From: a virus
Length of the DNA: 64,000 bases
Reading direction: 5' to 3' (one strand)
Virus record (IMG/VR): IMGVR_UViG_3300034101_003081
Coordinates: 1 to 64,000 of that record
Shown: positions 1 to 64,000 of the stretch, in pieces
How the letters are laid out: every line of letters begins with the position of its first letter
How positions within the stretch are numbered: the first letter of the stretch is position 1
Notes under the pieces: model-generated
What the model was told of the DNA's origin: nothing
The model's input: only the letters and a program-made list of their open reading frames with translations
The model's database searches: none
Program-made: the position numbers and the translations under genes

Positions 1-371
1 CCGTTGTAGGCGGCGCCGCCCGGATACGAGCCGCTGGGCGTAGTGAGCGTGTTGGTGACTGGGTCGTAAATGCGCGCAGTCGTCGCGCCGCGCGGCACGC
101 AAAACACGCGACCATCCGGGAGCAGCACGCCACCGAAGTAGGCGGCGCCGCCCGGATACGAGCCGCTGGGCGTAGTGAGCGTGTCGCGAACCGCCGCAGT
201 CCGCATCGTCCGCAAAATAGACGACCTGTACAGGCTCCATACGCTGCTGCCGACAATTCGCCAGTTCGGCTCGCGGCGAGGATCGACCATCGGCACTGGC
301 TGCGGGACTCCAAGCAACCCGTAGGGCGTCTGTGGCGATGCGTACTCGGTCTTCAGGATGCCGGGATTCAC
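1..371 (-). CDS. Kelch-like beta-propeller repeat protein, probably virion/fibre associated (runs off window)
   Basis: Not in the ORF track. GTG at 371 overlaps the upstream stop (GTGA). Translates MNPGILKTEY...TLTTPSGSYPGGAAYFGGVLLPDGRVFCVPRGATTARIYDPVTNTLTTPSGSYPGGAAYNG, a 44-aa Kelch-type repeat. Confidence 0.75.
   Translation of the reverse strand, partial: MNPGILKTEYASPQTPYGLLGVPQPVPMVDPRREPNWRIVGSSVWSLYRSSILRTMRTAAVRDTLTTPSGSYPGGAAYFGGVLLPDGRVFCVPRGATTARIYDPVTNTLTTPSGSYPGGAAYN
6..184. repeat. Exact 47-bp direct repeat (6-52 and 138-184), period 132 bp
   Basis: GTAGGCGGCGCCGCCCGGATACGAGCCGCTGGGCGTAGTGAGCGTGT occurs twice; the period equals one Kelch unit. Confidence 0.95.
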
Positions 372-751
372 AAGTCGGCCCCAAGTGCCGTAACGTCGAT
401 GCTTTCCGCGTTGTGCGTGCAGACGCGAATGCTCCAAGATGCGTTCGGCAGCACAAGGTTGTCGTAGCGAGTCGAAACGCGAATTGACTGCACGCTATTC
501 GACGGCGTTGCCGCCGCGACGATGATTTCATCGAAGATGAAGAAGTTGGTGCCATCATGCAGGAATACTCGCACCTGCCCCGCCGTGGTGGTAACGCGGG
601 CCTTGATGACGATCTCCGCGATGCGCGTCCCGGTGCTGGCTCCGGTGATCAACGCGGCAACGGTCCCAGTCCCGTCGCGGTTGGTATTCGCGGTCGCGAT
701 GTTGACTGACGCGACGCGCGGCGTGACGGCGAAGGCTGGATTGTCGGCCAT
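368..751 (-). CDS. Small beta-rich virion-associated protein
   Basis: ATG at 751 with GGAG RBS (MADNPAFAVTP...GADL); lies between fibre genes. Confidence 0.6.
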   Translation of the reverse strand: MADNPAFAVTPRVASVNIATANTNRDGTGTVAALITGASTGTRIAEIVIKARVTTTAGQVRVFLHDGTNFFIFDEIIVAAATPSNSVQSIRVSTRYDNLVLPNASWSIRVCTHNAESIDVTALGADL

Positions 752-759
752 GATTGCTC

Positions 760-1779
760 CTAGCGAAATGTGGACCAATTGAAGACGTTGACGGCGGCCC
801 TCGCGCGGGCTGTCAGGCGGGCGTTTGAGAGCGTGCCGGTGGTCAGGTCGCTGGCATTTGTGCTGCCCGCCGCGGCCCATGCCCCGTCGCCCCGCAGGAA
901 CGTAGTCGCATCAGCCGTCCCGCTGCCGAGCCTTGCCGTGGCGACGGTGCCGGATGTGATGTCGGCTGCGGAGTGGTTGTGCGAGGCCAACACGAGCGAG
1001 CCGCCCGAGGTCGCCAGGCCCGTGCCGACCGAGATGCCGACCGTCTGCGACGAGTAGGTGATCGGGGCCGTAGCAGACACGACGCCGGGATCGCCCTGCG
1101 GGCCTTGCGGGCCTGTGGCACCAGTGGCCCCCGCAGCCCCGGCCGGGCCTTGGATTCCCTGCTCGCCTGGATCGCCCTTCGCACCTTGCGGGCCAGCGAC
1201 GCCGGCCGGGCCTTGGATTCCCGGTTCACCCTGGTCACCCTTCGCACCTTGCGGGCCAGCGACGCCGGCCGGGCCTTGGACGCCCGGTTCACCCTGGTCG
1301 CCCTTCGCACCTTGCGGGCCAGCGACGCCGGCAGGGCCTTGGATTCCCGGTTCACCCTGGTCACCCTTCGCACCTTGCGGGCCAGCGACGCCGGCCGGGC
1401 CTTGGATCCCCGGTTCACCCTGGTCACCCTTCGCACCTTGCGGGCCAGCGACGCCGGCCGGGCCTTGGACGCCCGGTTCACCCTGGTCGCCCTTCGCCCC
1501 GGCGACGCCCTGAATCCCTTGGATGCCTTGCGGCCCTTGGATGCCTTGCGCCCCAGCCGGGATCGTGAAGTTCAGCACAGCCGCCGATGTCGTGCCAGCG
1601 TTGACCACGCTCGCCGACGAACCCGGCGCACCCGTGGTCACGGTGCCAACCGCCACGGACGCAGCCGCGCCAGCAGTTCCCGTAGGCCCGACGCCACCAG
1701 ACACGCTCACGTCGATCTGCGTCTCGCCGACGCTCGCCGTGATCTGTTGCCCGCCGCTGACGGTTGCGTTGATCGGCAT
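760..1779 (-). CDS. Collagen-like tail/head fibre protein
   Basis: Long Gly-X-Y run; [26 protein letters not shown] and HNHSAADIT / TFLRGDGAW fibre motifs. Confidence 0.85.
1135..1500. repeat. Tandem 63-bp coding repeat (~5.5 copies of [10 protein letters not shown][IV][10 protein letters not shown])
   Basis: Near-identical units every 63 bp within the collagen gene. Confidence 0.9.
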
Positions 1780-2102
1780 CAGAGTACCTCGACAACCCCG
1801 GTGAGAGCCGTTCGCGTGGCGTTGTTCTCAGTCCATCGCATCTGCCAGCCGTATGTGCCGCGAGCCAGTGCCGCCGTCTGTGCGTCGGTCAGGCTTACGT
1901 TCACCCTCCCGTCTTGAGCAGACACGAAGACCACCGTGAGCGGCTGCACTTCGTTGCCAGTCACGAGACTGTGCATCGAGGCCGAGACGATGTATCCCGC
2001 CATGCTGATGGGCGAGAAGTCCACGAGCGTGCTGAAGTCGTCGCCCCTGCTGAAGACAAAGTTCAGCGTGCCAGGCTGCTGGGAAAATGTGCTGCTCATC
2101 AT
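1779..2102 (-). CDS. BppU-N-like fibre adaptor protein
   Basis: RGDDF...[22 protein letters not shown]...TALTGVVEV pattern, directly upstream of the fibre gene. Confidence 0.6.
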
Positions 2103-2149
2103 CAAGCCTTCAGTATCGCGCCAAAACGCCGTCAGACTTTCGGTGAGGT

Positions 2150-2458
2150 CTATTCTAAAGTTGCGCGGGTGCCCGACCGTAAGACGGCCTGCTTGATTTC
2201 GATCTGCGAAATCGCCAGTTCCTTGAGCGTCTCGGCTTGCTGAGACTGCGTCTTGCCGATCTCTTTGAGAGTGTCCCGAGTCGATTCGAGAAACTCCGTG
2301 TGCGACGACACGATGGGGATGACAACCGTGCCGTGCAGGGTCGTGGCTGCTTCGCGGGCCATCCAGATGAACGCAGCCAAGATGACCACGGGGACGCCAA
2401 AGTCTCCGGCTACTTTGATCGCCGTGTCGACGATTGTTTGCTTGGTCGCATCGGTCAT
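2150..2458 (-). CDS. Single-TM holin-like (BhlA-type) membrane protein
   Basis: FGVPVVILAAFIW transmembrane segment followed by a coiled-coil tail. Confidence 0.45.
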   Translation of the reverse strand: MTDATKQTIVDTAIKVAGDFGVPVVILAAFIWMAREAATTLHGTVVIPIVSSHTEFLESTRDTLKEIGKTQSQQAETLKELAISQIEIKQAVLRSGTRATLE

Positions 2459-2817
2459 TTCGTCAACTCCCTTCTCCATCCGGCCATTTTCACGCGATTA
2501 GCCCGTGACTCGAACCACCACTCCAAGAGCCGCTTGAGCAGGTACTGGATCAGGGGGCTGATCAGAATCCAGAACAGCGGCCCGAACTGGGCCTCTTCGC
2601 CGTAGAGCAGGCCGTAGCCGCGTTTCACAGACTGCCCCCAGGCTGCAAGGGCCACTTCCTGCTCGTTCGAGCCCTGCGAGATATGCTGAAAAAACTCCAG
2701 CGGGCACTGCTCGATGGCGATCGTAATGACGTCATCAATCCGCTCGCGTCCGACGAGATTTCGCCGCAAGACGGGCAGTTCCTGCCACAGTTTGTCCCGC
2801 AACTCTTGCTGCGTCAT
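2455..2817 (-). CDS. Hypothetical protein with C-terminal hydrophobic segment
   Basis: Coupled (ATGA overlaps) to both neighbours. Confidence 0.6.
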   Translation of the reverse strand: MTQQELRDKLWQELPVLRRNLVGRERIDDVITIAIEQCPLEFFQHISQGSNEQEVALAAWGQSVKRGYGLLYGEEAQFGPLFWILISPLIQYLLKRLLEWWFESRANRVKMAGWRRELTK

Positions 2818-3113
2818 GGAAGCGTCTTCGGCGGAATGAGAAACTGCCTGTTTGTCTTGCACGGGCACGAGTCATCGCACGGGCAGGACACCCACTCCAG
2901 GCCGTCTCCCGAGCGAACCAGGCCGCCTTTGCACTTGCCGCAGCATTTCTGAGGAGGCTGCGGGGCCAGAGAAGCGGCCGATTCAGCCCGAATTACCTCA
3001 TAGGCGGCGCACGAGAAGCATTCGCCGAGCAGTTCCACCTGATTCGGCGTCAGGCTTGGCTGGCATCCAGCCAGCGTCACCAAGGCGAGAAGCAGGAACT
3101 TCTTGCTGTTCAC
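2814..3113 (-). CDS. Cys-rich putative lipoprotein
   Basis: GTG start; KKFLLLALVTLAGC lipobox; CCGKC...CPCDDSCPC C-terminus. Confidence 0.6.
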   Translation of the reverse strand: MNSKKFLLLALVTLAGCQPSLTPNQVELLGECFSCAAYEVIRAESAASLAPQPPQKCCGKCKGGLVRSGDGLEWVSCPCDDSCPCKTNRQFLIPPKTLP

Positions 3114-4081
3114 AGGATGCCCCCGGTCCAAGAGGGAAGTTTCCTGGGAGGGAAACCGTCGTAGGACGAGAGAGCAAACGAGTCTTGCCAAGACTTGAGC
3201 ATCTTGTCCAAGACTTCGGCGTCCACCCAGAACGTCGAGCCCCGAAACTCCGCAGGCATGTCATCCGGACGGTCTGGAATCCCCGAATAGTGCGGTCCCG
3301 TGTGGGCTTTATTTCCCCACGAGTTCCAGATGAGGCCGCCAGGCCTCCTGCCGCCTCTTTTTCCGATTCCAGCCATGCAATGCAGCCACTCGCCCCTGGG
3401 AGTGGCGAAGCCGCGATTGACAATGTCGTCGTCGCTCTTTCCGTTTGAGCGGGACATCGTGAATCCCTGTCCCGAACAAATTGCAACCGAAAATCCGCTG
3501 GATATGGCTTTGCAGTAGGAGTCAAAGTCTGTGACGAGAGTCGTTGTCTTGATTCGCCTCTGCTTGGCGAACTTCTCCAGTTCGTCGGGCATGCCAGTGT
3601 CGCCCCACTGCTTCTCCCGAATGCCGGAGTAGTCTTTGAAGACCGCGCCTGCGTAGTCAACGCCGTAGTGCAGGACGCCCCACTGCATGACGGCCTTCGC
3701 CGCCCCGGCGCCATAAGAGCCGTCGGCAGTGCCCGCACGAGTCTTGCCTCTGGCCTCGACCCGGCTCACGCCGTAAATCGAGGCTTCGAGGATACGCCCT
3801 TTCCAGTCTTCGGCCTCGCCGTGGACGACGATTTCCGTCGCAGCAAGGGCGTCTCCGCAGCCTGCCCACCCATGGCCGACGCACGAGCCGATGGCCTGGG
3901 CGGTTCGCTTGTAGAGCGGGTCTACGCGAAGAATCGCCGGGTAGAGAACGACGTCTTGGTTGTCGTTGTTGGCGAGTTTTGGCCCGGCTTCAGCCAGCGT
4001 CGGATACTTGAGCGACGAGACGAACTTCTCGGTCGCTGCCCGGTCGGGCACGTACCCCTGGGGCCGCCACGGAGCAGGCAT
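3110..4081 (-). CDS. Papain-like (C1) cysteine peptidase
   Basis: Catalytic motifs QAIGSCVGH (Gln/Cys), WLHCMA (His), IWNSWG (Asn). Confidence 0.85.
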   Translation of the reverse strand: MPAPWRPQGYVPDRAATEKFVSSLKYPTLAEAGPKLANNDNQDVVLYPAILRVDPLYKRTAQAIGSCVGHGWAGCGDALAATEIVVHGEAEDWKGRILEASIYGVSRVEARGKTRAGTADGSYGAGAAKAVMQWGVLHYGVDYAGAVFKDYSGIREKQWGDTGMPDELEKFAKQRRIKTTTLVTDFDSYCKAISSGFSVAICSGQGFTMSRSNGKSDDDIVNRGFATPRGEWLHCMAGIGKRGGRRPGGLIWNSWGNKAHTGPHYSGIPDRPDDMPAEFRGSTFWVDAEVLDKMLKSWQDSFALSSYDGFPPRKLPSWTGGIL

Positions 4082-4569
4082 CACTGATCCTTTCCAAGCC
4101 CAGCCCATGCAATGGCATCGAAGACCTCGACGGCCTTCGCTCGCAACTCAGGAGTCAGGGGACGCTGTTTGTCGCTGATAACCTCAGCAATCGCACCGTC
4201 AACGGCCTCGCTCAGGCCTTCGTACTCACCAGGCGGATTCCCGGCCATGCCTCGCCAGATGAACTTGAGGATCGCCACATGGATAGCCCGCAGGCCCTCT
4301 GTCGTGACGATGACCTGCGGTTCCACGACGCCATCTGCGGCCACGACTTTGGCCGCGTTGCTGTAGATCGTCTGGAGCCAGAGCCGATCAATCGGCGACA
4401 TCTTGCTCACGACGCGGATGACAGGCTTGACTGTGCTTTTCATGGCCTCGCTCGGCTCCTTGACGACCGTGGCGGGCTGCGTCCGGACGCTGAAACTCGG
4501 CAGCGACGGCACCCCAAACACGCCGTACGCGGCCAAGAGCAGGGCCACGATCACTTTCACCCGCTTCAC
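4081..4569 (-). CDS. Hypothetical exported protein
   Basis: GTG start VKRVKVIVALLLAAYGVFG, signal/TM; coupled to neighbours. Confidence 0.6.
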   Translation of the reverse strand: MKRVKVIVALLLAAYGVFGVPSLPSFSVRTQPATVVKEPSEAMKSTVKPVIRVVSKMSPIDRLWLQTIYSNAAKVVAADGVVEPQVIVTTEGLRAIHVAILKFIWRGMAGNPPGEYEGLSEAVDGAIAEVISDKQRPLTPELRAKAVEVFDAIAWAGLGKDQ

Positions 4570-4841
4570 GGCTTCTTCTCCGGCTTGAGCAGCACGTCGA
4601 TGAGGCTCTTGCACAGCCGCACTCCCTCGACGTTGCCTGATTTCTGGAGCCGACGGGCGATCTCCAGCACGACGTGGGCGTCGTCCGTCACCTCTGGCTC
4701 CGGCTTCGAGGCCTTGCTCGCGAACGAGACCGGCCGCCACGCCAGGAGTGCTTGACCTGCTGCCACCAGGGGCGCACCCGCCACAAGAGCAGCCGCCGCC
4801 ACGACGGCAGCGGCGCGAAGCATGAACTCGACATCGGGCAT
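4566..4841 (-). CDS. Hypothetical membrane protein
   Basis: N-terminal hydrophobic helix; coupled overlaps. Confidence 0.55.
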   Translation of the reverse strand: MPDVEFMLRAAAVVAAAALVAGAPLVAAGQALLAWRPVSFASKASKPEPEVTDDAHVVLEIARRLQKSGNVEGVRLCKSLIDVLLKPEKKP

Positions 4842-5119
4842 CACTTGTCTCCGTCAACTTTGGCGACGATCCACCGCAAGAAAGCCTCTCCCTGTGGAGA
4901 CTTGAGGATCGCCGTAACGTGATCGACGAGTTCGTCGTCGACCTTGGTGTTCTTGGATTTAGCCGCCAGCCACTCGCAGGCGTCCGCAACGATCAGGGAC
5001 TTGGCGTGCGGGTCATGCTCGGCCAAAAAAGCCTGCACGTAGGTCACAACCGGCGACCACTCTTGCAGGATGCGAATCTTTTCCCAGATCGAGACTGAGC
5101 CGTAGTTCGGTTCATTCAT
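4841..5119 (-). CDS. Hypothetical protein
   Basis: ATG with ACGGAGG RBS. Confidence 0.6.
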   Translation of the reverse strand: MNEPNYGSVSIWEKIRILQEWSPVVTYVQAFLAEHDPHAKSLIVADACEWLAAKSKNTKVDDELVDHVTAILKSPQGEAFLRWIVAKVDGDK

Positions 5120-5171
5120 GGCTTGAAAACCTCCGTGTGTCAGAGCCATGGTTCAGGCTACACGGAGATTC

Positions 5172-5594
5172 TCAGTCACCCGAAGTTCCGAGATCAGTAA
5201 GTTCTTCGAGACTCCAGCCTGGGCCGCCCTCTTCAGAAAGGTGGGCGTTGCTGGCCCATCCGAAAGCCGACTCTGGGATGACCCGAATCTCGACCGACTT
5301 CGGGGCGGGGGACCAGCCCACACGGCGTCTCGCCCGCTCTTCGTCGCTCCAGCCGGCCTGGAACTCCAGGCATTTTTGCCTTATTTCGGCCTCCGAGGGG
5401 AGGTAGGCTTTTCGGTGCCCCGTCTTGGAGCCGTGCCAACTCTGTCGCCGCGGCAGGCCCATTTTGCGACGAATCGCGTCGCACTTGTCGGCCGAGATTT
5501 TCAGAGTCTCAGCAATCACCCGAGTTGGCGTCCCTGCCAACCACATTTTCGAAAACGTAGCCGTGCAGACGGTTACTGTCGGTCCTCTTGGCAT
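5172..5594 (-). CDS. HTH-like protein, paralog of 10562-10900
   Basis: W..G.PTRVIAETLKIS...IRRKMGLP HTH-like N-terminus, then PSEAEIRQKC...WSDEERARR. Confidence 0.55.
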   Translation of the reverse strand: MPRGPTVTVCTATFSKMWLAGTPTRVIAETLKISADKCDAIRRKMGLPRRQSWHGSKTGHRKAYLPSEAEIRQKCLEFQAGWSDEERARRRVGWSPAPKSVEIRVIPESAFGWASNAHLSEEGGPGWSLEELTDLGTSGD

Positions 5595-6181
5595 GCAGCC
5601 GTCTTTGCTTTCTCCCCCACCAGCCAGGCGACACGCAGTTCTGGGGTCTCGATCCCGCAGGCGTGCCTAAACTGCGGAACAACCTCCTTGCTCGTCCCTC
5701 TCCAAGAGTTCCATTCCTCCCCTAGCCTGTGGACGGTCTGCTCGCTGGCGAGCCTGTTGATTGCCGCCTGCTCCCACCAGTCGTCGTGTATGCAGTCGTC
5801 TTGCATCGCAGCCATGACGATCGTCTCCAGAAAGTCCCTGCGGGCCAGGAAAATGCCGCAGTTGTAGTGCCCCCTCCCTCGCTCGTCCGTCAGCCAGCAC
5901 GCGGCGGCCTGAAACCCAGGCCGGAAGTCATTGAATATGTTTCGCGTCGCTCGCGACACGTCGACGTCGACGTCGATCCAGAGAACTTCGTCGTGCTTCG
6001 CAAGAGCCCCGGCGACGGCCGCCAACTTCCCCCATGACGGCGGTCTTTTTCCTGACGAGAGTTCAACGCCGTGAAACTCGACCCCGATCGTCCTGGCGTA
6101 CTGCACCATGGCAGGCCACGTTATGTCAGCGAGGTTCTTGTATGTGCTGCCTGAAAAGCCAGAGACGATAGCCCGAGTCAT
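5573..6181 (-). CDS. GT34-like (MNN10/GMA12-type) glycosyltransferase
   Basis: SWGKL, VLWIDVD (DxD), NCGIFL and WWEQAAIN motifs. Confidence 0.75.
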   Translation of the reverse strand: MTRAIVSGFSGSTYKNLADITWPAMVQYARTIGVEFHGVELSSGKRPPSWGKLAAVAGALAKHDEVLWIDVDVDVSRATRNIFNDFRPGFQAAACWLTDERGRGHYNCGIFLARRDFLETIVMAAMQDDCIHDDWWEQAAINRLASEQTVHRLGEEWNSWRGTSKEVVPQFRHACGIETPELRVAWLVGEKAKTAACQEDRQ

Positions 6182-7050
6182 TCGCCTTCCTCTGGAACCC
6201 AGAACGAAACTACCCGCTGCGACGGATTGAGATAGCAGTCCCCGCCCATGGACTTCCAGTGGGCGACATGCTCGCAGTCTCCGCCGGCGTAGGTGCCTGA
6301 GATGTAGTCTCCCATGCGGTACACGCCCAGTTGCCCGAAGCACGAGTTCATCCGCACGGGTGGTGACCCGACGGGTGGGTGCCAGAGGTGGAACCAGAGC
6401 ATGTTCTGTCGCTCTTGCCACCACGTCCACCGGCAAGCCCAGGCGTCGTATTGGCACTCGGTCGGCTGCGGCCACACAGGAGGGCCCCATACCGCCCACG
6501 AGTACGACCCCATCCCCGATGCGTTGCTGTATTCGTCGTCTTCGAGGTGCCCGATCGTGTTGGCGATGCCGTCGATGCTCCAGCCGCCCCAGGCGTCCGT
6601 ATCAAACACGATGGCGTAGTCGTAGCCCCGGCAGTTCGCTTCGCACCAAAGTCGGCAGTTGTTGCGATACTCGGCCAGGGCGATCGTCCGGTCAGACGAC
6701 TTGGTGTAGTTCAGGTGCGGTCGGCCGTTGTCTGTCATCGCCACACTGAGCCGCGAGTCAGCGACCTTGGCTGCCGACAGCACGTCTTTAGTTCCGTCTT
6801 CGCTGTCGTTCTCGAAGACAAAGGCTCTCCAGTCAGCGAATAACTCGCCCGTACGCGATACCAACTCCAGCGTCAGCGGCAGAAACGGCATCGCGTTGCG
6901 GCAGATGGCAACGAAAGCGGCCCTTCTCTTTTTGGCGATCAGGCGTCCACGCTCGACGCGGCCCCAGTAGGCGTCGACGAACTCCGGGTCTGGCGGAAGA
7001 ATCAAGTCAGGGGCGTGTCGGTTAATCTCTGCAAACGTAAGCGACGGCAT
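6178..7050 (-). CDS. GT69/CAP59-like glycosyltransferase
   Basis: AICRN, FENDSEDGT, LAEYRN, FDTD, NSCFGQLGVYR and DCEHV motifs. Confidence 0.7.
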   Translation of the reverse strand: MPSLTFAEINRHAPDLILPPDPEFVDAYWGRVERGRLIAKKRRAAFVAICRNAMPFLPLTLELVSRTGELFADWRAFVFENDSEDGTKDVLSAAKVADSRLSVAMTDNGRPHLNYTKSSDRTIALAEYRNNCRLWCEANCRGYDYAIVFDTDAWGGWSIDGIANTIGHLEDDEYSNASGMGSYSWAVWGPPVWPQPTECQYDAWACRWTWWQERQNMLWFHLWHPPVGSPPVRMNSCFGQLGVYRMGDYISGTYAGGDCEHVAHWKSMGGDCYLNPSQRVVSFWVPEEGE

Positions 7051-7056
7051 GGCTTC

Positions 7057-7749
7057 TTAGATGTTCGCCTCGGTGAAGTAAAGGTTGCCGCTCTCGGGCG
7101 CGTCGTCTGAAGTGCTGACAGCAGCATGAAAAATCTCGTGCCAGTCTGGGCAGTTTATATGCTCGCCGCCGGATTCGCCGATGTTTTGCACGCGAGACAC
7201 TGCCGGGTAAGCCTCGAACCTAGTTCCTCGCACGTTGTTGGTGACGTGAACGTCCCACGACGTCCCTTCAGCCGGAGGCCACGCTGCTTTGATCTCGTCC
7301 CAGCGATCTCTCCATGTACCCCAACCCCAAGGACAGAAGCCCATCCTTCGGCCGCATTGTGTAATGAGCCCGCACGGCTTTCTTTGCCAGCCACTAACGG
7401 AAAAGATTGACTTATCGTTCCGGTACGTGTCCCTTGCCCACCAGAACCAGTGAATCGCATCACGCGACAGAACCACGTCGTCTTCTACGTGCAAGTTGAA
7501 GTCGGTTCCAGCAAAATCGAATCCGACGCGAAGCGATTTGCATATCGCTTCGTTGCACCCAACTCTTTCCGCAAGCGTCAACGAGTCAAACCCGTGCTGC
7601 CTTACAATTTCCAGGCATTCGTCTGTGCGATCGCTTTTGTCTAGGATCACGAACACTCTGCATGCGCCTATTCCGCGACACCGGGACAGCGACGCAAGAG
7701 ACTTGCTGAGATAGTGCGGGCGGTTGTACGCGCTAACTGTGATCAGCAT
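7057..7749 (-). CDS. GT-A fold glycosyltransferase (GT13/GT2-like)
   Basis: AYNRPHYL, VEDD, SVSGW, PWGWGTWRDRW, SWD and SRVQNIG motifs. Confidence 0.75.
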   Translation of the reverse strand: MLITVSAYNRPHYLSKSLASLSRCRGIGACRVFVILDKSDRTDECLEIVRQHGFDSLTLAERVGCNEAICKSLRVGFDFAGTDFNLHVEDDVVLSRDAIHWFWWARDTYRNDKSIFSVSGWQRKPCGLITQCGRRMGFCPWGWGTWRDRWDEIKAAWPPAEGTSWDVHVTNNVRGTRFEAYPAVSRVQNIGESGGEHINCPDWHEIFHAAVSTSDDAPESGNLYFTEANI

Positions 7750-8470
7750 CGCGGCCTTGGCTCCTTGTTACACTCCACTGAATAGGCTTTCCAGCCGACT
7801 CCTTCGTCCATTCATGCGAGCCGACCATCGTCTCGTGGATGCCGTCGATCGTTGTTGCCTGCGGGTAGGCGTAGAGCCCCATGTAAATAAGGTCGCCATC
7901 GCCCGTTTGCCTGGGAGTCTTGTGCCGGTGCCAAGTCTTGACCGACAGGCACGGGTTTACGATCCGAAATGCCTCCGCAATCGCCCACGCTGCGACTCCC
8001 TGGTCGCAGGCTTGGATACCGAGCGGAATATCCGGCGCGCTTCGCACTTTGTCCGTTGCGATGAACGCCCAGACGTCCTGCGATCCTGCGAAGAAACAAA
8101 AGTCGTCGTAGTGCTGCTTCTGCGCGAAAGTCGTCGTTTTCGGGACGTGCAGAACGTGCCCGATCATGCGTGGCGATACAGGACTATCCCATCGCGTGAG
8201 CGCCACGAACGTCGAATCGTCAACGTGCGGCTCTAGCAGGCGAATCGTCTCGTCAAAGATGATGTCCGTGTTGGCGACAACGCAGAGTTGGCCGGGCCAT
8301 TTATCAGCGCAGAGCGAAAACAACTCCTTGTATGTCTTCGTCTTGTCGCGTGCATCAACGTAGTGGACGTCTCGAAACAAGCCGCTCGACTCATTCGCTT
8401 CTCGGCATTCCAGAATCTCAACTCGCCGCTCTTTGCTGCTGGGGTTCCACCACTGGGATAAGAGATTCAT
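7733..8470 (-). CDS. Putative GT-A fold glycosyltransferase
   Basis: VANTDIIFD, ALTRWD, SQDVW, LGIQACD and NPC motifs; cluster context. Confidence 0.55.
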   Translation of the reverse strand: MNLLSQWWNPSSKERRVEILECREANESSGLFRDVHYVDARDKTKTYKELFSLCADKWPGQLCVVANTDIIFDETIRLLEPHVDDSTFVALTRWDSPVSPRMIGHVLHVPKTTTFAQKQHYDDFCFFAGSQDVWAFIATDKVRSAPDIPLGIQACDQGVAAWAIAEAFRIVNPCLSVKTWHRHKTPRQTGDGDLIYMGLYAYPQATTIDGIHETMVGSHEWTKESAGKPIQWSVTRSQGRDADHS

Positions 8471-9381
8471 GCGATCGCGCCTCTCGCTTTTGTGATCATG
8501 GCCGCCCACGCGGCGCGACACTCCCTGTACGACTCAAAAAACTCTTTGGCATCCGGCGGCATTGGCTTCCCTGCCCAGAGCCGTTCGTTGAGTCCAATTC
8601 CGTAGGCCTCTGCTCGAAGGTTCGCATACACATTAGACAGCCGAGTATGCACGCAGGACGAGAAGCCTGTGACCATCGCAGCGTTGATTTTTGACAAGTC
8701 CTTGACGAGTTCGACACCCATCCAGATGTCGTCAAACCGTTCTGCCCCTGGGAGCCACTTGGCTGGGCACCAGAGCATGTACGGCATTGCTTCCACACGA
8801 AACGCGAGGTTCATGCCGCAGACGGGAAAGAACACGCCGCGAGGGACTGGCCCGGAGTAGAACGCGACCTCCGGAGAGTTGCCAATCACGAGTTGCGTCG
8901 GCGCGTCAAGGTCTGGAATGTTCTTCCACACGCCGTGGCTAACAAACACTGGCGACTCGTCGCGTACTCCATACGGAAATCCTCGCATGTGAGGGCCACG
9001 CATGACGCTTGACATCCACGACGTGTGCGTACGGCGAGAGAGAGCAGCAATGTGGTCGCCGATCGTGTCGCCGTCTGGTGCGACGTCGTCGTCAAGGGTG
9101 ACGACATACCGCACTTCAGGCAGACTCCTGGCGATGTACGCGAACCCAAGACACCGGCAGGCCGGAGACTTGCGGGCCACGATGCCGCAGTTCTTTCCAA
9201 GCACAGAAGCCTCGTCCCCGACGGCGCCTTTTCCCAGGACGTGAATCTCTCCTGCGTCCGTGTCGTCTCGCACAACCACAACCGTAGCGTCGTGCTGGGA
9301 GAATTGCTCTCGCCACGAGGCGCAGAACGCTTCGAGTTGTTCAGGCCTGCACGTCGGAACGACAACGGCAATTTGGCTCAC
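8467..9381 (-). CDS. RGP/GT75-like protein (UDP-arabinopyranose mutase family)
   Basis: TLDDD, RGFPYGVR, SHGVWKNIPDLDAPTQL, CGMNLAF and RFDDIW match recalled RGP motifs. Confidence 0.8.
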   Translation of the reverse strand: MSQIAVVVPTCRPEQLEAFCASWREQFSQHDATVVVVRDDTDAGEIHVLGKGAVGDEASVLGKNCGIVARKSPACRCLGFAYIARSLPEVRYVVTLDDDVAPDGDTIGDHIAALSRRTHTSWMSSVMRGPHMRGFPYGVRDESPVFVSHGVWKNIPDLDAPTQLVIGNSPEVAFYSGPVPRGVFFPVCGMNLAFRVEAMPYMLWCPAKWLPGAERFDDIWMGVELVKDLSKINAAMVTGFSSCVHTRLSNVYANLRAEAYGIGLNERLWAGKPMPPDAKEFFESYRECRAAWAAMITKARGAIA

Positions 9382-9956
9382 GACGGCTCCCCTTTGCTGT
9401 AGATGGTGGGCCAGAGTCGCTCAAAGCAATGCGCGACCCTCCAGTCTTCGGTCGCCGAGATGTCTGTCGCCATCGCCCACCACGCTGCACTGCGGCTGGA
9501 AACGTACTCTCCGGAGACAACCATTTGGGCTCCAGCAGAAAACGCTAGCGACCGCGGGCATGCCCCTCGCAGCCCAAGTCTCGCCCACACGTTACGCAGG
9601 CCCAAGTCCTCTGGAGTGTGCGGATGACCGTTCCATGACGTGTCGAAGTGAAACCCAAGCCAGCCGACGCGATCTCGCCTGAGCATGACGGCTTCGGCTA
9701 TCTCGACGAGCCCGATGCAGTGGTCGAACGGGTTGCCCTGCAAGTAGATCGTGTAGTCGCACGGCAAAACGGAGGAGTTATGGAAGCAAAACGTCTCTGC
9801 CTCCCTACCGATGTTCGGCCTGTCAACGACCGTTGCGCCAAAGCATTCCTTAATGCTGGAGCCTTTGTTGTAGATCACAACATCCCAGTCTCGTGGCAGC
9901 ATGCGGACCCACCCAATAGGCTCTGCGTGCCTCGCGATGACAACTCTGACGTTCAT
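9378..9956 (-). CDS. DUF3431-like protein
   Basis: VVIARH.E..W, IYNKG, NIGREA, LQGNPFDH, GAQ..VS and FERLW motifs. Confidence 0.75.
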   Translation of the reverse strand: MNVRVVIARHAEPIGWVRMLPRDWDVVIYNKGSSIKECFGATVVDRPNIGREAETFCFHNSSVLPCDYTIYLQGNPFDHCIGLVEIAEAVMLRRDRVGWLGFHFDTSWNGHPHTPEDLGLRNVWARLGLRGACPRSLAFSAGAQMVVSGEYVSSRSAAWWAMATDISATEDWRVAHCFERLWPTIYSKGEPS

Positions 9957-10558
9957 TCAGTCGGCAGCCCAATCGCCCAGCAGTGACCAGGGTGCGCCGT
10001 GCCAGACGGGTGCGGCACCCGCCGCACAGACTTACCGAGCGACGTCAACTCGGCCTCCACGGCGTCGTACGTGTTGTGGCACTCGACCACAAACACCGTG
10101 CGAGACCAGTTCCCATCACGACTGCACGCCGACAGGATGTCGGCCTCGACTCCTTCGACGTCGATCTTCACAAAGTCAGCCCCGCCTGGGGCGATGCTGT
10201 CCAGTGTCCGACACGGCACGAGCCGCTCCTCAATCGCCGGGGCTGGAGCGCACGCCCCAGCCCCGATCGGATGCGTCTCAAGGAGCGAGTTCTGGTCAGG
10301 GCTCGGCCTCATGTAGAGGGTCACGAAGCCGTCGACCTTCCACGCCGCTGCCGTGACGACCTCGACGCCGTCCGCTGCTTTTTGAGCCAGCGGATTCCGA
10401 TCGTCTGGCTCAACGGCGATCACTTTCGCAAAAGCCAGGGCCAACTCGCAGGCCCAGTCACCACGGTTGGCCCCAATGTCGAGGGCCAGTTGCCGCTCGC
10501 CAAGGCCTGCGATCGCCTGACCAACTGCATCAATCAGCCATGTCTCTTCGATTGGCAC
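9953..10558 (-). CDS. FkbM-family SAM methyltransferase
   Basis: LDIGANRG, AVEP, TLDS, FVKIDVEG.E and VVECH motifs. Confidence 0.9.
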   Translation of the reverse strand: MPIEETWLIDAVGQAIAGLGERQLALDIGANRGDWACELALAFAKVIAVEPDDRNPLAQKAADGVEVVTAAAWKVDGFVTLYMRPSPDQNSLLETHPIGAGACAPAPAIEERLVPCRTLDSIAPGGADFVKIDVEGVEADILSACSRDGNWSRTVFVVECHNTYDAVEAELTSLGKSVRRVPHPSGTAHPGHCWAIGLPTE

Positions 10559-10561
10559 TCG

Positions 10562-10900
10562 CTATACCCTTGAGTAAGAAGCAGCCTCGCTCGTACCGAA
10601 GATGGCCGCCGTCTCGATGCGAGGAAACTCGTACCGAATACGACGCTTGCCCATCCACCGTCGCTCGCATTCCGCGTCACTCCAAGAGTCGCGAATGACC
10701 TTGGCTCGCTCTGCGATCTGCTCTGGAGTCGGATCGTCCTCTCCTGGGCCGTCATGCAACTCTGCGAGTTCCATCTTTCCAGGCAGGCCGCACCGCCTGG
10801 CGAGCGAGTAGACAGCCTGAATCGTCATCGAGTGCTTCGCTGCAATGTCCGTTACCTTCATGGTCGTCCAGACTTGCACCAGTTCGCTTTTCTGGATCAT
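10562..10900 (-). CDS. HTH-like protein, paralog of 5172-5594
   Basis: AGGAG RBS; DIAAKHSMTIQAVYSLARRCGLP...DPTPEQIAERAK..WSDAECERR. Confidence 0.6.
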   Translation of the reverse strand: MIQKSELVQVWTTMKVTDIAAKHSMTIQAVYSLARRCGLPGKMELAELHDGPGEDDPTPEQIAERAKVIRDSWSDAECERRWMGKRRIRYEFPRIETAAIFGTSEAASYSRV

Positions 10901-10999
10901 CGTCGGCTCTCCTTTTGGTGTGATTGGTTCTGTCGAATGGCCCACCCCGCGAGTTCGGCCGATCCGATGCTCGCGGGGCGGGACCACCGGAGGGGCTTG

Positions 11000-11413
11000 T
11001 CACGGAGCGAACTGCTGCACCCAGTACGCTCGACCGTCTGGACCGATGAACCCAGCCACGCCGATGCGGCGATAGCCACGGTTCAGGATGTTGGCGCGAT
11101 GCCCAGGAGACGCCAGCCACACTTCGACGGCTTCGGCTGCCGTCGGCTGGCCAGTGGCGACGTTCTCAGCAACGCGATCTGCGCTGTGCCGCAGCGACAT
11201 TTCGCGAGCCATCCTGCGGGCGTGCCGCCTCGCCGACGACATGAGTCCGCAGTCGACGACGAGAACAGGAGCGCCGTTGCTTGCGCGTGCTTCGTTTGTC
11301 TTGGACACGACCTGGGCTTCACCTGGCGTGAGGACGCTGCACGTCCCGTCGTTTGCGACAGCCGTCGCAGCGAACATGGTCAAGAGCAGAAAGATCGCGG
11401 TGCGTGTATCCAT
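11000..11413 (-). CDS. Secreted CAP/SCP-domain protein
   Basis: Signal peptide; NEARA, ARRHA..MA, ENVA and WLASPGHRANIL motifs. Confidence 0.9.
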   Translation of the reverse strand: MDTRTAIFLLLTMFAATAVANDGTCSVLTPGEAQVVSKTNEARASNGAPVLVVDCGLMSSARRHARRMAREMSLRHSADRVAENVATGQPTAAEAVEVWLASPGHRANILNRGYRRIGVAGFIGPDGRAYWVQQFAP

Positions 11414-11427
11414 ACAACTACCTCGCG

Positions 11428-11835
11428 TTAGGAGTTCTCGAACCAGTCGTCGCCGTGACGCTCGAAGAGACGAACATCCCGACAGCCGACGCTGCGTGCA
11501 ATCGTGACGCAGTACGGTGCAAACACGGCCAGCGGCAGTTGCGGATTGATCGAGCCGTCTGCGACCAGCATCGCAGCGGCCAGGCGAGCGATGCCGCGAC
11601 GCCGATGTGATTCGAGCGTGAACCCTTCGAGGGTCTGCCACGATCGCCACTCGTGCGTTGCTGCCCACGCTACGATCCTCCATGACCCGTCCCGCACAAT
11701 CGCGATCGGTGTCGTCGACCCGAGTCGACTCTGAACCTCTCGCTGGAACTGGCTTCCGTGCTTCGTCAGGCTCGCGACTATCGCCCTTGCGTCGAGGTCA
11801 GAGAGCCTTCCGACGGCCGTGGTTATCGCTTCCAT
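11428..11835 (-). CDS. GNAT-like acetyltransferase
   Basis: HRRRGIARL acetyl-CoA-binding motif A. Confidence 0.5.
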   Translation of the reverse strand: MEAITTAVGRLSDLDARAIVASLTKHGSQFQREVQSRLGSTTPIAIVRDGSWRIVAWAATHEWRSWQTLEGFTLESHRRRGIARLAAAMLVADGSINPQLPLAVFAPYCVTIARSVGCRDVRLFERHGDDWFENS

Positions 11836-11858
11836 ACTTCTCTCTGTCAATGGCTTTT

Positions 11859-12134
11859 TCAGTTCGTCGTGATCACAAAAATCGGCAGGTCTCGGCCAAC
11901 CAACTCAGGCACCGTGTGTTCGCTGAGGTAGTCCACTGCTTGCTCGTGCGAGAGCCCCTTGTTCGCCATGACGATCTCGACGCATGCCTCGTAGTCGTAG
12001 ACTGCGACTGGCCTGACTCCAGACGAATGGCCGATGTAGGCTTCCGAAAGACCCTTGGCAACGAGGGCTTTTGGGTTGACCGCCAGCAACTCTTGATACA
12101 CTTCACGCTCTTCCGGCCTTCTGGCGGCGATCAT
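11859..12134 (-). CDS. Conserved phage hypothetical protein (paralog of the C-terminal half of 13903-14391)
   Basis: GLSEAYIG...VAVYDYEAC...GLSHEQAVDY. Confidence 0.6.
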   Translation of the reverse strand: MIAARRPEEREVYQELLAVNPKALVAKGLSEAYIGHSSGVRPVAVYDYEACVEIVMANKGLSHEQAVDYLSEHTVPELVGRDLPIFVITTN

Positions 12135-12248
12135 GCTGCCTTCCTTTTGGTCTAATGACTTTCCGCCAGACTCCGTCGACGAGAACCAACTCGTAGACCG
12201 GCTTCCGAGACGGCTTTTCTGGCTCTGGCGGCCAGTTTTTTCTCGAAG

Positions 12249-12539
12249 TTATGCTTCCCATACTGAGTCGAGAACCTTCTGGGCTTCTTCTTTACTCGTG
12301 ACGACCTCGGCAACGGCGCCGGCTTGTTCACGAATCTCTTGCATGACGTGCTGCTGGAGCGGCGTCGGCTTCTTGCCGGGCTGTTTGACCTCAAGAAACA
12401 CGGCCCGGCCAGCCTTGACGCAGAGCAAGTCTGGGATGCCGGCTCGCTGAAACGCGCCACCGGCGATCTTGAACGTCCACCAGCCATGAGACTTGGCAGA
12501 CTTGACGATAGACTTGGTGATCGCAGTCTCAAGGGGCAT
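12249..12539 (-). CDS. VRR-NUC nuclease / Holliday junction resolvase
   Basis: GIPDLL...FLEVK.PGKKPTPLQ. Confidence 0.85.
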   Translation of the reverse strand: MPLETAITKSIVKSAKSHGWWTFKIAGGAFQRAGIPDLLCVKAGRAVFLEVKQPGKKPTPLQQHVMQEIREQAGAVAEVVTSKEEAQKVLDSVWEA

Positions 12540-13044
12540 TTCTTTTAGCCTCCCAGGCGCGAGCCACCCCTTTGCTGATCTTTTCTCGGATTTCAGGAGA
12601 ATGAGTCCTGCCGAGCATTGTCTGCCGTAACTTCTCTCTCGCACTTAACGAAAGAGGCTTGCCAGTCCTGGCTTGCCGAATCTTCTCCCTGGTCTGCTCA
12701 GAGTGAGGCTGCCCTGTGCGGTATTCTCTGATCTTCTGGCGAGACTCTTCGCTTTGGCGATAGCCAGTTCCGCCAAGCCCGCCGTGCTTGATGTTGTAGG
12801 TCGCCGTAGAAGAGACCCACAACTCCGACACGAGTTCCTTCTCTTTGGCGTAGGCCTTCTCGGCAGTCCTGAAAACAAAGAGCGTGCGTCTCTCGAACGC
12901 ATCTCGGCCGTGCTTGGCAACTGCGGCCTCAAGAATCGCGCCGCTGCCTAAGTATCCGTCGAACTCAGTTCCACTCTGACGGTGGACGCCGATGTACTTC
13001 TTGCCGTTGACCTTGTTGATGGTCTCGTAGACGATCCAGGGCAC
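12529..13044 (-). CDS. GIY-YIG homing endonuclease with NUMOD3-like repeats (Seg-like)
   Basis: IVYETINKVNGKKYIGVH, YLGSG, YNIK.GG; HSEQTREKI-type repeats. Confidence 0.85.
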   Translation of the reverse strand: MPWIVYETINKVNGKKYIGVHRQSGTEFDGYLGSGAILEAAVAKHGRDAFERRTLFVFRTAEKAYAKEKELVSELWVSSTATYNIKHGGLGGTGYRQSEESRQKIREYRTGQPHSEQTREKIRQARTGKPLSLSAREKLRQTMLGRTHSPEIREKISKGVARAWEAKRNAP

Positions 13045-13092
13045 GAATCAGTCCTCGCGGGTTCCCCTCCGCGAATGACGATGCGACGCTTT

Positions 13093-13887
13093 TTACGTTC
13101 CAATCCTGTATTGAGGCGCACACCACTCGTGATACCAGTCAAGCGGTTCGCTCATCGCAAACATCTTCGCCCACTCTTTTAGGTAGAAGTTTGCAGTAGA
13201 CTCTGACTCGATAATTACGGCATTTTCTCTACTGCGAGTTCCGTTGGAGGTCGGGTTGAACGATCCGGTCCATACGGAGTACGGCTCAAAGCAGTGCGAC
13301 ATCGACCGATCGTCGAAGTGGCACTTGCAGGCTACGGCAAACTTGTGGTGCATTCGAGGCACCGCCACCTTGCGACTTGCGATTGAGAGCCCCGCACAGC
13401 GAACAGCGTCCACTGCGTCGTCCCATGATGTTGACAGACTGCTTGCAATTGAAGGGAGACTGTGTCGATATACTCCGCATCGCAGTCGACCGTACGCAGC
13501 GCGAAGTTCTGCGTTCGACTGTGGCGAATGGCCGCTGTCCGGTCGCAGAAAGTCTTCTTTTTGGACAATGACTTGGCACCCTTTTTCGAGGCCAGCAAGG
13601 GCGTCAAGAACATTGCGGTTTGTCAGCCACGCAAAGCAGCAAAATACAAAGTCAGCCTTGCGAATCCAATCTGCCATTTCATGCTCAAGGTTTCCCGTCA
13701 AAGTCGAGAAACTCTTGATGTCTTCATGGCGTTGAACTTGACAGCCATCGCCGCTCGCGTTGATCGGGACATCGTCGCCGTCTGCGTTGTGTATCGAGGC
13801 TGCGTTCCAGTTGAAAGCCCCCCCAAGCGACTCGTGTTTCTTGTAATACTCAAACCCGACGGACAGCCAAGGCGGTTGGTTTCTCAT
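13093..13887 (-). CDS. Phospholipase D-family (single HKD) nuclease-like protein
   Basis: AWLT, MHHKF, WTGSFNPT and SRENA motifs; the canonical Asp of HxKxxxxD is replaced. Confidence 0.8.
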   Translation of the reverse strand: MRNQPPWLSVGFEYYKKHESLGGAFNWNAASIHNADGDDVPINASGDGCQVQRHEDIKSFSTLTGNLEHEMADWIRKADFVFCCFAWLTNRNVLDALAGLEKGCQVIVQKEDFLRPDSGHSPQSNAELRAAYGRLRCGVYRHSLPSIASSLSTSWDDAVDAVRCAGLSIASRKVAVPRMHHKFAVACKCHFDDRSMSHCFEPYSVWTGSFNPTSNGTRSRENAVIIESESTANFYLKEWAKMFAMSEPLDWYHEWCAPQYRIGT

Positions 13888-13902
13888 TGCTTACACTCCG
13901 TT

Positions 13903-14391
13903 TCAGATAAATAGAGGTCCGTTCTCTCCCACATACGCCCCGAGCGTATTGAGCGAGAAGAACTCTTCAGCCTCGTCCTCGGTCATGCCGTCACGCCTGA
14001 CGAGGATCGCGATGCACTTCTTCACGCTGTACACGGCGACGTGCGGGCGGTGATGGTTGCTCGTGTGCCCGATCAGGGCCCGCTCGAAGCCGTCGGCGAG
14101 GAGGGCGTCTGGATTGATCTCTGACAGGGCCTCGACGATCTCGTCGTATCGAGCAGCGTCTTCCGATAGAGGAGTCCAGCGGTCGTCGCCGTGGACGTCG
14201 CCCATCTCGGCCACGAACCCGTCTTCGCCGGGCATGGCTGGGGACGGGTTTGGAAGGAACATGTACCAAGTGCCGTCTTCGATCCAGCCTGCAAACACAC
14301 GGCTGCCGCCTTCTCGCAATCGCTGTGAGACGACCACGACTGCCTTTTCTGCCGGGACCTGCACGGACGCTGTAGTCCATGAGATGCTCAT
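13903..14391 (-). CDS. Two-domain phage hypothetical protein
   Basis: C-terminal ADGFERALIG...VAVYS...EAEEFFSLNTLGAYVGENGP domain. Confidence 0.65.
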   Translation of the reverse strand: MSISWTTASVQVPAEKAVVVVSQRLREGGSRVFAGWIEDGTWYMFLPNPSPAMPGEDGFVAEMGDVHGDDRWTPLSEDAARYDEIVEALSEINPDALLADGFERALIGHTSNHHRPHVAVYSVKKCIAILVRRDGMTEDEAEEFFSLNTLGAYVGENGPLFI

Positions 14392-14870
14392 GCAATCACC
14401 CACGGCCGATGCAGCGATTCGAGTTCCACGTACTTCTCTGACTGATACGTGCCGACGAGAGACTTGATGACCTCTTCGGCTGAGATGAATCCGAGAATCT
14501 CGACCGTTCTGTACTCGGGATCAGCCGTCCTGGCGGCCCACACGATTTTTCCAGCGTCCTTGCATCGGACCTTGACCGCATTTCGCGTCCGGACTCTCCG
14601 GACCTCGATGTCGTCGCCAACGTCAGCCAGGTGCTTGTACTTGGCGTGATCGCGTCGAGCCCAGATACCAGCGTGCCAGTACTTGCCGGTGTATTTAGCA
14701 ACGGCAAGTTCGCAGATCGCCGCGGCAGGCTGGGCGTTGCGGTCTTCTTCCATGAGACTGCGGTCGTAGTAGTCCGCGTCGCCGACGCCCCAGTTAGCCG
14801 TGAAGCGGCCGATGCCTACGGCGAAGGCTCGCTCGTATTCCCAGGGCGTGAGAGTGATGGTGGGGTTCAT
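14388..14870 (-). CDS. Hypothetical, possible PD-(D/E)XK-like nuclease
   Basis: ELAVAK...ADVGDDIEVR spacing resembles E...PD...ExK. Confidence 0.45.
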   Translation of the reverse strand: MNPTITLTPWEYERAFAVGIGRFTANWGVGDADYYDRSLMEEDRNAQPAAAICELAVAKYTGKYWHAGIWARRDHAKYKHLADVGDDIEVRRVRTRNAVKVRCKDAGKIVWAARTADPEYRTVEILGFISAEEVIKSLVGTYQSEKYVELESLHRPWVIA

Positions 14871-15388
14871 TTACCCATCGCGATCTTGAAAGATTCGGCC
14901 GCTCTCATCATCGCAAGAAGTTGCTTACTTGCTCGCGTAGGAATCCGATTCGTATCGCATCGCTCTTTGATCAAAGCAATAACTGCCAGTATCTCTTCTG
15001 CAAAGTCGCAGCACAGCATTGCGTCGCTGGCTGGAAATAGGTCGCTTCTCGTGATCTTTCCGGCTGGCTTATTTACGAGGCGACACCCGCCTTCTGCTCT
15101 GGCTCTGCACCAGAACTGCTCTCGCTCTCGCAGTTCCAGCATTGCGACGTCTTCTTCGATGACTTTGAACACTGGAACCAGTCGGCACTCGTAGAGTTCC
15201 TGCCTCCAGCGGTCGTATTCGACATTTGTTCCGAACGCCCACCCGAGAGTGGTGTGGTACTTTTTGCGATCCTCAACCCGCGTCGTGCATCCAACGTAGC
15301 GGCACTGCCCATTCCTTGGGTCGATGAGTTCGTACACCAGCCCGACCTTTGAGCCTTCTGCGTTTCTCTTGAATGGAGCGGTTGCCAT
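14867..15388 (-). CDS. GIY-YIG domain protein
   Basis: VYELIDPRNGQCRYVGCT..R...H, REQFW and LVN motifs. Confidence 0.75.
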   Translation of the reverse strand: MATAPFKRNAEGSKVGLVYELIDPRNGQCRYVGCTTRVEDRKKYHTTLGWAFGTNVEYDRWRQELYECRLVPVFKVIEEDVAMLELREREQFWCRARAEGGCRLVNKPAGKITRSDLFPASDAMLCCDFAEEILAVIALIKERCDTNRIPTRASKQLLAMMRAAESFKIAMGK

Positions 15389-15401
15389 GCTTCTTCTCCT
15401 T

Positions 15402-16328
15402 CTATGCGCCAACCTGGGAGACCCTCTTCCTCGCCAACTCCACGTACTCAGCGTTGAGTTCGATGCCCATGCCGTCGCGGCCTAGAGCCTTGGCGACGGC
15501 CAGCGTCGTGCCGCTTCCGGCGAACGGGTCCAGCACGACACACGGAGAGACGGACGCATTGCACTGACACGCCGGGCTCCAGCCGATGGTCTTGGTCTCG
15601 ACGCCGGCCACCGTGTTGGCACACGAGTTTCCCGTGCCCCTCTCGCCCGTTCGCTTCACGTACTGGTTGGGCCGCTTGCGGGCGATCTTCCGCTTCTCGA
15701 TCTGACGCTCGTGCGGAGCCCCGCAGGCCGAGCAGGCTCCGTACTCGCTCGTTCCAGCCTGGATGCAGAGTTCCGCCAGGGCCGTCGGCATCGTGGCGAA
15801 GTGAGCCCCGGCGTACGGCGTCGAAGCGATCCGCCAGACGCTGCGGCGGTTCTTGCCAGTCGGCGACGAGTCGGACTCTTCCTTGATCGCCTCGGCGTCG
15901 TAGAAGTAGTCGCGAGACTTGGTGAACATGAACACGTACTCGTGGGCCCGCGTGCAGCGGTCAGAGACGCTCTCGGGCATCGGGGAGGGCTTGGCCCACA
16001 CGATGTCCTGGCGAAGCATCCAGCCGTCTGACTGGAGCGAGCGGGCGACCATCCACGGGAGGCCGAGCAGTTCGCCGTTCTCGTAGACGTCACCGAGATT
16101 CAGCCACAGCGTGCCGTCGTCGCGAAGCACCCGCTTGACTTCGTGGAACACTGCCACGAGGTCCGCGATGTACTCGCCGCCTTTGAGTCCGATCTCCTGC
16201 GGCTTGAGCGGGTCGGCCTCGCCCAGGTACGACCGCTGGGCGTAGTACGGCGGGCTCGTGACAACGCAATGGACGCTTGCGTCGTCCATGCTGCGGAGAA
16301 CCGTCGTGGCGTCGCCGTGGAGAATCAT
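15402..16328 (-). CDS. DNA N4-cytosine/N6-adenine methyltransferase (beta class)
   Basis: TSPPY precedes VLDPFAGSGTT; HFATMP; Cys-containing insertion. Confidence 0.9.
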   Translation of the reverse strand: MILHGDATTVLRSMDDASVHCVVTSPPYYAQRSYLGEADPLKPQEIGLKGGEYIADLVAVFHEVKRVLRDDGTLWLNLGDVYENGELLGLPWMVARSLQSDGWMLRQDIVWAKPSPMPESVSDRCTRAHEYVFMFTKSRDYFYDAEAIKEESDSSPTGKNRRSVWRIASTPYAGAHFATMPTALAELCIQAGTSEYGACSACGAPHERQIEKRKIARKRPNQYVKRTGERGTGNSCANTVAGVETKTIGWSPACQCNASVSPCVVLDPFAGSGTTLAVAKALGRDGMGIELNAEYVELARKRVSQVGA

Positions 16329-16440
16329 GCTTCGATTCGATCCGTCGATGTCAAAACGTCGCGGGGCGGCTCGCACAACCAGCCCCGCGACGCTCGGAGT
16401 CGCCATCCAATGGCGTGCGTAGCGTATCCGTACAACCCGA

Positions 16441-16929
16441 TCAGTCAATCTTTTTTTTCGACAGCCACTCGGCGGCTGCCTCGGCCACGACCGTCCGCTT
16501 CGCCATCTTCACAAGATCGCGAACGTACCACTCATTGCCAGAGTTCCAGACTTCGTCGAACGTCTTGCCAGCGAATCGTCCCTCGCGAAGTACGAACTGC
16601 CTGGCAGACTTGTCCGCCTCGTCGAGCAGGCCAGGGATGGGATTAATGAGCCAGGTCGTCATACACCACCACCCGCACATGACTTTCCACTTGGGCTCGC
16701 CGTCGATCTTCAAGACTTCGACGAGGTCGACGACTTGCAGGCCGCACGTCTCGCACGAGACGTGGCCCTCGATCGAGAGCATGAACCCAACAGGCGGCGA
16801 CGGCGGCGGCTCCCATGCCTTCGGCTGCGGGTGTTCTTCCGCCTGCTTCTTGCGGCTGGCCTTCTTTTTCTTGCCGTCCTCGTCCTGCGTGGGAGCGATC
16901 TCGAACAGCAGGCTATTTTTTGCGGTCAT
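16441..16929 (-). CDS. Hypothetical Zn-finger protein
   Basis: CETC...CGWWC, plus GRFAGKTFDEV motif. Confidence 0.55.
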   Translation of the reverse strand: MTAKNSLLFEIAPTQDEDGKKKKASRKKQAEEHPQPKAWEPPPSPPVGFMLSIEGHVSCETCGLQVVDLVEVLKIDGEPKWKVMCGWWCMTTWLINPIPGLLDEADKSARQFVLREGRFAGKTFDEVWNSGNEWYVRDLVKMAKRTVVAEAAAEWLSKKKID

Positions 16930-17674
16930 TGAGAACCCCTTCGATCCACTCTTTGTAGTGACTGATTCGCGCGTGGGCAGACTCTTCCCCCATTTTTGCC
17001 CTTGGGCTGCGGCCCTCGACCATCAGGAACGAATTGATGCCAGCCAGTTCGTTTCCGAGAAACAGTCCGCCGCCTGAGTCGCCTGGGGAAATTAAGAACT
17101 CAAGTTCTGTCCTGCGATGCGAGCCAACGGAGCAGATCAGCAGGTCTCGCTCGGCGCGGTCGATGACGTTGCTGCCGGCCCGCTTCTTGCCGTCAAAGTC
17201 TGCGGCCCCCGTGTGGAACGTGCCGTTCATTCCGTACCCGGCAATGCTTGCGACGCGGCCTGGTTCATCCTTGAGCCCGTGCAGAGGAGGGTAGAAGTCC
17301 AGCGAGAAAGGCTTCTCGACCTTGCCGACTGCCAGGTCTCCCTCGCTGCGTGCTTTCTGGCCGAAGTCAGGATGCGAGACAATCTCGGCGATCTCGTGCT
17401 TCGATCCGTCGTCGCACAACACGAAACAGTCAACGCATCCATCCACGACGTGAGCGGACGTGATTACGAATCTCGGCGAAACAATCACGCAACTGGCCGT
17501 CTGCTCGTTTCCAGTTTTGGCATTGCGGCACACGAGTTTGGCGACGCACTTGAACTTTTCACCGTACTCGCGGTGCCGCTCGTCGTCTTTGCGGGGGTCG
17601 ATCGTTCCGGCGATCGCGGCAATTGCAACGACGACCATGGAAACGGCAACGAGTTTTAGGCGGGCAAGTTTCAC
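16913..17674 (-). CDS. Trypsin-like (S1) serine protease with N-terminal signal/TM
   Basis: Catalytic triad TSAH, GDLAV, GDSGGG; GTG start overlaps the helicase stop. Confidence 0.9.
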   Translation of the reverse strand: MKLARLKLVAVSMVVVAIAAIAGTIDPRKDDERHREYGEKFKCVAKLVCRNAKTGNEQTASCVIVSPRFVITSAHVVDGCVDCFVLCDDGSKHEIAEIVSHPDFGQKARSEGDLAVGKVEKPFSLDFYPPLHGLKDEPGRVASIAGYGMNGTFHTGAADFDGKKRAGSNVIDRAERDLLICSVGSHRRTELEFLISPGDSGGGLFLGNELAGINSFLMVEGRSPRAKMGEESAHARISHYKEWIEGVLNDRKK

Positions 17675-19338
17675 AGCGGCAACTCCATTCGGTAGCGATA
17701 TCCGTCGTCGACGAACATGAAGTCTTTCTTGGCCCTGGTGACTGCCACGTAAGCCACGCGGCACTCTTCGTCGTGCAGGTCAGACAGGGCGTTGCGAGAC
17801 CGCTCGACGCTCGGGCTCGTGATCGACGACAGGATCACCGTGTCGGCCTCTAGCCCCTTCGCGCCGTGGATCGTCGAGAGACGGATCGGAGGGTTTGAGG
17901 CAACTTCTTCGCCGTAGCGAGTTGCCGTATCCAGCCAAGTCTTCGCTCGATCAGAGGACTTCGGCTCAATCGCGAGATGCCACCGCCCCTGCGAGATCAG
18001 CGACGCCAGGGCAGGCGTGACGCCGATCAGTTCGTAGTCGTCTGGAGTGGGACGAATCAGGTCAATGTGCGACATCTTTCCGGACTTCCACGCTGTCTTG
18101 ATGCCGCGAGCGAGCAGTTCGCCGTAGTCGCCACTCTTCACGGCGATCGCCTGGACGGCATTCGCCCAGTCGTCGCCCGAGATCGTGCGGCCGTGCTGGA
18201 GCCCCCACAGGGCAGCGTATCCAGACAATGCCGAAGAGCCTGAAGACTTGTCGATCCACAGGTACGGCATGCCTTTGGCTTGGAGGATCGACTCGTACTC
18301 TTCGAGGGAGTAGGCGCAGCGGCCCAGAATGAGGGCCGACGTGTTGGCAGACAGGCGAGACAGGGCCTCTTCGGCACTGCCGACGCGACTTACGGAGCCG
18401 TCGTGGCCTGCGTGCTGGATTTGCCGATCCCGGTATCCCTTCGTCATCTGCCGCAGGCAGGCCTCCCCCAGGGCCAGCACCTGCCGCGGGCAGCGGTACG
18501 ACCGTTGCATGGTCGACTCGGTGGCCTCCCAGGACATGAAATGCGTGTAGTCGCCGCCGGCGAAACTGTGGATGGACTGGTACGGATCGCCACACAGCCA
18601 GATTCGCTCGATCGACGGGCTGGCAGCGAGCCGCTTGCAGACCATGTCGACGAGAGTCGACGAGTCCTGAGCCTCGTCGATCGCCAGAACACGAAGCCCC
18701 TCTGGCACGTCTCCTTCTGGCTCGGCCTTGTACGGCCCGTCCACCGTGTAGCGGACGCCTGCGAACTTGGCGATCACGTCCGTGAAGTCGAGCCTGCCCT
18801 GCATCTTCTTGGCGTTCTCGTACTTCTCGATCGTCCGACGGGCGTCGGCGAGCGTCGGCGTCTCCTCGCCGCACAAATCCCAGCGAGCCAGAATCGCCTG
18901 GACGCTCGTCATCTTGCTCCGGGCCAGTTCCCAGGCTTTCAGGGCCTGCGGGATCGCCCTGTCGTCTCCTTCGCCGGAGATGTACTGCCTCTCCCCTCGA
19001 CCGTCGATCCTCGTGCTGATCACGCCCCCAACGGCGTCCGAGACGAACTCGTCGCCGTCGCGGCCCTGGATCAGTTGGCCGTCGGCCACGCTGATCTGCC
19101 GGTACGCGATCGCGTGAGCCGTCCGGAACCATCCGTGGCTCGTCAGGGCATCGACGCCGACGTTCCACTCGGCGGCGGCCCTCGCCGCGATCTCGGCCCT
19201 GCCGGCCCTGGTGAACGTGCAGAAGCCGATCTCGTGGACGCCCAGGCCCAGTTCCCGCTTGGCCTGGGAGAGCCGATCGAGGATCAGCCTCGTCTTCCCG
19301 GTGCCAGCCCCGCCAATCGCCCGCTCTACCATTGCCAT
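17671..19338 (-). CDS. UvrD/REP-like SF1 helicase
   Basis: GGAGTGKT, IDEAQD, GDPYQSI, SYRC, STIHGAKGLE and YVAVTRAK motifs. Confidence 0.93.
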   Translation of the reverse strand: MAMVERAIGGAGTGKTRLILDRLSQAKRELGLGVHEIGFCTFTRAGRAEIAARAAAEWNVGVDALTSHGWFRTAHAIAYRQISVADGQLIQGRDGDEFVSDAVGGVISTRIDGRGERQYISGEGDDRAIPQALKAWELARSKMTSVQAILARWDLCGEETPTLADARRTIEKYENAKKMQGRLDFTDVIAKFAGVRYTVDGPYKAEPEGDVPEGLRVLAIDEAQDSSTLVDMVCKRLAASPSIERIWLCGDPYQSIHSFAGGDYTHFMSWEATESTMQRSYRCPRQVLALGEACLRQMTKGYRDRQIQHAGHDGSVSRVGSAEEALSRLSANTSALILGRCAYSLEEYESILQAKGMPYLWIDKSSGSSALSGYAALWGLQHGRTISGDDWANAVQAIAVKSGDYGELLARGIKTAWKSGKMSHIDLIRPTPDDYELIGVTPALASLISQGRWHLAIEPKSSDRAKTWLDTATRYGEEVASNPPIRLSTIHGAKGLEADTVILSSITSPSVERSRNALSDLHDEECRVAYVAVTRAKKDFMFVDDGYRYRMELPL

Positions 19339-19379
19339 GCTCTTTCCCTCCGTGGATGAATGAGACCCAGAAACCGCTC

Positions 19380-19505
19380 AAGTACCGTCCAAGTTCTTGT
19401 CTATATAGGAGTCAAAAGCCATTACCATATAAGGACTTACTCCCGTTTTTGACTTGTAGACTTAGACTTTTACTTTCATAGTCCTAATTATTTCCCTATA
19501 TAGAC
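19380..19505. other. Candidate replication origin
   Basis: Most AT-rich gap seen in the window; 11-bp inverted repeat (19399-19409 / 19495-19505); GACTT iterations; lies between primase and helicase. Confidence 0.55.
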
Positions 19506-21115
19506 CCAGAAAGACGTTCGAGGGCCGCCAGATGATGGTCGCGAAGGATGAACCATCGCGACGAACCGCCGTCGAACCGCTTCGCGTCGGTCTCGAAATC
19601 CATCTCGTTGACCTCTTCCAGCACCATCCGCTTCAGGGCGCGGGTGATCTTCTGCCCAGGCTGCGGGAGGCCCCTCTTACGCCACGCGGCGTATACGGCC
19701 TCGTTCCATTTGAGCCAGAGGCCCCACTTGTCCTTCTTCTTGTCGTAAATCCACTTCGGCACTCCGGAGTGGTTCGGGAGCCTGTCGCTCTCGCTCTCGC
19801 CGCCCTCGGTCTTGGCGAACCCAAATCGGAGGTACTGGTGAAGAATCTGCGCGTGGTTGACCGCTTCGTTGGCCTCGATCGGCGGGATTTCACGATCCGC
19901 GTCGTCGAACAGTTTGCATTTCAGCCCGCGAATCGTCCGCCAGCCTCCGTCCTCGTTCCGGAGGTTCTCTCCGTCCCAGGTCTTCGACCAGCGGGCCGGG
20001 TTCGGATCAAGCACGTCGACGCTCTTCGTGGCCTCCAGAATCGCCACGGCGACGTCTCGCGACCTCGTGATCTCATCAGCGTCGAGCAGGACTGTCACGC
20101 TCCTCTTCTGATTGCTGGGCGACGGGACGTGGAGTTTGTACTCCGGCGGATCGCTCTCGACGATCGTGAGCCGCCACGACCCAGGCTCCCAGCACCCGTC
20201 CTCGTGGTTCCACGCGAGGCCGTATCGCTCGAACGGCCGCTTGGACTTCCGCTCGATCTGCTTCTGCTGGTAGTGGAGGAACTGGTCTTTCGCGATCTTC
20301 ACGACCTCGTCCTGGCTCTTCGGCGGCTGACACCTCGCGGCGTTCGCCCCTTCGAGCAGGGTAGCGACCATCTTGAGGTTGGCCGTCGTGTATTCACCGA
20401 CGCGAGCGCACAGCCAACTGGCCGCCCCGACCAAGAACGCATGCCGCCCGCCCTCTTTGACTGCCTCGTCTCCTCCGAGAGTCTCGCGGGCTTGGGCCAC
20501 AAGGCCAGAGCCCTTGCGTTTCGACGAATCGAGGATCGCAGCCATGAAGGCGTCCGGCAGCACGGCTGGATTGCAATCGTCTGGAGACTTGCCAGGCAGC
20601 CACTGGTACTGCTTGCCACTTTTGTGCCACGACGGCGGAATCACCGACTGGCTGGCGGCATCCCCGCCGCCGATGCGGACCTCCAGGCCCTCGACCTTGA
20701 CTACACCCGCGTCAGGCAGGCCAGGCGAGTACTGAAAAATCCGATGCTCGCCACGTCCGCTGGAGTACGTGGGCGTGTCGATCGTGTCCAGGCCGAACCG
20801 TTTCAGGACTTGCTCGGCCTCCGGTGAGTCGAACTCGACGTCGATCACGCCCGAAGAGGCTCCGAGCCTGACGCCAAAGTTCGAGCGGGTGTGTTCCTCG
20901 ACGTCTTCGAGCCATGACCAGATTTGCGACTCGTCGTCGGTGGCTCGATCCGGCCAGCCGCTGCCACCGTGCGGATGCTTGCCGGGCGTCGGGCATTCAG
21001 GGCGGCCACAAGTGCAGGTGAAGTTGTCACGCACGCCCCACAGTCGAACGATCTTCCAGCCCCTAGCAGCGAGCGACGAGACTTCTGAAAAAATACGATC
21101 AGCGTTGTAGTTCAC
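19496..21115 (-). CDS. Bifunctional primase-polymerase (Prim-Pol N-terminal + PriCT-like)
   Basis: CTCG...C.TPGKHP, NFGV, IDVEFD, GRGEH.IF, IPPS.H.SG..Y.W and EGGRH motifs. Confidence 0.85.
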   Translation of the reverse strand: MNYNADRIFSEVSSLAARGWKIVRLWGVRDNFTCTCGRPECPTPGKHPHGGSGWPDRATDDESQIWSWLEDVEEHTRSNFGVRLGASSGVIDVEFDSPEAEQVLKRFGLDTIDTPTYSSGRGEHRIFQYSPGLPDAGVVKVEGLEVRIGGGDAASQSVIPPSWHKSGKQYQWLPGKSPDDCNPAVLPDAFMAAILDSSKRKGSGLVAQARETLGGDEAVKEGGRHAFLVGAASWLCARVGEYTTANLKMVATLLEGANAARCQPPKSQDEVVKIAKDQFLHYQQKQIERKSKRPFERYGLAWNHEDGCWEPGSWRLTIVESDPPEYKLHVPSPSNQKRSVTVLLDADEITRSRDVAVAILEATKSVDVLDPNPARWSKTWDGENLRNEDGGWRTIRGLKCKLFDDADREIPPIEANEAVNHAQILHQYLRFGFAKTEGGESESDRLPNHSGVPKWIYDKKKDKWGLWLKWNEAVYAAWRKRGLPQPGQKITRALKRMVLEEVNEMDFETDAKRFDGGSSRWFILRDHHLAALERLSGSI

Positions 21116-21139
21116 GATAGAACCCTCCGTGGTTGGAAT

Positions 21140-21210
21140 GAAAAAATGAAAAAACGAAGAAGCGGCCCCCTCGCCGTGTCGCTTTTTGACGGCGTATGCA
21201 CGGCGAGGGG
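21140..21210 (-). terminator. Strong hairpin followed by U tracts
   Basis: 12-bp stem CCCCTCGCCGTG/CACGGCGAGGGG (21167-21210), then TTCTTCGTTTTTTCATTTTTT on the minus strand. Confidence 0.5.
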
Positions 21211-21246
21211 TTCGCGGGGAAAGGAGAAAAACCCGCGCCGCCTAGA

Positions 21247-22053
21247 TCAGAAGGGGACTTCGCTCGCCTCGTCCGCAGACAAGACGCTCGACTGAGCCCG
21301 CGAGACGCGGTCCTCAATCGGTGGACACACGATGTTGGTCATCGTGTCCGTGAACCGCCCCTTGGCGAGCATGCCGGTCTGCTCGTCGACGGAGCCAATG
21401 GACTTGGCGACGAGGACGGCGTAGTCCGCCCTCGCTCCCTTCCGCTTCTCCAGGGTCAGTTCCACGATCGCTCGGAAGTGGAACAGGCCCTCGGCCGTGA
21501 TGCCACGCAGGAGATCGTCGACGGCCCGCAGGCTCGTCGAACTCACTCGCACGAACACCGGCTGATTGTCCTCCTCGCGGAGAACACCCAGCACGCGACT
21601 GCTCTTGGCGCGGGGCGGCTTGGCGCCCTTGCCCTGGCCCTGCCACTGGCAGTACGGAATCTTCTTCCAGTCGTAGGTGCCGTCGGCACGCTTGGCCGCC
21701 TCGATCACGTTCGGATCGAGGTCGCCGTAGTCGCTGCCGATCTTGTGGCCAGTCACGCCGTCGAGCGAAACGAGCAGAGGCCTGCTGCCGCTCGCGGCGT
21801 CAACGTGCGGCCACAAGACTTGCTCAGTCTTGGAGACGACGACGAGCAAGCCCGTGATCGCCTTCTCGCTGAACTCAGCCCCGGCCTTGTTCGACCACGA
21901 CCATCGAGTCGCGCCGCCAGTGGGGATTTTCACCCACGTCAGGTCGCTACTGCGAAGAGCCGCGCCGCCGAGATTGGCTTCGAGAAGGGCCGCCGCGGCG
22001 TTTCCTTCTTCGAGGGCACGGAAAGAACCCACAACTGCCAGATCGTTGCTCAT
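21247..22053 (-). CDS. Putative ssDNA-binding/annealing protein
   Basis: VKIPTGG..W motif; acidic C-terminus ending EVPF; adjacent to the exonuclease. Confidence 0.55.
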   Translation of the reverse strand: MSNDLAVVGSFRALEEGNAAAALLEANLGGAALRSSDLTWVKIPTGGATRWSWSNKAGAEFSEKAITGLLVVVSKTEQVLWPHVDAASGSRPLLVSLDGVTGHKIGSDYGDLDPNVIEAAKRADGTYDWKKIPYCQWQGQGKGAKPPRAKSSRVLGVLREEDNQPVFVRVSSTSLRAVDDLLRGITAEGLFHFRAIVELTLEKRKGARADYAVLVAKSIGSVDEQTGMLAKGRFTDTMTNIVCPPIEDRVSRAQSSVLSADEASEVPF

Positions 22054-22087
22054 TTTTGAGCCTCCTTGGGGAATCGTATCCAGACAA

Positions 22088-22936
22088 CTAAAACACCAAC
22101 TCTTGCACGGCGTGATACGAAGCGGGCACGTACGAGCCCGTTTCGCGTCGGGTGCGGATCGCATTGAGCGTCCGCGTGATTTCGTCGGCCGCCCTCGCCA
22201 TGGCATCGCCCGGCAGCGTCACGACCTTGACGTTGAACGGCGCGAAGGTCTGCACGACGATGAACTTGAAGTCGAACGGCTCGAAGCCAGCCACGCGGGC
22301 AGCGTCGGCATACCAGACAGCCTGCCAGTCGTAGCCGAATCTCCGGAACGAGAACTTCAAGTCTCGCCAGTCGCTGCTCGTGGTCTTGAGATCGAACCAC
22401 TCTCGCGGCGTGACGCCGTCAGCGCGGGCTTTTCGAGCGTGTCCTTCCGCGTCCGTCCAGAACACGCTGTACTGCGAGTGCCTCGCGGCTTCGACGAGCA
22501 ACCTCGCGGCGTCATGCTCACGGATCGCGTCGATGATTTCCTGCACCTTCGCGTAGTCCGTGGCGTTACACTCGCAGAAGCCGGAGGGCAGGGTGGATTT
22601 CCATTCTTGGTAGGCCTTGCCTCGACGGGAGCCGTCCGATGCCAGGACGCTATCTGGCGGCACGGCGACTTGCGATCGCCAGTCCATGCCGCGAATCTCA
22701 GCGCCGCAAGCCACGTCCACGAGCGTGCCGAAGCCCGTGCTGGCATTGCCCCCGAAGAGCGTGCCGCCGCGCTCGGCGTACTGCTGCGACCGTCCGCCCA
22801 TCTCGTCGTCGGCGTAACGGTGCGCCGTCGAGCGGCTGATGTGGTTCTTCTCGGCGTGGTAGACCTCGTTCGGCATGTCCACGTCAATGAACGGCCCGCT
22901 CTTCGTGTCGATTACCGTGTCCGTACTAACAGTCAT
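22088..22936 (-). CDS. RecE-like PD-(D/E)XK exonuclease (DUF3799-type)
   Basis: YHA...ISRS, KARADG, FDLKT, GYDWQAVWY and FKFIVVQ motifs. Confidence 0.85.
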   Translation of the reverse strand: MTVSTDTVIDTKSGPFIDVDMPNEVYHAEKNHISRSTAHRYADDEMGGRSQQYAERGGTLFGGNASTGFGTLVDVACGAEIRGMDWRSQVAVPPDSVLASDGSRRGKAYQEWKSTLPSGFCECNATDYAKVQEIIDAIREHDAARLLVEAARHSQYSVFWTDAEGHARKARADGVTPREWFDLKTTSSDWRDLKFSFRRFGYDWQAVWYADAARVAGFEPFDFKFIVVQTFAPFNVKVVTLPGDAMARAADEITRTLNAIRTRRETGSYVPASYHAVQELVF

Positions 22937-24294
22937 GCGGGAACCCTCCGTGTGAGACGCGAGTACACAGACTCGGCGACGTCCTTTTTGTCTTGCAATG
23001 CCCGGTAGATCGCCTCGTCGACCGTGTTCTCGGCGACAAGGTGATAGAACCGGCACGGCCGAGTTTGGCCCGGCCGCCGGATTCGTGCCGTCGACTGCTC
23101 GAAGTCACCGAGCGAATGCGACAGCGAGTAGTACAGGCAGTAGCAAGACCTCGTCATGTCAACGCCGACTCCTCCGGCCTGCTGCTGCACTACCAGGGCA
23201 GTTGTATCGCCACGCTGCCATTGGTCAAGAGATTTTTCTCGGCCTGAAAGTTCCGACGACGAGCGGCCCAGTTCTCGTAGCACGTCGCGGCACGCATCGA
23301 GGTCAGAGACGAACTTGCAGAAGATGACGACGGGCTCGTTCGCCGGCAGGCACTCCAGCCACTCTCGCAGTGCTTCTCGCTTGGGATTCTTCGACGAGAC
23401 GGGCACAAGTTGCCCTTCGCTTGTCACGGCGAAGCCGCTCGTGGCCTGCTGGAGTTTGCCAACGACGACAAGTTTGTTTGCCGCCGTCACTGTCTCGCCC
23501 GTGTCCAGCGTGGCGACCATCTCGTCTTCGATGGCTTCGTAGTATTTTCTCGCGTCTACAGGCAAAGAGACGACGATGTCTGTGTGAATAGACTCTGGGA
23601 GCGTCAAGACTTGATCAGACGTGACTCGGTAGACATGCGGATCAAGTCTCTTGCTCAGGGCCTGGATGGCCTCGGGCTTGAAGTCAATAACCCAGGCAGG
23701 ATGACGGGGGTGTGTGTTCGCGATTCGCGACCGGAACGCTGTATACGAGCCACCGAGAATCTCGGGGTCCAGAAAACGGAACTGAGCCCACCAGTCCAGC
23801 GGCGAGTTTGGGCATGGCGTCCCAGACATGCAGATACGTTTCGCGTTCTTGTGCCTGGCAGCAAGTTTCGCCAGCCACCGCGACCGCTTTCCAGACGGGC
23901 TCTTCACAAGATGCGACTCGTCAAGAACGATGGCGTCCCACTTCACAGCCTCGATCTGCTTGCCGAGTTCGCCTCGCCAGACGGCGTCGTAGTTGGCGAC
24001 CACGACGAACCGATTGTCTCGGGCCGCAACCTTCTCGACGGCCTTCGCCCTTGCCTTCGACGAGCCGTCGACGACGAGGCACGTCTCGCGGTTCGAGTCC
24101 CACAGTCCGATCTGCTTGACCCAGGCCGGCCCAACGGCGATCGGGCAGCAGACCAGCACTCGCTGGCAGGCCCGAAGGGCGATCAAGCACGCGCCGGTTT
24201 TGCCGGTGCCCATGTCACCGTTCAGGTACGCCGCAAGTCGCTGGCTAATCCAGTCGGCTTCGTCGAGTTGATGCTGCCACGGCTCAATCGGCAT
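22933..24294 (-). CDS. SNF2-family helicase
   Basis: DMGTGKT, LDESH, SGTP, GGVGVDM and QSTARIRRPGQ motifs. Confidence 0.92.
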   Translation of the reverse strand: MPIEPWQHQLDEADWISQRLAAYLNGDMGTGKTGACLIALRACQRVLVCCPIAVGPAWVKQIGLWDSNRETCLVVDGSSKARAKAVEKVAARDNRFVVVANYDAVWRGELGKQIEAVKWDAIVLDESHLVKSPSGKRSRWLAKLAARHKNAKRICMSGTPCPNSPLDWWAQFRFLDPEILGGSYTAFRSRIANTHPRHPAWVIDFKPEAIQALSKRLDPHVYRVTSDQVLTLPESIHTDIVVSLPVDARKYYEAIEDEMVATLDTGETVTAANKLVVVGKLQQATSGFAVTSEGQLVPVSSKNPKREALREWLECLPANEPVVIFCKFVSDLDACRDVLRELGRSSSELSGREKSLDQWQRGDTTALVVQQQAGGVGVDMTRSCYCLYYSLSHSLGDFEQSTARIRRPGQTRPCRFYHLVAENTVDEAIYRALQDKKDVAESVYSRLTRRVPA

Positions 24295-24625
24295 CGTAGA
24301 CATCCTCCCAGTACACGTCGATCGCCAGTTCTTCCTGCTGGCACTTCTCAAACTCTTTGGCGTCGCCGATGGTGGCCCAGCACTCGGCGGCGTCCTGCCA
24401 CGAAGCGGCAGCCATGGCGCCGAGCCCAGCCTTGCGGTAGTAGTTCGCCGATCGCTCGTAGTTGCGAGCCGCGCGGCGGTGCTGCCGGAAATGCTTGGGG
24501 GTCAACGGAAGACCGCCGCCGCTGTCTTCGAGATCGTCGGCTGCCTCGCTGATCAGTCGATCTGCCGTCGCGATCCACGACTGCCGATGCTTCGCGAACG
24601 GCCAGGAAAACTTGTTCTTGTCCAT
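24284..24625 (-). CDS. Hypothetical helical protein
   Basis: AGGAG RBS, MDKNKF start. Confidence 0.6.
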   Translation of the reverse strand: MDKNKFSWPFAKHRQSWIATADRLISEAADDLEDSGGGLPLTPKHFRQHRRAARNYERSANYYRKAGLGAMAAASWQDAAECWATIGDAKEFEKCQQEELAIDVYWEDVYDAD

Positions 24626-24636
24626 GAGTGCGGCTC

Positions 24637-24918
24637 CTAGTTGAGTTCCGCGTTTACCAAGAAAAGCACACGCGCCGCGGCTTTCCAGTCGACGCCGTCG
24701 AGGGCTCTGATCAAGAGTTCGTGGGCAAAGCCAGGCGCGCGAACGCGCGCCAAGGAGAGCAGGCACGATGTCTCCATAATCTTGGCGAGGTAGCGCTCTC
24801 GCTCAGATTCCGAGCGCCTTTTTGCGTCGCTGCCTGCCAGCCACTTCTGGGCTTCCTCCAAGAAGTCTTTATGCTTGCGAAACTCGTCGACGATGATCTG
24901 CGTGTATGCGTCTATCAC
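24637..24918 (-). CDS. Hypothetical protein
   Basis: Tiles the gap; AAGGA RBS. Confidence 0.55.
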   Translation of the reverse strand: MIDAYTQIIVDEFRKHKDFLEEAQKWLAGSDAKRRSESERERYLAKIMETSCLLSLARVRAPGFAHELLIRALDGVDWKAAARVLFLVNAELN

Positions 24919-24962
24919 TGAGAGAGTCCTTCCTTCTAGGAGAGTGCGTGTCCGTACAAAAA

Positions 24963-25220
24963 CTACCGATACCGACTGGCGATCGACTGAAGTTCAGAAG
25001 CGTAGGCGTCGAGTGTTGATGCGATGTGCGCCTTCGCCTCGGTCTCGGTCTCGAATACCTTCTCGTAGTACAGAACCCGCATGCGTCCGTCGTCCTTCCG
25101 CCGCACCAACTTGTCAGCAGCGCTCACGACCTCGGCCTGGTACATTTCCACGGATGTTTCTGGGCGGCCAAAGCCGAGACCGGCCCACGCGACCCACACT
25201 GAATGTCCGTCAGCGAGCAT
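24963..25220 (-). CDS. Hypothetical protein
   Basis: Tiles with neighbours. Confidence 0.5.
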   Translation of the reverse strand: MLADGHSVWVAWAGLGFGRPETSVEMYQAEVVSAADKLVRRKDDGRMRVLYYEKVFETETEAKAHIASTLDAYASELQSIASRYR

Positions 25221-25524
25221 TTTTCTTTCCCTTTCGTTTCTTGCCGAGAATCTTGTATGGCCTCGGCACCAACCCTGCCGGACTCTTGCGCCGCCCGGCG
25301 ATGTGCAAGACTGCGTACTGACCGTCTCGATCTGTGGCATTGATCCACTCGCAAGCCCCCCTCGCGCAGTGCGAGTGGAACGTGTACGGACCCTTGGCCT
25401 TCATGGCGACCTTCTCGCCGTTGGGGCCTTTCCAGTACGGCCCCCCCGACGCCCGGAACGTATCGCCGCGAGCCAGTTCCACTCGCTCGCTGACACGATA
25501 CGTTCCGGAGACGACAACCTTCAT
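25210..25524 (-). CDS. Hypothetical basic protein
   Basis: AGGAG RBS; ATGA coupling. Confidence 0.55.
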   Translation of the reverse strand: MKVVVSGTYRVSERVELARGDTFRASGGPYWKGPNGEKVAMKAKGPYTFHSHCARGACEWINATDRDGQYAVLHIAGRRKSPAGLVPRPYKILGKKRKGKKNAR

Positions 25525-25874
25525 GCGTCCCGCTCCTTGATCTGGATGTAGAGATTGTCCGGCGCTTCATCGAAGTACTTGAAGAGCGCCGGGCAGAGCC
25601 ATCCATGAACTCCACCCAGGTCATCGCACGCATACCAGTTGCCGCCGTATTCCGGCCCGACGAGCCGGAACGACGTCTGATGCTCAGGGAACTTCTGGTC
25701 CGAGAACACCAGCGTGAACTTCTCTGAACATCCTGGCACTTGCGATGCCAGGGAGCCCAGCACTGAATCCGCACCGGCGACAAACGGCTCCTTGACGAGC
25801 CCCACAGCGGGGTCGTCGAACACGAGGGAACCGTTGTCCCAGTAGGGATGAATCACACGAATCGAGTTCTTCAT
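25521..25874 (-). CDS. DUF6717-like protein
   Basis: I.PY...VFDD...GL.KEPFVAGAD, FSD.KFP and GWLCPAL..YF motifs. Confidence 0.7.
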   Translation of the reverse strand: MKNSIRVIHPYWDNGSLVFDDPAVGLVKEPFVAGADSVLGSLASQVPGCSEKFTLVFSDQKFPEHQTSFRLVGPEYGGNWYACDDLGGVHGWLCPALFKYFDEAPDNLYIQIKERDA

Positions 25875-26266
25875 TTTTCGTCTCCTTCTTTTTCTGCGGA
25901 CTCGTCGAACACTTCTTGGGCGTGGCTGTGATACCACTCGGCCACCTTCTGCTCGATGTAGCAGTAGATAGCCGTCATGCCATGGTTCTCGCGAGGATTC
26001 GTTCCGATGCCGACAGTCTCGTACGCCTCCTCCAAGTCTCGGCCGTGCAAGTACCACGTCGCCTCGATTTCGCTCGTCCGGATCGGCACCGATCCGTCGA
26101 TGATCGAGTGGACGTCCCCCGAGTAGTCGAGGTCGTTGTGCAGGCACGGCAGGTCTTCGGGCTCCTCTCGCTCAACGTAAGACTTGAGCAAGTCTCGAAC
26201 TTCGTCGATCGCCGAGTCGACACGATCTTGCAGCGTGTCTTCGATCTCGATGGTGATCTTGGGCAT
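25871..26266 (-). CDS. Ocr-like acidic DNA-mimic (anti-restriction) protein
   Basis: Very acidic; HSIIDGSVPIRTSEI resembles T7 Ocr HMAADNAVPHYYADI; YIEQ...W...acidic tail. Confidence 0.6.
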   Translation of the reverse strand: MPKITIEIEDTLQDRVDSAIDEVRDLLKSYVEREEPEDLPCLHNDLDYSGDVHSIIDGSVPIRTSEIEATWYLHGRDLEEAYETVGIGTNPRENHGMTAIYCYIEQKVAEWYHSHAQEVFDESAEKEGDEK

Positions 26267-26286
26267 GGTCAGGACTCCTTTTTCTT

Positions 26287-26754
26287 TTAGACAGGCCACA
26301 CGTACGGAAGATCAGCCGGCTCGGACCATCCGAACCGCGAGTAATGCTCCGGAAACTTCCGGAGAAGGTTGGAGCGATGACTGGCATGGAACTCTGGCCG
26401 ACCAATCCAGCCTGGGAGCCCAGAGACGCTGCTCGGTGCGATGTCGGCGTAGGTCAGGCGAATCCACTCGCTGGCCTCGACGAACTGCTGAGTTAGCGTG
26501 TCCTTAAAACCCCTGGCGACCCACTCGTCGCAGACGGCGATCGCGTAGTGGGCCAGGGCCCGCTCGAAGCCGTACCACGCCTTGACGGCGGGGTGGTTCT
26601 TCCAGCGGCTCGCCGAGTTGCCATCGTGCTGGCCGACAGGCACACCGAGAGCGATGAGGATTTGCTTGGCCTCGACTCGCTGCTTGCCGAGACGACGGTC
26701 GTCGAGGCAGCGGGCCGAGTCGCGAAACGATGGCAGGGGCAGGAATGTTTGCAT
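26287..26754 (-). CDS. Pyrimidine-dimer glycosylase / endonuclease V family (MSMEG_6728-like)
   Basis: MQTFLP..F..SA..LD.RRLGKQRVEA.QIL, NHPAV, HASHRSNLLRK and LPYVWP motifs. Confidence 0.85.
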   Translation of the reverse strand: MQTFLPLPSFRDSARCLDDRRLGKQRVEAKQILIALGVPVGQHDGNSASRWKNHPAVKAWYGFERALAHYAIAVCDEWVARGFKDTLTQQFVEASEWIRLTYADIAPSSVSGLPGWIGRPEFHASHRSNLLRKFPEHYSRFGWSEPADLPYVWPV

Positions 26755-26822
26755 TGCTTTGCGTCTCCTTGTGTTGCGTATCCGTACAACTGTGCGAACT
26801 ATCGGGAATGGTTGCGAGATCG

Positions 26823-27071
26823 TCAAGGGGTCGTTCGTGCGTATGACAGAACTGCGAGAGCCTCGCGAACGAGACGCTCGGTTTGCTCGTGCCTCTGCTG
26901 CCGCATCTCTGCGAAGCCGGTGTACTTTCCGCTCAGGTCGCAGTACGCGATGCTCTCGTTCGCCTTGTCGACGAGGCGGCGAACCTTGATCGCCTCGTTG
27001 GCGAGCAACTTCGCGACGAGGTCGGCCTGGGCTGGCGTAAGCGTGATTGTGACTGGCTGGCGATCGTTCAT
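26823..27071 (-). CDS. Hypothetical protein
   Basis: GGAGGAG RBS; downstream of a TTGACA promoter. Confidence 0.6.
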   Translation of the reverse strand: MNDRQPVTITLTPAQADLVAKLLANEAIKVRRLVDKANESIAYCDLSGKYTGFAEMRQQRHEQTERLVREALAVLSYARTTP

Positions 27072-27089
27072 GGCTCCTCCGTAGCGTGG

Positions 27090-27123
27090 CAAGTGGTAGC
27101 GTGTCCGTACAAAATCTGTCAAG
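27090..27123 (-). promoter_or_regulatory. Promoter-like site with operator motif in the spacer
   Basis: TTGACA (27117-27122) followed by the 15-bp motif (27099-27113); the -10 element is weak. Confidence 0.5.
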
Positions 27124-27126
27124 CCG

Positions 27127-27405
27127 TTATTTTTGAGATTCTTCTTCGAGTTTCTTCCTGAGCCAGTTCGCATCGTCGACGAGCCCGCGCTCAACGAACT
27201 CTTCGATACGGCGTTCGAGCGAGCAGAGCCTGCACCCAGGCGTGTTGTTTCCGCACAGAAACTTGTTTCCGCGATCGCACTGTCTCCCGTGCGGGCACTT
27301 GTGCGGACGCATGCCCTTTCCGGTGTGTATTTTCGGGTTCGACATGATCTCTCGCCCGCAGTGTCCGCACCGCTTTCGCTTTGGAGCAAGCGGCGACCGT
27401 CTCAT
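27127..27405 (-). CDS. Cys/His-rich Zn-binding hypothetical protein
   Basis: CGHC, HKCPHGRQC and CRLC motifs. Confidence 0.55.
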   Translation of the reverse strand: MRRSPLAPKRKRCGHCGREIMSNPKIHTGKGMRPHKCPHGRQCDRGNKFLCGNNTPGCRLCSLERRIEEFVERGLVDDANWLRKKLEEESQK

Positions 27406-27623
27406 GCCTTGTCTCCCAGCGATGCCAGCACGTCTTCCAACTTGTCCCGCAGTTCTTCAGCCGCTGCGAGTCTTGCATTGAACTCGTCTCGACGCTCTGG
27501 TTCGAGGTCGTAGATCGCGTCGTTGCCGTTGTCGATGTACTGCTGGATCGCCTCCAGCACGGCCCAGAACTTGGCGTGCGTCGTGAGGCCCAGGTACACG
27601 CCTGAGTAGTCGCGGGGGGTCAT
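27402..27623 (-). CDS. Hypothetical protein
   Basis: ACGGAG RBS, MTPRDY start. Confidence 0.55.
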   Translation of the reverse strand: MTPRDYSGVYLGLTTHAKFWAVLEAIQQYIDNGNDAIYDLEPERRDEFNARLAAAEELRDKLEDVLASLGDKA

Positions 27624-27731
27624 GGGTAGGTGTCTCCGTTGATGTTCACCAACTGGTCGTCCAGCACGTACCACTCCTGGCCGGGGTAGTTCTCCTGCGG
27701 CAGTCACGAACGCGATTCTGTACTCTTTCAT
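27620..27731 (-). pseudogene. Frameshifted/deleted remnant of a small gene
   Basis: GGAG RBS + MKEYRIAFVT in one frame; QENYPGQEWYVLDDQLVNINGDTYP* in the adjacent frame, with its stop overlapping the next ATG. Confidence 0.4.
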
Positions 27732-27773
27732 GGCTCAAGTCTCCAAATGATGGGTGCAAGTCTAGGTCAAGTC

Positions 27774-28193
27774 TCACGAAACTCGAACGGCATCTCCGCT
27801 GGCGAGCAGCGACTCGGCGTCGCCGTACTCGCTCTTCGTCCAGTGCGTGTTGCGGCCCTGGTTGTAGGTGATCTCCTCGCGAATCTCGCACCACAGGCCG
27901 TGGCCTGGGAAGTCGATCCACTGCACGACGCACGTATTGCGGCTCGCCGGGCCGTAGCACGGCAGCGAGGCAATGTAGTCGATACTGTCCTTGATGCCCT
28001 TCGCAGTGGTGTCGAACTCGACGATGCACTGCGACTCCGCGCGGCGAACGGGCTGCTGGCTTTCCGTGAGCCGAACCCTCCACAGCCGCCGGCGTCCGTT
28101 CTTCTGGCGGGACACCACTTCCGCATTCACGTAGCGGTTCTGCCAGCAATGCGGGTACGTGGTGCCGATCTCGATTTTGGGCTTGGTCTTCAT
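27774..28193 (-). CDS. Hypothetical protein
   Basis: MKTKPK start after AAAGGG RBS. Confidence 0.55.
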   Translation of the reverse strand: MKTKPKIEIGTTYPHCWQNRYVNAEVVSRQKNGRRRLWRVRLTESQQPVRRAESQCIVEFDTTAKGIKDSIDYIASLPCYGPASRNTCVVQWIDFPGHGLWCEIREEITYNQGRNTHWTKSEYGDAESLLASGDAVRVS

Positions 28194-28264
28194 TGGCGGT
28201 CCCTTTCTGCGTGTGTGTGTCCGAACAAGTCTGCAAGCCTCTGCCAGGCGATGAAACATGACAG

Positions 28265-28768
28265 TCATTTCCTCGCATGCTCGATGGCCTTGGCCGTCGC
28301 AGCCGCCGACCGGCACAAGCCGCGGTTCTCGGAACCCCACTCGCCGAACTGGTCTTCGTCCGAATAGTGCCGGGCGTCGTCGAGCAATTCGTCGATGCCG
28401 GGATCGTCGGGCCGCAGCCAGACGAACCGGCTCGACCGCTTGACCGGCGTGCAGTACGGTTCGCAATCACGCTCCTCGTGGTCATCGAAGAACTTGGCAG
28501 GCACGCGGATGGTCGCCTCCGCGCCATGCTCATTCGGCACCGACGACAGCCAGCCCCGGCCGTGAGACCCGACTCGTACCAGCGGCGTGGTGCCGTCGCG
28601 GCCAGCGGTCTCGATGTAGCCAAACTCGTAACACTTCCACCACGTTCTGTCTGCAATACCGTCCGGCCGCTTGCAGCACGCAGAGCCGAGCCGCTTGCAC
28701 TCCGCGTCAATCTTGCCGATCGCTGCCACCTGCGACGGACTCGGCCTGCGTTTCTTCTTGTGTCGCAT
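28265..28768 (-). CDS. Hypothetical protein
   Basis: ACGGAGG RBS, MRHKKK start. Confidence 0.5.
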   Translation of the reverse strand: MRHKKKRRPSPSQVAAIGKIDAECKRLGSACCKRPDGIADRTWWKCYEFGYIETAGRDGTTPLVRVGSHGRGWLSSVPNEHGAEATIRVPAKFFDDHEERDCEPYCTPVKRSSRFVWLRPDDPGIDELLDDARHYSDEDQFGEWGSENRGLCRSAAATAKAIEHARK

Positions 28769-28843
28769 TGTCCCGTCCTCCGTTTGTAGTCCCATCGTCC
28801 CGACCCGTGCTGCGGAACGCCCGCAGTACGGGTGTCCGAACAA

Positions 28844-29107
28844 TCAGCCAGCCGAGACCTCTCGCCACTCCGTAGCGTGCCTGCTGCCGCCGTATTCTCC
28901 GCCATTGAAGCCGCCGGGGAGCGCGTCGGGGAAGTGGGCATTCGGCTCGCTCGTCAGCACGAATGACTTGACCACGACGCCTTCGCTCGTGGCACTGAAT
29001 CGGCACTGGCTGGCGCGGCAGCGGTGGCCGTACTTGATGATGACGTCGCCGTCCTGCACGTCCAAGGCGCTGATCCGCTCGGCCTGGGTCTTGTTGATCG
29101 TTTCCAT
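28844..29107 (-). CDS. Hypothetical early protein
   Basis: AAGGAG RBS; first gene after promoter copy 1. Confidence 0.6.
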   Translation of the reverse strand: METINKTQAERISALDVQDGDVIIKYGHRCRASQCRFSATSEGVVVKSFVLTSEPNAHFPDALPGGFNGGEYGGSRHATEWREVSAG

Positions 29108-29127
29108 TGTCGCGTCTCCTTTGGGCA

Positions 29128-29215
29128 TGTCGTTCACTCGTCTACGACAAGTATTGCAGATGTCGGGAGTGCTGTCAAGCGAAAAAAAGGGGGCTATGAC
29201 ACAAGTCAAAAACCC
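29128..29215 (-). promoter_or_regulatory. Early promoter cassette copy 1
   Basis: TTGACA(29173-29178)-17-AATACT(29150-29155); upstream TTGTGTCATAG; 87/88 identical to 29716-29803. Confidence 0.85.
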
Positions 29216-29217
29216 GG

Positions 29218-29667
29218 TCAGCCGTCGAACTCCGAAGTCTCGTACGCCTCAATCACGTCGTCGATGGTCAACTTGCCGGCAGCGATCAGAGACTTGACCG
29301 TGTACCGGCAGAGCGTCTCGACAGAAACCCCGCACTCAGCAGCGGCCTCGCGAAGAGTCGATGGCCCGCGGTCTTCGTGCGTGTCCAACTTGGCGAAGAC
29401 ATCGTGAACGTCTTGCGGCACGTTGTGGGCCAGAATCCGGCCGTCAGCGAAGGTGTACTCGACGTCCTTGTGAAGGACCGTGCTGCCGTTGGTCGTGACT
29501 TCCTGCTCGTAGTCCGTCGCGCGGATCGTCGTCCCGGCCTTGAAGGCCGCGACGCCGCGGACGCCGTACTTGCACCGCTTGTCGTAATGCGGATTCGGCA
29601 CGTCCTGCGAGAGCGTGAAGTACCGGCTCGACACGGGCTTGCGGGGTCCGATATTGACGTTGCTCAC
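29218..29667 (-). CDS. Hypothetical early protein flanked by 88-bp direct repeats
   Basis: AAGGAG RBS, GTG start. Confidence 0.65.
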   Translation of the reverse strand: MSNVNIGPRKPVSSRYFTLSQDVPNPHYDKRCKYGVRGVAAFKAGTTIRATDYEQEVTTNGSTVLHKDVEYTFADGRILAHNVPQDVHDVFAKLDTHEDRGPSTLREAAAECGVSVETLCRYTVKSLIAAGKLTIDDVIEAYETSEFDG

Positions 29668-29715
29668 GGGATGGTCTCCTTGGTCTTGCGTCTCTCGATC
29701 AGCCAGCCACGCGGC

Positions 29716-29803
29716 TGTCGTTCACTCGTCTACGACAAGTATTGCAGATGTCGGGAGTGCTGTCAAGCGAAAAAATGGGGGCTATGACACAAGTCAAAAA
29801 CCC
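29716..29803 (-). promoter_or_regulatory. Early promoter cassette copy 2
   Basis: TTGACA(29761-29766)-17-AATACT(29738-29743); upstream TTGTGTCATAG. Confidence 0.85.
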
Positions 29804-29811
29804 CCTGTTTT

Positions 29812-30096
29812 TCAGCCGTAATGCTTATCCGGCGTGAACCCCTGCGGCGGCTTGCCTCGTCCTCGACGTCCTTCCCTGGCGGCCTGGGCCCGCTGGGCGG
29901 CCTGCTCCTTCTTGTAGGCCTTGCACTCGTCGAGGTCGAACGCCAGAGATCGCGGGCCAAGTCTCCACGAACTCAGTCGCCCGGTTCGAGCCAGCCACCG
30001 CAGGTTGCTCATCGAGCAGCCGATGACTTTCGCCGCTTCTCTGGTCAGCACGAGTTGTCGCTTGTCCGCCGGTGTCGCCGCTACCTTCTCAGCCAT
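29812..30096 (-). CDS. MerR-type/excisionase-like HTH protein
   Basis: LTREAAKVIGCSMSNLRWLARTGRL..WRLG.R..AFD. Confidence 0.75.
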   Translation of the reverse strand: MAEKVAATPADKRQLVLTREAAKVIGCSMSNLRWLARTGRLSSWRLGPRSLAFDLDECKAYKKEQAAQRAQAAREGRRGRGKPPQGFTPDKHYG

Positions 30097-30352
30097 GGTT
30101 CTCGTCTCCTCGGGGTGAAAGTCTGAATCGCAGGGCACTCTCAATAATCCAGATATCTCGGTCCACGTACGGGTCGCCAGCATGCTTCTTGATCGCCTCC
30201 AGCACTTGCTTGGCAAACCGAAGGTTCTTCACGTAGCAGACTCGACCAGTCTCGCCTGGGCGAGGCATGACATCGGGCTTTGGCAAGTCTGCCCGTGCCT
30301 TCTCCCATGTTTGGAGCGACAGTTCAGTCTTGTGGTGGGCGTCGTCGTTCAC
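30089..30352 (-). CDS. Hypothetical protein
   Basis: GGAGG RBS; coupled overlap. Confidence 0.5.
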   Translation of the reverse strand: MNDDAHHKTELSLQTWEKARADLPKPDVMPRPGETGRVCYVKNLRFAKQVLEAIKKHAGDPYVDRDIWIIESALRFRLSPRGDENHG

Positions 30353-30570
30353 GAGATGACCTCCCAGCCGATGCAGGAAAACACCCGGCCCGTCTCTGCG
30401 ACGTCAGGATCGTCGGCATCTCCAGAGACGAGCGTTAGGGTTCTCGCTGTCTTGTCGATGCGAAACACGACGCCAGACCGCGGGATTGCCCACACGCCGC
30501 CGTCCTTGAGCATGTCGACGACCTGCTGGCACCAGTCTAGCGTTGATTGCGGATATGAAAAAGTGACCAT
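30349..30570 (-). CDS. Hypothetical protein
   Basis: AGGAG RBS; DGGVWAIPRSG motif. Confidence 0.55.
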   Translation of the reverse strand: MVTFSYPQSTLDWCQQVVDMLKDGGVWAIPRSGVVFRIDKTARTLTLVSGDADDPDVAETGRVFSCIGWEVIS

Positions 30571-30574
30571 AGGT

Positions 30575-30784
30575 CTAGTTGCTCCTCTCTTGTTGAAACT
30601 GGATCGCCATGTCCTCGGCCGTTGCTGGCTTGAGGAGCCTGACGAGGTGATGCTCGCCGCAGCCGCAGAAGGCCTTGTCGTCCCCCTTCGCAGAGAACAC
30701 GACGCGGGCTGTCGTCGGGCAGTACCCGAACGCTTCGCAGACTGCACGGAAGTAGTTGGTCAATTGCTGCAAGTCATGGGCCAT
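30575..30784 (-). CDS. Small Cys/His hypothetical protein
   Basis: CEAFGYC..A and FCGCGEHH. Confidence 0.5.
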   Translation of the reverse strand: MAHDLQQLTNYFRAVCEAFGYCPTTARVVFSAKGDDKAFCGCGEHHLVRLLKPATAEDMAIQFQQERSN

Positions 30785-31173
30785 GGGCGGTTACTCCAGA
30801 AGAATCGGGCTCGGTCCTCGGTCTCGAACGGCCCGCAGGCGATCGAGCCGTTGACGCAGACGTACCAGCCGTCGTCGCTGAAGACGAGGACAGGCTGATC
30901 GTGCTGCGCCTCAAGCAGTTTTTTCCAGGCCGACTCGATGACGTCTCGCAGTTCGCACGGCATGGACTCGACGTCAGCCTTCTTGAGAAACTCCCACGCC
31001 GCCGCGCACAGCCCAGCCGCATCCGACGCTGTGAGTTCGTTCTGGGACTCAAGTTTCGCCCTCGCGGAACGGATGTGCGGCTCGAACATCTTGGGAATGA
31101 GGCTGTGTTCGTCGAGCAAGTCGACGACGGCTCGCAGACTGCTCTTTTCTTTTCCGGTGAATGTGCTGCTCAT
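30760..31173 (-). CDS. Hypothetical protein
   Basis: AAGGAG RBS. Confidence 0.55.
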   Translation of the reverse strand: MSSTFTGKEKSSLRAVVDLLDEHSLIPKMFEPHIRSARAKLESQNELTASDAAGLCAAAWEFLKKADVESMPCELRDVIESAWKKLLEAQHDQPVLVFSDDGWYVCVNGSIACGPFETEDRARFFWSNRPWPMTCSN

Positions 31174-31219
31174 TGGCGTCTCTCCTTTGGGTTCCGTGTC
31201 CAGACAAGCCTCGCGACAG

Positions 31220-31630
31220 TCACTCTGTGACGGGCTCGTGAGTGCCGCCGAAGAAACTCGACGGCGGCCGTGGCAGTTGCCGCAGGAACTCCCAGAGCCC
31301 TGTCAGCGTTGTGGTGTAGATGTCCTCGATCTCGATGCGTCCGTCGTCGGGCTGCTCGACCAGGGTCCGGATCACGACGGACTTCGCCGTGACGTGGGCC
31401 TCGATCGTGCATCGCTCGTAGACCGGGTCTTGCACGACGATCGCGAAGAACGGCTCCTCGTCGGGGTCGTAGTCTCCGGCGTCGGGTTGCGGCCCGGCCC
31501 GCTCCTCCATGATCGTGTCGTTGAACGGCAGCAGACTCGCACGGGCCACGACGAGCCCTGGAGCAAACTCACGCACGTACTGAAGGCTGTCGTTGATCGA
31601 GTCGGCGACGGACTTCTTTTTCTTGCTCAC
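31220..31630 (-). CDS. Hypothetical acidic protein
   Basis: AAGGAG RBS; GTGA overlap. Confidence 0.55.
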   Translation of the reverse strand: MSKKKKSVADSINDSLQYVREFAPGLVVARASLLPFNDTIMEERAGPQPDAGDYDPDEEPFFAIVVQDPVYERCTIEAHVTAKSVVIRTLVEQPDDGRIEIEDIYTTTLTGLWEFLRQLPRPPSSFFGGTHEPVTE

Positions 31631-31998
31631 GATTGCGCTCCTTTCGGTGCCAGTTGCGATGCCAGTTTAATGCACTCGTCGCGAACGTAGTCGACGTCGC
31701 GGAAGATGCCGGTTGTCTCAATGCCAATGCTACTGAGCCCAGGCACGGCGTCGCCGGCGTGGGACGTGTCGAAGCCCAACCACCAGCGTTCGCCGTCTTC
31801 TTCTTCCCATGGCAGTCTCCAGTCCGACCACGTCACGCCGCCGTGAACGTCGAACGACTCGTCGCTTCCATTGGCGCCGGCCGGAGCCTCCACGTAGCCG
31901 TTGTAGTTCCGGAGCAGTGGCCCGCCGAGTGCAATGACGCACCGAAGCCCGTGGGCCTCGAACACGTCGACGACACGGTCGTGATTTAGCGATGTCAT
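31627..31998 (-). CDS. Conserved phage hypothetical protein (HGG.T...WWLGFD..H family)
   Basis: NGYV, VHGGVT and WWLGFDTSH motifs. Confidence 0.7.
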   Translation of the reverse strand: MTSLNHDRVVDVFEAHGLRCVIALGGPLLRNYNGYVEAPAGANGSDESFDVHGGVTWSDWRLPWEEEDGERWWLGFDTSHAGDAVPGLSSIGIETTGIFRDVDYVRDECIKLASQLAPKGAQS

Positions 31999-32014
31999 GT
32001 CTTGGTCTCCTTTT

Positions 32015-32704
32015 CTATAGAGAAACAACCTCGATCCCGTCCCGGTTCTCCCAGACACGTCGCACGTTGTCCGAGTAGCCGGGCTGCAACTGCTCGATCA
32101 TCGGCAGATACTGCTCGTTGGGCATGCCGCTGCCGACGTCGAAGTCATGGCGGTCGCCAAAAATCCACGCGATGATCGAACGGTACTTGTTGCCGCAGAT
32201 GCGGTAGTTGATCAGCGAGATCGACGGGTCCATGCAAGCCCAGGCCAAGTCTATCTGTTTGCCCAAGTCTATGGTCGCGTATCGCGTGATCGACTCGACG
32301 GGCACGCCGCCACAGTGCGCGACGTTGCCGAGATGCTCGATGCTCGCCTGAGCCAGGTCTCCGTAGTACAGGATCGTGTCGCGGACCTTGGGATGTACCT
32401 CGTCGAGCGGGCGGCCCTCGGTCTTCGCGATCGCCTGGGCGACGAAGTCCTCGTCTGGAAACAGCCGCGTCTCGGCAAGCAGCCGCGAGTTGACCTCGAC
32501 GACGAGCGCCTTCTCGCCCTTATTGTCGTCGGCCGCGTGCCAGGCAAAGTACGGCGCGTACGCTGTGGTCAGGTACACGAAGTCCGGATGACTCGGGTAC
32601 GAGTCCCAGTTCCCCTTGCGTCGCTTGCCTCGCGGCTTGAGGCCCTGAGACAAGATGCGGTCGAGGTACTTGTCCGTCGTGCCGTGGTAGAGCAGTGCGT
32701 TCAT
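32015..32704 (-). CDS. ADP-ribosyltransferase-fold protein (Tpt1/KptA-like, H-Y-x clade)
   Basis: LYHGT...ILSQGLKPR...VYLT...A..FA signature. Confidence 0.65.
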   Translation of the reverse strand: MNALLYHGTTDKYLDRILSQGLKPRGKRRKGNWDSYPSHPDFVYLTTAYAPYFAWHAADDNKGEKALVVEVNSRLLAETRLFPDEDFVAQAIAKTEGRPLDEVHPKVRDTILYYGDLAQASIEHLGNVAHCGGVPVESITRYATIDLGKQIDLAWACMDPSISLINYRICGNKYRSIIAWIFGDRHDFDVGSGMPNEQYLPMIEQLQPGYSDNVRRVWENRDGIEVVSL

Positions 32705-32710
32705 CGTGAG

Positions 32711-32845
32711 TCACCCTCCCAGCGTGCTAATCAACGTGTCTATCAAGTCTCGGACAAGTCTCGCAAGTCTTGAGTCTGTGCCGAGTTCCTGCCCTGCTCG
32801 CACGAGCAGGAGAGAATACAGGAGTTTGTCCAGGGTCTGCTTCAT
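32711..32845 (-). CDS. 44-aa hypothetical protein (below ORF-track cutoff)
   Basis: MKQTLDKLLYSLLLVRAGQELGTDSRLARLVRDLIDTLISTLGG* fills the gap; its end supplies the GGAGGG RBS of the next gene. Confidence 0.45.
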   Translation of the reverse strand: MKQTLDKLLYSLLLVRAGQELGTDSRLARLVRDLIDTLISTLGG

Positions 32846-32848
32846 GGG

Positions 32849-33136
32849 TCAGTACTCTCTCGGAAACAGGATCGTGGTCACGCTCCTGTCCCGCTCAGTG
32901 ATCACCCAGACCTTCTCGCCGTCAATCGTGTAGGCCGACAGGACGCGGCCCTCGCCGTCGACGGCCTCGTCGTTGAGTTGCTTGTCCTCGTCGCAGACCT
33001 CACCCCAGTCACCCGTGCGGTGCCGCAGGACGGCCGCGACGATGCCTGGCGTGCGAGACTCCGGCTTCTCCTTGACCCACGAGTCGATGCCTGCTGTGGC
33101 GACGACCAGGCCGAGTGGTAGTTGCGTGGCGTTCAC
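32849..33136 (-). CDS. Conserved plasmid/phage protein (RH..GDWG...ITE.DRS.TTIL.P.EY family)
   Basis: Family motif complete; AAGGAG RBS. Confidence 0.75.
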   Translation of the reverse strand: MNATQLPLGLVVATAGIDSWVKEKPESRTPGIVAAVLRHRTGDWGEVCDEDKQLNDEAVDGEGRVLSAYTIDGEKVWVITERDRSVTTILFPREY

Positions 33137-33465
33137 TTGGATGCTCCTTGTTGGCACTCTTTGATACACCGATCGTACTCGCCGCCTGCCCCGTCGAGGC
33201 TCGACGTGTTGAACAGGTAGGCGAGTTGGTGGGCGATCAGACGCAGGGCAGAGTCGTTCCGGATCGACTGCCAGTCGGCGCCGTCGTGGAACATTGCCTG
33301 GACGTGATCGTGCAGCCGCTTCGTGACGGCGACGGGGTTGCAGGCCCCTTGCTGGATTACCACTGCATCGTGATGTCGGTTCATGCGTGCGGCCTCTCTT
33401 TTTTTGAAGAACTCGATCGCTGCCTGCTGCTCCTCGCGGAGCCGCTGTTCGTTGTTCATGTTCAT
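33133..33465 (-). CDS. Hypothetical protein
   Basis: QGACNP...ALRLIAHQLAYL; tiles the gap. Confidence 0.55.
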   Translation of the reverse strand: MNMNNEQRLREEQQAAIEFFKKREAARMNRHHDAVVIQQGACNPVAVTKRLHDHVQAMFHDGADWQSIRNDSALRLIAHQLAYLFNTSSLDGAGGEYDRCIKECQQGASK

Positions 33466-33481
33466 GTTGGCGTGTCCAGAC

Positions 33482-34303
33482 TTAGCAAGACTCAAGACTC
33501 GGGAGGGAGACCCCGCACTGCTCGCAGAGTTTGGCGACCTCGGCGGCAAGTTCTGCCCTGGTGTGCGATCCAGCGCGGCGTGCCTCGCTCGTCGTGACGC
33601 AGCCCTCGTCGACCTCCAGGGCCGCCGGGTAGCAGTGACTTGGCAGGAACCCGAACCGCTCTTGGTGCGACCAGCACAGCCGACGCAGGCTCGCGTTGTG
33701 GCACAGGGCAAACGCGAGACGGTCGACGTCGACCGGCTGGTTCGCTGCCTTGACCAGCACCTCGACTTGGTGCTGGGCACGGCCGCCAGACGTCCGCGAC
33801 GTGGCCTTCGCGGCCCATAGTTCGACTCGCAGTCCCAGGCTTTCCAGAACGTCGACGGCGGCCAGGACAACGGCACCGCGAGCGAAGATCGCCTCGGCCG
33901 TCACGCCCGCACTGACGCCCAGGTTGGCGTACAGCCGGACGACCCGCTGCGACCCGAACCGGCCGGTCTCGTACTCGTTGTAAGAGCCGCAGGATTCCGG
34001 CTCGCCCGACAAGACGCGGCCGACGTCCACGAAGTCGCCGACGGCGTCCCAGGCGAACTGCTGGCAGGCGGCGACCTTCGAGGCCTCCACGTACTGATCG
34101 AGACTAGCCCGAATCTCGGCGACGCGAGCCGCACCCTCGTGCCAGCCAGCGTGCGCCAACTCGACGGCCTGCTCGAACGTGCGAGTGCCGAAGTGGCCTT
34201 CGCGGCCGACGTCGCGGCTGCTGATGCCCTTGACCTGCGGCACCTGGCGGACGTCCTCGACGAAGGCCTCGTACGAGTCAAAAGCGTGGCGGATGTGGCT
34301 CAT
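33482..34303 (-). CDS. AAA+ partner, degenerate vWA-like, paralog 3
   Basis: FGT.TF..AVELA..GW..GA, WD..GDF.DVGRVLSGEPE and AVDVLESLG.RVELW shared with two neighbours. Confidence 0.7.
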   Translation of the reverse strand: MSHIRHAFDSYEAFVEDVRQVPQVKGISSRDVGREGHFGTRTFEQAVELAHAGWHEGAARVAEIRASLDQYVEASKVAACQQFAWDAVGDFVDVGRVLSGEPESCGSYNEYETGRFGSQRVVRLYANLGVSAGVTAEAIFARGAVVLAAVDVLESLGLRVELWAAKATSRTSGGRAQHQVEVLVKAANQPVDVDRLAFALCHNASLRRLCWSHQERFGFLPSHCYPAALEVDEGCVTTSEARRAGSHTRAELAAEVAKLCEQCGVSLPSLESC

Positions 34304-34328
34304 GTTCGATGTCTCCTGGGGATGTCGG

Positions 34329-34383
34329 ATTATTGCCGACGTCCTGAATGAAGTCAAGCGGCCGGTTTGGCTCTATGACACAA
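34329..34383 (-). promoter_or_regulatory. Early-type promoter with shared upstream box
   Basis: TTGACT(34352-34357)-17-AATAAT(34329-34334); TTGTGTCATAG at 34373-34383. Confidence 0.7.
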
Positions 34384-35212
34384 CAATGGATTCCCGCTCT
34401 TCGGCCGAGAAAGACACGCCGCACGACTCGCAGACTTGCAAGACTCGGGCCGCCCTGGCCGCCGCCGTTGTGTCACTCTGTCTAACCTCGGGCGTCGCGA
34501 TCGCGCCCTCCTCGACGAGCAGCGGGCACGTCCCCGTGCAGTTGGGGCTGAATCCCAAGTCTTCCTCGACGCTGAAGAACAGCCGACGCAGGCTGGCGTT
34601 GTGGGCCAAAAAGAACGCGATCCGGTCAGGCTCGAACGGCTGGCTGGCATCTTTGGCCTTGACCAGCACGGTCAACTTGTCGCCTCTGATGCGACTGTGC
34701 GAGCCAGAGCCGAGCCACAACTCGACACGGTGGCCGAGCGTCTCCAGCACGTCGACAGCCGCAAACACGGCGGCTCCAGCACTGAAAATGCTCTCCTTCT
34801 TGACGCCGGCAATCGCGGACAGGTTCGCAACTAACTTGATCACTCTCGTCGACGGCTGCGAGTCTTGCCCCTCGCGGAACGATCCGCAGCACTCAGGCTC
34901 GCCAGACAATACGCGGCCAATGTCGATGAAGTCGCCTGTAGTGTCCCACTCCAGTTTGCACGACTTGGCCGCGACAGCCTTGTCGACGACGCTCTCCAAC
35001 TCGGCGCGGAGTTTGGTCAGCCGCTCGGCGCCTGCGGGCCAGCCCTTCGTGGCGAGTTCGACAGCCTCGCCGAACGTCGCCGTGCCATGAAACCCAGCCT
35101 CGACGCCGCAGTGCGAGACCTTGGAGTTCTCGCCCTTGGTGTCGGCGGCGGCAATGAAGTCGCCGATGGTCTCGAACGTCACGACCCGATGATCATCGTT
35201 CTTCTTCTTCAC
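34373..35212 (-). CDS. AAA+ partner, degenerate vWA-like, paralog 2
   Basis: Same motifs as the neighbours; AGGAG RBS. Confidence 0.7.
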   Translation of the reverse strand: MKKKNDDHRVVTFETIGDFIAAADTKGENSKVSHCGVEAGFHGTATFGEAVELATKGWPAGAERLTKLRAELESVVDKAVAAKSCKLEWDTTGDFIDIGRVLSGEPECCGSFREGQDSQPSTRVIKLVANLSAIAGVKKESIFSAGAAVFAAVDVLETLGHRVELWLGSGSHSRIRGDKLTVLVKAKDASQPFEPDRIAFFLAHNASLRRLFFSVEEDLGFSPNCTGTCPLLVEEGAIATPEVRQSDTTAAARAARVLQVCESCGVSFSAEERESIVVS

Positions 35213-35238
35213 GGTCTAGTCTCCTTGTCTTGGATTGC

Positions 35239-36069
35239 TCAGGCCTTGACCAGTTCTGCGATCTGCTCTTCGTCGAACGTGAGGCCGCACTTCTCGGCGA
35301 TCTTGATCACGTTCTCTTTCAGGCTCTTCGCCGACAGGTTGACCGCCGACAGAATCTCGTCGATCTCGACCGTGCCCTGACGCTTGCCGTAATCGGCGAC
35401 CGACGCTGGGTGGCAGTTCGACGGGCAGTGCCCGTACAACTCCATCCAGCGAAAACCGAACCGCCGGAAGAACGACGGGTGTGCGACGGTGAACGCGAGG
35501 CGGTCAGGGTCGACGATCTCGCCAGGCCGCTTGGCGACGACGTTCGCCGTGAGGTGAAGGCCGTGACCGCTCGTCGCCGTCGAGCAGATGACTTCGCAGC
35601 GAATGCCGCACGACTCAAGCAAGTCGACCGCCACCAGCACGGCCACGCCGCGGGCCGCGATCGCGTCGGCGCTGACGGCCCCGCTCACGCACTGATTGAG
35701 CCGTATCGACACGACCTTGGACGACACCGTCTCGCCGTTCTCAAACTCCTGGCCGCAGCACTCAGGCTCGCCCGACAGGACACGGCCAACGTCGATGAAG
35801 TCGCCAGTGACGTCCCAGCCGAACGTCCGAGACTTGGCAGTCTTGGCGGCGGAAATAAACGCCGAGAGTCCATCGCGGTGCTTGTTCACGCGGGCGACGC
35901 CGTCTGCCCAGCCCCTCGCGAACAACTCGCCAGCCTCGGCGTAGGTGTCCGTCCAGAAAAACTCCTTCCGGCCTGTGGCCTGGCTGTTCTGGCTCACGCC
36001 CTTGTCGTCGCGGGCGAGGTCTGCCAGGTAGTCGCTCACGGTCTCGTAGTCTTTGACGATCGTCTTCAC
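35239..36069 (-). CDS. AAA+ partner, degenerate vWA-like, paralog 1
   Basis: Same motifs; GTG start with AGGAG RBS. Confidence 0.7.
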   Translation of the reverse strand: MKTIVKDYETVSDYLADLARDDKGVSQNSQATGRKEFFWTDTYAEAGELFARGWADGVARVNKHRDGLSAFISAAKTAKSRTFGWDVTGDFIDVGRVLSGEPECCGQEFENGETVSSKVVSIRLNQCVSGAVSADAIAARGVAVLVAVDLLESCGIRCEVICSTATSGHGLHLTANVVAKRPGEIVDPDRLAFTVAHPSFFRRFGFRWMELYGHCPSNCHPASVADYGKRQGTVEIDEILSAVNLSAKSLKENVIKIAEKCGLTFDEEQIAELVKA

Positions 36070-36158
36070 TGGGATGGTTCTCCTGGGCGTTGGCTTGTGT
36101 CCCCGCTCCCCGGCCGGCAAGCCCATAGCCAGCCGGGGAGCGTATCCAGACAACTCGA

Positions 36159-37424
36159 CTAGAGGTTCGCCTCGATCTTGCTGCGGGTGTCCTTGTCGAG
36201 CCCCTTCCAGACGCAGGCGTCGAGAGTGGCATCGACGGGCCAGCCAGCCCGAAGCAGGGCGACGCCGTTGATGTTCGCACGCGGCGAGACGATCACCCGC
36301 ACGCCCTTGCCGAGCGAGGCAATGGCATTACGGACGGCGACGACCTTCTTCACGTACTCGGCGACCCGCTCCTCGGCGACGGCCTTCTCGACGTCGGTCT
36401 TCACCGAATGCACCTTGATCCCCTTGGCCTGCGGGGCCTCGGCGAACAACTCCAGGGACAGGCCGCAGGCCGCCGCCTCGATCCGGGGATCGTACTGCCA
36501 GTCGACCAGCACGAACCGATCGAGCGTCGCCGCGTCGATCTGCTGCCGTCCCACGTACTGCCGATCGGCACCCTGCCCGATCGTGTTGGCACCGGCGATC
36601 AGCACGAAGTCGGCATGCTTCGCGACGACGGCGTCGGGGAACGAGGCGTGCCCGTTGGCGAGCAACTGATTGATCACGACCAGCACGGCCGGATTGGCCG
36701 CGTCGACCTCGTCGAGCAGGAACACGCCACCATGCTCGTAGGCGTCGCGGAGTTGCGTCCGCACCACCTTGCCGTTGGCGTCGTGGTAGCCGAGCAGGCT
36801 CGACTCGGACGTCTGCGGGCCGACCGACTTGGCGTAGAACGGCAGGCCGAGCGAGTCCGCGACGGCATGCGCCGACGACGTCTTGCCAGAGCCGGCAGGC
36901 CCGACGAGCCAGCAATTCCTGCGGGCAGCAACGGCGGCGAGCAAGGCCTCAAACTGGACGTGCTGGACGCCCACGTCGTTGGCGACGCCCTCGACGGTCA
37001 CGACCTCGATCCGCTGCGGCACCAGGGCCGCGATCCGCTGATCGACGATCGCCGTGACCTCGTCGATATCGACGCCGCCCTTGCCGCCCTCGGAGGTCAC
37101 GAGCCCGGTGTCGCGGACGGCCTCGGCGATGATCTCGGCGAGGGAACGATTGCCGCGACCGCCGTCGATCTCCGAGTCAGACTCGACCTCGCCGTTACCG
37201 TGTCCAGACTTCTCGGCACCGCTCGCCCACAGGCTCAGGCCCCGGCTCGTCTTGACGACCTGCTCGCCGTTGGGTCCGACGAGATGGAAGAGACGGGACT
37301 GGCGACCCTTCTCGGTCTCGCGGGTCTCGACCCGCTCGATCGTGAACTCCCTGCCGTCCGCGACGGTGATGACGGCGCCGACCTTGTACGACTGCCACGA
37401 GTTGTTGATGACGTTGTTGTTCAC
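36159..37424 (-). CDS. MoxR/CbbQ/CobS-type AAA+ ATPase
   Basis: GPAGSGKT, FLLDEVD, GANT, DAATLDRF and VSPRA motifs. Confidence 0.9.
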   Translation of the reverse strand: MNNNVINNSWQSYKVGAVITVADGREFTIERVETRETEKGRQSRLFHLVGPNGEQVVKTSRGLSLWASGAEKSGHGNGEVESDSEIDGGRGNRSLAEIIAEAVRDTGLVTSEGGKGGVDIDEVTAIVDQRIAALVPQRIEVVTVEGVANDVGVQHVQFEALLAAVAARRNCWLVGPAGSGKTSSAHAVADSLGLPFYAKSVGPQTSESSLLGYHDANGKVVRTQLRDAYEHGGVFLLDEVDAANPAVLVVINQLLANGHASFPDAVVAKHADFVLIAGANTIGQGADRQYVGRQQIDAATLDRFVLVDWQYDPRIEAAACGLSLELFAEAPQAKGIKVHSVKTDVEKAVAEERVAEYVKKVVAVRNAIASLGKGVRVIVSPRANINGVALLRAGWPVDATLDACVWKGLDKDTRSKIEANL

Positions 37425-37479
37425 TGGGCTTCTCCTTTTGAAAACCAAATCGACCGGGCTGTGTGATCGAGTGACGTCC

Positions 37480-37570
37480 ACTCGTCATGCGACAAGTATC
37501 TCCGCTGTCGGGGATGCTGTCAAGCGGATTCTTTTGACTATGACACAAGACGCAAAAACCCCTGTTTTTC
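37480..37570 (-). promoter_or_regulatory. Early promoter cassette copy 3 (diverged)
   Basis: TTGACA(37518-37523)-17-GATACT(37495-37500); TTGTGTCATAG at 37538-37548; CGACA-N11-TGTCG retained. Confidence 0.8.
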
Positions 37571-37573
37571 GGC

Positions 37574-37798
37574 CTAAAACGAGGTTTTTCGGCCGGAGGG
37601 CTGTTCCGCCAGCCTGGCGGACAGGTGGGCGACGGCCTCGGATTCGGCGTGGTGCTGGGCGTACCAGGCCACCGCAGGCAGGAGCCATTCGACGTCGATC
37701 GGCCTGCCATTCGATGCCGCGACTGCGGCATCGAAGACCCGCAGATAGAGGTCTCGCTGTGGAGACGTCAGAAACTCCAGCACGTCGCAGTCACGCAT
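37574..37798 (-). CDS. Hypothetical protein
   Basis: GGAGGG RBS. Confidence 0.45.
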   Translation of the reverse strand: MRDCDVLEFLTSPQRDLYLRVFDAAVAASNGRPIDVEWLLPAVAWYAQHHAESEAVAHLSARLAEQPSGRKTSF

Positions 37799-37868
37799 GG
37801 CCAGTCCCTCCGCGACGAGAGTAGCGTGTCCAAACTACTCTCGCCGTGCGGGATCATACGTCGCGTGC

Positions 37869-39182
37869 TTAGGCCTGTGCAAGAGCCTCGCACTCGACGA
37901 TGTAGCGAATCACGTTTTCAGCGAAGCCGTCAACGTGAGTCCAACCGTCGTGATAGCCGACGCCATGCTGATACGGCGCGACGTTGATCATGTACGCCGC
38001 ATCTGCCTTCGGGCGCACAACACGGTCATGCGATTGTTCGTCCGTGACCACGATCAGGCGATCGTGGTCGAACTTCTCGACAGCCCGAATCGCTTCGCCG
38101 AGCAGCGTCCCGCCTCGCGGCTGCGAGAGTTGCACGGCCTCGACGCCAGACAGGCCACGACGAGGAGGCACCTCGACCACTCTGTCGGAGAATGAAAAGA
38201 CACGAAGGTCGTCGCAGTTGAGTATTGCCGCGAGCGACGCCGCTGCGTCAAGTCTCGTCAAGTCTGCGCGGCTCGACAGAGGCACGTCCATCGAGCCCGA
38301 GACGTCGACCAGCACGATCGTCTTGCCTGAGAGCCTCGGCAGTTCGTGGATCGACGCGAGCATCGCGATGTCGAGCGTCGGCTCCAGCGACGGCGCGGCC
38401 TTGGCCGCAGCGACGAAACGAAACGGAAGCACTCGCTCGGCGCCGAGCCTGCCCAAGATCGCGTTCTTGATCAGCGACGTCTCGACGCCAGCCTCGACCA
38501 TGTTCCGTAGGTTGCGGAGCAGGGCGAGGTAGCCGATCTTCTGCTCGCGGATCAGTCGCTCGAACGTGGACTTCTTGTCAGCGCCGCCTGAGAGCGAGAC
38601 TTCCCACGTATCGGGAGCAACGAGCGTTCCCTCGACGAGCGATCGCCACAGGCTTGCCTGCTCAGGTGTGTCGGGCTTGGCATGGCACAGAAATAAGACG
38701 TCGCGAAGTTTGATAGCCGACGGCTTGTTGTACTTGGCAAGTTGGTAGGCGTTGAACTTCTTGAACGCCGCCGCGAGGCCTTTCTTCATCGGGTTCGAGA
38801 GCGGCTTCTTGCCGTCGGCCCAGTAGATGGCGACGAGTTCTGCGAGTTCGTCCGCTCGCTGGATCGTGTCGACGATCGCCTGCGAGACGAGTTTGCCGGA
38901 GCCGTGCTTGATCAGCCCCTTGAGCAGGAGCAGCGGAACGTGCCGCAAATGAAACTTTGAGCGAGCCTCGACGGCGAGAGATGCGATCTCGTCGGGCGTG
39001 ACCTTCTCGCACAACGAGAGAATGCGATCCGCAACATCGACGCCATCCTCGTAGTGCGTCGACTCCCACAGCAGGCACGTCAGGACGGTGCGTCGCAGTT
39101 CCTGGCTGGGCGTGATCCGCACAGCCGGAGCGCCCTCGTGCGTGACTGCGGCATTCGAGGCGGGAGCGGTGTTGAGTCGCAC
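37869..39182 (-). CDS. rsr: Ro60/Rsr TROVE-domain RNA-binding protein with C-terminal vWA
   Basis: THEGAPA, LLWE..HYEDG, RADE..E, YQLAKY, LRDVLFLCH.KP, TWEV.LS, ALLRNLRN, LPFRF, VDVSGSM (MIDAS) and TDEQ motifs; GTG start with AGGAG RBS. Confidence 0.92.
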   Translation of the reverse strand: MRLNTAPASNAAVTHEGAPAVRITPSQELRRTVLTCLLWESTHYEDGVDVADRILSLCEKVTPDEIASLAVEARSKFHLRHVPLLLLKGLIKHGSGKLVSQAIVDTIQRADELAELVAIYWADGKKPLSNPMKKGLAAAFKKFNAYQLAKYNKPSAIKLRDVLFLCHAKPDTPEQASLWRSLVEGTLVAPDTWEVSLSGGADKKSTFERLIREQKIGYLALLRNLRNMVEAGVETSLIKNAILGRLGAERVLPFRFVAAAKAAPSLEPTLDIAMLASIHELPRLSGKTIVLVDVSGSMDVPLSSRADLTRLDAAASLAAILNCDDLRVFSFSDRVVEVPPRRGLSGVEAVQLSQPRGGTLLGEAIRAVEKFDHDRLIVVTDEQSHDRVVRPKADAAYMINVAPYQHGVGYHDGWTHVDGFAENVIRYIVECEALAQA

Positions 39183-39213
39183 GGCTGGGCTCCTGGCTGA
39201 TGAGGAAGAGAAA

Positions 39214-39288
39214 TGCTGGCGAGAACAGCGAGGCCGGGGGATCAAACAGCCTTAGTGTGAAGTAACCGGACTCTGCACTACGCCAGCA
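39214..39288 (-). ncRNA. Y RNA-like small RNA B
   Basis: 8-bp terminal stem TGCTGGCG/CGCCAGCA enclosing TAGTGCAG...GGTTACTTC...TGTTCT; directly upstream of rsr. Confidence 0.7.
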
Positions 39289-39299
39289 AGGCGACAAGA

Positions 39300-39368
39300 G
39301 CCGCGAGAACAAACGGACACGGCGTGGTTTCTATCGCAAAGAAGTAGCCGTGGCCTGCACTACGCGGC
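39300..39368 (-). ncRNA. Y RNA-like small RNA A
   Basis: Stem GCCGCG/CGCGGC enclosing TAGTGCAG...GGCTACTTC...TGTTCT; starts about at the predicted TSS. Confidence 0.7.
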
Positions 39369-39376
39369 CGAGAGGC

Positions 39377-39404
39377 AGTGTACGGATACGCACACTGCGT
39401 GCAA
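39377..39404 (-). promoter_or_regulatory. Promoter for the Y RNA-rsr unit, overlapped by the 15-bp operator motif
   Basis: TTGCAC-16-TACACT; GCGTATCCGTACACT spans the spacer and -10. Confidence 0.7.
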
Positions 39405-39412
39405 GAAAGTTT

Positions 39413-39787
39413 TCAGCCCACGCCGGCGGGCAGAGGCTGCCAGTGCGTGGGCTGCGGCTTGAACGTCGCGAGCGAATCAGTCCTGACGAACACGCCGTCC
39501 TCGCCGCAGCAGCCGACTGAGACGGCGTCTTTGACGCAGACTAGCACGGGTTCGTCGACGTCAGGGAGCCGAGACTTGGCCGCGACCCACGGAGACTTGG
39601 ACTTCTTTGGCTTTCGCTTCGGCGAATCGGACTCGACGAGCGTCATGCTCAGTTCAAGCCGCGACGTGCCTGAGTATTCCTGAGTCACGGATACGCCCGT
39701 GATCCACCCCGTGACGTTGTTGGGCAACGCCCCGCCGTACTGAGACGCGACATAGTCGAGGATCGCGGACGAGAGTTCTTCGTTCAT
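39413..39787 (-). CDS. DUF551-like domain protein
   Basis: W....RLP....VLV...PTHWQPLP. Confidence 0.65.
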   Translation of the reverse strand: MNEELSSAILDYVASQYGGALPNNVTGWITGVSVTQEYSGTSRLELSMTLVESDSPKRKPKKSKSPWVAAKSRLPDVDEPVLVCVKDAVSVGCCGEDGVFVRTDSLATFKPQPTHWQPLPAGVG

Positions 39788-40173
39788 GCGATCTCTGCCT
39801 CGAATCTCGCCGCCGCCGTCATCACGTCTTCGACCCGCTGAGACCGGACGCCAGACGCTCGCCACGCTCGCCTGGCGGCAATCGCGAGGGCGGCACCTGC
39901 GGCGACTGTCCTGCGAAGTCTCGTCATCTCGGCCAGCACGACGGCCAAGAAGTGCGGATCAGCCGAGACGCAGTCTTGGCGACCACACGGATCGCAGTCG
40001 GCGACCGCCGCCGCCAGTGACCGCATCACGTCGTCCGACGAGTGCGAGCCGAGCATGCCCTGGTCGGCCAGGTAGCCTCGCAGCCGCTCGATCTCTGACG
40101 CCGCTTCTTCGGCGATTCCGTTGCACATCAAGCACAGAGCGTCGGCGCGGAGTTTCTCGACGACGTCGCTCAT
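39784..40173 (-). CDS. Hypothetical protein
   Basis: GGAGG RBS; MSDVVEKLR...EAASEIERLR phage-typical N-terminus. Confidence 0.6.
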   Translation of the reverse strand: MSDVVEKLRADALCLMCNGIAEEAASEIERLRGYLADQGMLGSHSSDDVMRSLAAAVADCDPCGRQDCVSADPHFLAVVLAEMTRLRRTVAAGAALAIAARRAWRASGVRSQRVEDVMTAAARFEAEIA

Positions 40174-40370
40174 GTGTCGTCCTCCAGCCACTTCGCTGCC
40201 TTGATGAGCCAGGCGGCGTACCGTCGCAGGAAGTCCGCCGACTCCCTGCCGTCGTACACGTCGAGCCTGGCGTCAACGACCCTCTCGCCGTCGGCAGTCA
40301 CGCACTCCGCACGGCTCGTCGCAGTCGAAATCTTCCTCGGCCTCGTCGTCGCAGCAGCCTTCGTCTTCAT
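40170..40370 (-). CDS. Hypothetical protein (overlaps upstream ORF)
   Basis: ...FLRRYAAWLIKAAKWLE; ATGA-coupled to the downstream gene; start uncertain. Confidence 0.4.
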   Translation of the reverse strand: MKTKAAATTRPRKISTATSRAECVTADGERVVDARLDVYDGRESADFLRRYAAWLIKAAKWLEDDT

Positions 40371-40575
40371 CGTCGGCAAACCCCTCCGCGTTGACGTTGA
40401 ACACCCAATGGACACCGCTGGCGTAGATCGACAGGTCGCACTCTTCCGCGAGAAGGGCTGGAGACAGTCGTCGCGAGCCACCGTCAAGGCGGGCGGACTC
40501 GTTCTCGAAGTACTGCTGCTCGGACTCCAGATACACGAACACGTCGTCATCCAGTTTTTCGACGATGAGCCTCAT
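40273..40575 (-). CDS. Acidic hypothetical protein
   Basis: GGAGG RBS, TAATG coupling; Asp/Glu-rich C-terminus. Confidence 0.5.
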   Translation of the reverse strand: MRLIVEKLDDDVFVYLESEQQYFENESARLDGGSRRLSPALLAEECDLSIYASGVHWVFNVNAEGFADDEDEGCCDDEAEEDFDCDEPCGVRDCRRREGR

Positions 40576-40811
40576 TATTTCGCCTCCATGACAAAGCGGG
40601 GAACGGCCAGCCGAGAGAGAATCCACACGCACGAGAGCAGGCAGAGAGATTCCAGCGGCTTGATCGTTTGCATGCCGAACATAGACGGCAGGCACCCGTT
40701 CCAGGCGGCGGTGAACGCGAGCGATGCCGCCATAAGGACGACTGCCCACACCAGCACGGCCGCAGCAAAGCGGCCAATAACCTCGGCTGCGGAAACAGAA
40801 TCACTTCCCAC
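40575..40811 (-). CDS. Two-TM membrane protein
   Basis: AAAVLVWAVVLM...WN..LP.MFG..I..LESLCLL. Confidence 0.55.
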   Translation of the reverse strand: MGSDSVSAAEVIGRFAAAVLVWAVVLMAASLAFTAAWNGCLPSMFGMQTIKPLESLCLLSCVWILSRLAVPRFVMEAK

Positions 40812-41082
40812 GGTAAGCGTCTCCGTACAAACGAACCTCTTCCTTGAGTCTCTCCACGTACACGGCGGCGTCGAGCAACTCTTCTTGAAGATGCTGAAGC
40901 CATCCGGCGAGGTCGATGTCAGTACGATCCGTGGTCGTGCCGTACTTTCTGTACCCAGACTCGGAGCGAGCAAGCAGGGCTGCTCGAACTCGCATCACGT
41001 TCGTGTCTGGCAACTGGCAGTCGCCGCAAGCGTCTCTCTGAGGCTGCGACGGGCGCGCGAAGAGTTTCTTGAGCAGCGACAT
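40801..41082 (-). CDS. MazG-like all-alpha NTP pyrophosphohydrolase-like protein
   Basis: RS..GYRKYGTT.DR.D...WLQHLQEELLDA.VY. Confidence 0.55.
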   Translation of the reverse strand: MSLLKKLFARPSQPQRDACGDCQLPDTNVMRVRAALLARSESGYRKYGTTTDRTDIDLAGWLQHLQEELLDAAVYVERLKEEVRLYGDAYRGK

Positions 41083-41088
41083 GCCCGG

Positions 41089-41116
41089 AGTGTACGGACA
41101 CGCCAACTGTGGTCAA
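41089..41116 (-). promoter_or_regulatory. Promoter overlapped by the operator motif, probably leaderless transcript
   Basis: TTGACC-16-TACACT; GCGTGTCCGTACACT; ATG 7 nt past the -10. Confidence 0.7.
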
Positions 41117-41559
41117 GATTTTTTTCGCCGCCCCGGTGAGCGTCCGGACGCTCGCTTCTTTGGCGATCGTCGCTCGCCGACGAGACGAGGCCTGCCGTAC
41201 TGCGGCGGATTGGCGAGGTACTCGCGGATGTTTCGTTCGCACGACTCGCGGTCGACCGCCCAGCATTTGTCGTTGAGCCGAAACCCCTTCAGGCGACCGT
41301 CCACGAGCATGCGGCCGATCATGGCGTCCGTGACGCAGACAATGTCACAGGCCTCGGGCACGCTGATCCACCGCCGGCAGGCCTTTTGGAACGCCTCTAG
41401 ATTGCAATCCTGTGCAAGCACCGACTCGTGGCAGACCAGCAGACCCTTGCCGCTCAGAGGGACAGCCAGAATCTGTCCCTTGGCGATCCGCTTGAGGACG
41501 CCGACTTGGGAGATTTTGAGAATTGCAGCCGCTTCGGCCACGGAAATGGGCTGTTTCAT
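41113..41559 (-). CDS. Tandem double-HTH DNA-binding protein (candidate repressor or excisionase)
   Basis: ISVAEAAAILKIS..GV.KRI.KGQI and ISVPEACDIVCVT...IGRML.DGRL; divergent from the integrase. Confidence 0.75.
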   Translation of the reverse strand: MKQPISVAEAAAILKISQVGVLKRIAKGQILAVPLSGKGLLVCHESVLAQDCNLEAFQKACRRWISVPEACDIVCVTDAMIGRMLVDGRLKGFRLNDKCWAVDRESCERNIREYLANPPQYGRPRLVGERRSPKKRASGRSPGRRKKS

Positions 41560-41700
41560 GGTTTGCCTCTCCGTACAAGTTGCCCAAAAAACCGACCCCC
41601 GCAGGGGTCAGTCTTGACAGTGCAATGGCGGGGGTAGGATTATTCGTCAAGAAGCAGCGGCAACGGAATCGCTGCAATGCTCGCGCACGGAGGATTGGAA

Positions 41701-41865
41701 ATGATCGTCAGGCTTTCACACGTCGACCAGAAGTACGTGCTGCTCGAAGCGATCGAGGACTTCATTGCGAAGTGCAACAAGCAGAAGCAGTGGCGCGCAG
41801 TTGACGCCGCGAGAGACCTGTACGAGCAGGTGAACAAGGCGACACGAAAGACAAAGACGGAATAA
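41701..41865 (+). CDS. Small hypothetical protein upstream of integrase
   Basis: GGAGG RBS, ATG at 41701. Confidence 0.45.
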   Translation: MIVRLSHVDQKYVLLEAIEDFIAKCNKQKQWRAVDAARDLYEQVNKATRKTKTE

Positions 41866-41955
41866 AGCGATCGGCACCGTTGGTCACACCCTGCCCATGA
41901 AGGGTAGGCAACCCTGAAAGGACTCGCACACTCCACCCAAGAAGGAGATGCGACA

Positions 41956-42822
41956 ATGACTCTCAGCAAGTTCTTCGATGACTTCTACAGGCCTCTCAAG
42001 TTGCGAGGCCGTTCAGAAAACACGACAAGGCTCTACGCCAATACGCTGAAGCAGTTCGGCAAGTACCTCGGCCGGGCCGCCACGATCGAAGACGATCTCA
42101 ATGACCTCGCAATCTCGCGATACCTCTCGCATCGAGCGAGAGAGCGAAGCGTGTTCACAGCGGAGAAGGAGCGGTCGCAGTTGCTGGCCCTCTGGAGGTG
42201 TGCGGCGGATCGGCGGCTCATCGACATGCGGCCGTGCGTGCCTCCGACACCGATCCCGATTCGCGTGCCAACGGCCTGGAGCATCGACCAACTCAAGGCC
42301 CTGCTCGCGACGGCCAAAGTGATGAAGGGCAAAGTCGGCGACGTACCGGCGCACGTCTGGTGGACGGCGCTCATTCAAGTTCTCTGGCAGAGCGCAGAGA
42401 GAATTGGCGCGATCATGTCCGTGATGAAAGAGGACTACACGCGGCCTATCGTTCTCGTCCGCGCAGAGTGCCGCAAGGGAGGCAAGCGGGACAAACTCTA
42501 CACGTTCACTGACCCCGTCTGCGACCTGCTCGACGTCTTGAAGAAGTCTGGCAACGGCCCGCAACTCTTTGCGTGGCCGAGAGGATACGAATACCTGTGG
42601 AACAGGTTTGGCAAGATCGTCAAGGCAGCGGGACTCGAAGGCGGGCGTCGCAGCAAGTTTCATCAACTGCGGCGAAGTGCGGCGACGCACTTCGCTGCCC
42701 GTGGTGGCGATCCGACTGCCCTGCTAGATCACAGTTCGCCTCGCGTCACGAAGGCGTACCTCGATCCGCGATTTATCGACACGGGGCCGAAGCCGTGCGA
42801 AGTCTTGCCTGGACTTGACTAG
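41956..42822 (+). CDS. int: Tyrosine recombinase/integrase
   Basis: SAM-like N-domain; catalytic R (AERIG), K (RKGG), HQLRR, LLDH, AYL; AAGGAG RBS. Confidence 0.9.
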   Translation: MTLSKFFDDFYRPLKLRGRSENTTRLYANTLKQFGKYLGRAATIEDDLNDLAISRYLSHRARERSVFTAEKERSQLLALWRCAADRRLIDMRPCVPPTPIPIRVPTAWSIDQLKALLATAKVMKGKVGDVPAHVWWTALIQVLWQSAERIGAIMSVMKEDYTRPIVLVRAECRKGGKRDKLYTFTDPVCDLLDVLKKSGNGPQLFAWPRGYEYLWNRFGKIVKAAGLEGGRRSKFHQLRRSAATHFAARGGDPTALLDHSSPRVTKAYLDPRFIDTGPKPCEVLPGLD

Positions 42823-43037
42823 CCAAGAGGCGGCTCTGGAATGGCGTGCCAGTGCGTCGGCGGAATCAATTCAGCGACGTCGTCATCTGACTCCCAGTAC
42901 TTGCCGCCGTTGTCTTCCATCAGCCTGGCAATCGTCACGACGCTGCCGCTCCAGACAAGCACGGCGTCGCCGAGTTGCGGCAATTTCTCTTCGCAGGGAA
43001 ACCATCCAAGCATGGGCTCCTCCTTGCTTTTGGGCAT
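42819..43037 (-). CDS. DUF551-like small protein
   Basis: WFPCEEKLP...VLV...PTHWHAIPEPP. Confidence 0.7.
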   Translation of the reverse strand: MPKSKEEPMLGWFPCEEKLPQLGDAVLVWSGSVVTIARLMEDNGGKYWESDDDVAELIPPTHWHAIPEPPLG

Positions 43038-43038
43038 C

Positions 43039-43374
43039 CTACAGGATGGCTACAGGAGACGCCAAATAGACGACTTCCAGGCCCAGATGCGTCGCGAGAG
43101 CCCACTCGACCCTGGCCCCGCCAGACTTCTCCCAGCCTGGCAGCATGGCGATCGCATCTGCGTCGCACAGTGCAGAAAGGTCGCGACGCAGTGCGTCTCT
43201 CAGGAAGGCCTTCGAGACGACCGTCGTCGCCGGATCGAACCCAACGTCGCGATCGAGTTGGGCTGGATTGATGACGTCGTGCCCGAGCAGCCTCAGTTTC
43301 GCCTCGGCTTCGTCGAACGCCGGGAAGTTAAACAGCGGCAGGCCTGTCATGGGGCCGGCGAGATAGATTTTCAT
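43039..43374 (-). CDS. DUF4406 / nucleoside deoxyribosyltransferase-like protein
   Basis: KIYLAGPMTG...NFPAF, NPA, DAIAMLPGWEKS.GA..E motifs. Confidence 0.85.
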   Translation of the reverse strand: MKIYLAGPMTGLPLFNFPAFDEAEAKLRLLGHDVINPAQLDRDVGFDPATTVVSKAFLRDALRRDLSALCDADAIAMLPGWEKSGGARVEWALATHLGLEVVYLASPVAIL

Positions 43375-43991
43375 GCGTTGTCTCCGATTGTGTAGTGCTT
43401 CGGAGACTTGTTCGCATGCAAGGCTCGCAGTCGTTCGACGTGCGGCGTGAGCCGCTTGACGATCTCCGCGTGGCCGCCACTTACCTGGCGGTCGTCCTTG
43501 AGTTTTCCGGCCGCCTCGGCGTCCACGAGGATTGCGAGACATGCGAGGGCCGAAGACAAGTGCGGAACCCCCTCCTCGTCGCACTCGCGACCCTCGAACC
43601 ACGCGGCGAGATGCCGCTGGCAGGCGTCCACGTAGATCGACGCACGCACGCCGACGACCCGCCAGTTAGAACGGCCGTACTTGAGAGCGCCGTTGAGCAG
43701 GGCAATGCAGCCCATGGCAGTGGCCGTCGTCGGCCAGAGATGCAGCGGCAGTTTGCCGGTGCCCACGAGGTCTTTCGGATTCTCGTCGAAAGCCCCAGGA
43801 AGCGGCGTCGCGCCGTCCATGTTGGCGGCACTGCGGACGTCGGCTTCGAGGTCTCCGTCATCGTCGTCGGCGAGAATCGACTCGCTGTGAGCCCTGGATG
43901 CGTTTCTCGCCTCGACGATCTCGCGAATAACTCGATTGGAGTCGTCGATGCTCTCGACGTGCCCGCCGTCGACTGCCGTCACCGTTGCCAT
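43371..43991 (-). CDS. dATP/dGTP diphosphohydrolase-like protein (DUF5664)
   Basis: NPK...G..K, GALKYG..NWR, RHL..W.EG and G.PHL..A motifs. Confidence 0.8.
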   Translation of the reverse strand: MATVTAVDGGHVESIDDSNRVIREIVEARNASRAHSESILADDDDGDLEADVRSAANMDGATPLPGAFDENPKDLVGTGKLPLHLWPTTATAMGCIALLNGALKYGRSNWRVVGVRASIYVDACQRHLAAWFEGRECDEEGVPHLSSALACLAILVDAEAAGKLKDDRQVSGGHAEIVKRLTPHVERLRALHANKSPKHYTIGDNA

Positions 43992-44032
43992 GCCTGGCCT
44001 CCTGTGTCCTGGGGCCAGTGAGCGTATCCAGA

Positions 44033-44332
44033 CTAAGGCCGGCGGCAAGCAGATTTTCCAGGGTCGAGCCTGTACCCCAGCGAGTACAGAATCTTGGCGA
44101 TGTCGCTCGCGGCTTGCGTGACGGCTTCCTCGCTCACGACGAACGTACCCATGCTGGCGTGCAAGCCCTCGTGAATCTCGCACTCTAGTCTTGAGCGGTG
44201 CTTGAGACTTGAGTTGATCAAGACTTTGCGCTTTGCGGGCTCTGTCCAGCCGTCGGCGTCGCCTTTGAGCGGCGAGTATCTCCAGAGCCAGCGGTGGCCT
44301 TCGGGGCCTAGTTGGAAGCGATGGTCTTCCAC
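44033..44332 (-). CDS. Small HExxH metallopeptidase-like protein
   Basis: IHEGLHA..SEE.V. Confidence 0.6.
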   Translation of the reverse strand: MEDHRFQLGPEGHRWLWRYSPLKGDADGWTEPAKRKVLINSSLKHRSRLECEIHEGLHASMGTFVVSEEAVTQAASDIAKILYSLGYRLDPGKSACRRP

Positions 44333-44562
44333 AGCCTTCTCCTGACGAAGCGCAGCCGGGCCCGCCAGGTCATCTTTGCTGGGCCGCCGAGATACATGAT
44401 TATCCGATATTGAACCCGATTCCCCCAAGCGTCGAGCGATGCCATTCTTTGGCCGCAGCCGCAATTTTTTGCTCCGAACAGCCTGGCGATGCGGGTCTCT
44501 GATATGCCGCAGGCGGCCAAAGCCCTGCCGAGGACAGTTCCGATCGGGACGGGGCGGATCAT
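44308..44562 (-). CDS. Small CGC-motif phage protein
   Basis: G..L..AL...GI...CGC..R...L..WG; follows the giant virion gene. Confidence 0.55.
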   Translation of the reverse strand: MIRPVPIGTVLGRALAACGISETRIARLFGAKNCGCGQRMASLDAWGNRVQYRIIMYLGGPAKMTWRARLRFVRRRLWKTIASN

Positions 44563-47500
44563 TGAGTCGTGTCCCGAACGGCGAGGGTGACTGACGGCTG
44601 GGACTGTGGCGCCGAGAATCTGTCGTGCGTAGCCCAGCCGTGCATCTCATTAGACCACTTCGGCCGAATCACGCTGACGCTGACTGGGCTCAGGCATTTA
44701 CCAAATACTTGAACGGCCACACCAGGCGGGAGCCTCTTCAGGTTGGCTGGGTGCCTGTCGCCTTGCACGAACGTCGGGTGGGAGTGCGACGCATCAAGCG
44801 TTGCTTCAGTCACGAAGCCGTCGTCGAAGAACAGTTCAACGCGAGTAAAGGGCTTGTTTGGGTCAGGCTCTAAGTTCTCGTCCGCTCCGTAAGAACTCCT
44901 AGTAACCCCGAAAGGCGGAATTGACGTCAAAGCAATGCGGCGACTTTTCTCCCCAGCCGGCAACTCGAAGTATTCGTGTGTTGCATTTTCGATGCGGACA
45001 TACTGGCTTTTATTTCCGTCGTAAAAGTCTGCGTAGTCTTTATCTGTTTCGACGAACGACACGGCTGGCGGAGACGTGTAGCCAGAGCCAGGCGACGTCA
45101 CGGTGACAGAGACAACCTTTCTGCGGAGAGTGGTTTGCTCTTCGTATCCCATTACGGCGACAGCCGTCGCGCCGCTGCCGCCTCCGCCATGCAAGACCAC
45201 GGTCGGCGTCGACGTGTATCCGCCGCCCTGAGACGACACTGATACCGACGTGACTGCGCCGTTGACTACAGTCGACGACGCTGACGCTGGAGTGATGAGA
45301 GGTCTGCCTCCGGAGACGACCGCTCTCGCAAGAGAGCCATATCCGGCACCGCCGGAGCCGACTAAGGCAGAGCCATATCCGTCGCTGCCGACAGCCACAG
45401 ACAGCGACGCGCCGCTGCCGACGTCGCACTCGACTTTCACGGTGGGCGGAACCGAGAACTTGTAGGCAGACACGGGTTGAGATAGGCCAAGATTAATCCC
45501 ATCAAAAAACGCGCCAGTTATAGTCCCGCCGGACAGGAACTGAAACACCAACTCGCGAGCGCCTTCTGGAAGAAAGCCTTCGCCGCGCGCCTGGTAGAGT
45601 CGCGTGGTTAAGTCTCCGATCTGGTCTCCAAGTTCGGCTCGCGAAGATTCGAGCAGCGAATTGAGTTCCTGCATGGACTTGGCCCACGAGTTGATAGACA
45701 CCGGCTGCGGAGGCACGCCTGTCTTTTTGCCTACAGCATCAACTCGGAGCGACGTTGAAGAGCGAATGACATGCGTATTCCAGAAAGAAACGAGTGGCTT
45801 TTGCCGAAACCATGTTGGCACTTCAATTGGAGGAACGCCGGGAGGGGAAGTAAGCGAATCAATCGGGCCGCCTGGAGTGTCAAACACATTGACGTTCGCG
45901 ATTCGCTGCTTGAGGTCCGCAAAGCGGGCCAGGTCCGGAGCGTAAAGCATCCCAGATAGGTGGCCGCCGTAAGGGTCGAACACGACTTGATCGACTCGCC
46001 CCTCTGCGTGGTGAATCCAGTACCGAGACTGAATCATGTCGCCGTCTCTGAAATACGGAATGTTGTTGCCCCAAGTCTGCCCTGGTGGAATGCGAGGATA
46101 CCAAAGGCCTAGCGGTGGCATGCCTGTGAGCGGGTCGTATGGCCCTACAAGTGCCGGATCAAGCCGATAGGCATATCCAGAGCCGCCGCTTTCGATAGAC
46201 AGAGATGTGTTTCCCTGTATTCGGGCCTGCGCTGCTGCCCTGTAGGGCTTGACTGACTCGGAAAACTCTTCTTCCGTGATCTCGCCGGCTGAGAGTTGCT
46301 CTTGAAGAGACTGGATAGCCTCGTTGCCTCCTCCTGAAAACGTGATATCAGGAGGAGTCGAATACCCGGAGCCGCCGCTGGTGACATTGCAGTAGATGAC
46401 AGAGCCGTTGATTTTGCACGTCGCCGCCGCGCCCGATCCGACGGCTGCCGTCGTGGCCGTCGCTGCAGCGCCGGTCCCGCCTCCGCCTTGGAAGAAGACC
46501 TGCGGCGGCCTGTAGTACCCAGAGCCGCGACTTGTGATCTTCATGTCCTCAACAGGGCCCGCAATGAAGGCCGTCGCAGACGCGCCGCCGCCAGGTTTGC
46601 CGGGATGGACGTCGAAACGGACTGCTGGCGCGTGTTGATATCCTCCGCCTTGCGACCCGACGGACACAGCAGAAACGGCGCCGGTGGTTGGGTCAATCGC
46701 CGCAGTAGCAGTGGCCGGAGACGGAGGCCCGATAAAAGCCGTGGCGGACGCGCCTGTGCCGCCGCCGCCGGTGAGGAAAACAGTCGGCGGCAATGTGTAT
46801 CCAGAGCCTCTCCCCGAGATCGTGACGCCAAGCACTTCTCCTGTGAACTGGTCTATCGTTGCGGAGGCCGATGCCCCGCTGCCCCCGCCGCCTGCAAACG
46901 AAACGGCTGGAGCAGACGTGTACCCGAACCCAGGAGTGTCAAGTTTGATGTACACGACAGAGCCATTTCCGGCTTTGTGGCCTCCAGAAAAAAAGACCTT
47001 CGGCGGTTCGCTGTAGTTGGCGCCGCCAAAGTCCGTGCGAACGCTCACGACCTTCCCGTCAATCGTGCAGGTTGCGGCCGCGCCACTGCCGCTGCCGCCG
47101 GTAATCAAGACCGAAGGAGGCAGTGAGTAGCCGCTGCCTCCGGAGCCTAATTCAAGCGATTCAATGTCTGGAACCGGCTCGAACGTCACGGACGGCGCTG
47201 CCCTGTACCTCCCCCCCTCGGAGACAGAAACAGCCGTCACCTTGCCGTCCACGATTCGCGACTCCGCAACAGCGGAGATGCCTGGCTGCGAAAAGACTAC
47301 CTTTGGAGCGACGCGGTATCCTGATCCGCCCTGCGTGACGGCTACGGATTCGACTGGACCGGCGATCGCGGCCTGGCAGGAAGCACCTCCTGAAATACTA
47401 ACCGTCGGGACCGTCCTGTACCCAGACCCCTTGTTCGTGATTCCGACACTGACAACTGCTCCATCGAGCGATGCCTCGGCAACCGCGACGCCGTCGGGCT

Positions 47501-50500
47501 GCTCGCTGAACTTCAGAATTGCCGGTTCTGTGTACCGCTCTCCGGCGTTTTCGATCTTCAGTTCGACGTCACCCTTGGACACTGGAGGGCCAAACGTAGG
47601 ATGCCCAAGCAGCCAGAGCGACTGATCTTGCTCACGAACTCCGCAGGCTCCTCCAATTCGTAACTGCTCTATCTGCTGCGACTCTGGAAAACGCGGCGGC
47701 GGGATGTCCAGATGCCCCGCGCTCTCGAAACCGTAAAACAATCCGCCGGCTTCCTGCCTTGCGAAACCAGCCTGCGTAATCTCTGCCCACGGCTCTGCCC
47801 CGCCGATTTTGGCCGGCCCAACCCCGCCGTGGCGGAGTTGGCTTGGAACAAGTTCGTACACAGCGCCGCTGCCGGCGGTGTCCACAACCTCAAGGGTGCC
47901 GTACGAAAGCGGAAACACCTCTCTTGTGTATCCTTTCTTCGTCTGCACGAGGCCCTCGGTGACGTCCGTGCTTGGAGGAATAGGCGGAACATGCCCAGCA
48001 GTCCACGAGTGAAGATTGAACCCGCCATACGCAGTATCGTTGTGCGGGTAGAAAGTGTGGGGGACGACCGAGCCGCACCATGTGTCGAATCCTCGGAGGC
48101 TAGCAAGCGGTTCATTGGGGCTGTCAGGGACGCCGACTAGGTAATTTGCCCCCCACGGGCCGCCAAGCCCTTCCCAGGCCGGAGCCGCAAACTCGCCCGA
48201 TGAATGCACAGATGTCTGCACCGAAACAGACTGCAAGGTTGGGTGGTTATTGAAGCCAGTGCCAGCGCAGTCTATTTTTGTATAAGTTTCCGTTCTTTCG
48301 ATTATCCGCCAAGCAAACTTTTGGCCTGAGTACCTGAGTTTCGCCTGTCGCGTGTACCCCGAGCCTCCGCTCTTGAGAACAAAGACTCCGCTTGTGCCTT
48401 GCGGGCCGTCGAAATGATCGCCGGGAGCCTCGATGATATTAAGAGTCTTTGTATAAGCGGGAATCGCAGGAGTCCTCGCGATTGCTGCGAAAGGCCAAGA
48501 AGCCGATGAAACCTTCTGGTAAGTAAGCGAGTAGTCGCCGCTGGTAGCGGCTGTGTTGCGATTCTTGTTTGGCAAGCGACTTCCATGCACGGCGGCTGTA
48601 GCGTTGAGGTGCCACGCCACGCCGGCTGCGTCAATCGCCATCGCCCGAGAGCCGACGGCGACAACCTGCTCGCACGAGTCTGGGCCAACGAGACTTGCGG
48701 AGGCAGACAAGACAGGCTCCCCGCGGGGCTCAAAGTAGACCTCCGGCAACTCTATGTATCCGCACCCGCCGGTTACGGAGATTTCGTAGTCTCCTTCGTA
48801 TTTGATATTGGCGAAATAGTCTCCGGAAAACTCTCTGAAGCCAGCGCCATCGGATGAAACTGCGGAACTCCCCCGAGACTTCTCCTGACGATTGCAGGAA
48901 GCCACCGCCGCATGGATTCCCTCGTACGCCGGTGGAGAAATGAAGATTCTTTCTGGCGAGACTGGGCATGAGTCGTCCCCCATCGCGGGCGTCGCCGTTA
49001 TGTAGACCCGCTTGCCGACTGGGCTAGGCTTTAATATTGCATCCGAAAGGCCAGGAACGCTTCCCCACCAATAAACCCGCCCGTCAGACTTTATTGCAAG
49101 TGAGTATCCGCCTTGACCGGCCGCAACAGACTTCCATGTGTCAGTTCCGACTTGTCGCCATCGCTGCCTGAAAGATTCGATCTTCACGATTGGCTCGGAA
49201 GAGTATCCGTACCCGCCATCAGTTAAAACTGGCTGCTGGATAACTCCCTCCGGAGAGGCTGTCGCCGTTCCGGCTGCGTCTGCTCCGGAGTGCGAGAGGA
49301 ATTGAAGGTTGTACATTACGGATTCGATTGGCGGGCCATCCCACCCAGAAGCCGGCACTCGGCCTGCTACCCACTTCTTGATATGCGGAGCAACTTGACC
49401 AGAGATCGTCACTTGCGGAGCGGGGGTGCCGGGCGGCGGATTCTCTCGAATGCCGACCTTTCGCTGGACAGCGTAAAGGCCTCCATCGACAATCTTTGCC
49501 TCAACTTCGGCGTCACTTTCCGAAAACGAAACAGACGCTGACGTCCAATAATTGCCAAAGATACCAATCCCACCAATGCCCACAGCCTGCTTAACAACAC
49601 TTGGGTTCGGCGACTGAGCAGGAAAAGGCGGAAACGCCTGCTCCCACGGAGCGCATGTTGGAAACACGTTCCCCGTCGCAGCGATGTATGTGTACGGAGG
49701 GCTGTCTGTAGGCTGAACTGTCCCCGTGACAACAATCCACGGCCTGCACGGCCATCCGTCCGAATTGGACGTGACAGTGACAGTCCCGCTTTCGTCTGCG
49801 GCGATTGTCTCTGATCGCCCTCCAACAACGAGAGAGACTTGATACTCGCCTGCTGGATAGTATCCAAGCACAGTTCCGCTTTTGACTCTCCCGAAAGTCT
49901 GCTTCGGAAACGCAACCTGGCTCGCATTTGGCCCAAGAGTAAGCGACTGGACTGGGCCGGGCTCAATTTTGCACACAAACGCTGCTGCGTTTGATGGAAC
50001 GCCGAGGCCTATGCCGTCCAAATAGGACAGCGTAGGCGAGTCTTGAAACTCGTCGCTTGGGTCTCTAGAGAACACGACAAATGGCGAACGCCTAAGTTCA
50101 CCGTCACTTGTCGAGTGCGAAAACCTGGCAGTCGTGTAGCCGTTTCCAGGCGACTTGATTACAACCGACTCGACAACGCCTTCTGACTTCGCCGCTGCCT
50201 CGGCGCCGCTGCCTCCCCCCCCCGAGAAGACAATCTTTGGCTTCTCTTTGTAGCCGTCATAGCGGGCAGGGCTTGCCGACGAGTTCACCGTCACCGAGTG
50301 AACGTAGCCATTCCCAAAGGTCGCGGTGGCCGTCGCGCCGGAGCCTGGCCCGGAAAAAGTTATCGGGTAGCCCGATCCTCCTTGGCCGCCGTACAGGCCT
50401 GGGGTGCCTACTGTGACTTCGAGGACGTGATTCAAGACAAGGCTGGCAGTGGCCGACGCCCCGCTCCCGCCTCCGCCGGTAAAACGAATCTGCGCCGACT

Positions 50501-52010
50501 CGGCGTCGACTTTTAGCCCAGGCTCAACCTGAACGGACGAAACAAAGCCGTTGGTAAGGATCGCAGTGAGGCCAGCCAGCGGCCTTCCGTTTACCGTAAC
50601 AGTTGGCGGAAAAGAGTATCCGCCCCCTGGGTGCGTCACGGAAATGCCCTGGATGATCGAGCCCATCCTTGATACCGTTGCCGTTGCCTGCGAGCCGTAC
50701 CCAGACCCAGGAGTAATCACGCTCGGCCTTGTCGTGTACCCAGAACCTCCGTTGGTGACATTTATCGCCACGATCCCGTACCGCATGTTTGCAGTAAGGA
50801 CGGCGTTCCCGCTGCCGACGGAGTCGAGCGACACAGTGCTTGCTTCCGCAGTCGCTCCAGAGCCGCCGTTAGTTGGCTCGAAAGACACAGAGGGGGGGTC
50901 TTTGTAGCCTTCCCCGCCTCGCGTGACAGAAACAGTCTGAACCTGATCGCCTTCGAGCGTAACAAATCCAGTTGCGGTCGCTCCTCCTGAAGTGCGGAAA
51001 ATAAGCGGATACGACCCAGGCATCGTCCGGGCCAATGAGGAGGCCGGGGTAACGCCAACAACGGCTCCGGAAGGAGAAAGGACAGAATAACCAACATGGC
51101 CTTCGCGGCCATCTGGCATTATGTACCGGACATCCGATGCGTACGAGTAGCCTGAACCGCCGTTTGTGATGGTCACCGAGGCCACCTTGCAGTACATTTC
51201 CGTAACAGTCGCAGTGGCCTCGCTTGTGTTCAGTCCGGAAAACACAACACGAGGAGGGGACTTGTAACCAGACCCTCGCTCGCGGACGACAACTGCGGAG
51301 ACGGCGAGATTTCTCTCGGCCGGTCCAAGCGAGAGGCCGTCCTCTTCGAGTGTGACTCTCGGAGGAGACGAGTACCCGCTTCCGCCGTTCGTGACCTCAA
51401 CGGAAGTGATCGAGTAGTTCATCACTGCTTCCGCGACGGCCGGCTCTACAACTGAGTCCTCTGTCCAGTTTCGATCGTTAGGCCATTGGTTCGACTGCCT
51501 GGACATTTGCTTGACGATGGCCGTGGGCCTTTCTGAGTACTTGCCTCTCAGGCCAGTCGGCTCCGCTGATGCGATCGGCCGGGACAGGATGGCGCGAATG
51601 GTTTCAGCCCTGTCGTCGAGGTATGGCGGTTCAGTGAGCCCGACGGCAGCACTCCCCCTACCCCACAGTGTTCCGTCTTCACGAATTGCGATCTCATGCC
51701 CAGACGACGCCGAAACGTCTTCCCACTTGTGTTCTCCACCGACAAGAGTCGGACTGGAGCCAACCTGCCCACCCCACTCCCACAGGCTACCGTCAGAAAG
51801 TATTCCGAACCCGCGACCTCCGTCAGCAGACACCGCGACTTTCAGCCAATCGCCTTGCTTTTCAATTGTCGGAGGTGCGGTGCCAACGAGCGGGAAGTCA
51901 GGCCTGGACGAGCCCTCGACCCCCAACTGACCAGAGTCGTTCTGCCCCCAGCCATAAACTTTCGGGAAGCAGCAGAAGAGTTTCTTGAAGCACTCGAATC
52001 CGAAGTTCAT
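44559..52010 (-). CDS. Giant (2483 aa) tail/virion adhesin with RCC1-like blades and many GxGY beta-repeats
   Basis: GWGQNDSGQLG and AI..DG.LW.WG blades; >15 copies of V.V..GGSGY...P.V.F.GGGG.GA.A.A; TGATG coupling; last large tail-module gene. Confidence 0.8.
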   Translation of the reverse strand: MNFGFECFKKLFCCFPKVYGWGQNDSGQLGVEGSSRPDFPLVGTAPPTIEKQGDWLKVAVSADGGRGFGILSDGSLWEWGGQVGSSPTLVGGEHKWEDVSASSGHEIAIREDGTLWGRGSAAVGLTEPPYLDDRAETIRAILSRPIASAEPTGLRGKYSERPTAIVKQMSRQSNQWPNDRNWTEDSVVEPAVAEAVMNYSITSVEVTNGGSGYSSPPRVTLEEDGLSLGPAERNLAVSAVVVRERGSGYKSPPRVVFSGLNTSEATATVTEMYCKVASVTITNGGSGYSYASDVRYIMPDGREGHVGYSVLSPSGAVVGVTPASSLARTMPGSYPLIFRTSGGATATGFVTLEGDQVQTVSVTRGGEGYKDPPSVSFEPTNGGSGATAEASTVSLDSVGSGNAVLTANMRYGIVAINVTNGGSGYTTRPSVITPGSGYGSQATATVSRMGSIIQGISVTHPGGGYSFPPTVTVNGRPLAGLTAILTNGFVSSVQVEPGLKVDAESAQIRFTGGGGSGASATASLVLNHVLEVTVGTPGLYGGQGGSGYPITFSGPGSGATATATFGNGYVHSVTVNSSASPARYDGYKEKPKIVFSGGGGSGAEAAAKSEGVVESVVIKSPGNGYTTARFSHSTSDGELRRSPFVVFSRDPSDEFQDSPTLSYLDGIGLGVPSNAAAFVCKIEPGPVQSLTLGPNASQVAFPKQTFGRVKSGTVLGYYPAGEYQVSLVVGGRSETIAADESGTVTVTSNSDGWPCRPWIVVTGTVQPTDSPPYTYIAATGNVFPTCAPWEQAFPPFPAQSPNPSVVKQAVGIGGIGIFGNYWTSASVSFSESDAEVEAKIVDGGLYAVQRKVGIRENPPPGTPAPQVTISGQVAPHIKKWVAGRVPASGWDGPPIESVMYNLQFLSHSGADAAGTATASPEGVIQQPVLTDGGYGYSSEPIVKIESFRQRWRQVGTDTWKSVAAGQGGYSLAIKSDGRVYWWGSVPGLSDAILKPSPVGKRVYITATPAMGDDSCPVSPERIFISPPAYEGIHAAVASCNRQEKSRGSSAVSSDGAGFREFSGDYFANIKYEGDYEISVTGGCGYIELPEVYFEPRGEPVLSASASLVGPDSCEQVVAVGSRAMAIDAAGVAWHLNATAAVHGSRLPNKNRNTAATSGDYSLTYQKVSSASWPFAAIARTPAIPAYTKTLNIIEAPGDHFDGPQGTSGVFVLKSGGSGYTRQAKLRYSGQKFAWRIIERTETYTKIDCAGTGFNNHPTLQSVSVQTSVHSSGEFAAPAWEGLGGPWGANYLVGVPDSPNEPLASLRGFDTWCGSVVPHTFYPHNDTAYGGFNLHSWTAGHVPPIPPSTDVTEGLVQTKKGYTREVFPLSYGTLEVVDTAGSGAVYELVPSQLRHGGVGPAKIGGAEPWAEITQAGFARQEAGGLFYGFESAGHLDIPPPRFPESQQIEQLRIGGACGVREQDQSLWLLGHPTFGPPVSKGDVELKIENAGERYTEPAILKFSEQPDGVAVAEASLDGAVVSVGITNKGSGYRTVPTVSISGGASCQAAIAGPVESVAVTQGGSGYRVAPKVVFSQPGISAVAESRIVDGKVTAVSVSEGGRYRAAPSVTFEPVPDIESLELGSGGSGYSLPPSVLITGGSGSGAAATCTIDGKVVSVRTDFGGANYSEPPKVFFSGGHKAGNGSVVYIKLDTPGFGYTSAPAVSFAGGGGSGASASATIDQFTGEVLGVTISGRGSGYTLPPTVFLTGGGGTGASATAFIGPPSPATATAAIDPTTGAVSAVSVGSQGGGYQHAPAVRFDVHPGKPGGGASATAFIAGPVEDMKITSRGSGYYRPPQVFFQGGGGTGAAATATTAAVGSGAAATCKINGSVIYCNVTSGGSGYSTPPDITFSGGGNEAIQSLQEQLSAGEITEEEFSESVKPYRAAAQARIQGNTSLSIESGGSGYAYRLDPALVGPYDPLTGMPPLGLWYPRIPPGQTWGNNIPYFRDGDMIQSRYWIHHAEGRVDQVVFDPYGGHLSGMLYAPDLARFADLKQRIANVNVFDTPGGPIDSLTSPPGVPPIEVPTWFRQKPLVSFWNTHVIRSSTSLRVDAVGKKTGVPPQPVSINSWAKSMQELNSLLESSRAELGDQIGDLTTRLYQARGEGFLPEGARELVFQFLSGGTITGAFFDGINLGLSQPVSAYKFSVPPTVKVECDVGSGASLSVAVGSDGYGSALVGSGGAGYGSLARAVVSGGRPLITPASASSTVVNGAVTSVSVSSQGGGYTSTPTVVLHGGGGSGATAVAVMGYEEQTTLRRKVVSVTVTSPGSGYTSPPAVSFVETDKDYADFYDGNKSQYVRIENATHEYFELPAGEKSRRIALTSIPPFGVTRSSYGADENLEPDPNKPFTRVELFFDDGFVTEATLDASHSHPTFVQGDRHPANLKRLPPGVAVQVFGKCLSPVSVSVIRPKWSNEMHGWATHDRFSAPQSQPSVTLAVRDTTQ

Positions 52011-52381
52011 CACGAACACTCAGCAGCAACAAGAATCCACGTTGTGCCCTCAAGGGCAACCGCGCAGCGACGTGTTTGTCCAGAAGGCGGCGCCGCAATG
52101 TGCGAAAAGATGTTGCTCGCAATCGCCGTAGCCGCCGTGTCCCTAATAAAAGTGATCGTCTTGAGCGTGTCCTTGCTCCATGAGCCAGTAAACCTGGCTG
52201 TTGCAAAAGAGCCGCCGCCGCCGACAGCGCGAGGTAATGAACTCGGATTACGGTCTCTCCTTGCGGTCTCGACCGTATGGACAACGCTGGCGATCCGCTG
52301 GGCGTCTCGCTGCCGAAACTGAACAGGCTGCTCGCCTTTGTTTGCGGAGGCCTTCTTCTTGAATTGGCTGATATTCAACAT
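52010..52381 (-). CDS. Minor tail protein (putative)
   Basis: Position in the tail module. Confidence 0.5.
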   Translation of the reverse strand: MLNISQFKKKASANKGEQPVQFRQRDAQRIASVVHTVETARRDRNPSSLPRAVGGGGSFATARFTGSWSKDTLKTITFIRDTAATAIASNIFSHIAAPPSGQTRRCAVALEGTTWILVAAECS

Positions 52382-52385
52382 GGAA

Positions 52386-53363
52386 TCACGTCGCAGGGAT
52401 AGGCGGCTCGCTGTACGGATAGCCAGAGAACACGTCATTCGGAATCTGGTGGAACGTCCCAACAAACGGAAGCGTCCTGTAGATTCGAAACGTCAGCATG
52501 TCAGGGGGGAGGCCTGGGGCTTTCTGTGACCCGTTTGGGTTGAGAGCCATCGGCTCACTTGCAGGCTCGCTGCCGACAAGAATCTTTTCCTTTCTGCCTG
52601 CCTTGAGTTCATTAAAGCCGACATTCCAAGTCTGCAAGTCCCAGCCTGTGTTCCTGTACGCGCACGTGATCGACGTCTCGTAGTAGATAACTTTTACCGG
52701 CGGCAGGTCGGGCGTCGTATTAGGGAGCGTCTCGATTTTGCGGTTCGCCGTGATGCTCTGGCACTTCCACGTCTTCGGCTGGCCGCCGCTCCAGACGTCA
52801 GAATTGATCGCGCCTACGTAAGCCTGGGCTTTTGCGTAGTCGAACGGTGGCTTCTGGTTGTAGGAGATAGTGACGTTGAACTCGCCTTCATCGCGGTCCA
52901 GGCCAGAGAGCGGGTCTTTCGCCGTGTTGACAATAATCTCCTTGGTGTTGTTGTCTCCGGCGTTTTTGTAATACCAGAAACAAGGAGCAGAGGCGAGCGA
53001 CCCAGAAAACGAGAAAACTGGCGGCCTCTGCCACGGAATCTTTTCAGACTCGTCGAGATACCTGTACTGGTATGTGACCTTGTAGTGAAACGCCGATTCG
53101 CCGTCTTGCTGCGTGCTGGACTCAACGAGAAACGCATTGGCGTCGGTCGGAAACGCATCTCTCCATGCAATCCCAGGTGCGGCTGCAACCTGCGACAGGC
53201 TTGGGTTTATTGTGTTGACGCGAACAAGAAAGATGCGAGTGTAGGTCGGATTTCCGTCAACGCTCGCCTGGCGAGACTTGCCGCGGTACAGTTCCCGGCA
53301 GTCTGTGACGTGCGGGAGCAGCGGGTTCGACCACGGCGCTCCTGTAGAGTTCGGTTCGGGCAT
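52386..53363 (-). CDS. Distal tail/hub protein (putative)
   Basis: Immediately after the tape measure; beta-rich. Confidence 0.55.
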   Translation of the reverse strand: MPEPNSTGAPWSNPLLPHVTDCRELYRGKSRQASVDGNPTYTRIFLVRVNTINPSLSQVAAAPGIAWRDAFPTDANAFLVESSTQQDGESAFHYKVTYQYRYLDESEKIPWQRPPVFSFSGSLASAPCFWYYKNAGDNNTKEIIVNTAKDPLSGLDRDEGEFNVTISYNQKPPFDYAKAQAYVGAINSDVWSGGQPKTWKCQSITANRKIETLPNTTPDLPPVKVIYYETSITCAYRNTGWDLQTWNVGFNELKAGRKEKILVGSEPASEPMALNPNGSQKAPGLPPDMLTFRIYRTLPFVGTFHQIPNDVFSGYPYSEPPIPAT

Positions 53364-53378
53364 GTGTGCGTGTCCGTA

Positions 53379-56300
53379 CTATCGGGCTGAGAGTTGGGCG
53401 ATGACTTCGGCAGCCTCCGGCTGGGCTGCTGCTTCGGCGAGGATGCGGGTGTTTCTCGCGACCTCCAACTGAGCCTTGAGGCCTGGATTGTCGTTGCCAC
53501 GAAGAATCCGGAAGAACGTGTCCACGCCCGCCTTGCTGCGGACGTCCGATGACTCGATGGCTCGGCGATCGGGAGCGACCTTGTCGAGGGCGGGCTTGAG
53601 GTCTTCTTGGAGTTGGGCTTGGAGGACTTTTTTCCGCTGGGTGCCGTCTTCGTCGGTAATCAGCCCCTCCTCGACCGCCCTGTTGACGGCGTCGAGGTCT
53701 CGCTCGAACTTCTTCACGGGGCTCTCCGCTTCGCCGCCTGGGAGCATCGCCCGGCGGGCCTCGTCTTGGCCGCGAGTGAACTCCTCTTGCGAAATGAGGC
53801 CCTTGTCGAACGCTTCGCGAAGGTCGCCAAGCCGCTCGCCGAGTTGTGTCACTGGGTCAAGAGGAATGCCGAGCGACTGGAGCAGCGAATCCTTCGCCTT
53901 TTGCGACCCCTTGGCGAACTCCTCGGCGCTGATCTGTCCCTTGTTGAACGCCTCGTCGAGTTTCTTCAGCGACTCCTCGGCGGCCTGGGCCGGGCTCTTG
54001 TCGATTCCAAGCGACTGAAGCAGTTTGTCCTTGGCTTCCTTGAGCCCCTTCTGCAACTCCTCTGGCGTCAGTTCGGCGGCATTCTCTTTGATCTTCGCGA
54101 TTGCATCCTCGAAGTCCTGTGCGGGCGTTTTTGAGATTCCAAGCGAAGACAGCAAGGCGTCCTTCTGTTCTTTGACGGCCTTGTTCATCTCCTGCTCGGA
54201 GATGACTTTGTCGTTGAACGCCTTCTCAAGTTTTGCCCGAGACTCTGCGAGTTTCTGGGCGCCGCTTTTTTCGACGCCCAGATTTGCCTTCACGGCCTCA
54301 GAGTTCTTCTTGATCGCCTCTTGGTACTCCGCGAACTTTTCGGGGCCGAGTTCCTTCTGAATCTCCGTGAGAGACTTGCCAGCAACGCCGAACACGTCAT
54401 TGATGTTGTCAACGCCTGCTTTGAGTTGCTGAGCAGGGCTAGCGTCGAGGCCAGCAGCCTTGCGTCGCTCGATGTCCAGTTTTGTCCTCTCGGTCGACGC
54501 CCTGACTTCGCCGGCCGCGCGAGAGCCTTCCGAAGACATGAACGCCGTTCTGCCGTACTGGTCGACGGCGGTCGCATTTGCGAACATACCTTCCTTGTCT
54601 CTCAGCGAATCTCCGGCAGACTTGCCGAACGTCGACTCCACCATCTGCTTCTGCTCCGCGATGGTGGCAAGAGACTTCTCTTGGGGAGTGAGAGACTTGT
54701 TGTTGGCAATCTCCTTGAGTTTCTTCTCGTACTTTTGGACTGGGGACAAAAATGCGTCTTCGAGAGCCTTGCGAATATCGTTCGCAAAAGACACGTCGGC
54801 TTCGATCTTCTTGTTGTTGCGGTCGAGATTCGCCTTTGCCTGCTCTCTCGCCTGTGCTGCCGCACGAAGGGCCTTCTGTCCCTGGCCGAAGTCTCCTCTC
54901 TGGAGAGCCTCTTCGATGCGAATCAGTTCGTCTTGGTATGCCATCGCGAACTTCTCTGCCGACTGCTTGACTTCGTCAGACGTCGGAAAGAAGCGGTCTG
55001 TATTCAGGTCGCTGCCGATGTCGCTGCCCCGCATCAGGGATCGCGTTTGGGCAAATGCTTCTTCGACAGACTTCCGCATCTCTTCTGCCGATTGCTGGAA
55101 CTGCTCCGGCGAGATCACGTCCGCAAGATTCAAGTTTTCTTGCAGGCGGCCTCGTATTTCCCGCGTGCGGCGCTCAAAAGCCTCGACTGCCGTCTCAGTC
55201 CGCTTCGTGCCGTCCTCGTTGACAATGACCTTGAGTTCAAGGGTTCCGTCGGCGAGTTGCTGCTGGAGTTTGTCGAAGTCAGCCTTGGCGGCCAAGAACG
55301 ACTTGCGGCCAGCCTCGCCGAACCGCGAAGCGTTCAGCGAAAGCCCGATCATGTTTTCCCTGGCGACGCCGACTGACCTCGCAAGCGCGTCGTAGTCTTC
55401 AGTCGGCATCTCTGGCGTCTTGCCAGTGAATCCAGCCACTGCGGCCTCGGCCTGAAACTTCGCCGTTTCTTGCCCGCGACGCGACTGAACGACGTCGCCG
55501 ACAGATGCAGTCGCCGCGTTGATTTTCTCTGGTGTTTTAATTCCGCTAATGGACTTAATGATGCCGCCGATGATGCCACCGAAGAAACCCGTTACGGTTT
55601 CGGCCACCGTCTTGAACGCGCCGAAGATGGCGTCTGCAATCGCGGTGCCTACCTCGGCGAGCCCATCGAGCGTGAACAACTTTCCAATATTGTCGCCAAA
55701 ATTGGAAAAGTAGGCGTAGAGTTTGTCAAAGTTCTGAATGAGGGCGATGATCGCCACTGCGACCGCCGCGAGGCCCAGCGTGCCAATAATCCAGGCAGCA
55801 GCCATGGCGTATCCGGTAGCCGTTGCGGACACCGCGATCGCCGAGTTTCCAGTAATAACCATCGCCACTGACGTCATAAACGGCGTGAGCAGTTGGGCGA
55901 GCGTAGACGTTCCGGCGACAATCATGCTCGCCACCCACTTCGACGACATCGCGACGACGTCGATGGTGAGCATGCGGACCAACTTGATGATTCCGCCGAA
56001 GATGGTCGCGAAATTGAGGCCCGACAGGCCTGCGGCAAACTTCGCAAGTGCTGCGCCTGCTTGGATTCCAAACGACTGCATGACAGCAGACGCCACGCCG
56101 GCCGACACGACCACAGTGGCGAACGTCTTGACGATGAAAACCAGTCTGTCAAAAAGGCTTGCAGACTCTTCGATTACTGGATTGAGTTCAGAAGAGAACG
56201 CAGATGCGATTTGCTGCACATAGTCAACGCTCTTTTCGATCTCTGCGAGCGCGTCCTTGATGATTGTCCCGAGCGCCGTCCACGCGGGGGCGATTGCGGT

Positions 56301-58142
56301 CGCGTTCGCAAGCGCAGCCGCGAACGTGCCGATGACGCCGATGACTCGCAGGAGAATGTTCAAAACCCTCCCCGTGACTTCCAAGAACACCTGAATCGGC
56401 ACCGTGGCTTGTGCCATCAGCGTGCGGACAGGCCCCAAGGCGGCAACGAGACCGCCCTTGAAGTCGGCAAGAAAATTGTTGATGCCAGTCTGGAGCGGAG
56501 CAAAAGCAACCAGCATCGTCGCCGCCAGGTTGCCGCTCGCTTGCTTGAGCCTGTCAAACGAGGCATCGACTCCCTCAAACATCTTGAAGTCGATGTCCTT
56601 CGTGACAGTACCCAGTCGCCCTGCGTCTGCCGCAGCCTCCTTGAGGCCCTTCAGAGCCGGGAGGATGTTGACCGCCTGCTTGCCAAACAAGTCAAAGGCG
56701 ATCGCGGCCCGGTCGGCTGGGTCTTTAACGGCAAGCAGTTTGTCGGAGACAAGCCCAAAGACTTCCTGCGGGTTCTTGTTCCTGAGTTCGTCGATCGAGA
56801 CGCCAAGCCTGTCGAATGCAAACTTGGCCTCTTGGACAGAATCGACGTTGAGTTGTCCGATCTTGACCTTGCTGATGTTCGTAAAGAAAGTCTGCGTCGC
56901 CTTTGCGAGTTGCGACATGCTGACGCTGGCTGCGTCGGCTGCGAACGTGAGAATCTCCATCTCGCCGGTGGTTGCCCCGAAGCGATCGGCCATATTGCGG
57001 ATGGACTCAGCCTTGGCGCCAATGCCTTCGAGGGCCTTCGAGAACTCCCCCGACGCGACTCTCGCGAGATTGAATACAGCCAGCACGCGAGTGAGGTTTA
57101 TCAACATCGACGCAGATGCGTCGGCAACGCCCTTGCCTGCGGCGGAAAAAATCTTTGTCAGCACTTCTCCCGCTGACGACGAACTCCAGATGGCGTTGGA
57201 AATGAGAGAGAAAGACACAGCCCCGGCCTGCGCTGCCGCAGCCGCAGAGATGAGCGACGCTCCCATTGCGACAAACGTCTGGATGTAGCCGCGAGCCTCC
57301 TCGCTCATTCCGGCCGTGAGAGCCCTAGTGGTCGCCATAATTGCGGCGAACACGCCGACGCCAGTCGCAGCAGAGACGAGCGATGCGCCGAGTGACCCGA
57401 CGACTTTTGCTGCTGCGGCAGCGCTGCCGCCGAACGCAGCAGTTACTGCCGCCGTTCCGCCGATAGTCTCGATGATTACCCTGCCGGTTGCGACCGTTGC
57501 GGAGAACGCCGCGTACGCTGAATTGGCCCGCCCCGCAGCGACGACAATGCCCTCGATCGAGTCGCCTGCTCCGCTCAGGACGCCTTCAACTGACTTGATG
57601 GCGTTTCCTGTGGCCGTGAACGCGCCGGCGGTTCCGCTCAGGACGCCTTTTGTGTTCGACAGCAGACTTGCGGTTGCCGAGCCACGAGCGAGGAAAATCT
57701 CGTTCTTCTTGACGGCAGAGTCCAGAGACTTGCCCCACTCGCCAAGACCGCCGGCGGCTTTCGCGGATGCGTTTCTGAGAGACTCACCCCAGTCGCTCAG
57801 CGACCCGGCAGCATCTTTTGCCGACTCTCCAAACGTCTTTAGGACGTCCTTGATGCCGGACAGTTTTTTTTCAGTGTCCTCGCTGTCGGCTTCTATCTTG
57901 ACTTTATTCTTCTTGGCCGTTTCCGAGAGGGTCTCGACGTCCTTCGCAGCCTTTGCGACTTCGCTGGTGTCCGCCGTGGCGGTCACCTTAATCTTCCTGT
58001 CAGCGACGCCTTCAAGTTTCTCTGCGAGTTCACTGGCAGACTCCGAGAGATCGTCGAAAAGATCAACGACTTCCTCGATGCCGCTTTCGAGGCCCTTCAG
58101 GTCTGCCGTAAACGCAACAGACAAACTCCCAATCGTTGCCAT
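53379..58142 (-). CDS. Tail tape measure protein
   Basis: 1587 aa, Ala-rich helical; MATIGSLSVAFTAD start; central hydrophobic segments; follows the chaperones. Confidence 0.92.
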   Translation of the reverse strand: MATIGSLSVAFTADLKGLESGIEEVVDLFDDLSESASELAEKLEGVADRKIKVTATADTSEVAKAAKDVETLSETAKKNKVKIEADSEDTEKKLSGIKDVLKTFGESAKDAAGSLSDWGESLRNASAKAAGGLGEWGKSLDSAVKKNEIFLARGSATASLLSNTKGVLSGTAGAFTATGNAIKSVEGVLSGAGDSIEGIVVAAGRANSAYAAFSATVATGRVIIETIGGTAAVTAAFGGSAAAAAKVVGSLGASLVSAATGVGVFAAIMATTRALTAGMSEEARGYIQTFVAMGASLISAAAAAQAGAVSFSLISNAIWSSSSAGEVLTKIFSAAGKGVADASASMLINLTRVLAVFNLARVASGEFSKALEGIGAKAESIRNMADRFGATTGEMEILTFAADAASVSMSQLAKATQTFFTNISKVKIGQLNVDSVQEAKFAFDRLGVSIDELRNKNPQEVFGLVSDKLLAVKDPADRAAIAFDLFGKQAVNILPALKGLKEAAADAGRLGTVTKDIDFKMFEGVDASFDRLKQASGNLAATMLVAFAPLQTGINNFLADFKGGLVAALGPVRTLMAQATVPIQVFLEVTGRVLNILLRVIGVIGTFAAALANATAIAPAWTALGTIIKDALAEIEKSVDYVQQIASAFSSELNPVIEESASLFDRLVFIVKTFATVVVSAGVASAVMQSFGIQAGAALAKFAAGLSGLNFATIFGGIIKLVRMLTIDVVAMSSKWVASMIVAGTSTLAQLLTPFMTSVAMVITGNSAIAVSATATGYAMAAAWIIGTLGLAAVAVAIIALIQNFDKLYAYFSNFGDNIGKLFTLDGLAEVGTAIADAIFGAFKTVAETVTGFFGGIIGGIIKSISGIKTPEKINAATASVGDVVQSRRGQETAKFQAEAAVAGFTGKTPEMPTEDYDALARSVGVARENMIGLSLNASRFGEAGRKSFLAAKADFDKLQQQLADGTLELKVIVNEDGTKRTETAVEAFERRTREIRGRLQENLNLADVISPEQFQQSAEEMRKSVEEAFAQTRSLMRGSDIGSDLNTDRFFPTSDEVKQSAEKFAMAYQDELIRIEEALQRGDFGQGQKALRAAAQAREQAKANLDRNNKKIEADVSFANDIRKALEDAFLSPVQKYEKKLKEIANNKSLTPQEKSLATIAEQKQMVESTFGKSAGDSLRDKEGMFANATAVDQYGRTAFMSSEGSRAAGEVRASTERTKLDIERRKAAGLDASPAQQLKAGVDNINDVFGVAGKSLTEIQKELGPEKFAEYQEAIKKNSEAVKANLGVEKSGAQKLAESRAKLEKAFNDKVISEQEMNKAVKEQKDALLSSLGISKTPAQDFEDAIAKIKENAAELTPEELQKGLKEAKDKLLQSLGIDKSPAQAAEESLKKLDEAFNKGQISAEEFAKGSQKAKDSLLQSLGIPLDPVTQLGERLGDLREAFDKGLISQEEFTRGQDEARRAMLPGGEAESPVKKFERDLDAVNRAVEEGLITDEDGTQRKKVLQAQLQEDLKPALDKVAPDRRAIESSDVRSKAGVDTFFRILRGNDNPGLKAQLEVARNTRILAEAAAQPEAAEVIAQLSAR

Positions 58143-58145
58143 GCG

Positions 58146-58466
58146 TCAACCTCCGGGCCTGTTGGAGTTGGCAGCAGCCAACTTCCACAGTTCGGCGAGC
58201 ATCTCTTCCTTGGTCTGCTGACGCTTGCGGTGGCTGGGCATGAGCATCTCTTCTTCCAGACGCTTGCAGCCCCACGCCGTGCATAGAGCCGTGGCGAGAC
58301 GAGCGGTCTGACGCCACTCGTCTCCCCACGGTTCAATAGACCAGAAGGACTCCCACTCTGCGAGTTCCGCAGCGTCCACCGACGCGAGAAGTTCGGCGTG
58401 AGACCGTCCGAGCGCGAGCGCGAGTCGGAACTCGAAGAGCCGGCGGGGACGGTCTAGGAGTTTTTT
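58146..58466 (-). CDS. Tail assembly chaperone, frameshift extension (gpGT-like)
   Basis: Open -1 frame from the slippery site: LLDRP...LALALG...ELAEW..F..IEPWG. Confidence 0.8.
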   Translation of the reverse strand, partial: KKLLDRPRRLFEFRLALALGRSHAELLASVDAAELAEWESFWSIEPWGDEWRQTARLATALCTAWGCKRLEEEMLMPSHRKRQQTKEEMLAELWKLAAANSNRPGG

Positions 58467-58798
58467 GCGAGGTCGTCCACGTCCTCTTTCGAGAACCTGT
58501 TCAACTTCATGCACTCAGCGAAGAGACGGTCAAGAACCGCAGCGGACTTCTCGCCCAACTGGGGAATCTCGGTCTCGGTGAAGAGCCGCTCCCCCTTCTC
58601 GTCGCACAGGCACTTGGCGACCAACTTCGCCCGCACCATATCGACGCTCTTGTTACCGTTGACGAACTCGGACTCGAAGCGATCTCGCTCAGTGCCCGTC
58701 ATCACCCGGAGTTTGACCGCGCCGCCCCACTCGGGGACGTCGTGATCGACCATCTTCTTATCGTCCGCAGCGATGATCGCCGCCTTGCTCAGAGCCAT
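58454..58798 (-). CDS. Tail assembly chaperone (gpG-like)
   Basis: VPEWGG.V..R.MTG.ERD.FE, LCDE.G.RLF; ends AKNS. Confidence 0.85.
   Translation of the reverse strand: MALSKAAIIAADDKKMVDHDVPEWGGAVKLRVMTGTERDRFESEFVNGNKSVDMVRAKLVAKCLCDEKGERLFTETEIPQLGEKSAAVLDRLFAECMKLNRFSKEDVDDLAKNS
58460..58466 (-). other. -1 programmed ribosomal frameshift site A AAA AAC
   Basis: GCA AAA AAC TCC TAG, X XXY YYZ heptamer before the stop. Confidence 0.85.
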
Positions 58799-58834
58799 TT
58801 ACTTACCTCATCTTCCTGTTGAAAACGACGGGCA

Positions 58835-59263
58835 TTATCTGCCCGTGACACGAAACGTAGCCGAACCCTTCACGTACTCCCCGGTGGTCGCACCTAACTG
58901 CATCTGAGTTAGGATTGCCGTTTTCTGAATAGAAAGACCTACTCCTTGCCCAAGTTCATTCGACGGAAACCGAAGCCAAAAAGCCCGCTTGGACCCCACG
59001 ACGTCGAAGTAATGCGTCGCCGTGAGGTTCGGTGATGCGTAGAACTCGATCGAAAAGTCGCTTCCATATCTCGCCGACACCGACGTGTCGTAGTCGGGCA
59101 CGATCATCTTGCGGTCACTGTTCGACGGATCGCTGACAACCTCGGAAGACATCGACGTGATGTCGATTTCACTTCCGGCGTTGGCAGAAACTTGCAGCGA
59201 TGCAATCTGAAAAGTGAACGTGCCCCACGTAAACGTGGCGCCCTGCGGTGATATGTACGGCAT
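58835..59263 (-). CDS. Tail tube-like protein, paralog 2
   Basis: MPY.S.QG.TFT, EIDITS and GE.VKGSATFRVT motifs. Confidence 0.65.
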   Translation of the reverse strand: MPYISPQGATFTWGTFTFQIASLQVSANAGSEIDITSMSSEVVSDPSNSDRKMIVPDYDTSVSARYGSDFSIEFYASPNLTATHYFDVVGSKRAFWLRFPSNELGQGVGLSIQKTAILTQMQLGATTGEYVKGSATFRVTGR

Positions 59264-59266
59264 TCA

Positions 59267-59638
59267 TCAAGTCAGCGTGATTCGCAACGTCGCCGAGCCC
59301 TTGATCAGTTCGCCGGCCGCGGCCTGCAACTGAGACGAGGTGCAAAGGGCGATCGTCGGGAGAGACGAGATCAGGGCCGAGTTCGAGCCAGTGCCGTCCA
59401 TCGACCACGCCAGGATGCCCGTCGCGGTCATCTGCGGGAAGTCCATGCCGTAGAACTCGATCGACAGTTCATCGCCGTCGCGGACGGGCGCGGGGCGATA
59501 CGAACGGTACGCGCCGTGCGCTGTCTTCAGGTCAGTCACGTCAACTTCGGCGACCTTCTTGCTGAACGAGATGCTGGTGAGCAGGAACGTCTTGCCGCTG
59601 AACGTGAACGACAAGCCCTGAGCGGATTCGTAAGGCAT
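59267..59638 (-). CDS. Tail tube-like protein, paralog 1
   Basis: MPYESAQG.SFT, EVDVTD and GELIKGSATLRIT motifs; follows the terminator. Confidence 0.65.
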   Translation of the reverse strand: MPYESAQGLSFTFSGKTFLLTSISFSKKVAEVDVTDLKTAHGAYRSYRPAPVRDGDELSIEFYGMDFPQMTATGILAWSMDGTGSNSALISSLPTIALCTSSQLQAAAGELIKGSATLRITLT

Positions 59639-59641
59639 TTT

Positions 59642-60049
59642 TTACGTCCCTCCTTGGACGCTTTCGTAGAACCGAACTTCGTACACCTGATCGACACGGT
59701 ACAGTGGCTTCGCCTGGCCCTCGGCTGGACGTTCCATGTTGTCCGCCTCGGATACGAGCGAGGTAAATACAATTGTCAGGCCAGAGTAGTTACCCGTAAA
59801 GTTGTCAATTTTGAGGCGAACCGACTCTGCGATGTCCTTCGCTTCGCTGTAAGTCTCGGCTACGACGGAGACGGAGAACGTGGCAATCGGCCTGCCGACG
59901 TTGCCGATCATGTCCCTCTCTCGGCGAGTGCCCGTCCGCCGGTAGACGACGAGCGGAAAGGGGGCATTTTGCGGGGCGAGAATGGGATGGATTCCGGCCG
60001 TCGTCGCCTCGTCCAACTTGGATCGGAGCCACTTTTCAGGATAAGCCAC
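59642..60049 (-). CDS. Tail terminator/completion protein (DUF3168-like)
   Basis: P..APQ.A.FP.VVY.R...Y.EAK.IA..VR motif; synteny. Confidence 0.75.
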   Translation of the reverse strand: MAYPEKWLRSKLDEATTAGIHPILAPQNAPFPLVVYRRTGTRRERDMIGNVGRPIATFSVSVVAETYSEAKDIAESVRLKIDNFTGNYSGLTIVFTSLVSEADNMERPAEGQAKPLYRVDQVYEVRFYESVQGGT

Positions 60050-60449
60050 GGCTCAACTCCTCGGCGAAACGCGACTCCATGAACACCGACCCTTCTGAGG
60101 CGTAGGCGTCAAATGTCTCTTGAAGAACAGATTCGAGTTCTGAAGACTTGACCCAGTTTCGTGCCAAGACGGACTTGCCTCGCCGCTTTGGTTTGGTGAC
60201 GCTGTCCAGGCTGGAGTTCCCGGCGGTCTCTACTCCAGGCTCGTACCCGACTTCGCCTTGCTCGTTGTCTGCCGAGTAGATCACCGAGTCTCTCAGGCGC
60301 CCGCTGTACCCCTTTGGGGTCGCTGCCCGGAGCCTTGCCGAGAACTGCTGGGCGACGTCATCGAAGACAGACTTGCGGTCTATGGACGTCGGGACATTGC
60401 GGATGGACTCCAGAAGTTCGTCCAGGCCTTTTAGTTCGACCGTGATCAC
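60036..60449 (-). CDS. HK97 gp10-like neck protein
   Basis: ELKGLDEL...P...SGRLRDS; synteny. Confidence 0.6.
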   Translation of the reverse strand: MITVELKGLDELLESIRNVPTSIDRKSVFDDVAQQFSARLRAATPKGYSGRLRDSVIYSADNEQGEVGYEPGVETAGNSSLDSVTKPKRRGKSVLARNWVKSSELESVLQETFDAYASEGSVFMESRFAEELSRGLS

Positions 60450-60781
60450 GAGACTTGCTCCCTACAGACAAGTCTCTGGCCTTCCCGGTTGGCGTCCTCG
60501 GTAATCTGGGTCACGTCCAGGGTCCTGGCGGGAGCCCGGCTGTTCCAGACAAGCCGCATGCCAGCCTTGAGGCCGGGCACGTACCGAAACTCGACCTCGT
60601 ACGTGGCGACGGTATAGGGCTGCTGGGCGCTCATAACTTCGTCGACTCGCAGGCTGCGAATCGCGGCCCTGCGGGTCGCAAAGTCCGCCCAAGACAGAGT
60701 GGCTTCGCCGTAGTCGTTGGTCTGCTCGGTCGAAACCTGAACCGTGACAGACTCGCGAAGATCGCCAGCACGAATAGGCAT
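60446..60781 (-). CDS. Head closure (stopper) protein
   Basis: AGDLR..VT.Q...DYGE...W, RY.PG...MR motifs. Confidence 0.8.
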   Translation of the reverse strand: MPIRAGDLRESVTVQVSTEQTNDYGEATLSWADFATRRAAIRSLRVDEVMSAQQPYTVATYEVEFRYVPGLKAGMRLVWNSRAPARTLDVTQITEDANREGQRLVCREQVS

Positions 60782-60782
60782 G

Positions 60783-61409
60783 TCAGCGGTACTGCCCCCA
60801 GTTAATCGCGCCAAGCAGCACCTCGACGGCCATGGGGACTGGGTTCATGCCGCCCTGGACGACGGCCTCCCTGTTTGCGTACCACGAGGCCACGAGCATG
60901 AGAACGCAGTGGCGAGCAGGCGTGGGCACGTCCGTCGAAGACGGGCCGTAGCCGGCCCAGTACGTGATCGTCACGTCGTTCTCGGCCCCTCGGGACGAAG
61001 GCCAGGAGCCGTTCCACTGGGGCCGAATCACGGCCGGCGTGGCGTCGCCGTCGATGCGAAAGTTGGTGAACGATACTGGCAAATAGACGGCGTCCGAAGG
61101 AACGTACGAGACCGTCACGTCGCCAGGAGCGAACGGCGGCCTGGGGAGTTCAATGTCCCATGACGGGAACACGTCCATCTTCATCTGCCACTGCGACCGA
61201 ATGAGAGTCCGGTCGCTCACGGTCTCGACGTGGATGCGGGCTGCCGAGATCAGCGACTGCAAATAGATGTCGTCGTCTGTGAAGCCAGAGTCGATGCGGA
61301 GATGAGCCTTCGCCTCTGCAATAGAGACCGGCTCCACCGTCGGTCCAGTAATTCGCCGAAGAGACCGATACCGGAGATTGCCTCGCTGGACGACCTCGTA
61401 GTACTTCAT
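60783..61409 (-). CDS. Head-tail connector (adaptor) protein
   Basis: EPVS.AEAKAHLRID, LI.AAR..VE, AGYG...VP and WY.NRE motifs. Confidence 0.88.
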   Translation of the reverse strand: MKYYEVVQRGNLRYRSLRRITGPTVEPVSIAEAKAHLRIDSGFTDDDIYLQSLISAARIHVETVSDRTLIRSQWQMKMDVFPSWDIELPRPPFAPGDVTVSYVPSDAVYLPVSFTNFRIDGDATPAVIRPQWNGSWPSSRGAENDVTITYWAGYGPSSTDVPTPARHCVLMLVASWYANREAVVQGGMNPVPMAVEVLLGAINWGQYR

Positions 61410-61615
61410 GGATGCCTTCTAGGCTTGCGGCCGACGACAGCCCGCTCGACAGCCTCGGCCGTCTGGTCGACAGCCTGCTCGACGTCGATGGACCGAGACT
61501 CGGCGAACTCCTCGGCAATCCCGTTAAGAAGCCAATTGCGAGCCGTTGGCTCGAAGACTTCTGCGACTTCGCCCCGCTTGTGGTACGACCAATCTCTCAG
61601 GAGTCGAACTCTCAT
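61406..61615 (-). CDS. Small head-associated hypothetical protein
   Basis: MRVRLL...GEV.EV....A..WL..GIAE. Confidence 0.6.
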   Translation of the reverse strand: MRVRLLRDWSYHKRGEVAEVFEPTARNWLLNGIAEEFAESRSIDVEQAVDQTAEAVERAVVGRKPRRHP

Positions 61616-61617
61616 CG

Positions 61618-62403
61618 CTATCTAGCCTCACACTTCGCTGCATGTTCAGGAGAACCCCACGCCTCCGGTGGTCGCCGCCCGCCTGCCTGCCAGTAGTGAT
61701 TCGGATACTGATGGACTGCCTTGAGTTGCTGGTCAGGCCAGGTAATCACCAGTTCTGCGTGGCCGATCGAGACTTGCGGACAGATCGCCAGCGTGTTGCC
61801 GCACTCCCGCCACTTGCGCCACATGTAGATGTCTGGATCGACTCTCGCGGTCTTGCCGTCGCCAGGCTCGACGTCCGCCCAGTCTCCGTCGGAGTTTGGC
61901 ACGCCCAGGAACCACGGCTTCGGCATGCGGCGAAGGGCAGACGTCCGCAAGACCGTCAGGCCAAAGTGGGCCGAGTCCACAGGCTGAACTGGCTTCTCCC
62001 ACCACTCCAGCGGCAGCGTCACGACGCGATCGTGGTCACCCGACAGCCCCTTCGGCGTGAACATCAACTTCTGATCGTCTCGCTTCGTCTGAAGCGGCGC
62101 GACGGCGTCGTAGCCGGAGATAAGACACGCCGACACGAGCCGCGAGATGCACTCGGGCTCGTACACGCTGTCGTAGTCCATCGTGATAATGAAGTCGTAT
62201 CCGGACTCTTCACGGCTCAAGTCCGTGAGAATCCGAGACATGACCTGATCCCAGAAGGCCCCGGTCCCCTTTGTGAGGGGGATGCCAAACTGAGAGAACG
62301 CCTGAATAGAGCAATAGTAGTTGTCCATAAAGCCTAATCGCGGGACCGAGATGGCGCCCGCGATCTTGACTTCATGCTCAACATTACCGACGACGATTCG
62401 CAT
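61618..62403 (-). CDS. GT-A fold glycosyltransferase within the head module
   Basis: TMDYD (DxD), HFGLTVL, M.KPWF, PDIYMW..W...G and V.IGH motifs. Confidence 0.75.
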   Translation of the reverse strand: MRIVVGNVEHEVKIAGAISVPRLGFMDNYYCSIQAFSQFGIPLTKGTGAFWDQVMSRILTDLSREESGYDFIITMDYDSVYEPECISRLVSACLISGYDAVAPLQTKRDDQKLMFTPKGLSGDHDRVVTLPLEWWEKPVQPVDSAHFGLTVLRTSALRRMPKPWFLGVPNSDGDWADVEPGDGKTARVDPDIYMWRKWRECGNTLAICPQVSIGHAELVITWPDQQLKAVHQYPNHYWQAGGRRPPEAWGSPEHAAKCEAR

Positions 62404-62435
62404 TTATCCCAAGCCTCTTGATGGAGTACACGAAG

Positions 62436-62487
62436 AGGCGGCTTGGGCATCCGTGCCCAGTCAAAACCATCCGTGGTTGAGCCGCCT
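62436..62487 (-). promoter_or_regulatory. Three-way-junction RNA with two CACGGAUG hairpins (CsrA/RsmA-type)
   Basis: Outer stem AGGCGGCT/AGCCGCCT; inner hairpins AACCA-CGGA-TGGTT and TGGGCA-CGGA-TGCCCA on the mRNA strand. Confidence 0.65.
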
Positions 62488-62514
62488 GTTTTTGGCTCCC
62501 CCCCGAAACTTGTT

Positions 62515-62949
62515 TCAACCGCTCACGAAAGCGTCGACACCGGCAGCGTTCTTCTCGACGGGCATGTCCTCGATCTTCGAGAGACGAGCCACCGTCGCGA
62601 CCGCGGCGGGATTGCCCGGCGTGGTCACGACCGTGAGATACCGCTTCTTGCCGCGGCAGTCGATGTTGAACCGGGCCAGAGCCCCGGTCACGCCGACGCC
62701 GGTCGTCCGACCAGCACCGGCCACTACCGAGAGACCAGAGACGTCAACCTGGCCGCTGCCAGCCGTGTCGCTCTGCTGCACCTTCAGCACCGTGGCGTAC
62801 GAGGTCGTCGCGGCGGTGAAGTGGCTGTACACCACGTCGACCGACACGTAGTCGGCACCGTAGGTGTCGATCTCGGCGCTGTGCGTCGCGCCGGCGGCCA
62901 CACTCGGCGAAATCCTCGCAACGGTCTTCGTTCCTTCGAGATGATTCAC
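62515..62949 (-). CDS. Capsid decoration/cement-like protein
   Basis: Directly after the capsid gene; beta-rich; EIDT.G..Y, L.VQ.SD and KRYL.V motifs. Confidence 0.6.
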   Translation of the reverse strand: MNHLEGTKTVARISPSVAAGATHSAEIDTYGADYVSVDVVYSHFTAATTSYATVLKVQQSDTAGSGQVDVSGLSVVAGAGRTTGVGVTGALARFNIDCRGKKRYLTVVTTPGNPAAVATVARLSKIEDMPVEKNAAGVDAFVSG

Positions 62950-63000
62950 TGTTCAGAGTCTCCAGTCAGGGATGGGGCAGGGTGAGTGTGTCCGTACTTA

Positions 63001-64000
63001 TCACGACGCAGCGGTCTTGAGGGCCACGATCGGACCAGCCTTCGTGTTGTCGCCGCAGTCAGCGGTGACGCAATCGAAGCGGCTCGTCGCCACGATCAGG
63101 GTCTGATCGAGTTCCGCATAGCGGTCGGTCGAGGTCTTCAGCGTCAGGCCACGACGAGTCGCGTAGTACGAACTCATCGAGAGATCGCCGAAGAGGAACT
63201 TCACGACACCGGGATCGGCGCCCACCGCGCTCGAAAGCGTGTGGACGAAGACCACCGGATAGCCGAGCAGACGCATCTCGGCGGAAGCCGCAAGGTTCGC
63301 AGCGGTGTTGCCGCCGGCGAGGCCCACGTTGTTGACCAGGCCGAGACGCTGCACACTGGCGGCGAACACGGCAGGATTCACGTACCACTTCGCGTTGCCG
63401 CGAGCGTACAGCGGAAGCCGGCCAGCCGTGGCGATCAGATCGTCCACGTCGAGGGTCAGGGCCCCGGTGTTGCCCGTCGCAGCCGTCACGACGCCGCCCG
63501 TGTGGGCGCCGTCGTTGATCTTGGTGGCGACGCCAATCATGCCGCCATGATCACCGCTGCCATTGCCAACGAAGCCAACAACGTCGACCAACTCGGCCAG
63601 CGACCTGGCGATCTCGCCTGTGATGTAGTCCGCCAGATTCAGGACGGAGTCCTCAAGAACCTCGCTCGACATGCGGTTCGCGACCGCGACCTTCTTGCAG
63701 ACGAGTTGCACACGATCCCAACTGGCGTCGGAATCCTGCACTTGGGTATTTTCCCCAATAAAATAAGCCTTCAGGCCGCCAGTCCGACGGGGGATCACGA
63801 GGGTGTCCGACTTCATCTGGAGGTTGCGGGCGTTCGCGGGGAACGCGCCGTACTCTTCGACGAGGACGATCACCTCATTGAGAACCTCCTCGGCCGTAAA
63901 GATTCCGCCGGCCGAATTGACGCCCTCGCTCAGGGCACGGCTGTCGATCACGCCGTGGTCAGCACACCAGCGAGCGGCGTTCTGATCCTTGAGCAGCGTG
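63001..64000 (-). CDS. Major capsid protein, HK97 fold (5' end outside window)
   Basis: RALSEG..SAGG, A..IGE, S.EVLEDS, G.GSG, LLGYPV, FGDLS and RFD motifs. Confidence 0.93.
   Translation of the reverse strand, partial: TLLKDQNAARWCADHGVIDSRALSEGVNSAGGIFTAEEVLNEVIVLVEEYGAFPANARNLQMKSDTLVIPRRTGGLKAYFIGENTQVQDSDASWDRVQLVCKKVAVANRMSSEVLEDSVLNLADYITGEIARSLAELVDVVGFVGNGSGDHGGMIGVATKINDGAHTGGVVTAATGNTGALTLDVDDLIATAGRLPLYARGNAKWYVNPAVFAASVQRLGLVNNVGLAGGNTAANLAASAEMRLLGYPVVFVHTLSSAVGADPGVVKFLFGDLSMSSYYATRRGLTLKTSTDRYAELDQTLIVATSRFDCVTADCGDNTKAGPIVALKTAAS

Follow-up and report, generated by a model that had tools for sequence, protein, structure and literature searches.

An 18-bp, almost uniformly oriented repeat at gene junctions and promoters of an uncultured phage, with a possible stoperator-like role

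The uncultured phage IMGVR_UViG_3300034101_003081 (97,385 bp) carries a conserved word of 18 bp, repeated in nearly one orientation at gene junctions and inside promoters. Judged from the sequence pattern, we see about an even chance that the repeats are double-stranded DNA docking sites of one sequence-specific protein; such sites would serve as operators inside promoters and, at junctions, probably as polar blocks. The window analysed here comprises positions 1 to 64,000 of the record; G000 denotes the phage's own record, and G001 to G011 denote other contigs of its family. Read with transcription, the conserved site is the asymmetric 18-mer TTGTMYGGAYACGCWMAC. The original prediction had described a 15-bp motif in about 22 copies, 20 of them sharing one orientation. 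The repeated word is real, with a longer conserved extent, and its core GTRTCCRDAC matches the window 22 times (20 on the + strand, 2 on the - strand); the example coordinates given at that time were all confirmed against the sequence. Dinucleotide-preserving shuffles of the window contained 1.08 +/- 0.99 core matches, with a maximum of 4, and the stricter form GCGTRTCCRDACWW occurs 10 times in the window against 0.02 expected. Over the full record there are 23 forward and 2 reverse core matches. A 20-nt weight matrix, with cut-offs of at least 12.6 bits for the genome count and at least 14 bits for the placement count, finds 31 sites on + and 2 on -, also recovering variant copies at 40819 and 41567. 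Both inverted copies score 21-22 bits, equal to the sense copies. Because all but about five genes of the phage share one direction, bias relative to transcription is inseparable from bias relative to the genome, and the strand bias could track replication or packaging direction instead of transcription.

The word keeps close to gene boundaries. In the full record, 20 of the 28 transcription-sense sites are not wholly within a called gene, while only 6.7% of the genome is non-coding. Inside genes there are seven sense copies, an excess over codon-preserving (synonymous) shuffles, which gave 1.2 +/- 1.0; the same count gave no in-gene antisense copies. Contact with stop codons in tiny gaps had been predicted at six loci, and the core indeed lies -1 to 3 nt from the preceding stop codon at 22076, 28832, 33472, 44024, 53370 and 62988, the last two being the expected late-gene copies after the tape measure and capsid genes. 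Stop codons overlap motif positions -2 to 1. The three copies assigned to a start codon or ribosome-binding site (11404, 40817 and 41565) all overlap or adjoin one: the start codon falls within the word at 11406, and the core lies 7 nt upstream of it for the other two, measured at 40819 and 41567. Across five genomes, an ATG occupies motif positions 3-5 in seven sites, and in eight sites a start codon begins at positions 15-18; GGAG occurs in four of these eight and in none of the 52 other sites. Other start codons lie 23-47 nt from the word and have a ribosome-binding site. Core-to-start distances run from 20 nt within the gene up to 95 nt ahead of it. The word is thus squeezed around translation signals, not fixed to them, and most copies stand at gene ends with no promoter or terminator nearby.

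A subset of copies is built into promoters. The original prediction had placed three there (27099, 39377 and 41089); these hold, but the count was too low, with 16424, 44024 and 37826 to be added. Copies lie between -35 and -10 at 16424, 27101, 39380, 41092 and 44024, the 37826 copy is about 10 nt downstream of the likely transcription start, and sites at 96175 and 90014 coincide with the start site. The word lies in the spacer and -10 of the sigma-70-type promoters P16448, P44048, P41116, P39404 and P27122. Sense copies supply the -10 TACGCT, and the two inverted copies supply TACACT, in agreement with the -10 role foreseen for them. Both inverted copies hold the same place in their leftward promoters, motif position 1 falling 24 nt from the -35. 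This variety of positions within promoters is operator-like.

Table 1. Sites of the repeated word in the window and the genes discussed with them.
Feature	Position	Strand	Context
Site TTGTATGGATACACGCAC	11400..11417	-	ATG at motif positions 3-5 starts gene 11000-11413
Weak variant AAGTATGGAAGCGATAAC, 13.7 bits	11822..11839	-	7 nt after A-tract and TTGACA at 11850
Promoter site	16418..16435	-	Gives spacer and -10 of P16448 (TTGACT, 16 nt, TACGCT)
Weak in-gene variant TTGGCTGGATACGGCAAC, 15 bits	17921..17938	-	Core identical in G002
Full-consensus in-gene site	18211..18228	-	Inside 555-aa gene 17671-19338; kept in G002
Junction site	22070..22087	-	2 nt past stop of exonuclease gene 22088-22936; next start 22 nt on; contains TACGAT
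Site in first codons	22911..22928	-	Gene 22088-22936, just past upstream gene's overlapping stop; kept in G001 and G002
Junction site	24942..24959	-	5 nt past stop of gene 24963-25220; gene and site jointly missing from G002
In-gene variant TTTTAAGGACACGCTAAC	26492..26509	-	G001 and G002 carry closer form GTGTCCGTAA (+ strand)
Junction site	26772..26789	-	Gene 26287-26754 starts 23 nt on; kept in G002 with other allowed variant
Likely-promoter spacer site	27095..27112	-	Begins 6 nt past A-tract and TTGACA at 27122
Junction site	28211..28228	-	Gene 27774-28193 starts 23 nt on
Junction site	28826..28843	-	2 nt past stop of gene 28844-29107; then hairpin
Junction site	31190..31207	-	Gene 30760-31173 starts 22 nt on
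Junction site	33466..33483	-	5' AA within upstream TAA stop; next ATG from motif position 17
Junction site	36136..36153	-	7 nt past stop of AAA+ ATPase gene; then hairpin
In-gene site	37194..37211	-	Within AAA+ ATPase gene 36159-37424
Leader site	37820..37837	-	17 nt past -10 of P37882 (TTGCAC, 18 nt, TATGAT); gene 37574-37798
Inverted copy, supplies -10	39378..39395	+	In leftward P39404 (TTGCAC, 16 nt, TACACT), upstream of Ro60 region
Variant TTGTACGGAGACGCTTAC	40813..40830	-	GGAG is ribosome-binding site of gene 40575-40811; ATG at motif position 18
Inverted copy	41090..41107	+	In leftward P41116 (TTGACC, 16 nt, TACACT); ATG of gene 40801-41082 starts 7 nt past the -10
Candidate reader gene	41113..41559	-	148 aa, two Xis/MerR-type winged-helix domains, basic GRPR tail
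Variant TTGTACGGAGAGGCAAAC	41561..41578	-	Overlaps ribosome-binding site of double-HTH gene
Tyrosine recombinase, 288 aa	41956..42822	+	Divergent from HTH gene
Site overlapping upstream TAG stop	44018..44035	-	Supplies -10 of P44048 (TTGCCG, 16 nt, TACGCT), which precedes dGTP diphosphohydrolase gene
Weak in-gene core match, 13.3 bits	49197..49214	-	Poor flanks; relatives without aligned counterpart; possibly a chance occurrence
Junction site	53364..53381	-	Overlaps tape-measure TAG stop; next ATG from motif position 17; kept in G001 and G002
Weak in-gene core match, 15.5 bits	62191..62208	-	Not kept in G002; possibly a chance occurrence
Junction site	62982..62999	-	3 nt past major capsid gene stop; identical in G002

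At least eight related contigs of uncultured phages preserve both the word and its strand bias throughout their genomes, with sense:antisense counts in relatives of 29:4, 14:3, 19:2, 32:5, 28:2, 18:5 and 8:1. In orthologous comparisons the invariant positions are 100% conserved while the flanks are 77-80% identical, and orthologous sites swap between allowed variants; invariant positions kept beside less similar flanks point to selection on the word. The inverted promoter copies are likewise kept in G001, G002 and a clade with a 54-62% identical HTH protein. The lineage has no detectable cultured relatives. A search of 185,579 species genomes revealed no prophage relative, and none of the family contigs G000 to G011 is assigned to the provirus class, leaving a role in silencing genes during lysogeny unsupported.

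Our best candidate for the reader is the protein named by the original prediction, 148 aa long with tandem Xis/MerR-type winged helices, an assignment that we make tentatively and at somewhat less than even chance. An HTH_17 domain was detected in it, and it is modelled as two winged helices (pLDDT 89); over the whole protein, its closest structural match is TraN (Z 8.0, rmsd 3.4 over 100 residues; Foldseek E 7e-3; sequence identity 11%). The word stands at the 5' end of the HTH gene in 16 of 16 loci of the closer clades, and in this phage the predicted copy on the gene's own ribosome-binding site is present; in the most distant clade the gene mostly has no upstream copy. The pair of HTH gene and tyrosine recombinase gene is kept in G002 to G005. 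An HTH_17 gene beside a tyrosine recombinase is the classic excisionase arrangement, which counts against this assignment. The candidate falls from 85% to 44% identity among relatives with the word unchanged. Another HTH protein, encoded at 5172-5594, has diverged less within the lineage (58-80% identical in relatives). A constant word beside a diverging candidate suits a host factor, a regulator unconnected with immunity, or a better conserved reader such as 5172-5594.

Recognition at the DNA level is favoured over RNA because the inverted promoter copies are kept in relatives and the sites share no RNA fold. At promoters, where the site fills the spacer and itself forms the -10, a bound protein would exclude RNA polymerase, making the site an operator. 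The roughly 20 lone junction copies in a single orientation would most likely be polar blocks to transcribing polymerase, like Cluster A stoperators, which could keep the entire block of early and middle genes (11-45 kb) silent. The candidate reader might bind as a monomer, its two domains entering neighbouring major grooves, and might be self-limiting, with a site on its own ribosome-binding site and another on the next promoter downstream. The stoperator-like network originally proposed stands in its layout, oriented, at junctions and promoters and matching the published Cluster A description, but the constancy of the word across protein divergence is unlike Cluster A.

An unlikely alternative is that the sites load a positive elongation factor, as in the Q, AlpA and RfaH-ops systems, making polymerase terminator-resistant along long operons. 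One-way repeats along very long co-directional operons would then maintain polymerase processivity, and the bias would follow naturally. A site in the promoter spacer is also the loading mode of Q-type and AlpA-type antiterminators, AlpA is an Xis/HTH_17-type protein as the candidate is, and several sites lie in promoter spacers or just past likely start sites. The P16448 leader has an intrinsic terminator within about 75 nt, ahead of a methyltransferase gene, the HTH gene sits just after a hairpin and six T, and a lineage-constant word suits a core transcription function better than immunity. However, a terminator lies downstream of only one or two motif-bearing promoters, most copies stand at gene ends away from either signal, the inverted copies replace the -10 itself, and the best whole-protein structural match, TraN, is a repressor.

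A rather improbable reading makes the word a promoter or start-site element peculiar to the phage, with a transcript beginning at every sense copy; its reader would be an activator, sigma-like factor or polymerase of the phage that has escaped recognition. A conserved one-way 18-bp word upstream of genes would suit such an element; genes starting at motif positions 15-18 would look leaderless, those 23-47 nt away have a ribosome-binding site, and no family can be recognised for a head-module protein of 2,896 aa. Against it, G000 and G002 yielded no Sigma70_r2 domain, and there is no conserved -35 or second box; a search for a T7-type polymerase was blank, a weak result as control genomes were equally blank. 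At 11406, at 22917 and in seven sites across five genomes, the word contains the start codon or follows it, so a transcript starting downstream would lack that codon. The concentration of GGAG in start-abutting copies marks the word there as part of a translated messenger's leader, and the inverted copies lie inside ordinary leftward promoters.

Action in RNA, as a GGA-containing messenger element controlling translation or processing through a CsrA-like protein or nuclease, is very improbable, and the hairpin-forming GGA element raised as an alternative in the original prediction is not favoured. The sense strand carries 31 of 33 copies, overlap with ribosome-binding sites and start codons is frequent, and the word contains ACGGAU, which resembles CsrA-type sites. 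Predicted pairing is nevertheless heterogeneous, with no hairpin common to the sites, and the unpaired probability averages 0.43 within the word and 0.42-0.46 on either side; motif positions 3 and 8 do not covary, and the word has no Rfam match. The high-scoring, conserved inverted copies precede the start sites of the promoters that hold them, and the start-codon distance varies widely. The least probable reading, a recombination or boundary sequence for module exchange between related phages with no regulatory role, draws on 5 of 66 G000/G002 homology-block edges lying no more than 40 nt from a site, where 1.8 would be expected (P about 0.03), and on one gene present or absent together with its site (24938-25221), but the enrichment is weak, sites and block edges both favour gene boundaries anyway, most sites lie within continuous homology, the word lacks the inverted arms needed by a tyrosine recombinase site, and the fixed promoter geometry and in-gene copies are left unexplained.

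Among known systems, the phiC31 repressor binds conserved inverted repeats dispersed through the phage early region, several at promoters. Many dispersed repressor sites, here putative, with several at promoters, are common to both phages; the phiC31 sites are palindromic, hence without orientation, and their reader is of a different protein family. The closest layout is that of the operators and stoperators of Cluster A mycobacteriophages, bound by L5 gp71, Bxb1 gp69 and the TipsytheTRex repressor (PMC6550527, PMC9283540). Both have about 30 short asymmetric sites genome-wide, almost all pointing the same way, that occupy small intergenic gaps or overlap gene ends, with a subset inside promoters, and a reader, here a candidate, that is or would be a monomer with two DNA-binding domains per chain. 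As predicted, the sequence differs: the word is the 18-bp TTGTMYGGAYACGCWMAC here and the 13-bp GGTGGMTGTCAAG in Cluster A, and the proteins are equally unrelated, a candidate tandem Xis/MerR winged helix against an HTH plus Stoperator domain. In Cluster A, stoperators and repressors co-vary (PMC6550527); the relatives of this phage show no word-protein co-variation, unlike those immunity specificities. The present phage also differs in its 97-kb genome with nearly all genes on one strand, and any lysogeny would be hypothetical. Stoperator-type arrays outside mycobacteriophages have been deduced from sequence alone for Cluster CA Rhodococcus phages (5'-TGTCTATTGTCAAG, about 25 sites; PMC5721134, PMC13313380) and Streptomyces R4-like phages (PMC10276819), which share gene content and repressor type with Cluster A, whereas this lineage stands apart from any detectable cultured phage. 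TraN of plasmid pIP501 (PDB 4p0y, 4pm3) is a monomeric repressor, an internal dimer of two winged helices; its recognition helices enter a pair of neighbouring major grooves where the DNA forms an imperfect inverted repeat (PMC6158623). It has two known sites on its plasmid, in contrast to a genome-wide oriented array, and the similar modelled fold of the candidate need not mean a similar function. The start-associated sequences of Cluster K mycobacteriophages (PMC3203893) are likewise oriented short repeats beside gene starts, able to take over the ribosome-binding site; they keep a fixed short distance before start codons, unlike the word described here, which ranges widely about them and more often hugs the previous stop. 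If our reading is true, this phage would have a stoperator-like layout in which a different word and a different candidate protein shut genes off.

The array of sites is real, strongly selected and lineage-wide. The window has 22 copies of the core of the repeat, GTRTCCRDAC on the + strand, where 1.08 +/- 0.99 would be expected; 20 of them are on the + strand and 2 on the - strand. For a stricter 14-mer, 10 copies stand against an expectation of 0.02. The original prediction of a network of about 22 sites at gene junctions, twenty of them sharing one orientation, is thus upheld and can be extended to the whole 97,385-bp record (G000), where the core was found 23 times forward and 2 times reverse. 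A weight matrix detected 31 forward and 2 reverse matches, in total about 33 copies of the 18-bp word. As 133 of the 138 genes in our codon-usage gene call point leftward, transcription and genome orientation are inseparable in this one-way bias of 31 to 2. Among the sense sites (those read with leftward transcription) scoring at least 14 bits, 20 of 28 are not wholly within a called gene, whereas non-coding DNA makes up 6.7% of the genome, and the array accounts for much of the scarce non-coding DNA of the lineage. Synonymous-codon shuffling, the codon-preserving control proposed with the prediction and run here on the in-gene copies, gave 1.2 +/- 1.0 copies against the 7 found, none of which is antisense. 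The two weak matches inside genes, at 49203 and 62197, could have arisen by chance.

The word is also conserved in related uncultured phages. G001 and G002, two such contigs, are syntenic with G000 at 75-85% DNA identity, and the 92,855-bp G002 carries direct terminal repeats. The word is kept at orthologous junctions whose flanks have diverged: in about 23 comparisons between orthologous sites, identity is 100% at the invariant positions and 77-80% in the flanks, and some sites switch between the allowed variants (e.g. 26778, 33472, 36142 and 53370). Genome-wide sense:antisense counts were 14:3 in G001, 29:4 in G002, 19:2 in G003, 32:5 in G004, 28:2 in G005, 18:5 in G006 and 8:1 in G007, with controls of 1-9. 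A range of 15:0 to 30:2 was obtained across four relatives, and three further fragments have the one-way excess as well. A search of virus contigs with one exact 14-mer returned 61 matches, mostly single chance ones, and arrays at eight loci, namely five known contigs and three new ones (G009 to G011). One 85-aa gene with a copy of the word just past its stop codon (24938-25221) is present in G000 and cleanly missing from G002, which looks like a gene gained or lost along with its site.

When the copies are aligned in the direction of transcription, the conserved block comprises 18 positions, TTGTMYGGAYACGCWMAC, with about 23 bits; in the example site TTGTACGGACACGCTACC, GGA occupies positions 5-7. 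Of the pseudo-palindromic 15-bp motif originally described, the symmetry of the outer GT and AC remains, but the centre is asymmetric and the conserved length is 18 positions. The 18 bases before this block and the 20 after it show no conservation, and there is therefore no second box resembling a -35. In five genomes of the lineage, we surveyed the translation signals around the word. About half of the junction copies have the end of the preceding stop codon 0-4 nt ahead of position 1, and this codon is often the WW found at positions -1 and 0. The variant GTATGGA, in which ATG is the start codon, is present in seven copies. In eight copies the next start codon falls at positions 15-18, and four of these eight carry GGAG at positions 5-8, which none of the other 52 junction copies has. 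In the rest, the ribosome-binding site is separate from the word and the start lies at positions 23-47. The distance from core to start ranges from 20 nt within the gene up to 95 nt upstream, and several copies lie deep in genes. Flexible spacing, together with a degenerate position tuned as a ribosome-binding site, is expected of a DNA site that has to be accommodated in very short gaps, and is not expected of a signal needing a constant distance from the start codon. Direct repeats of AGACTTG (GAGACTTG), the reverse complement of CAAGTCT in the 5' half of the word, occur three to four per cluster at 27624-27700, 32760-32848 and 33484-33500, and could be iterons or half-sites.

The word divides promoters into two classes, with and without it. 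In the first class, five to eight sites overlap the spacer, the -10 or the start site of sigma-70-like putative promoters with constant geometry. The word-bearing leftward putative promoters, numbered here by window position, consist of an A-tract, a TTGAC-type -35, a 16-nt spacer and a TACNCT -10. At P16448 and P44048, a sense copy, starting 15 nt from where the -35 begins, provides TACGCT; at P41116 and P39404, an inverted copy has its position 1 at 24 nt and provides TACACT. Both geometries are found again in G002. Since it can take up the spacer, the -10 or the start site, or lie early in the transcribed region, and does so in either orientation, the word appears to behave like an operator. 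The second class is represented by a module of about 95 nt that occurs three times (29.1, 29.7 and 37.5 kb), in which a terminator-like GGGGG...CCCCC hairpin with a T-run precedes TTGACA and, after 17 nt, GATACT or ATACTT. The module looks like a terminator joined to a second type of promoter, possibly with an operator of its own, and CGACA-N11-TGTCG is present within it. Promoters of this class, likewise without the word, were also found in G002, G004 and G005.

Features of the genome and copies of the word near putative promoters
Feature	Position	Remark
Copy of the word	27101	6 nt past a -35
Copies of the word	96130 and 89970, outside the window	cover likely start site
Copy of the word	37826	after putative leftward promoter P37882, ~10 nt past likely start
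~95-nt module, three copies	29108-29217, 29668-29811, 37425-37573	mean column identity 81%
Terminase, portal and prohead protease genes	outside the window	leftward
Capsid gene	ends at 63001	leftward
Tape-measure gene	53379-58142	leftward
Gene of 2,486-aa tail protein		leftward
Block of small early or middle genes	between ~41.5 and 11 kb	leftward
54-aa ORF and 288-aa tyrosine recombinase	41.7-42.8 kb	rightward; sole convincing rightward genes

The copies most likely serve as operator and roadblock sites of one phage protein, a reading to which we give about an even chance. The sites could instead be positive loading sites for an antiterminator. Downstream of P16448 come a leader of about 60 nt and an intrinsic terminator (CGTCGCGGGGC...GCCCCGCGACG then TTTT; 16329-16440), which precede an N6_N4 DNA methyltransferase gene (15402-16328) and could also be an attenuator or a small RNA. 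The gene of the tandem winged-helix (HTH) protein at 41113-41559 (-) stands directly behind a hairpin, GACCCC-TGC-GGGGTC with six T (41585-41615, -), which adjoins its ribosome-binding site and thereby leaves no space for a promoter between them. A frozen word would also suit a core transcription factor. However, most copies have neither a promoter nor a terminator nearby, and antitermination is the less probable reading. On the opposite strand, TTGACA, 18 nt and GATTAT (41614-41643) are directed at the 54-aa ORF and the recombinase.

The other readings fare worse than that of protein-bound operators and roadblocks. Recombination boundaries are weakly supported, with 5 of 66 edges of homology blocks near sites against 1.8 expected, a weak excess (P about 0.03). 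A phage-specific promoter at each copy is opposed by the lack of a second box and by several copies lying downstream of the start codon that they should serve: at 11406 and 22917, and at seven sites in five genomes, the start codon falls inside the word or precedes it. The inverted copies, which sit inside leftward promoters, are also contrary to one promoter per copy. Sigma70_r2 had no match in G000 or G002 and matched the control genomes; a search for a T7-type polymerase was blank, a weak result as its control genomes were likewise blank; and no polymerase families were found in the large head-module proteins. The RNA-level GGA hairpin, raised as the alternative in the original prediction, is very unlikely. 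Predicted structures vary by site with no common fold, the word is paired no more or less than its flanks, there is no conserved hairpin loop presenting GGA as in CsrA-type elements, no positions covary, and no Rfam family matches the word; moreover, the inverted copies are conserved upstream of the start sites of their own promoters. Start-associated sequences as in Cluster K are ruled out by the variable distance to start codons, we know of no GlnR, DasR or PhoP box among the words of host regulators that suits both main variants, and our literature search did not find the word in any phage context.

If one protein reads the word, the 148-aa HTH protein is the leading candidate, although we hold this identification somewhat short of an even chance. 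Both halves of the protein match excisionase-type PHROGs, with an HTH_17 match, and its AlphaFold2 model (24 homologues, pLDDT 89) has two helix-helix-strand-strand units followed by a disordered basic tail (GRPR...KKR). The two predicted winged-helix domains in one chain correspond to the internal-dimer type of TraN-like repressors. The best whole-protein match is indeed TraN of pIP501 (Foldseek E 7e-3, VIA Z 8.0, rmsd 3.4 over 100 residues), covering residues 1-113; by sequence, the protein had zero matches among solved structures. The first domain matches the Xis of mycobacteriophage Pukovnik (Z 7.9, 30% identity) and BldC, and the second matches MerR-family winged helices (Z 5-6). TraN represses as a monomer, with its two recognition helices inserted into neighbouring major grooves of an imperfect inverted repeat (PMC6158623), a binding mode that would fit an 18-bp, weakly pseudo-symmetric site. 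Homologues form 52 clusters in metagenomes, and IMG/VR has 26 loci of the family; the second domain is nearly invariant, and the first domain and tail are variable. At 16 of 16 loci with a 54-85% identical protein, a copy of the word lies at the 5' end of the HTH gene and the promoter just past the gene holds an inverted copy; in the clade with 44-47% identity, the upstream copy is mostly absent.

Three points count against this assignment. The conserved recombinase-HTH pair resembles an integrase-excisionase pair, another HTH protein (5172-5594) is better conserved in the lineage (58-80% identity), and the word is present at so many junctions that its flanking one gene is weak evidence. The proteins at 5172-5594 and 10562-10900 are small paralogues with an N-terminal HTH followed by a common WSD-E--RR motif; a GcrA-like reading of them was rejected, as Pfam was blank even at E = 5.

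The phage itself is remote from cultured phages. The record is judged 99% complete, with a G+C content of 0.606 and no tRNA genes. Among 50,697 phage records searched at the nucleotide and protein levels, there was no close cultured relative, the best matches being 26% identity only for the capsid and about 40% for the portal, and zero matches to the HTH protein; a plasmid search found nothing matching G000. Among 185,579 species genomes, none encodes a relative of the HTH protein and no prophage relative of this or the capsid protein was found, the sole capsid match being a 3.3-kb contig of a metagenome-assembled bacterium. The provirus class was assigned to none of the records of the family. 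Look-alikes of Ro60 lean to Actinomycetota and are a host lead only. Since no prophage relatives were found in these species genomes and G002 has direct terminal repeats, classical lysogeny of the lineage is doubtful. The sole recombinase is a short XerC/D-like tyrosine recombinase (288 aa, 41956-42822), which may have a purpose other than lysogeny. Between the portal and prohead protease genes, outside the window, lies a 2,896-aa ORF (68775-77465 of G000) with no Pfam families and one weak PHROG of unknown function only. Despite the 60% G+C of the genome, a gap of 157 nt at 19339-19495 is A+T-rich, with TATAG- and TAAGTC-type repeats inside, and could be an origin or a regulatory region.

A word frozen across deep divergence, with no known prophage, might imply that the array serves to shut genes off globally at a set time in infection and not to confer prophage immunity. 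The most far-reaching reading would be a stoperator-type polar transcription block that covers the whole genome, arose independently of the L5 family in a widespread lineage of uncultured phages of about 95 kb, and is exerted by a TraN-like monomeric tandem-Xis-fold protein for temporal shut-off; in its entirety, we consider this scheme possible but rather unlikely. To our knowledge, stoperators have been demonstrated by experiment in a single group of related actinobacteriophages, which have one repressor family in common. A second, unrelated system of this layout, if true, would make dispersed one-way protein roadblocks a general means by which phages silence long co-directional operons, and would offer a new pair of an 18-bp site and a small monomeric protein for synthetic transcription control. 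The constancy of the word in relatives whose candidate reader is only 44% identical makes the lineage a clean test case.

Cluster A phages have about 30 asymmetric, transcription-oriented repressor sites, some of which are promoter operators and most of which are stoperators blocking elongation, and the consensus sequences of these sites co-vary with the repressor (PMC6550527), which is a monomer with two DNA-binding domains (PMC9283540). At the sequence level, the array described here resembles these sites in copy number, asymmetry, orientation, placement at junctions and a subset embedded in putative promoters, so that the predicted stoperator equivalent with a different sequence is matched in layout. 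Co-variation with the repressor was not observed: unlike in Cluster A, the consensus is unchanged across genomes whose HTH proteins are 44-85% identical, and the preferences at degenerate positions alone shift. The type of candidate repressor also seems different, with a tandem Xis/MerR winged helix in place of the gp71-type HTH and Stoperator domain, and the TipsytheTRex repressor was not among the structural matches listed for the HTH protein. On the evidence of its anatomy, the array would work like a stoperator system without being a member of the Cluster A family.

What the first reader, a model, noticed from the sequence alone, without database searches (positions are those of the whole stretch)
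37869..39404. Phage Ro60 with two tandem minimal Y-RNA-like genes under their own promoter
Seen: promoter, then RNA A (39300-39368), RNA B (39214-39288), then rsr. Both RNAs keep GCG-UAGUGCAG...GG(U/C)UACUUC...UGUUCU-CGC, while the terminal stems (GCCGCG vs UGCUGGCG) and inner stems (CACGGC/GCCGUG vs CCGG/CCGG) differ with pairing retained. The apical loops differ and lack a tRNA-like domain. Known: bacterial Ro60 binds adjacent Y RNAs, often with a tRNA-like effector module, and some phages carry both. Inference: effector-less or variable-loop Y RNAs giving two distinct RNPs, perhaps as decoys or adaptors against RNA-targeting defence. Ro60's vWA domain next to the MoxR module hints at coupling.
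Basis: partly seen in the sequence, partly recalled or inferred. Interest (0 to 1): 0.8.

Follow-up and report, generated by a model that had tools for sequence, protein, structure and literature searches.

The report
Phage Ro60 with two minimal Y-RNAs
A 97-kb uncultured phage carries a Ro60-type RNA-binding protein gene preceded by two short hairpin RNA genes that are very probably its partner "Y RNAs"; this layout is already known, and the unusual point is that neither RNA has the usual tRNA-like part.

Summary
On the minus strand lie a conserved promoter-like site, RNA A (39369-39300), RNA B (39288-39214) and then rsr. The true rsr start is GTG 39182, not the ORF start at 39245.

A covariance model built only from other phages finds exactly these two sites in the 64-kb window (E 3.8e-14 and 3.3e-7). 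The same scaffold sits beside rsr, on its strand, in 82 of 84 related loci. Its structure covaries strongly: 92% of cells are paired against 67% in shuffles, and 15 of 16 pairs show double changes. The window's odd UAG.../...UGUUCU is a compensatory GG:CC to AG:CU change.

Most relatives pair a minimal unit with a tRNA-like YrlA unit. This phage (99% complete) has no tRNA-like unit anywhere in its genome. At least 14 of 80 sampled loci are the same, in several separate lineages.

Rfam 15 does not detect the minimal units.

The closest solved protein is Thermus phage phiLo phiRo60, which binds two Y-like RNAs and host PNPase.

MoxR coupling is not supported: the ATPase adjoins rsr only in this clade.

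This is a real new member of a known kind, of moderate interest. The scan has noted phage Ro60/Y-RNA arrays many times before on other DNA.

The parts
39399..39404 (-). -35-like hexamer TTGCAC
   Evidence: Read. It is kept as TTGCAC in L001 and TTGCTC in L002 while the 16-nt spacer varies. The consensus scan did not flag it.
39377..39382 (-). -10-like hexamer TACACT, 7-8 nt before the 5' end of RNA A
   Evidence: Identical in the window, L001 and L002. That it acts as a promoter is inferred, not shown.
39300..39369 (-). RNA A, a canonical minimal Y RNA. It has a terminal stem, a bulged U, an AG:CU pair, an internal loop (UGCA opposite GUUUGUU), a 9-bp helix, CUACUUC, and a 4-bp apical hairpin with a 7-nt loop.
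   Evidence: Fold -29.4 kcal/mol, z -3.2. R2 scores 62.9 bits, E 3.8e-14. Within the clade, the terminal stem shows a compensatory C:G to U:A change between the window and L001/L002.
39214..39288 (-). RNA B, the same scaffold with an 8-bp terminal stem and a 21-24-nt apical insert specific to this lineage
   Evidence: Fold -30.4 kcal/mol, z -2.9. R2 scores 36.3 bits, E 3.3e-7. The unit is kept in L001 and L002.
39202..39213 (-). Pyrimidine-rich tract UUUCUCUUCCUC directly after the terminal stem of RNA B; a possible leaky terminator
   Evidence: The relatives have clearer U runs at this spot, UCUUUUUU and UCCUUUUUU. Terminator function is inferred.
37869..39182 (-). rsr, a Ro60 orthologue of 437 aa with TROVE and vWA domains and an intact MIDAS DxSxS motif. 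The RBS AGGAG lies at 39194-39190.
   Evidence: Pfam TROVE 2.2e-14 and VWA_2. PHROG 850 at 8e-50. PDB 9KOP/9L5Y at 6e-30 over residues 12-431. Invariant D293, S295 and S297.

Best explanation
These are two genuine Y-RNA genes, the non-coding partner RNAs of the phage's own Ro60 (Rsr) protein.

How it most likely works, with each step marked:
1. A sigma-70-like promoter drives one transcript, A-B-(rsr). The stem of RNA B plus its U-rich tail probably terminates part of it, and read-through gives the rsr mRNA. The two ~70-nt hairpins are then released by processing, as for M. smegmatis YrlA/YrlB. (Inferred.)
2. Rsr docks on the conserved closing helix, which both RNAs share with about 170 related units: a terminal stem, a bulged U, a 2-bp step, and an internal loop holding the invariant G and A of the published 'CGAA' motif opposite GYUUGUU. 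(The conservation and covariation are shown; binding is inferred.)
3. The apical parts differ, so two distinct RNPs would form. RNA A carries the apical hairpin conserved in the minimal class. RNA B carries a lineage-specific insert in the position where most relatives have a tRNA-like module. (The anatomy is shown; distinct RNPs are inferred.)
4. By analogy with D. radiodurans and S. Typhimurium RYPER and with phage phiLo phiRo60-Yrl-PNPase, the RNPs most likely engage a host exoribonuclease such as PNPase and redirect or dampen RNA decay during infection, here without any tRNA mimicry. (Analogy only.)
For: - Protein identity. Four of the eight basic residues whose mutation weakened Yrl2 binding in phiRo60 are kept: K141, K142, R169 and R178 there correspond to K133, K134, R160 and K169 here. 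K133, R160 and K169 are invariant in alignment A1.
- RNA identity: model R2, built with the window clade left out, hits only A and B in the window.
- Association with rsr: model R1 gives 173 hits in 84 Rsr loci, all on the rsr strand and directly flanking the gene. Eighty-two of the 84 loci have a hit, and the two without are cut off upstream.
- Structure: 92.3% of cells are paired against 66.6% in shuffles. Fifteen of 16 pairs have changes on both sides. No shuffle of 500 reaches the observed values, and slid registers give 37-52%.
- The window clade's GG:CC to AG:CU change is compensatory (columns 12/77).
- The same scaffold carries the tRNA-like YrlA module in relatives. Rfam YrlA scores 37-43 bits in L003-L005 and L062, and the cultured Xanthomonas phage 10KY502B has five alternating units.
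- Published precedents: Chen 2014 (PMC4201824) reported Rsr-bound hairpin Y RNAs without a full tRNA module, and YrlA and YrlB processed from one precursor upstream of rsr. Hu 2025 (PMC12135203) reported that phage phiRo60 binds two Y-like RNAs and forms a ternary complex with host PNPase that slows RNA degradation.
Against: - There are no expression or binding data for this phage, and its host is unknown.
- The promoter is weak by consensus and the scan did not call it.
- The window RNAs read UGCA where the published Ro-contact motif reads CGAA. Only the family-invariant G and A are kept.
- R137 and K193 of phiRo60, whose mutation also weakened binding, are S129 and E184 here.
- RNA B scores much lower than RNA A, and its apex has no convincing fold.
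- The PNPase step rests wholly on analogy.
Confidence: 0.85

Rival explanations
1. The hairpins act only in cis, as leader elements of the rsr mRNA (an attenuator, or an autoregulatory Rsr-binding site), and never accumulate as separate RNAs.
For: Only 31 nt lie between RNA B and the rsr start, so rsr must be co-transcribed with them. The stem of RNA B is followed by a U-rich tract in the window and in both relatives.
Against: The same units lie downstream of rsr in L048, L081, L085 and phiLo. They form arrays of three to seven units. [quoted passage not shown] A cis role could exist alongside a trans role.
Confidence: 0.08
2. They are decaying remnants of tRNA-like YrlA genes that lost their module and no longer function.
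For: Most relatives carry a tRNA-like unit in the position next to rsr. RNA B scores low and its apex is poorly structured.
Against: Both units are retained, with paired stems and compensatory changes, in three phages whose Rsr proteins differ by about 14%. Exactly two tRNA-less units also recur in other complete genomes: G002 at 98% and G003 at 100% completeness. The scaffold helices of A and B are intact.
Confidence: 0.05
3. They are chance hairpins or generic terminator or repeat elements unrelated to Ro60.
For: GC-rich intergenic DNA folds readily, and the fold z-scores alone are modest at about -3.
Against: An independent covariance model finds only these two sites in 64 kb. All 173 family hits sit next to rsr on its strand. 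Covariation is strong.
Confidence: 0.02

Closest known systems
Thermus phage phiLo phiRo60 with Yrl1 and Yrl2 (Hu et al. 2025, NAR, PMC12135203; PDB 9KOP, 9L5Y)
   Same: A phage-encoded Ro60 with two short stem-bulge-stem Y-like RNAs beside the gene, and no tRNA-like module described. It is the closest solved structure by sequence, at E 6e-30 over the full length. In vitro it binds both RNAs and forms a ternary complex with host PNPase that slows RNA degradation.
   Different: About 31% protein identity. The published RNAs were picked by a CGAA motif in the upstream gap. The window RNAs read UGCA at that place and belong to a GGUUACUUC-type scaffold. In phiLo itself that scaffold occurs downstream of the gene. 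I could not compare those units with Yrl1/2 because the published sequences are not held.
M. smegmatis YrlA plus YrlB upstream of rsr; S. Typhimurium YrlB; D. radiodurans Yrn2 (Chen et al. 2014, PMC4201824)
   Same: Two Y RNAs on the rsr strand, processed from one precursor upstream of rsr. One of them is a long hairpin without a complete tRNA module.
   Different: In all three species one partner RNA is tRNA-like. Here neither is. YrlB had no detectable relatives outside S. enterica serovars, whereas the minimal unit here belongs to a large conserved family.
Rfam YrlA (RF02553)
   Same: The closing scaffold looks homologous: compare cGGCGAAUGC...GGaaCUAC...cUUGUC-GCCG in the Rfam consensus with GGUGAAG...GGUUACUUC...CUUGUUCC in R2.
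   Different: The tRNA-like core that carries most of the Rfam score is absent. There is no hit even at E<=10 locally or genome-wide.

Membership tests
Bacterial/phage Y RNA (Chen 2014 criteria) | Encoded within 4 kb of a Ro60 orthologue and on the same strand | tested here: met
   RNA B ends 31 nt and RNA A 117 nt upstream of the rsr start, both on the minus strand. The same holds for all 173 family hits.
Bacterial/phage Y RNA (Chen 2014 criteria) | A long stem formed by the 5' and 3' ends, with a bulged or looped conserved Ro-binding region | tested here: met
   Folds. Consensus structure with covariation in 15 of 16 pairs. Bulged U and invariant G14, A16 and G17.
Bacterial/phage Y RNA (Chen 2014 criteria) | GNCGAAN0-1G / CGAA motif near the 5' end | tested here: inconclusive
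   The family reads G-G-Y-G-N-A-G. The window reads AGUGCAG, keeping only the invariant G and A. Sister phage L002 unit A and both L015 units read GCGAAG.
Bacterial/phage Y RNA (Chen 2014 criteria) | Bound and stabilised by Rsr in vivo | not testable with these tools
   Needs a pull-down or EMSA.
YrlA (Rfam RF02553) | A tRNA-like module (T arm, D arm, acceptor-like hairpin) and a score at or above the 69-bit gathering threshold | tested here: not met
   No hit in the window at the gathering threshold, at E<=0.5 for the whole window, or at E<=10 locally. None in the genome. No T-arm hairpin near rsr. ARAGORN finds nothing in the window.
Ro60/Rsr protein | TROVE/HEAT ring plus a C-terminal vWA domain with a MIDAS motif | tested here: met
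   Pfam TROVE and VWA_2. Full-length match to phiRo60. DxSxS invariant.
   The AAA+ and DUF7192 genes are next to rsr in only 2 of 84 loci, both in the window's own clade. The ATPase has three DUF7192 partners of its own.

The most novel reading that the evidence does not exclude
tRNA-less two-unit sets may be a recurring and functionally distinct Ro60 RNP configuration in phages, with at least 6 well-supported transitions on the Rsr tree. In this reading the conserved apical hairpin of the minimal unit (UACUUC, UUC/GAA stem, A-rich strand) is itself the effector-binding element. The tRNA-like module would then be dispensable for the core phage function. The minimal unit would also be a distinct, widespread RNA family that Rfam does not yet hold.
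Probability: 0.3. Interest if true: 0.55.

Novelty: new member of a known kind. Interest (0 to 1): 0.38.

Why it matters
The locus adds a clean natural case in which a nearly complete phage genome keeps Ro60 and its docking RNAs but has no tRNA-like module. [quoted passage not shown]

It also yields a well-covarying model of the Ro60-docking scaffold, which Rfam's YrlA model does not capture. That model can annotate many unannotated or misannotated phage RNAs; parts of them are currently called tRNA-Thr or tRNA-Ser.

The scaffold gives concrete positions to mutate in binding tests: the bulged U, the GG:CC or AG:CU step, and the invariant G and A. It does not by itself reveal what phage Ro60 RNPs do.

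Tried and rejected
- Rfam found nothing for the window at the gathering threshold or at permissive thresholds. It also does not recognise minimal units in relatives.
- The sigma-70 and terminator consensus scan found nothing around the locus.
- A scan of genome contigs with the single protein gave one distant MAG only. I therefore could not test whether the minimal unit also flanks chromosomal bacterial rsr genes.
- Two regex unit-finders were too loose or had the wrong offset. I replaced them with an anchored helix search and then with covariance models.
- MoxR coupling is rejected.
- RtcB, the usual bacterial neighbour of rsr, is absent from the phage.
- I looked for anticodon-loop mimicry in the 7-nt apical loops. 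Among the 14 seven-nt loops listed, U at position 2 is common but the loops are U-rich overall, and only 8 have a purine at position 6. I counted this by eye, so it is not convincing and I make no claim.
- The only tRNA call in the genome, Trp-CCA at 86057-86129, is 47 kb away, has a poor D arm and has no Y scaffold around it.
- I could not match the published phiLo Yrl1/2 to the units I found, because no supplementary text is held.

Full report
**What is there**

The window is the first 64 kb of a 97,385-bp IMG/VR virus record that CheckV rates 99% complete. Reading 5' to 3' on the minus strand, the locus runs:
- the end of a DUF551 gene, with its stop at 39413;
- TTGCAC (39404-39399), a 16-nt spacer and TACACT (39382-39377);
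- RNA A (39369-39300) about 7 nt further on;
- an 11-nt spacer;
- RNA B (39288-39214);
- a pyrimidine tract, UUUCUCUUCCUC;
- AGGAG (39194-39190) and GTG 39182, which opens a 437-aa gene ending at 37869.

The listed ORF start at TTG 39245 would run through RNA B. Homologues align from the GTG.

The protein has a TROVE domain and a vWA domain. It matches PHROG 850 'RNA-binding protein' at 8e-50. It matches only one solved protein, phiRo60 of Thermus phage phiLo (9KOP/9L5Y), over residues 12-431 at E 6e-30. The MIDAS DxSxS motif is invariant in an alignment of seven relatives.

**Is it more than chance?**

The stronger test is comparative.

I collected 80 IMG/VR loci that encode relatives of this Rsr (428 exist), plus several cultured phages. 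A very regular ~70-nt unit recurs next to the gene:
- a terminal stem;
- a bulged U;
- GG;
- Y-G-N-A-G;
- a 7-9-bp helix;
- (U/A/C)UACUUC;
- a short apex;
- the return strand of the helix;
- CGYUUGUUCC;
- the return strand of the terminal stem.

On 49 units that exclude the window and its close relatives, 92.3% of cells are paired against 66.6% in shuffles. Fifteen of 16 pairs have changes on both sides. No shuffle of 500 reaches any observed measure, and sliding the partner strand drops pairing to 37-52%.

A covariance model from those 49 units (R2) finds exactly two sites in the 64-kb window, RNA A (62.9 bits, E 3.8e-14) and RNA B (36.3 bits, E 3.3e-7), and nothing else up to E = 10. The whole genome has no third copy.

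The window clade's departure from the consensus, UAG... and ...UGUUCU in place of UGG... and ...UGUUCC, is a double change that keeps a pair (G:C to A:U) in all seven clade sequences. Within the clade, RNA A's terminal stem shows a further C:G to U:A swap.

**Association with rsr**

Model R1, which includes the window units, gives 173 hits at E<=0.01 in 84 loci. Every hit is on the rsr strand. Almost all lie in the few hundred bases upstream, and a few lie just downstream. Eighty-two of the 84 loci have at least one hit, and the two without are cut off on the upstream side.

**Relation to known Y RNAs**

In most relatives the same scaffold also carries an ~85-nt insert with a T arm, an acceptor-like hairpin and a D arm. 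This is the tRNA-like YrlA type.
- Rfam's YrlA model hits those units below threshold, at 37-43 bits.
- In two cultured phages (L006, L007), parts of the units are annotated as tRNA-Thr and tRNA-Ser.
- Xanthomonas phage 10KY502B has five units that alternate between tRNA-like and minimal.

Rfam 15 never hits the minimal units, and it finds nothing in the window even at E<=10.

Chen et al. [quoted passage not shown] They found no YrlB relatives outside Salmonella serovars. So the kind is known, but the conserved minimal family seen here is not in Rfam or in the papers I could search.

**What is particular here**

Neither RNA has a tRNA-like module, and the nearly complete genome has none elsewhere:
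- there is no RF02553 hit;
- there is no T-arm hairpin apart from one poor tRNA-Trp kb away, which has no Y scaffold around it.

This state is a minority but it recurs.
- At least 14 of the 80 IMG/VR loci with full flanks have no T-arm hairpin on the rsr strand. The regex over-calls T arms, so this is a lower bound.
- Three further records that are 98% complete or better have exactly two scaffold units and no YrlA hit: G001 (92.9 kb with terminal repeats, a close relative of the window), G002 and G003.
- On a quick Rsr tree the tRNA-less loci are scattered. Well-supported branches force at least 6 changes. The careful tree search did not finish, so this figure is provisional.

RNA A is a canonical minimal unit. 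It includes the apical element that most minimal units share, a UUC...GAA mini-hairpin followed by an A-rich strand, found in 42 of 57 units against about 19 in shuffles. RNA B has a clade-specific apex of 21-24 nt in the position where relatives usually carry the tRNA-like module. Other tRNA-less phages have yet other inserts there.

**Likely mechanism**

Shown:
- the protein family;
- the RNA family, its structure and its linkage to rsr;
- partial conservation of the basic residues whose mutation weakened Yrl2 binding in phiRo60. K141, K142, R169 and R178 there correspond to K133, K134, R160 and K169 here, while R137, R163, R173 and K193 are not kept.

Inferred:
- a sigma-70-type promoter produces an A-B-rsr transcript;
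- the stem of RNA B plus its U-rich tail ends part of that transcript;
- processing releases the two hairpins;
- Rsr docks on the shared bulged helix;
- the different apices give two distinct RNPs.

By analogy only: the RNPs engage a host exoribonuclease such as PNPase, as in D. radiodurans and Salmonella RYPER and in phiLo, where the complex slowed PNPase. A Ro60-like protein of phage Bas63 was reported to counter the Ppl defence system (PMC11482910), so an anti-defence role is possible but untested here.

The AAA+ (MoxR-class) gene and the DUF7192 genes downstream are adjacent to rsr only in the window's own clade. Coupling to the Rsr vWA domain is therefore not supported. The phage has no RtcB.

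**Verdict**

This is a real, well-supported pair of Y RNAs with phage Ro60. It is a new member of a known kind. The useful additions are the tRNA-less state in a complete genome and a family-level model of the docking scaffold. The scan has already noted phage Ro60/Y-RNA arrays many times on other DNA.

Noticed in passing
L095 1146-1403 minus strand (Thermus phage phiLo MH673673, about 29160-29417): Two units of the GGGUACUUC scaffold lie immediately downstream of phiRo60 on its strand, each preceded by a TTGACA-type promoter. One matches R2 at 26 bits (E 3.5e-4 over the genome); the other matches only over the inner helix. The stretch from unit 1 to unit 2 overlaps the annotated CDS phiLo_25. 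The published Yrl1/Yrl2 were described as coming from the upstream gap, so these may be additional, or possibly the family-type, Y RNAs of that phage.
   Followed up: partly
L006 2837-2904 (OQ622092) and L007 2805-2879 (ON529850): The 'tRNA-Thr' and 'tRNA-Ser' features annotated just upstream of rsr in Xanthomonas phage 10KY502B and Brevundimonas phage Gurke appear to be pieces of tRNA-like Y RNAs, not free-standing tRNA genes. For the Xanthomonas feature the model hit (L006 2830-2967) and the sequence confirm this; the Gurke feature was judged by eye and has no model hit. The tRNA-like modules carry anticodon-type loops of the form CU-NNN-AA.
   Followed up: partly
window 39375-39398: A 10-bp inverted repeat with one mismatch (GCAGTGTGCG / CGTACACTGC, 4-nt gap) covers the promoter spacer and the -10 hexamer. 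It could be an operator. Relative L001 keeps only about 6 of the 10 positions.
   Followed up: partly
window 39414-39458: A GC-rich hairpin (CAGCCCACGC ... GCGTGGGCTG) spans the last codons and the stop of the DUF551 gene just upstream of the Y-RNA promoter. It may end upstream transcription, but it has no clear U tract.
   Followed up: no
own genome 86057-86129, minus strand (beyond the window): The only tRNA call in the phage is a tRNA-Trp(CCA) with a weak D arm. It is not embedded in a Y scaffold.
   Followed up: partly
window 33482-37481: One AAA_5 ATPase gene is followed by three tandem DUF7192 paralogues that are 35-39% identical to each other's homologues in the relatives. This is already the subject of another finding in this scan.
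   Followed up: partly
L042 2379-2464, L043 2353-2451, L079 2371-2434: In other tRNA-less phages the second unit carries unrelated small inserts, for example a GC stem with a UUCG loop. This suggests the apical slot of the scaffold is freely swappable.
   Followed up: partly
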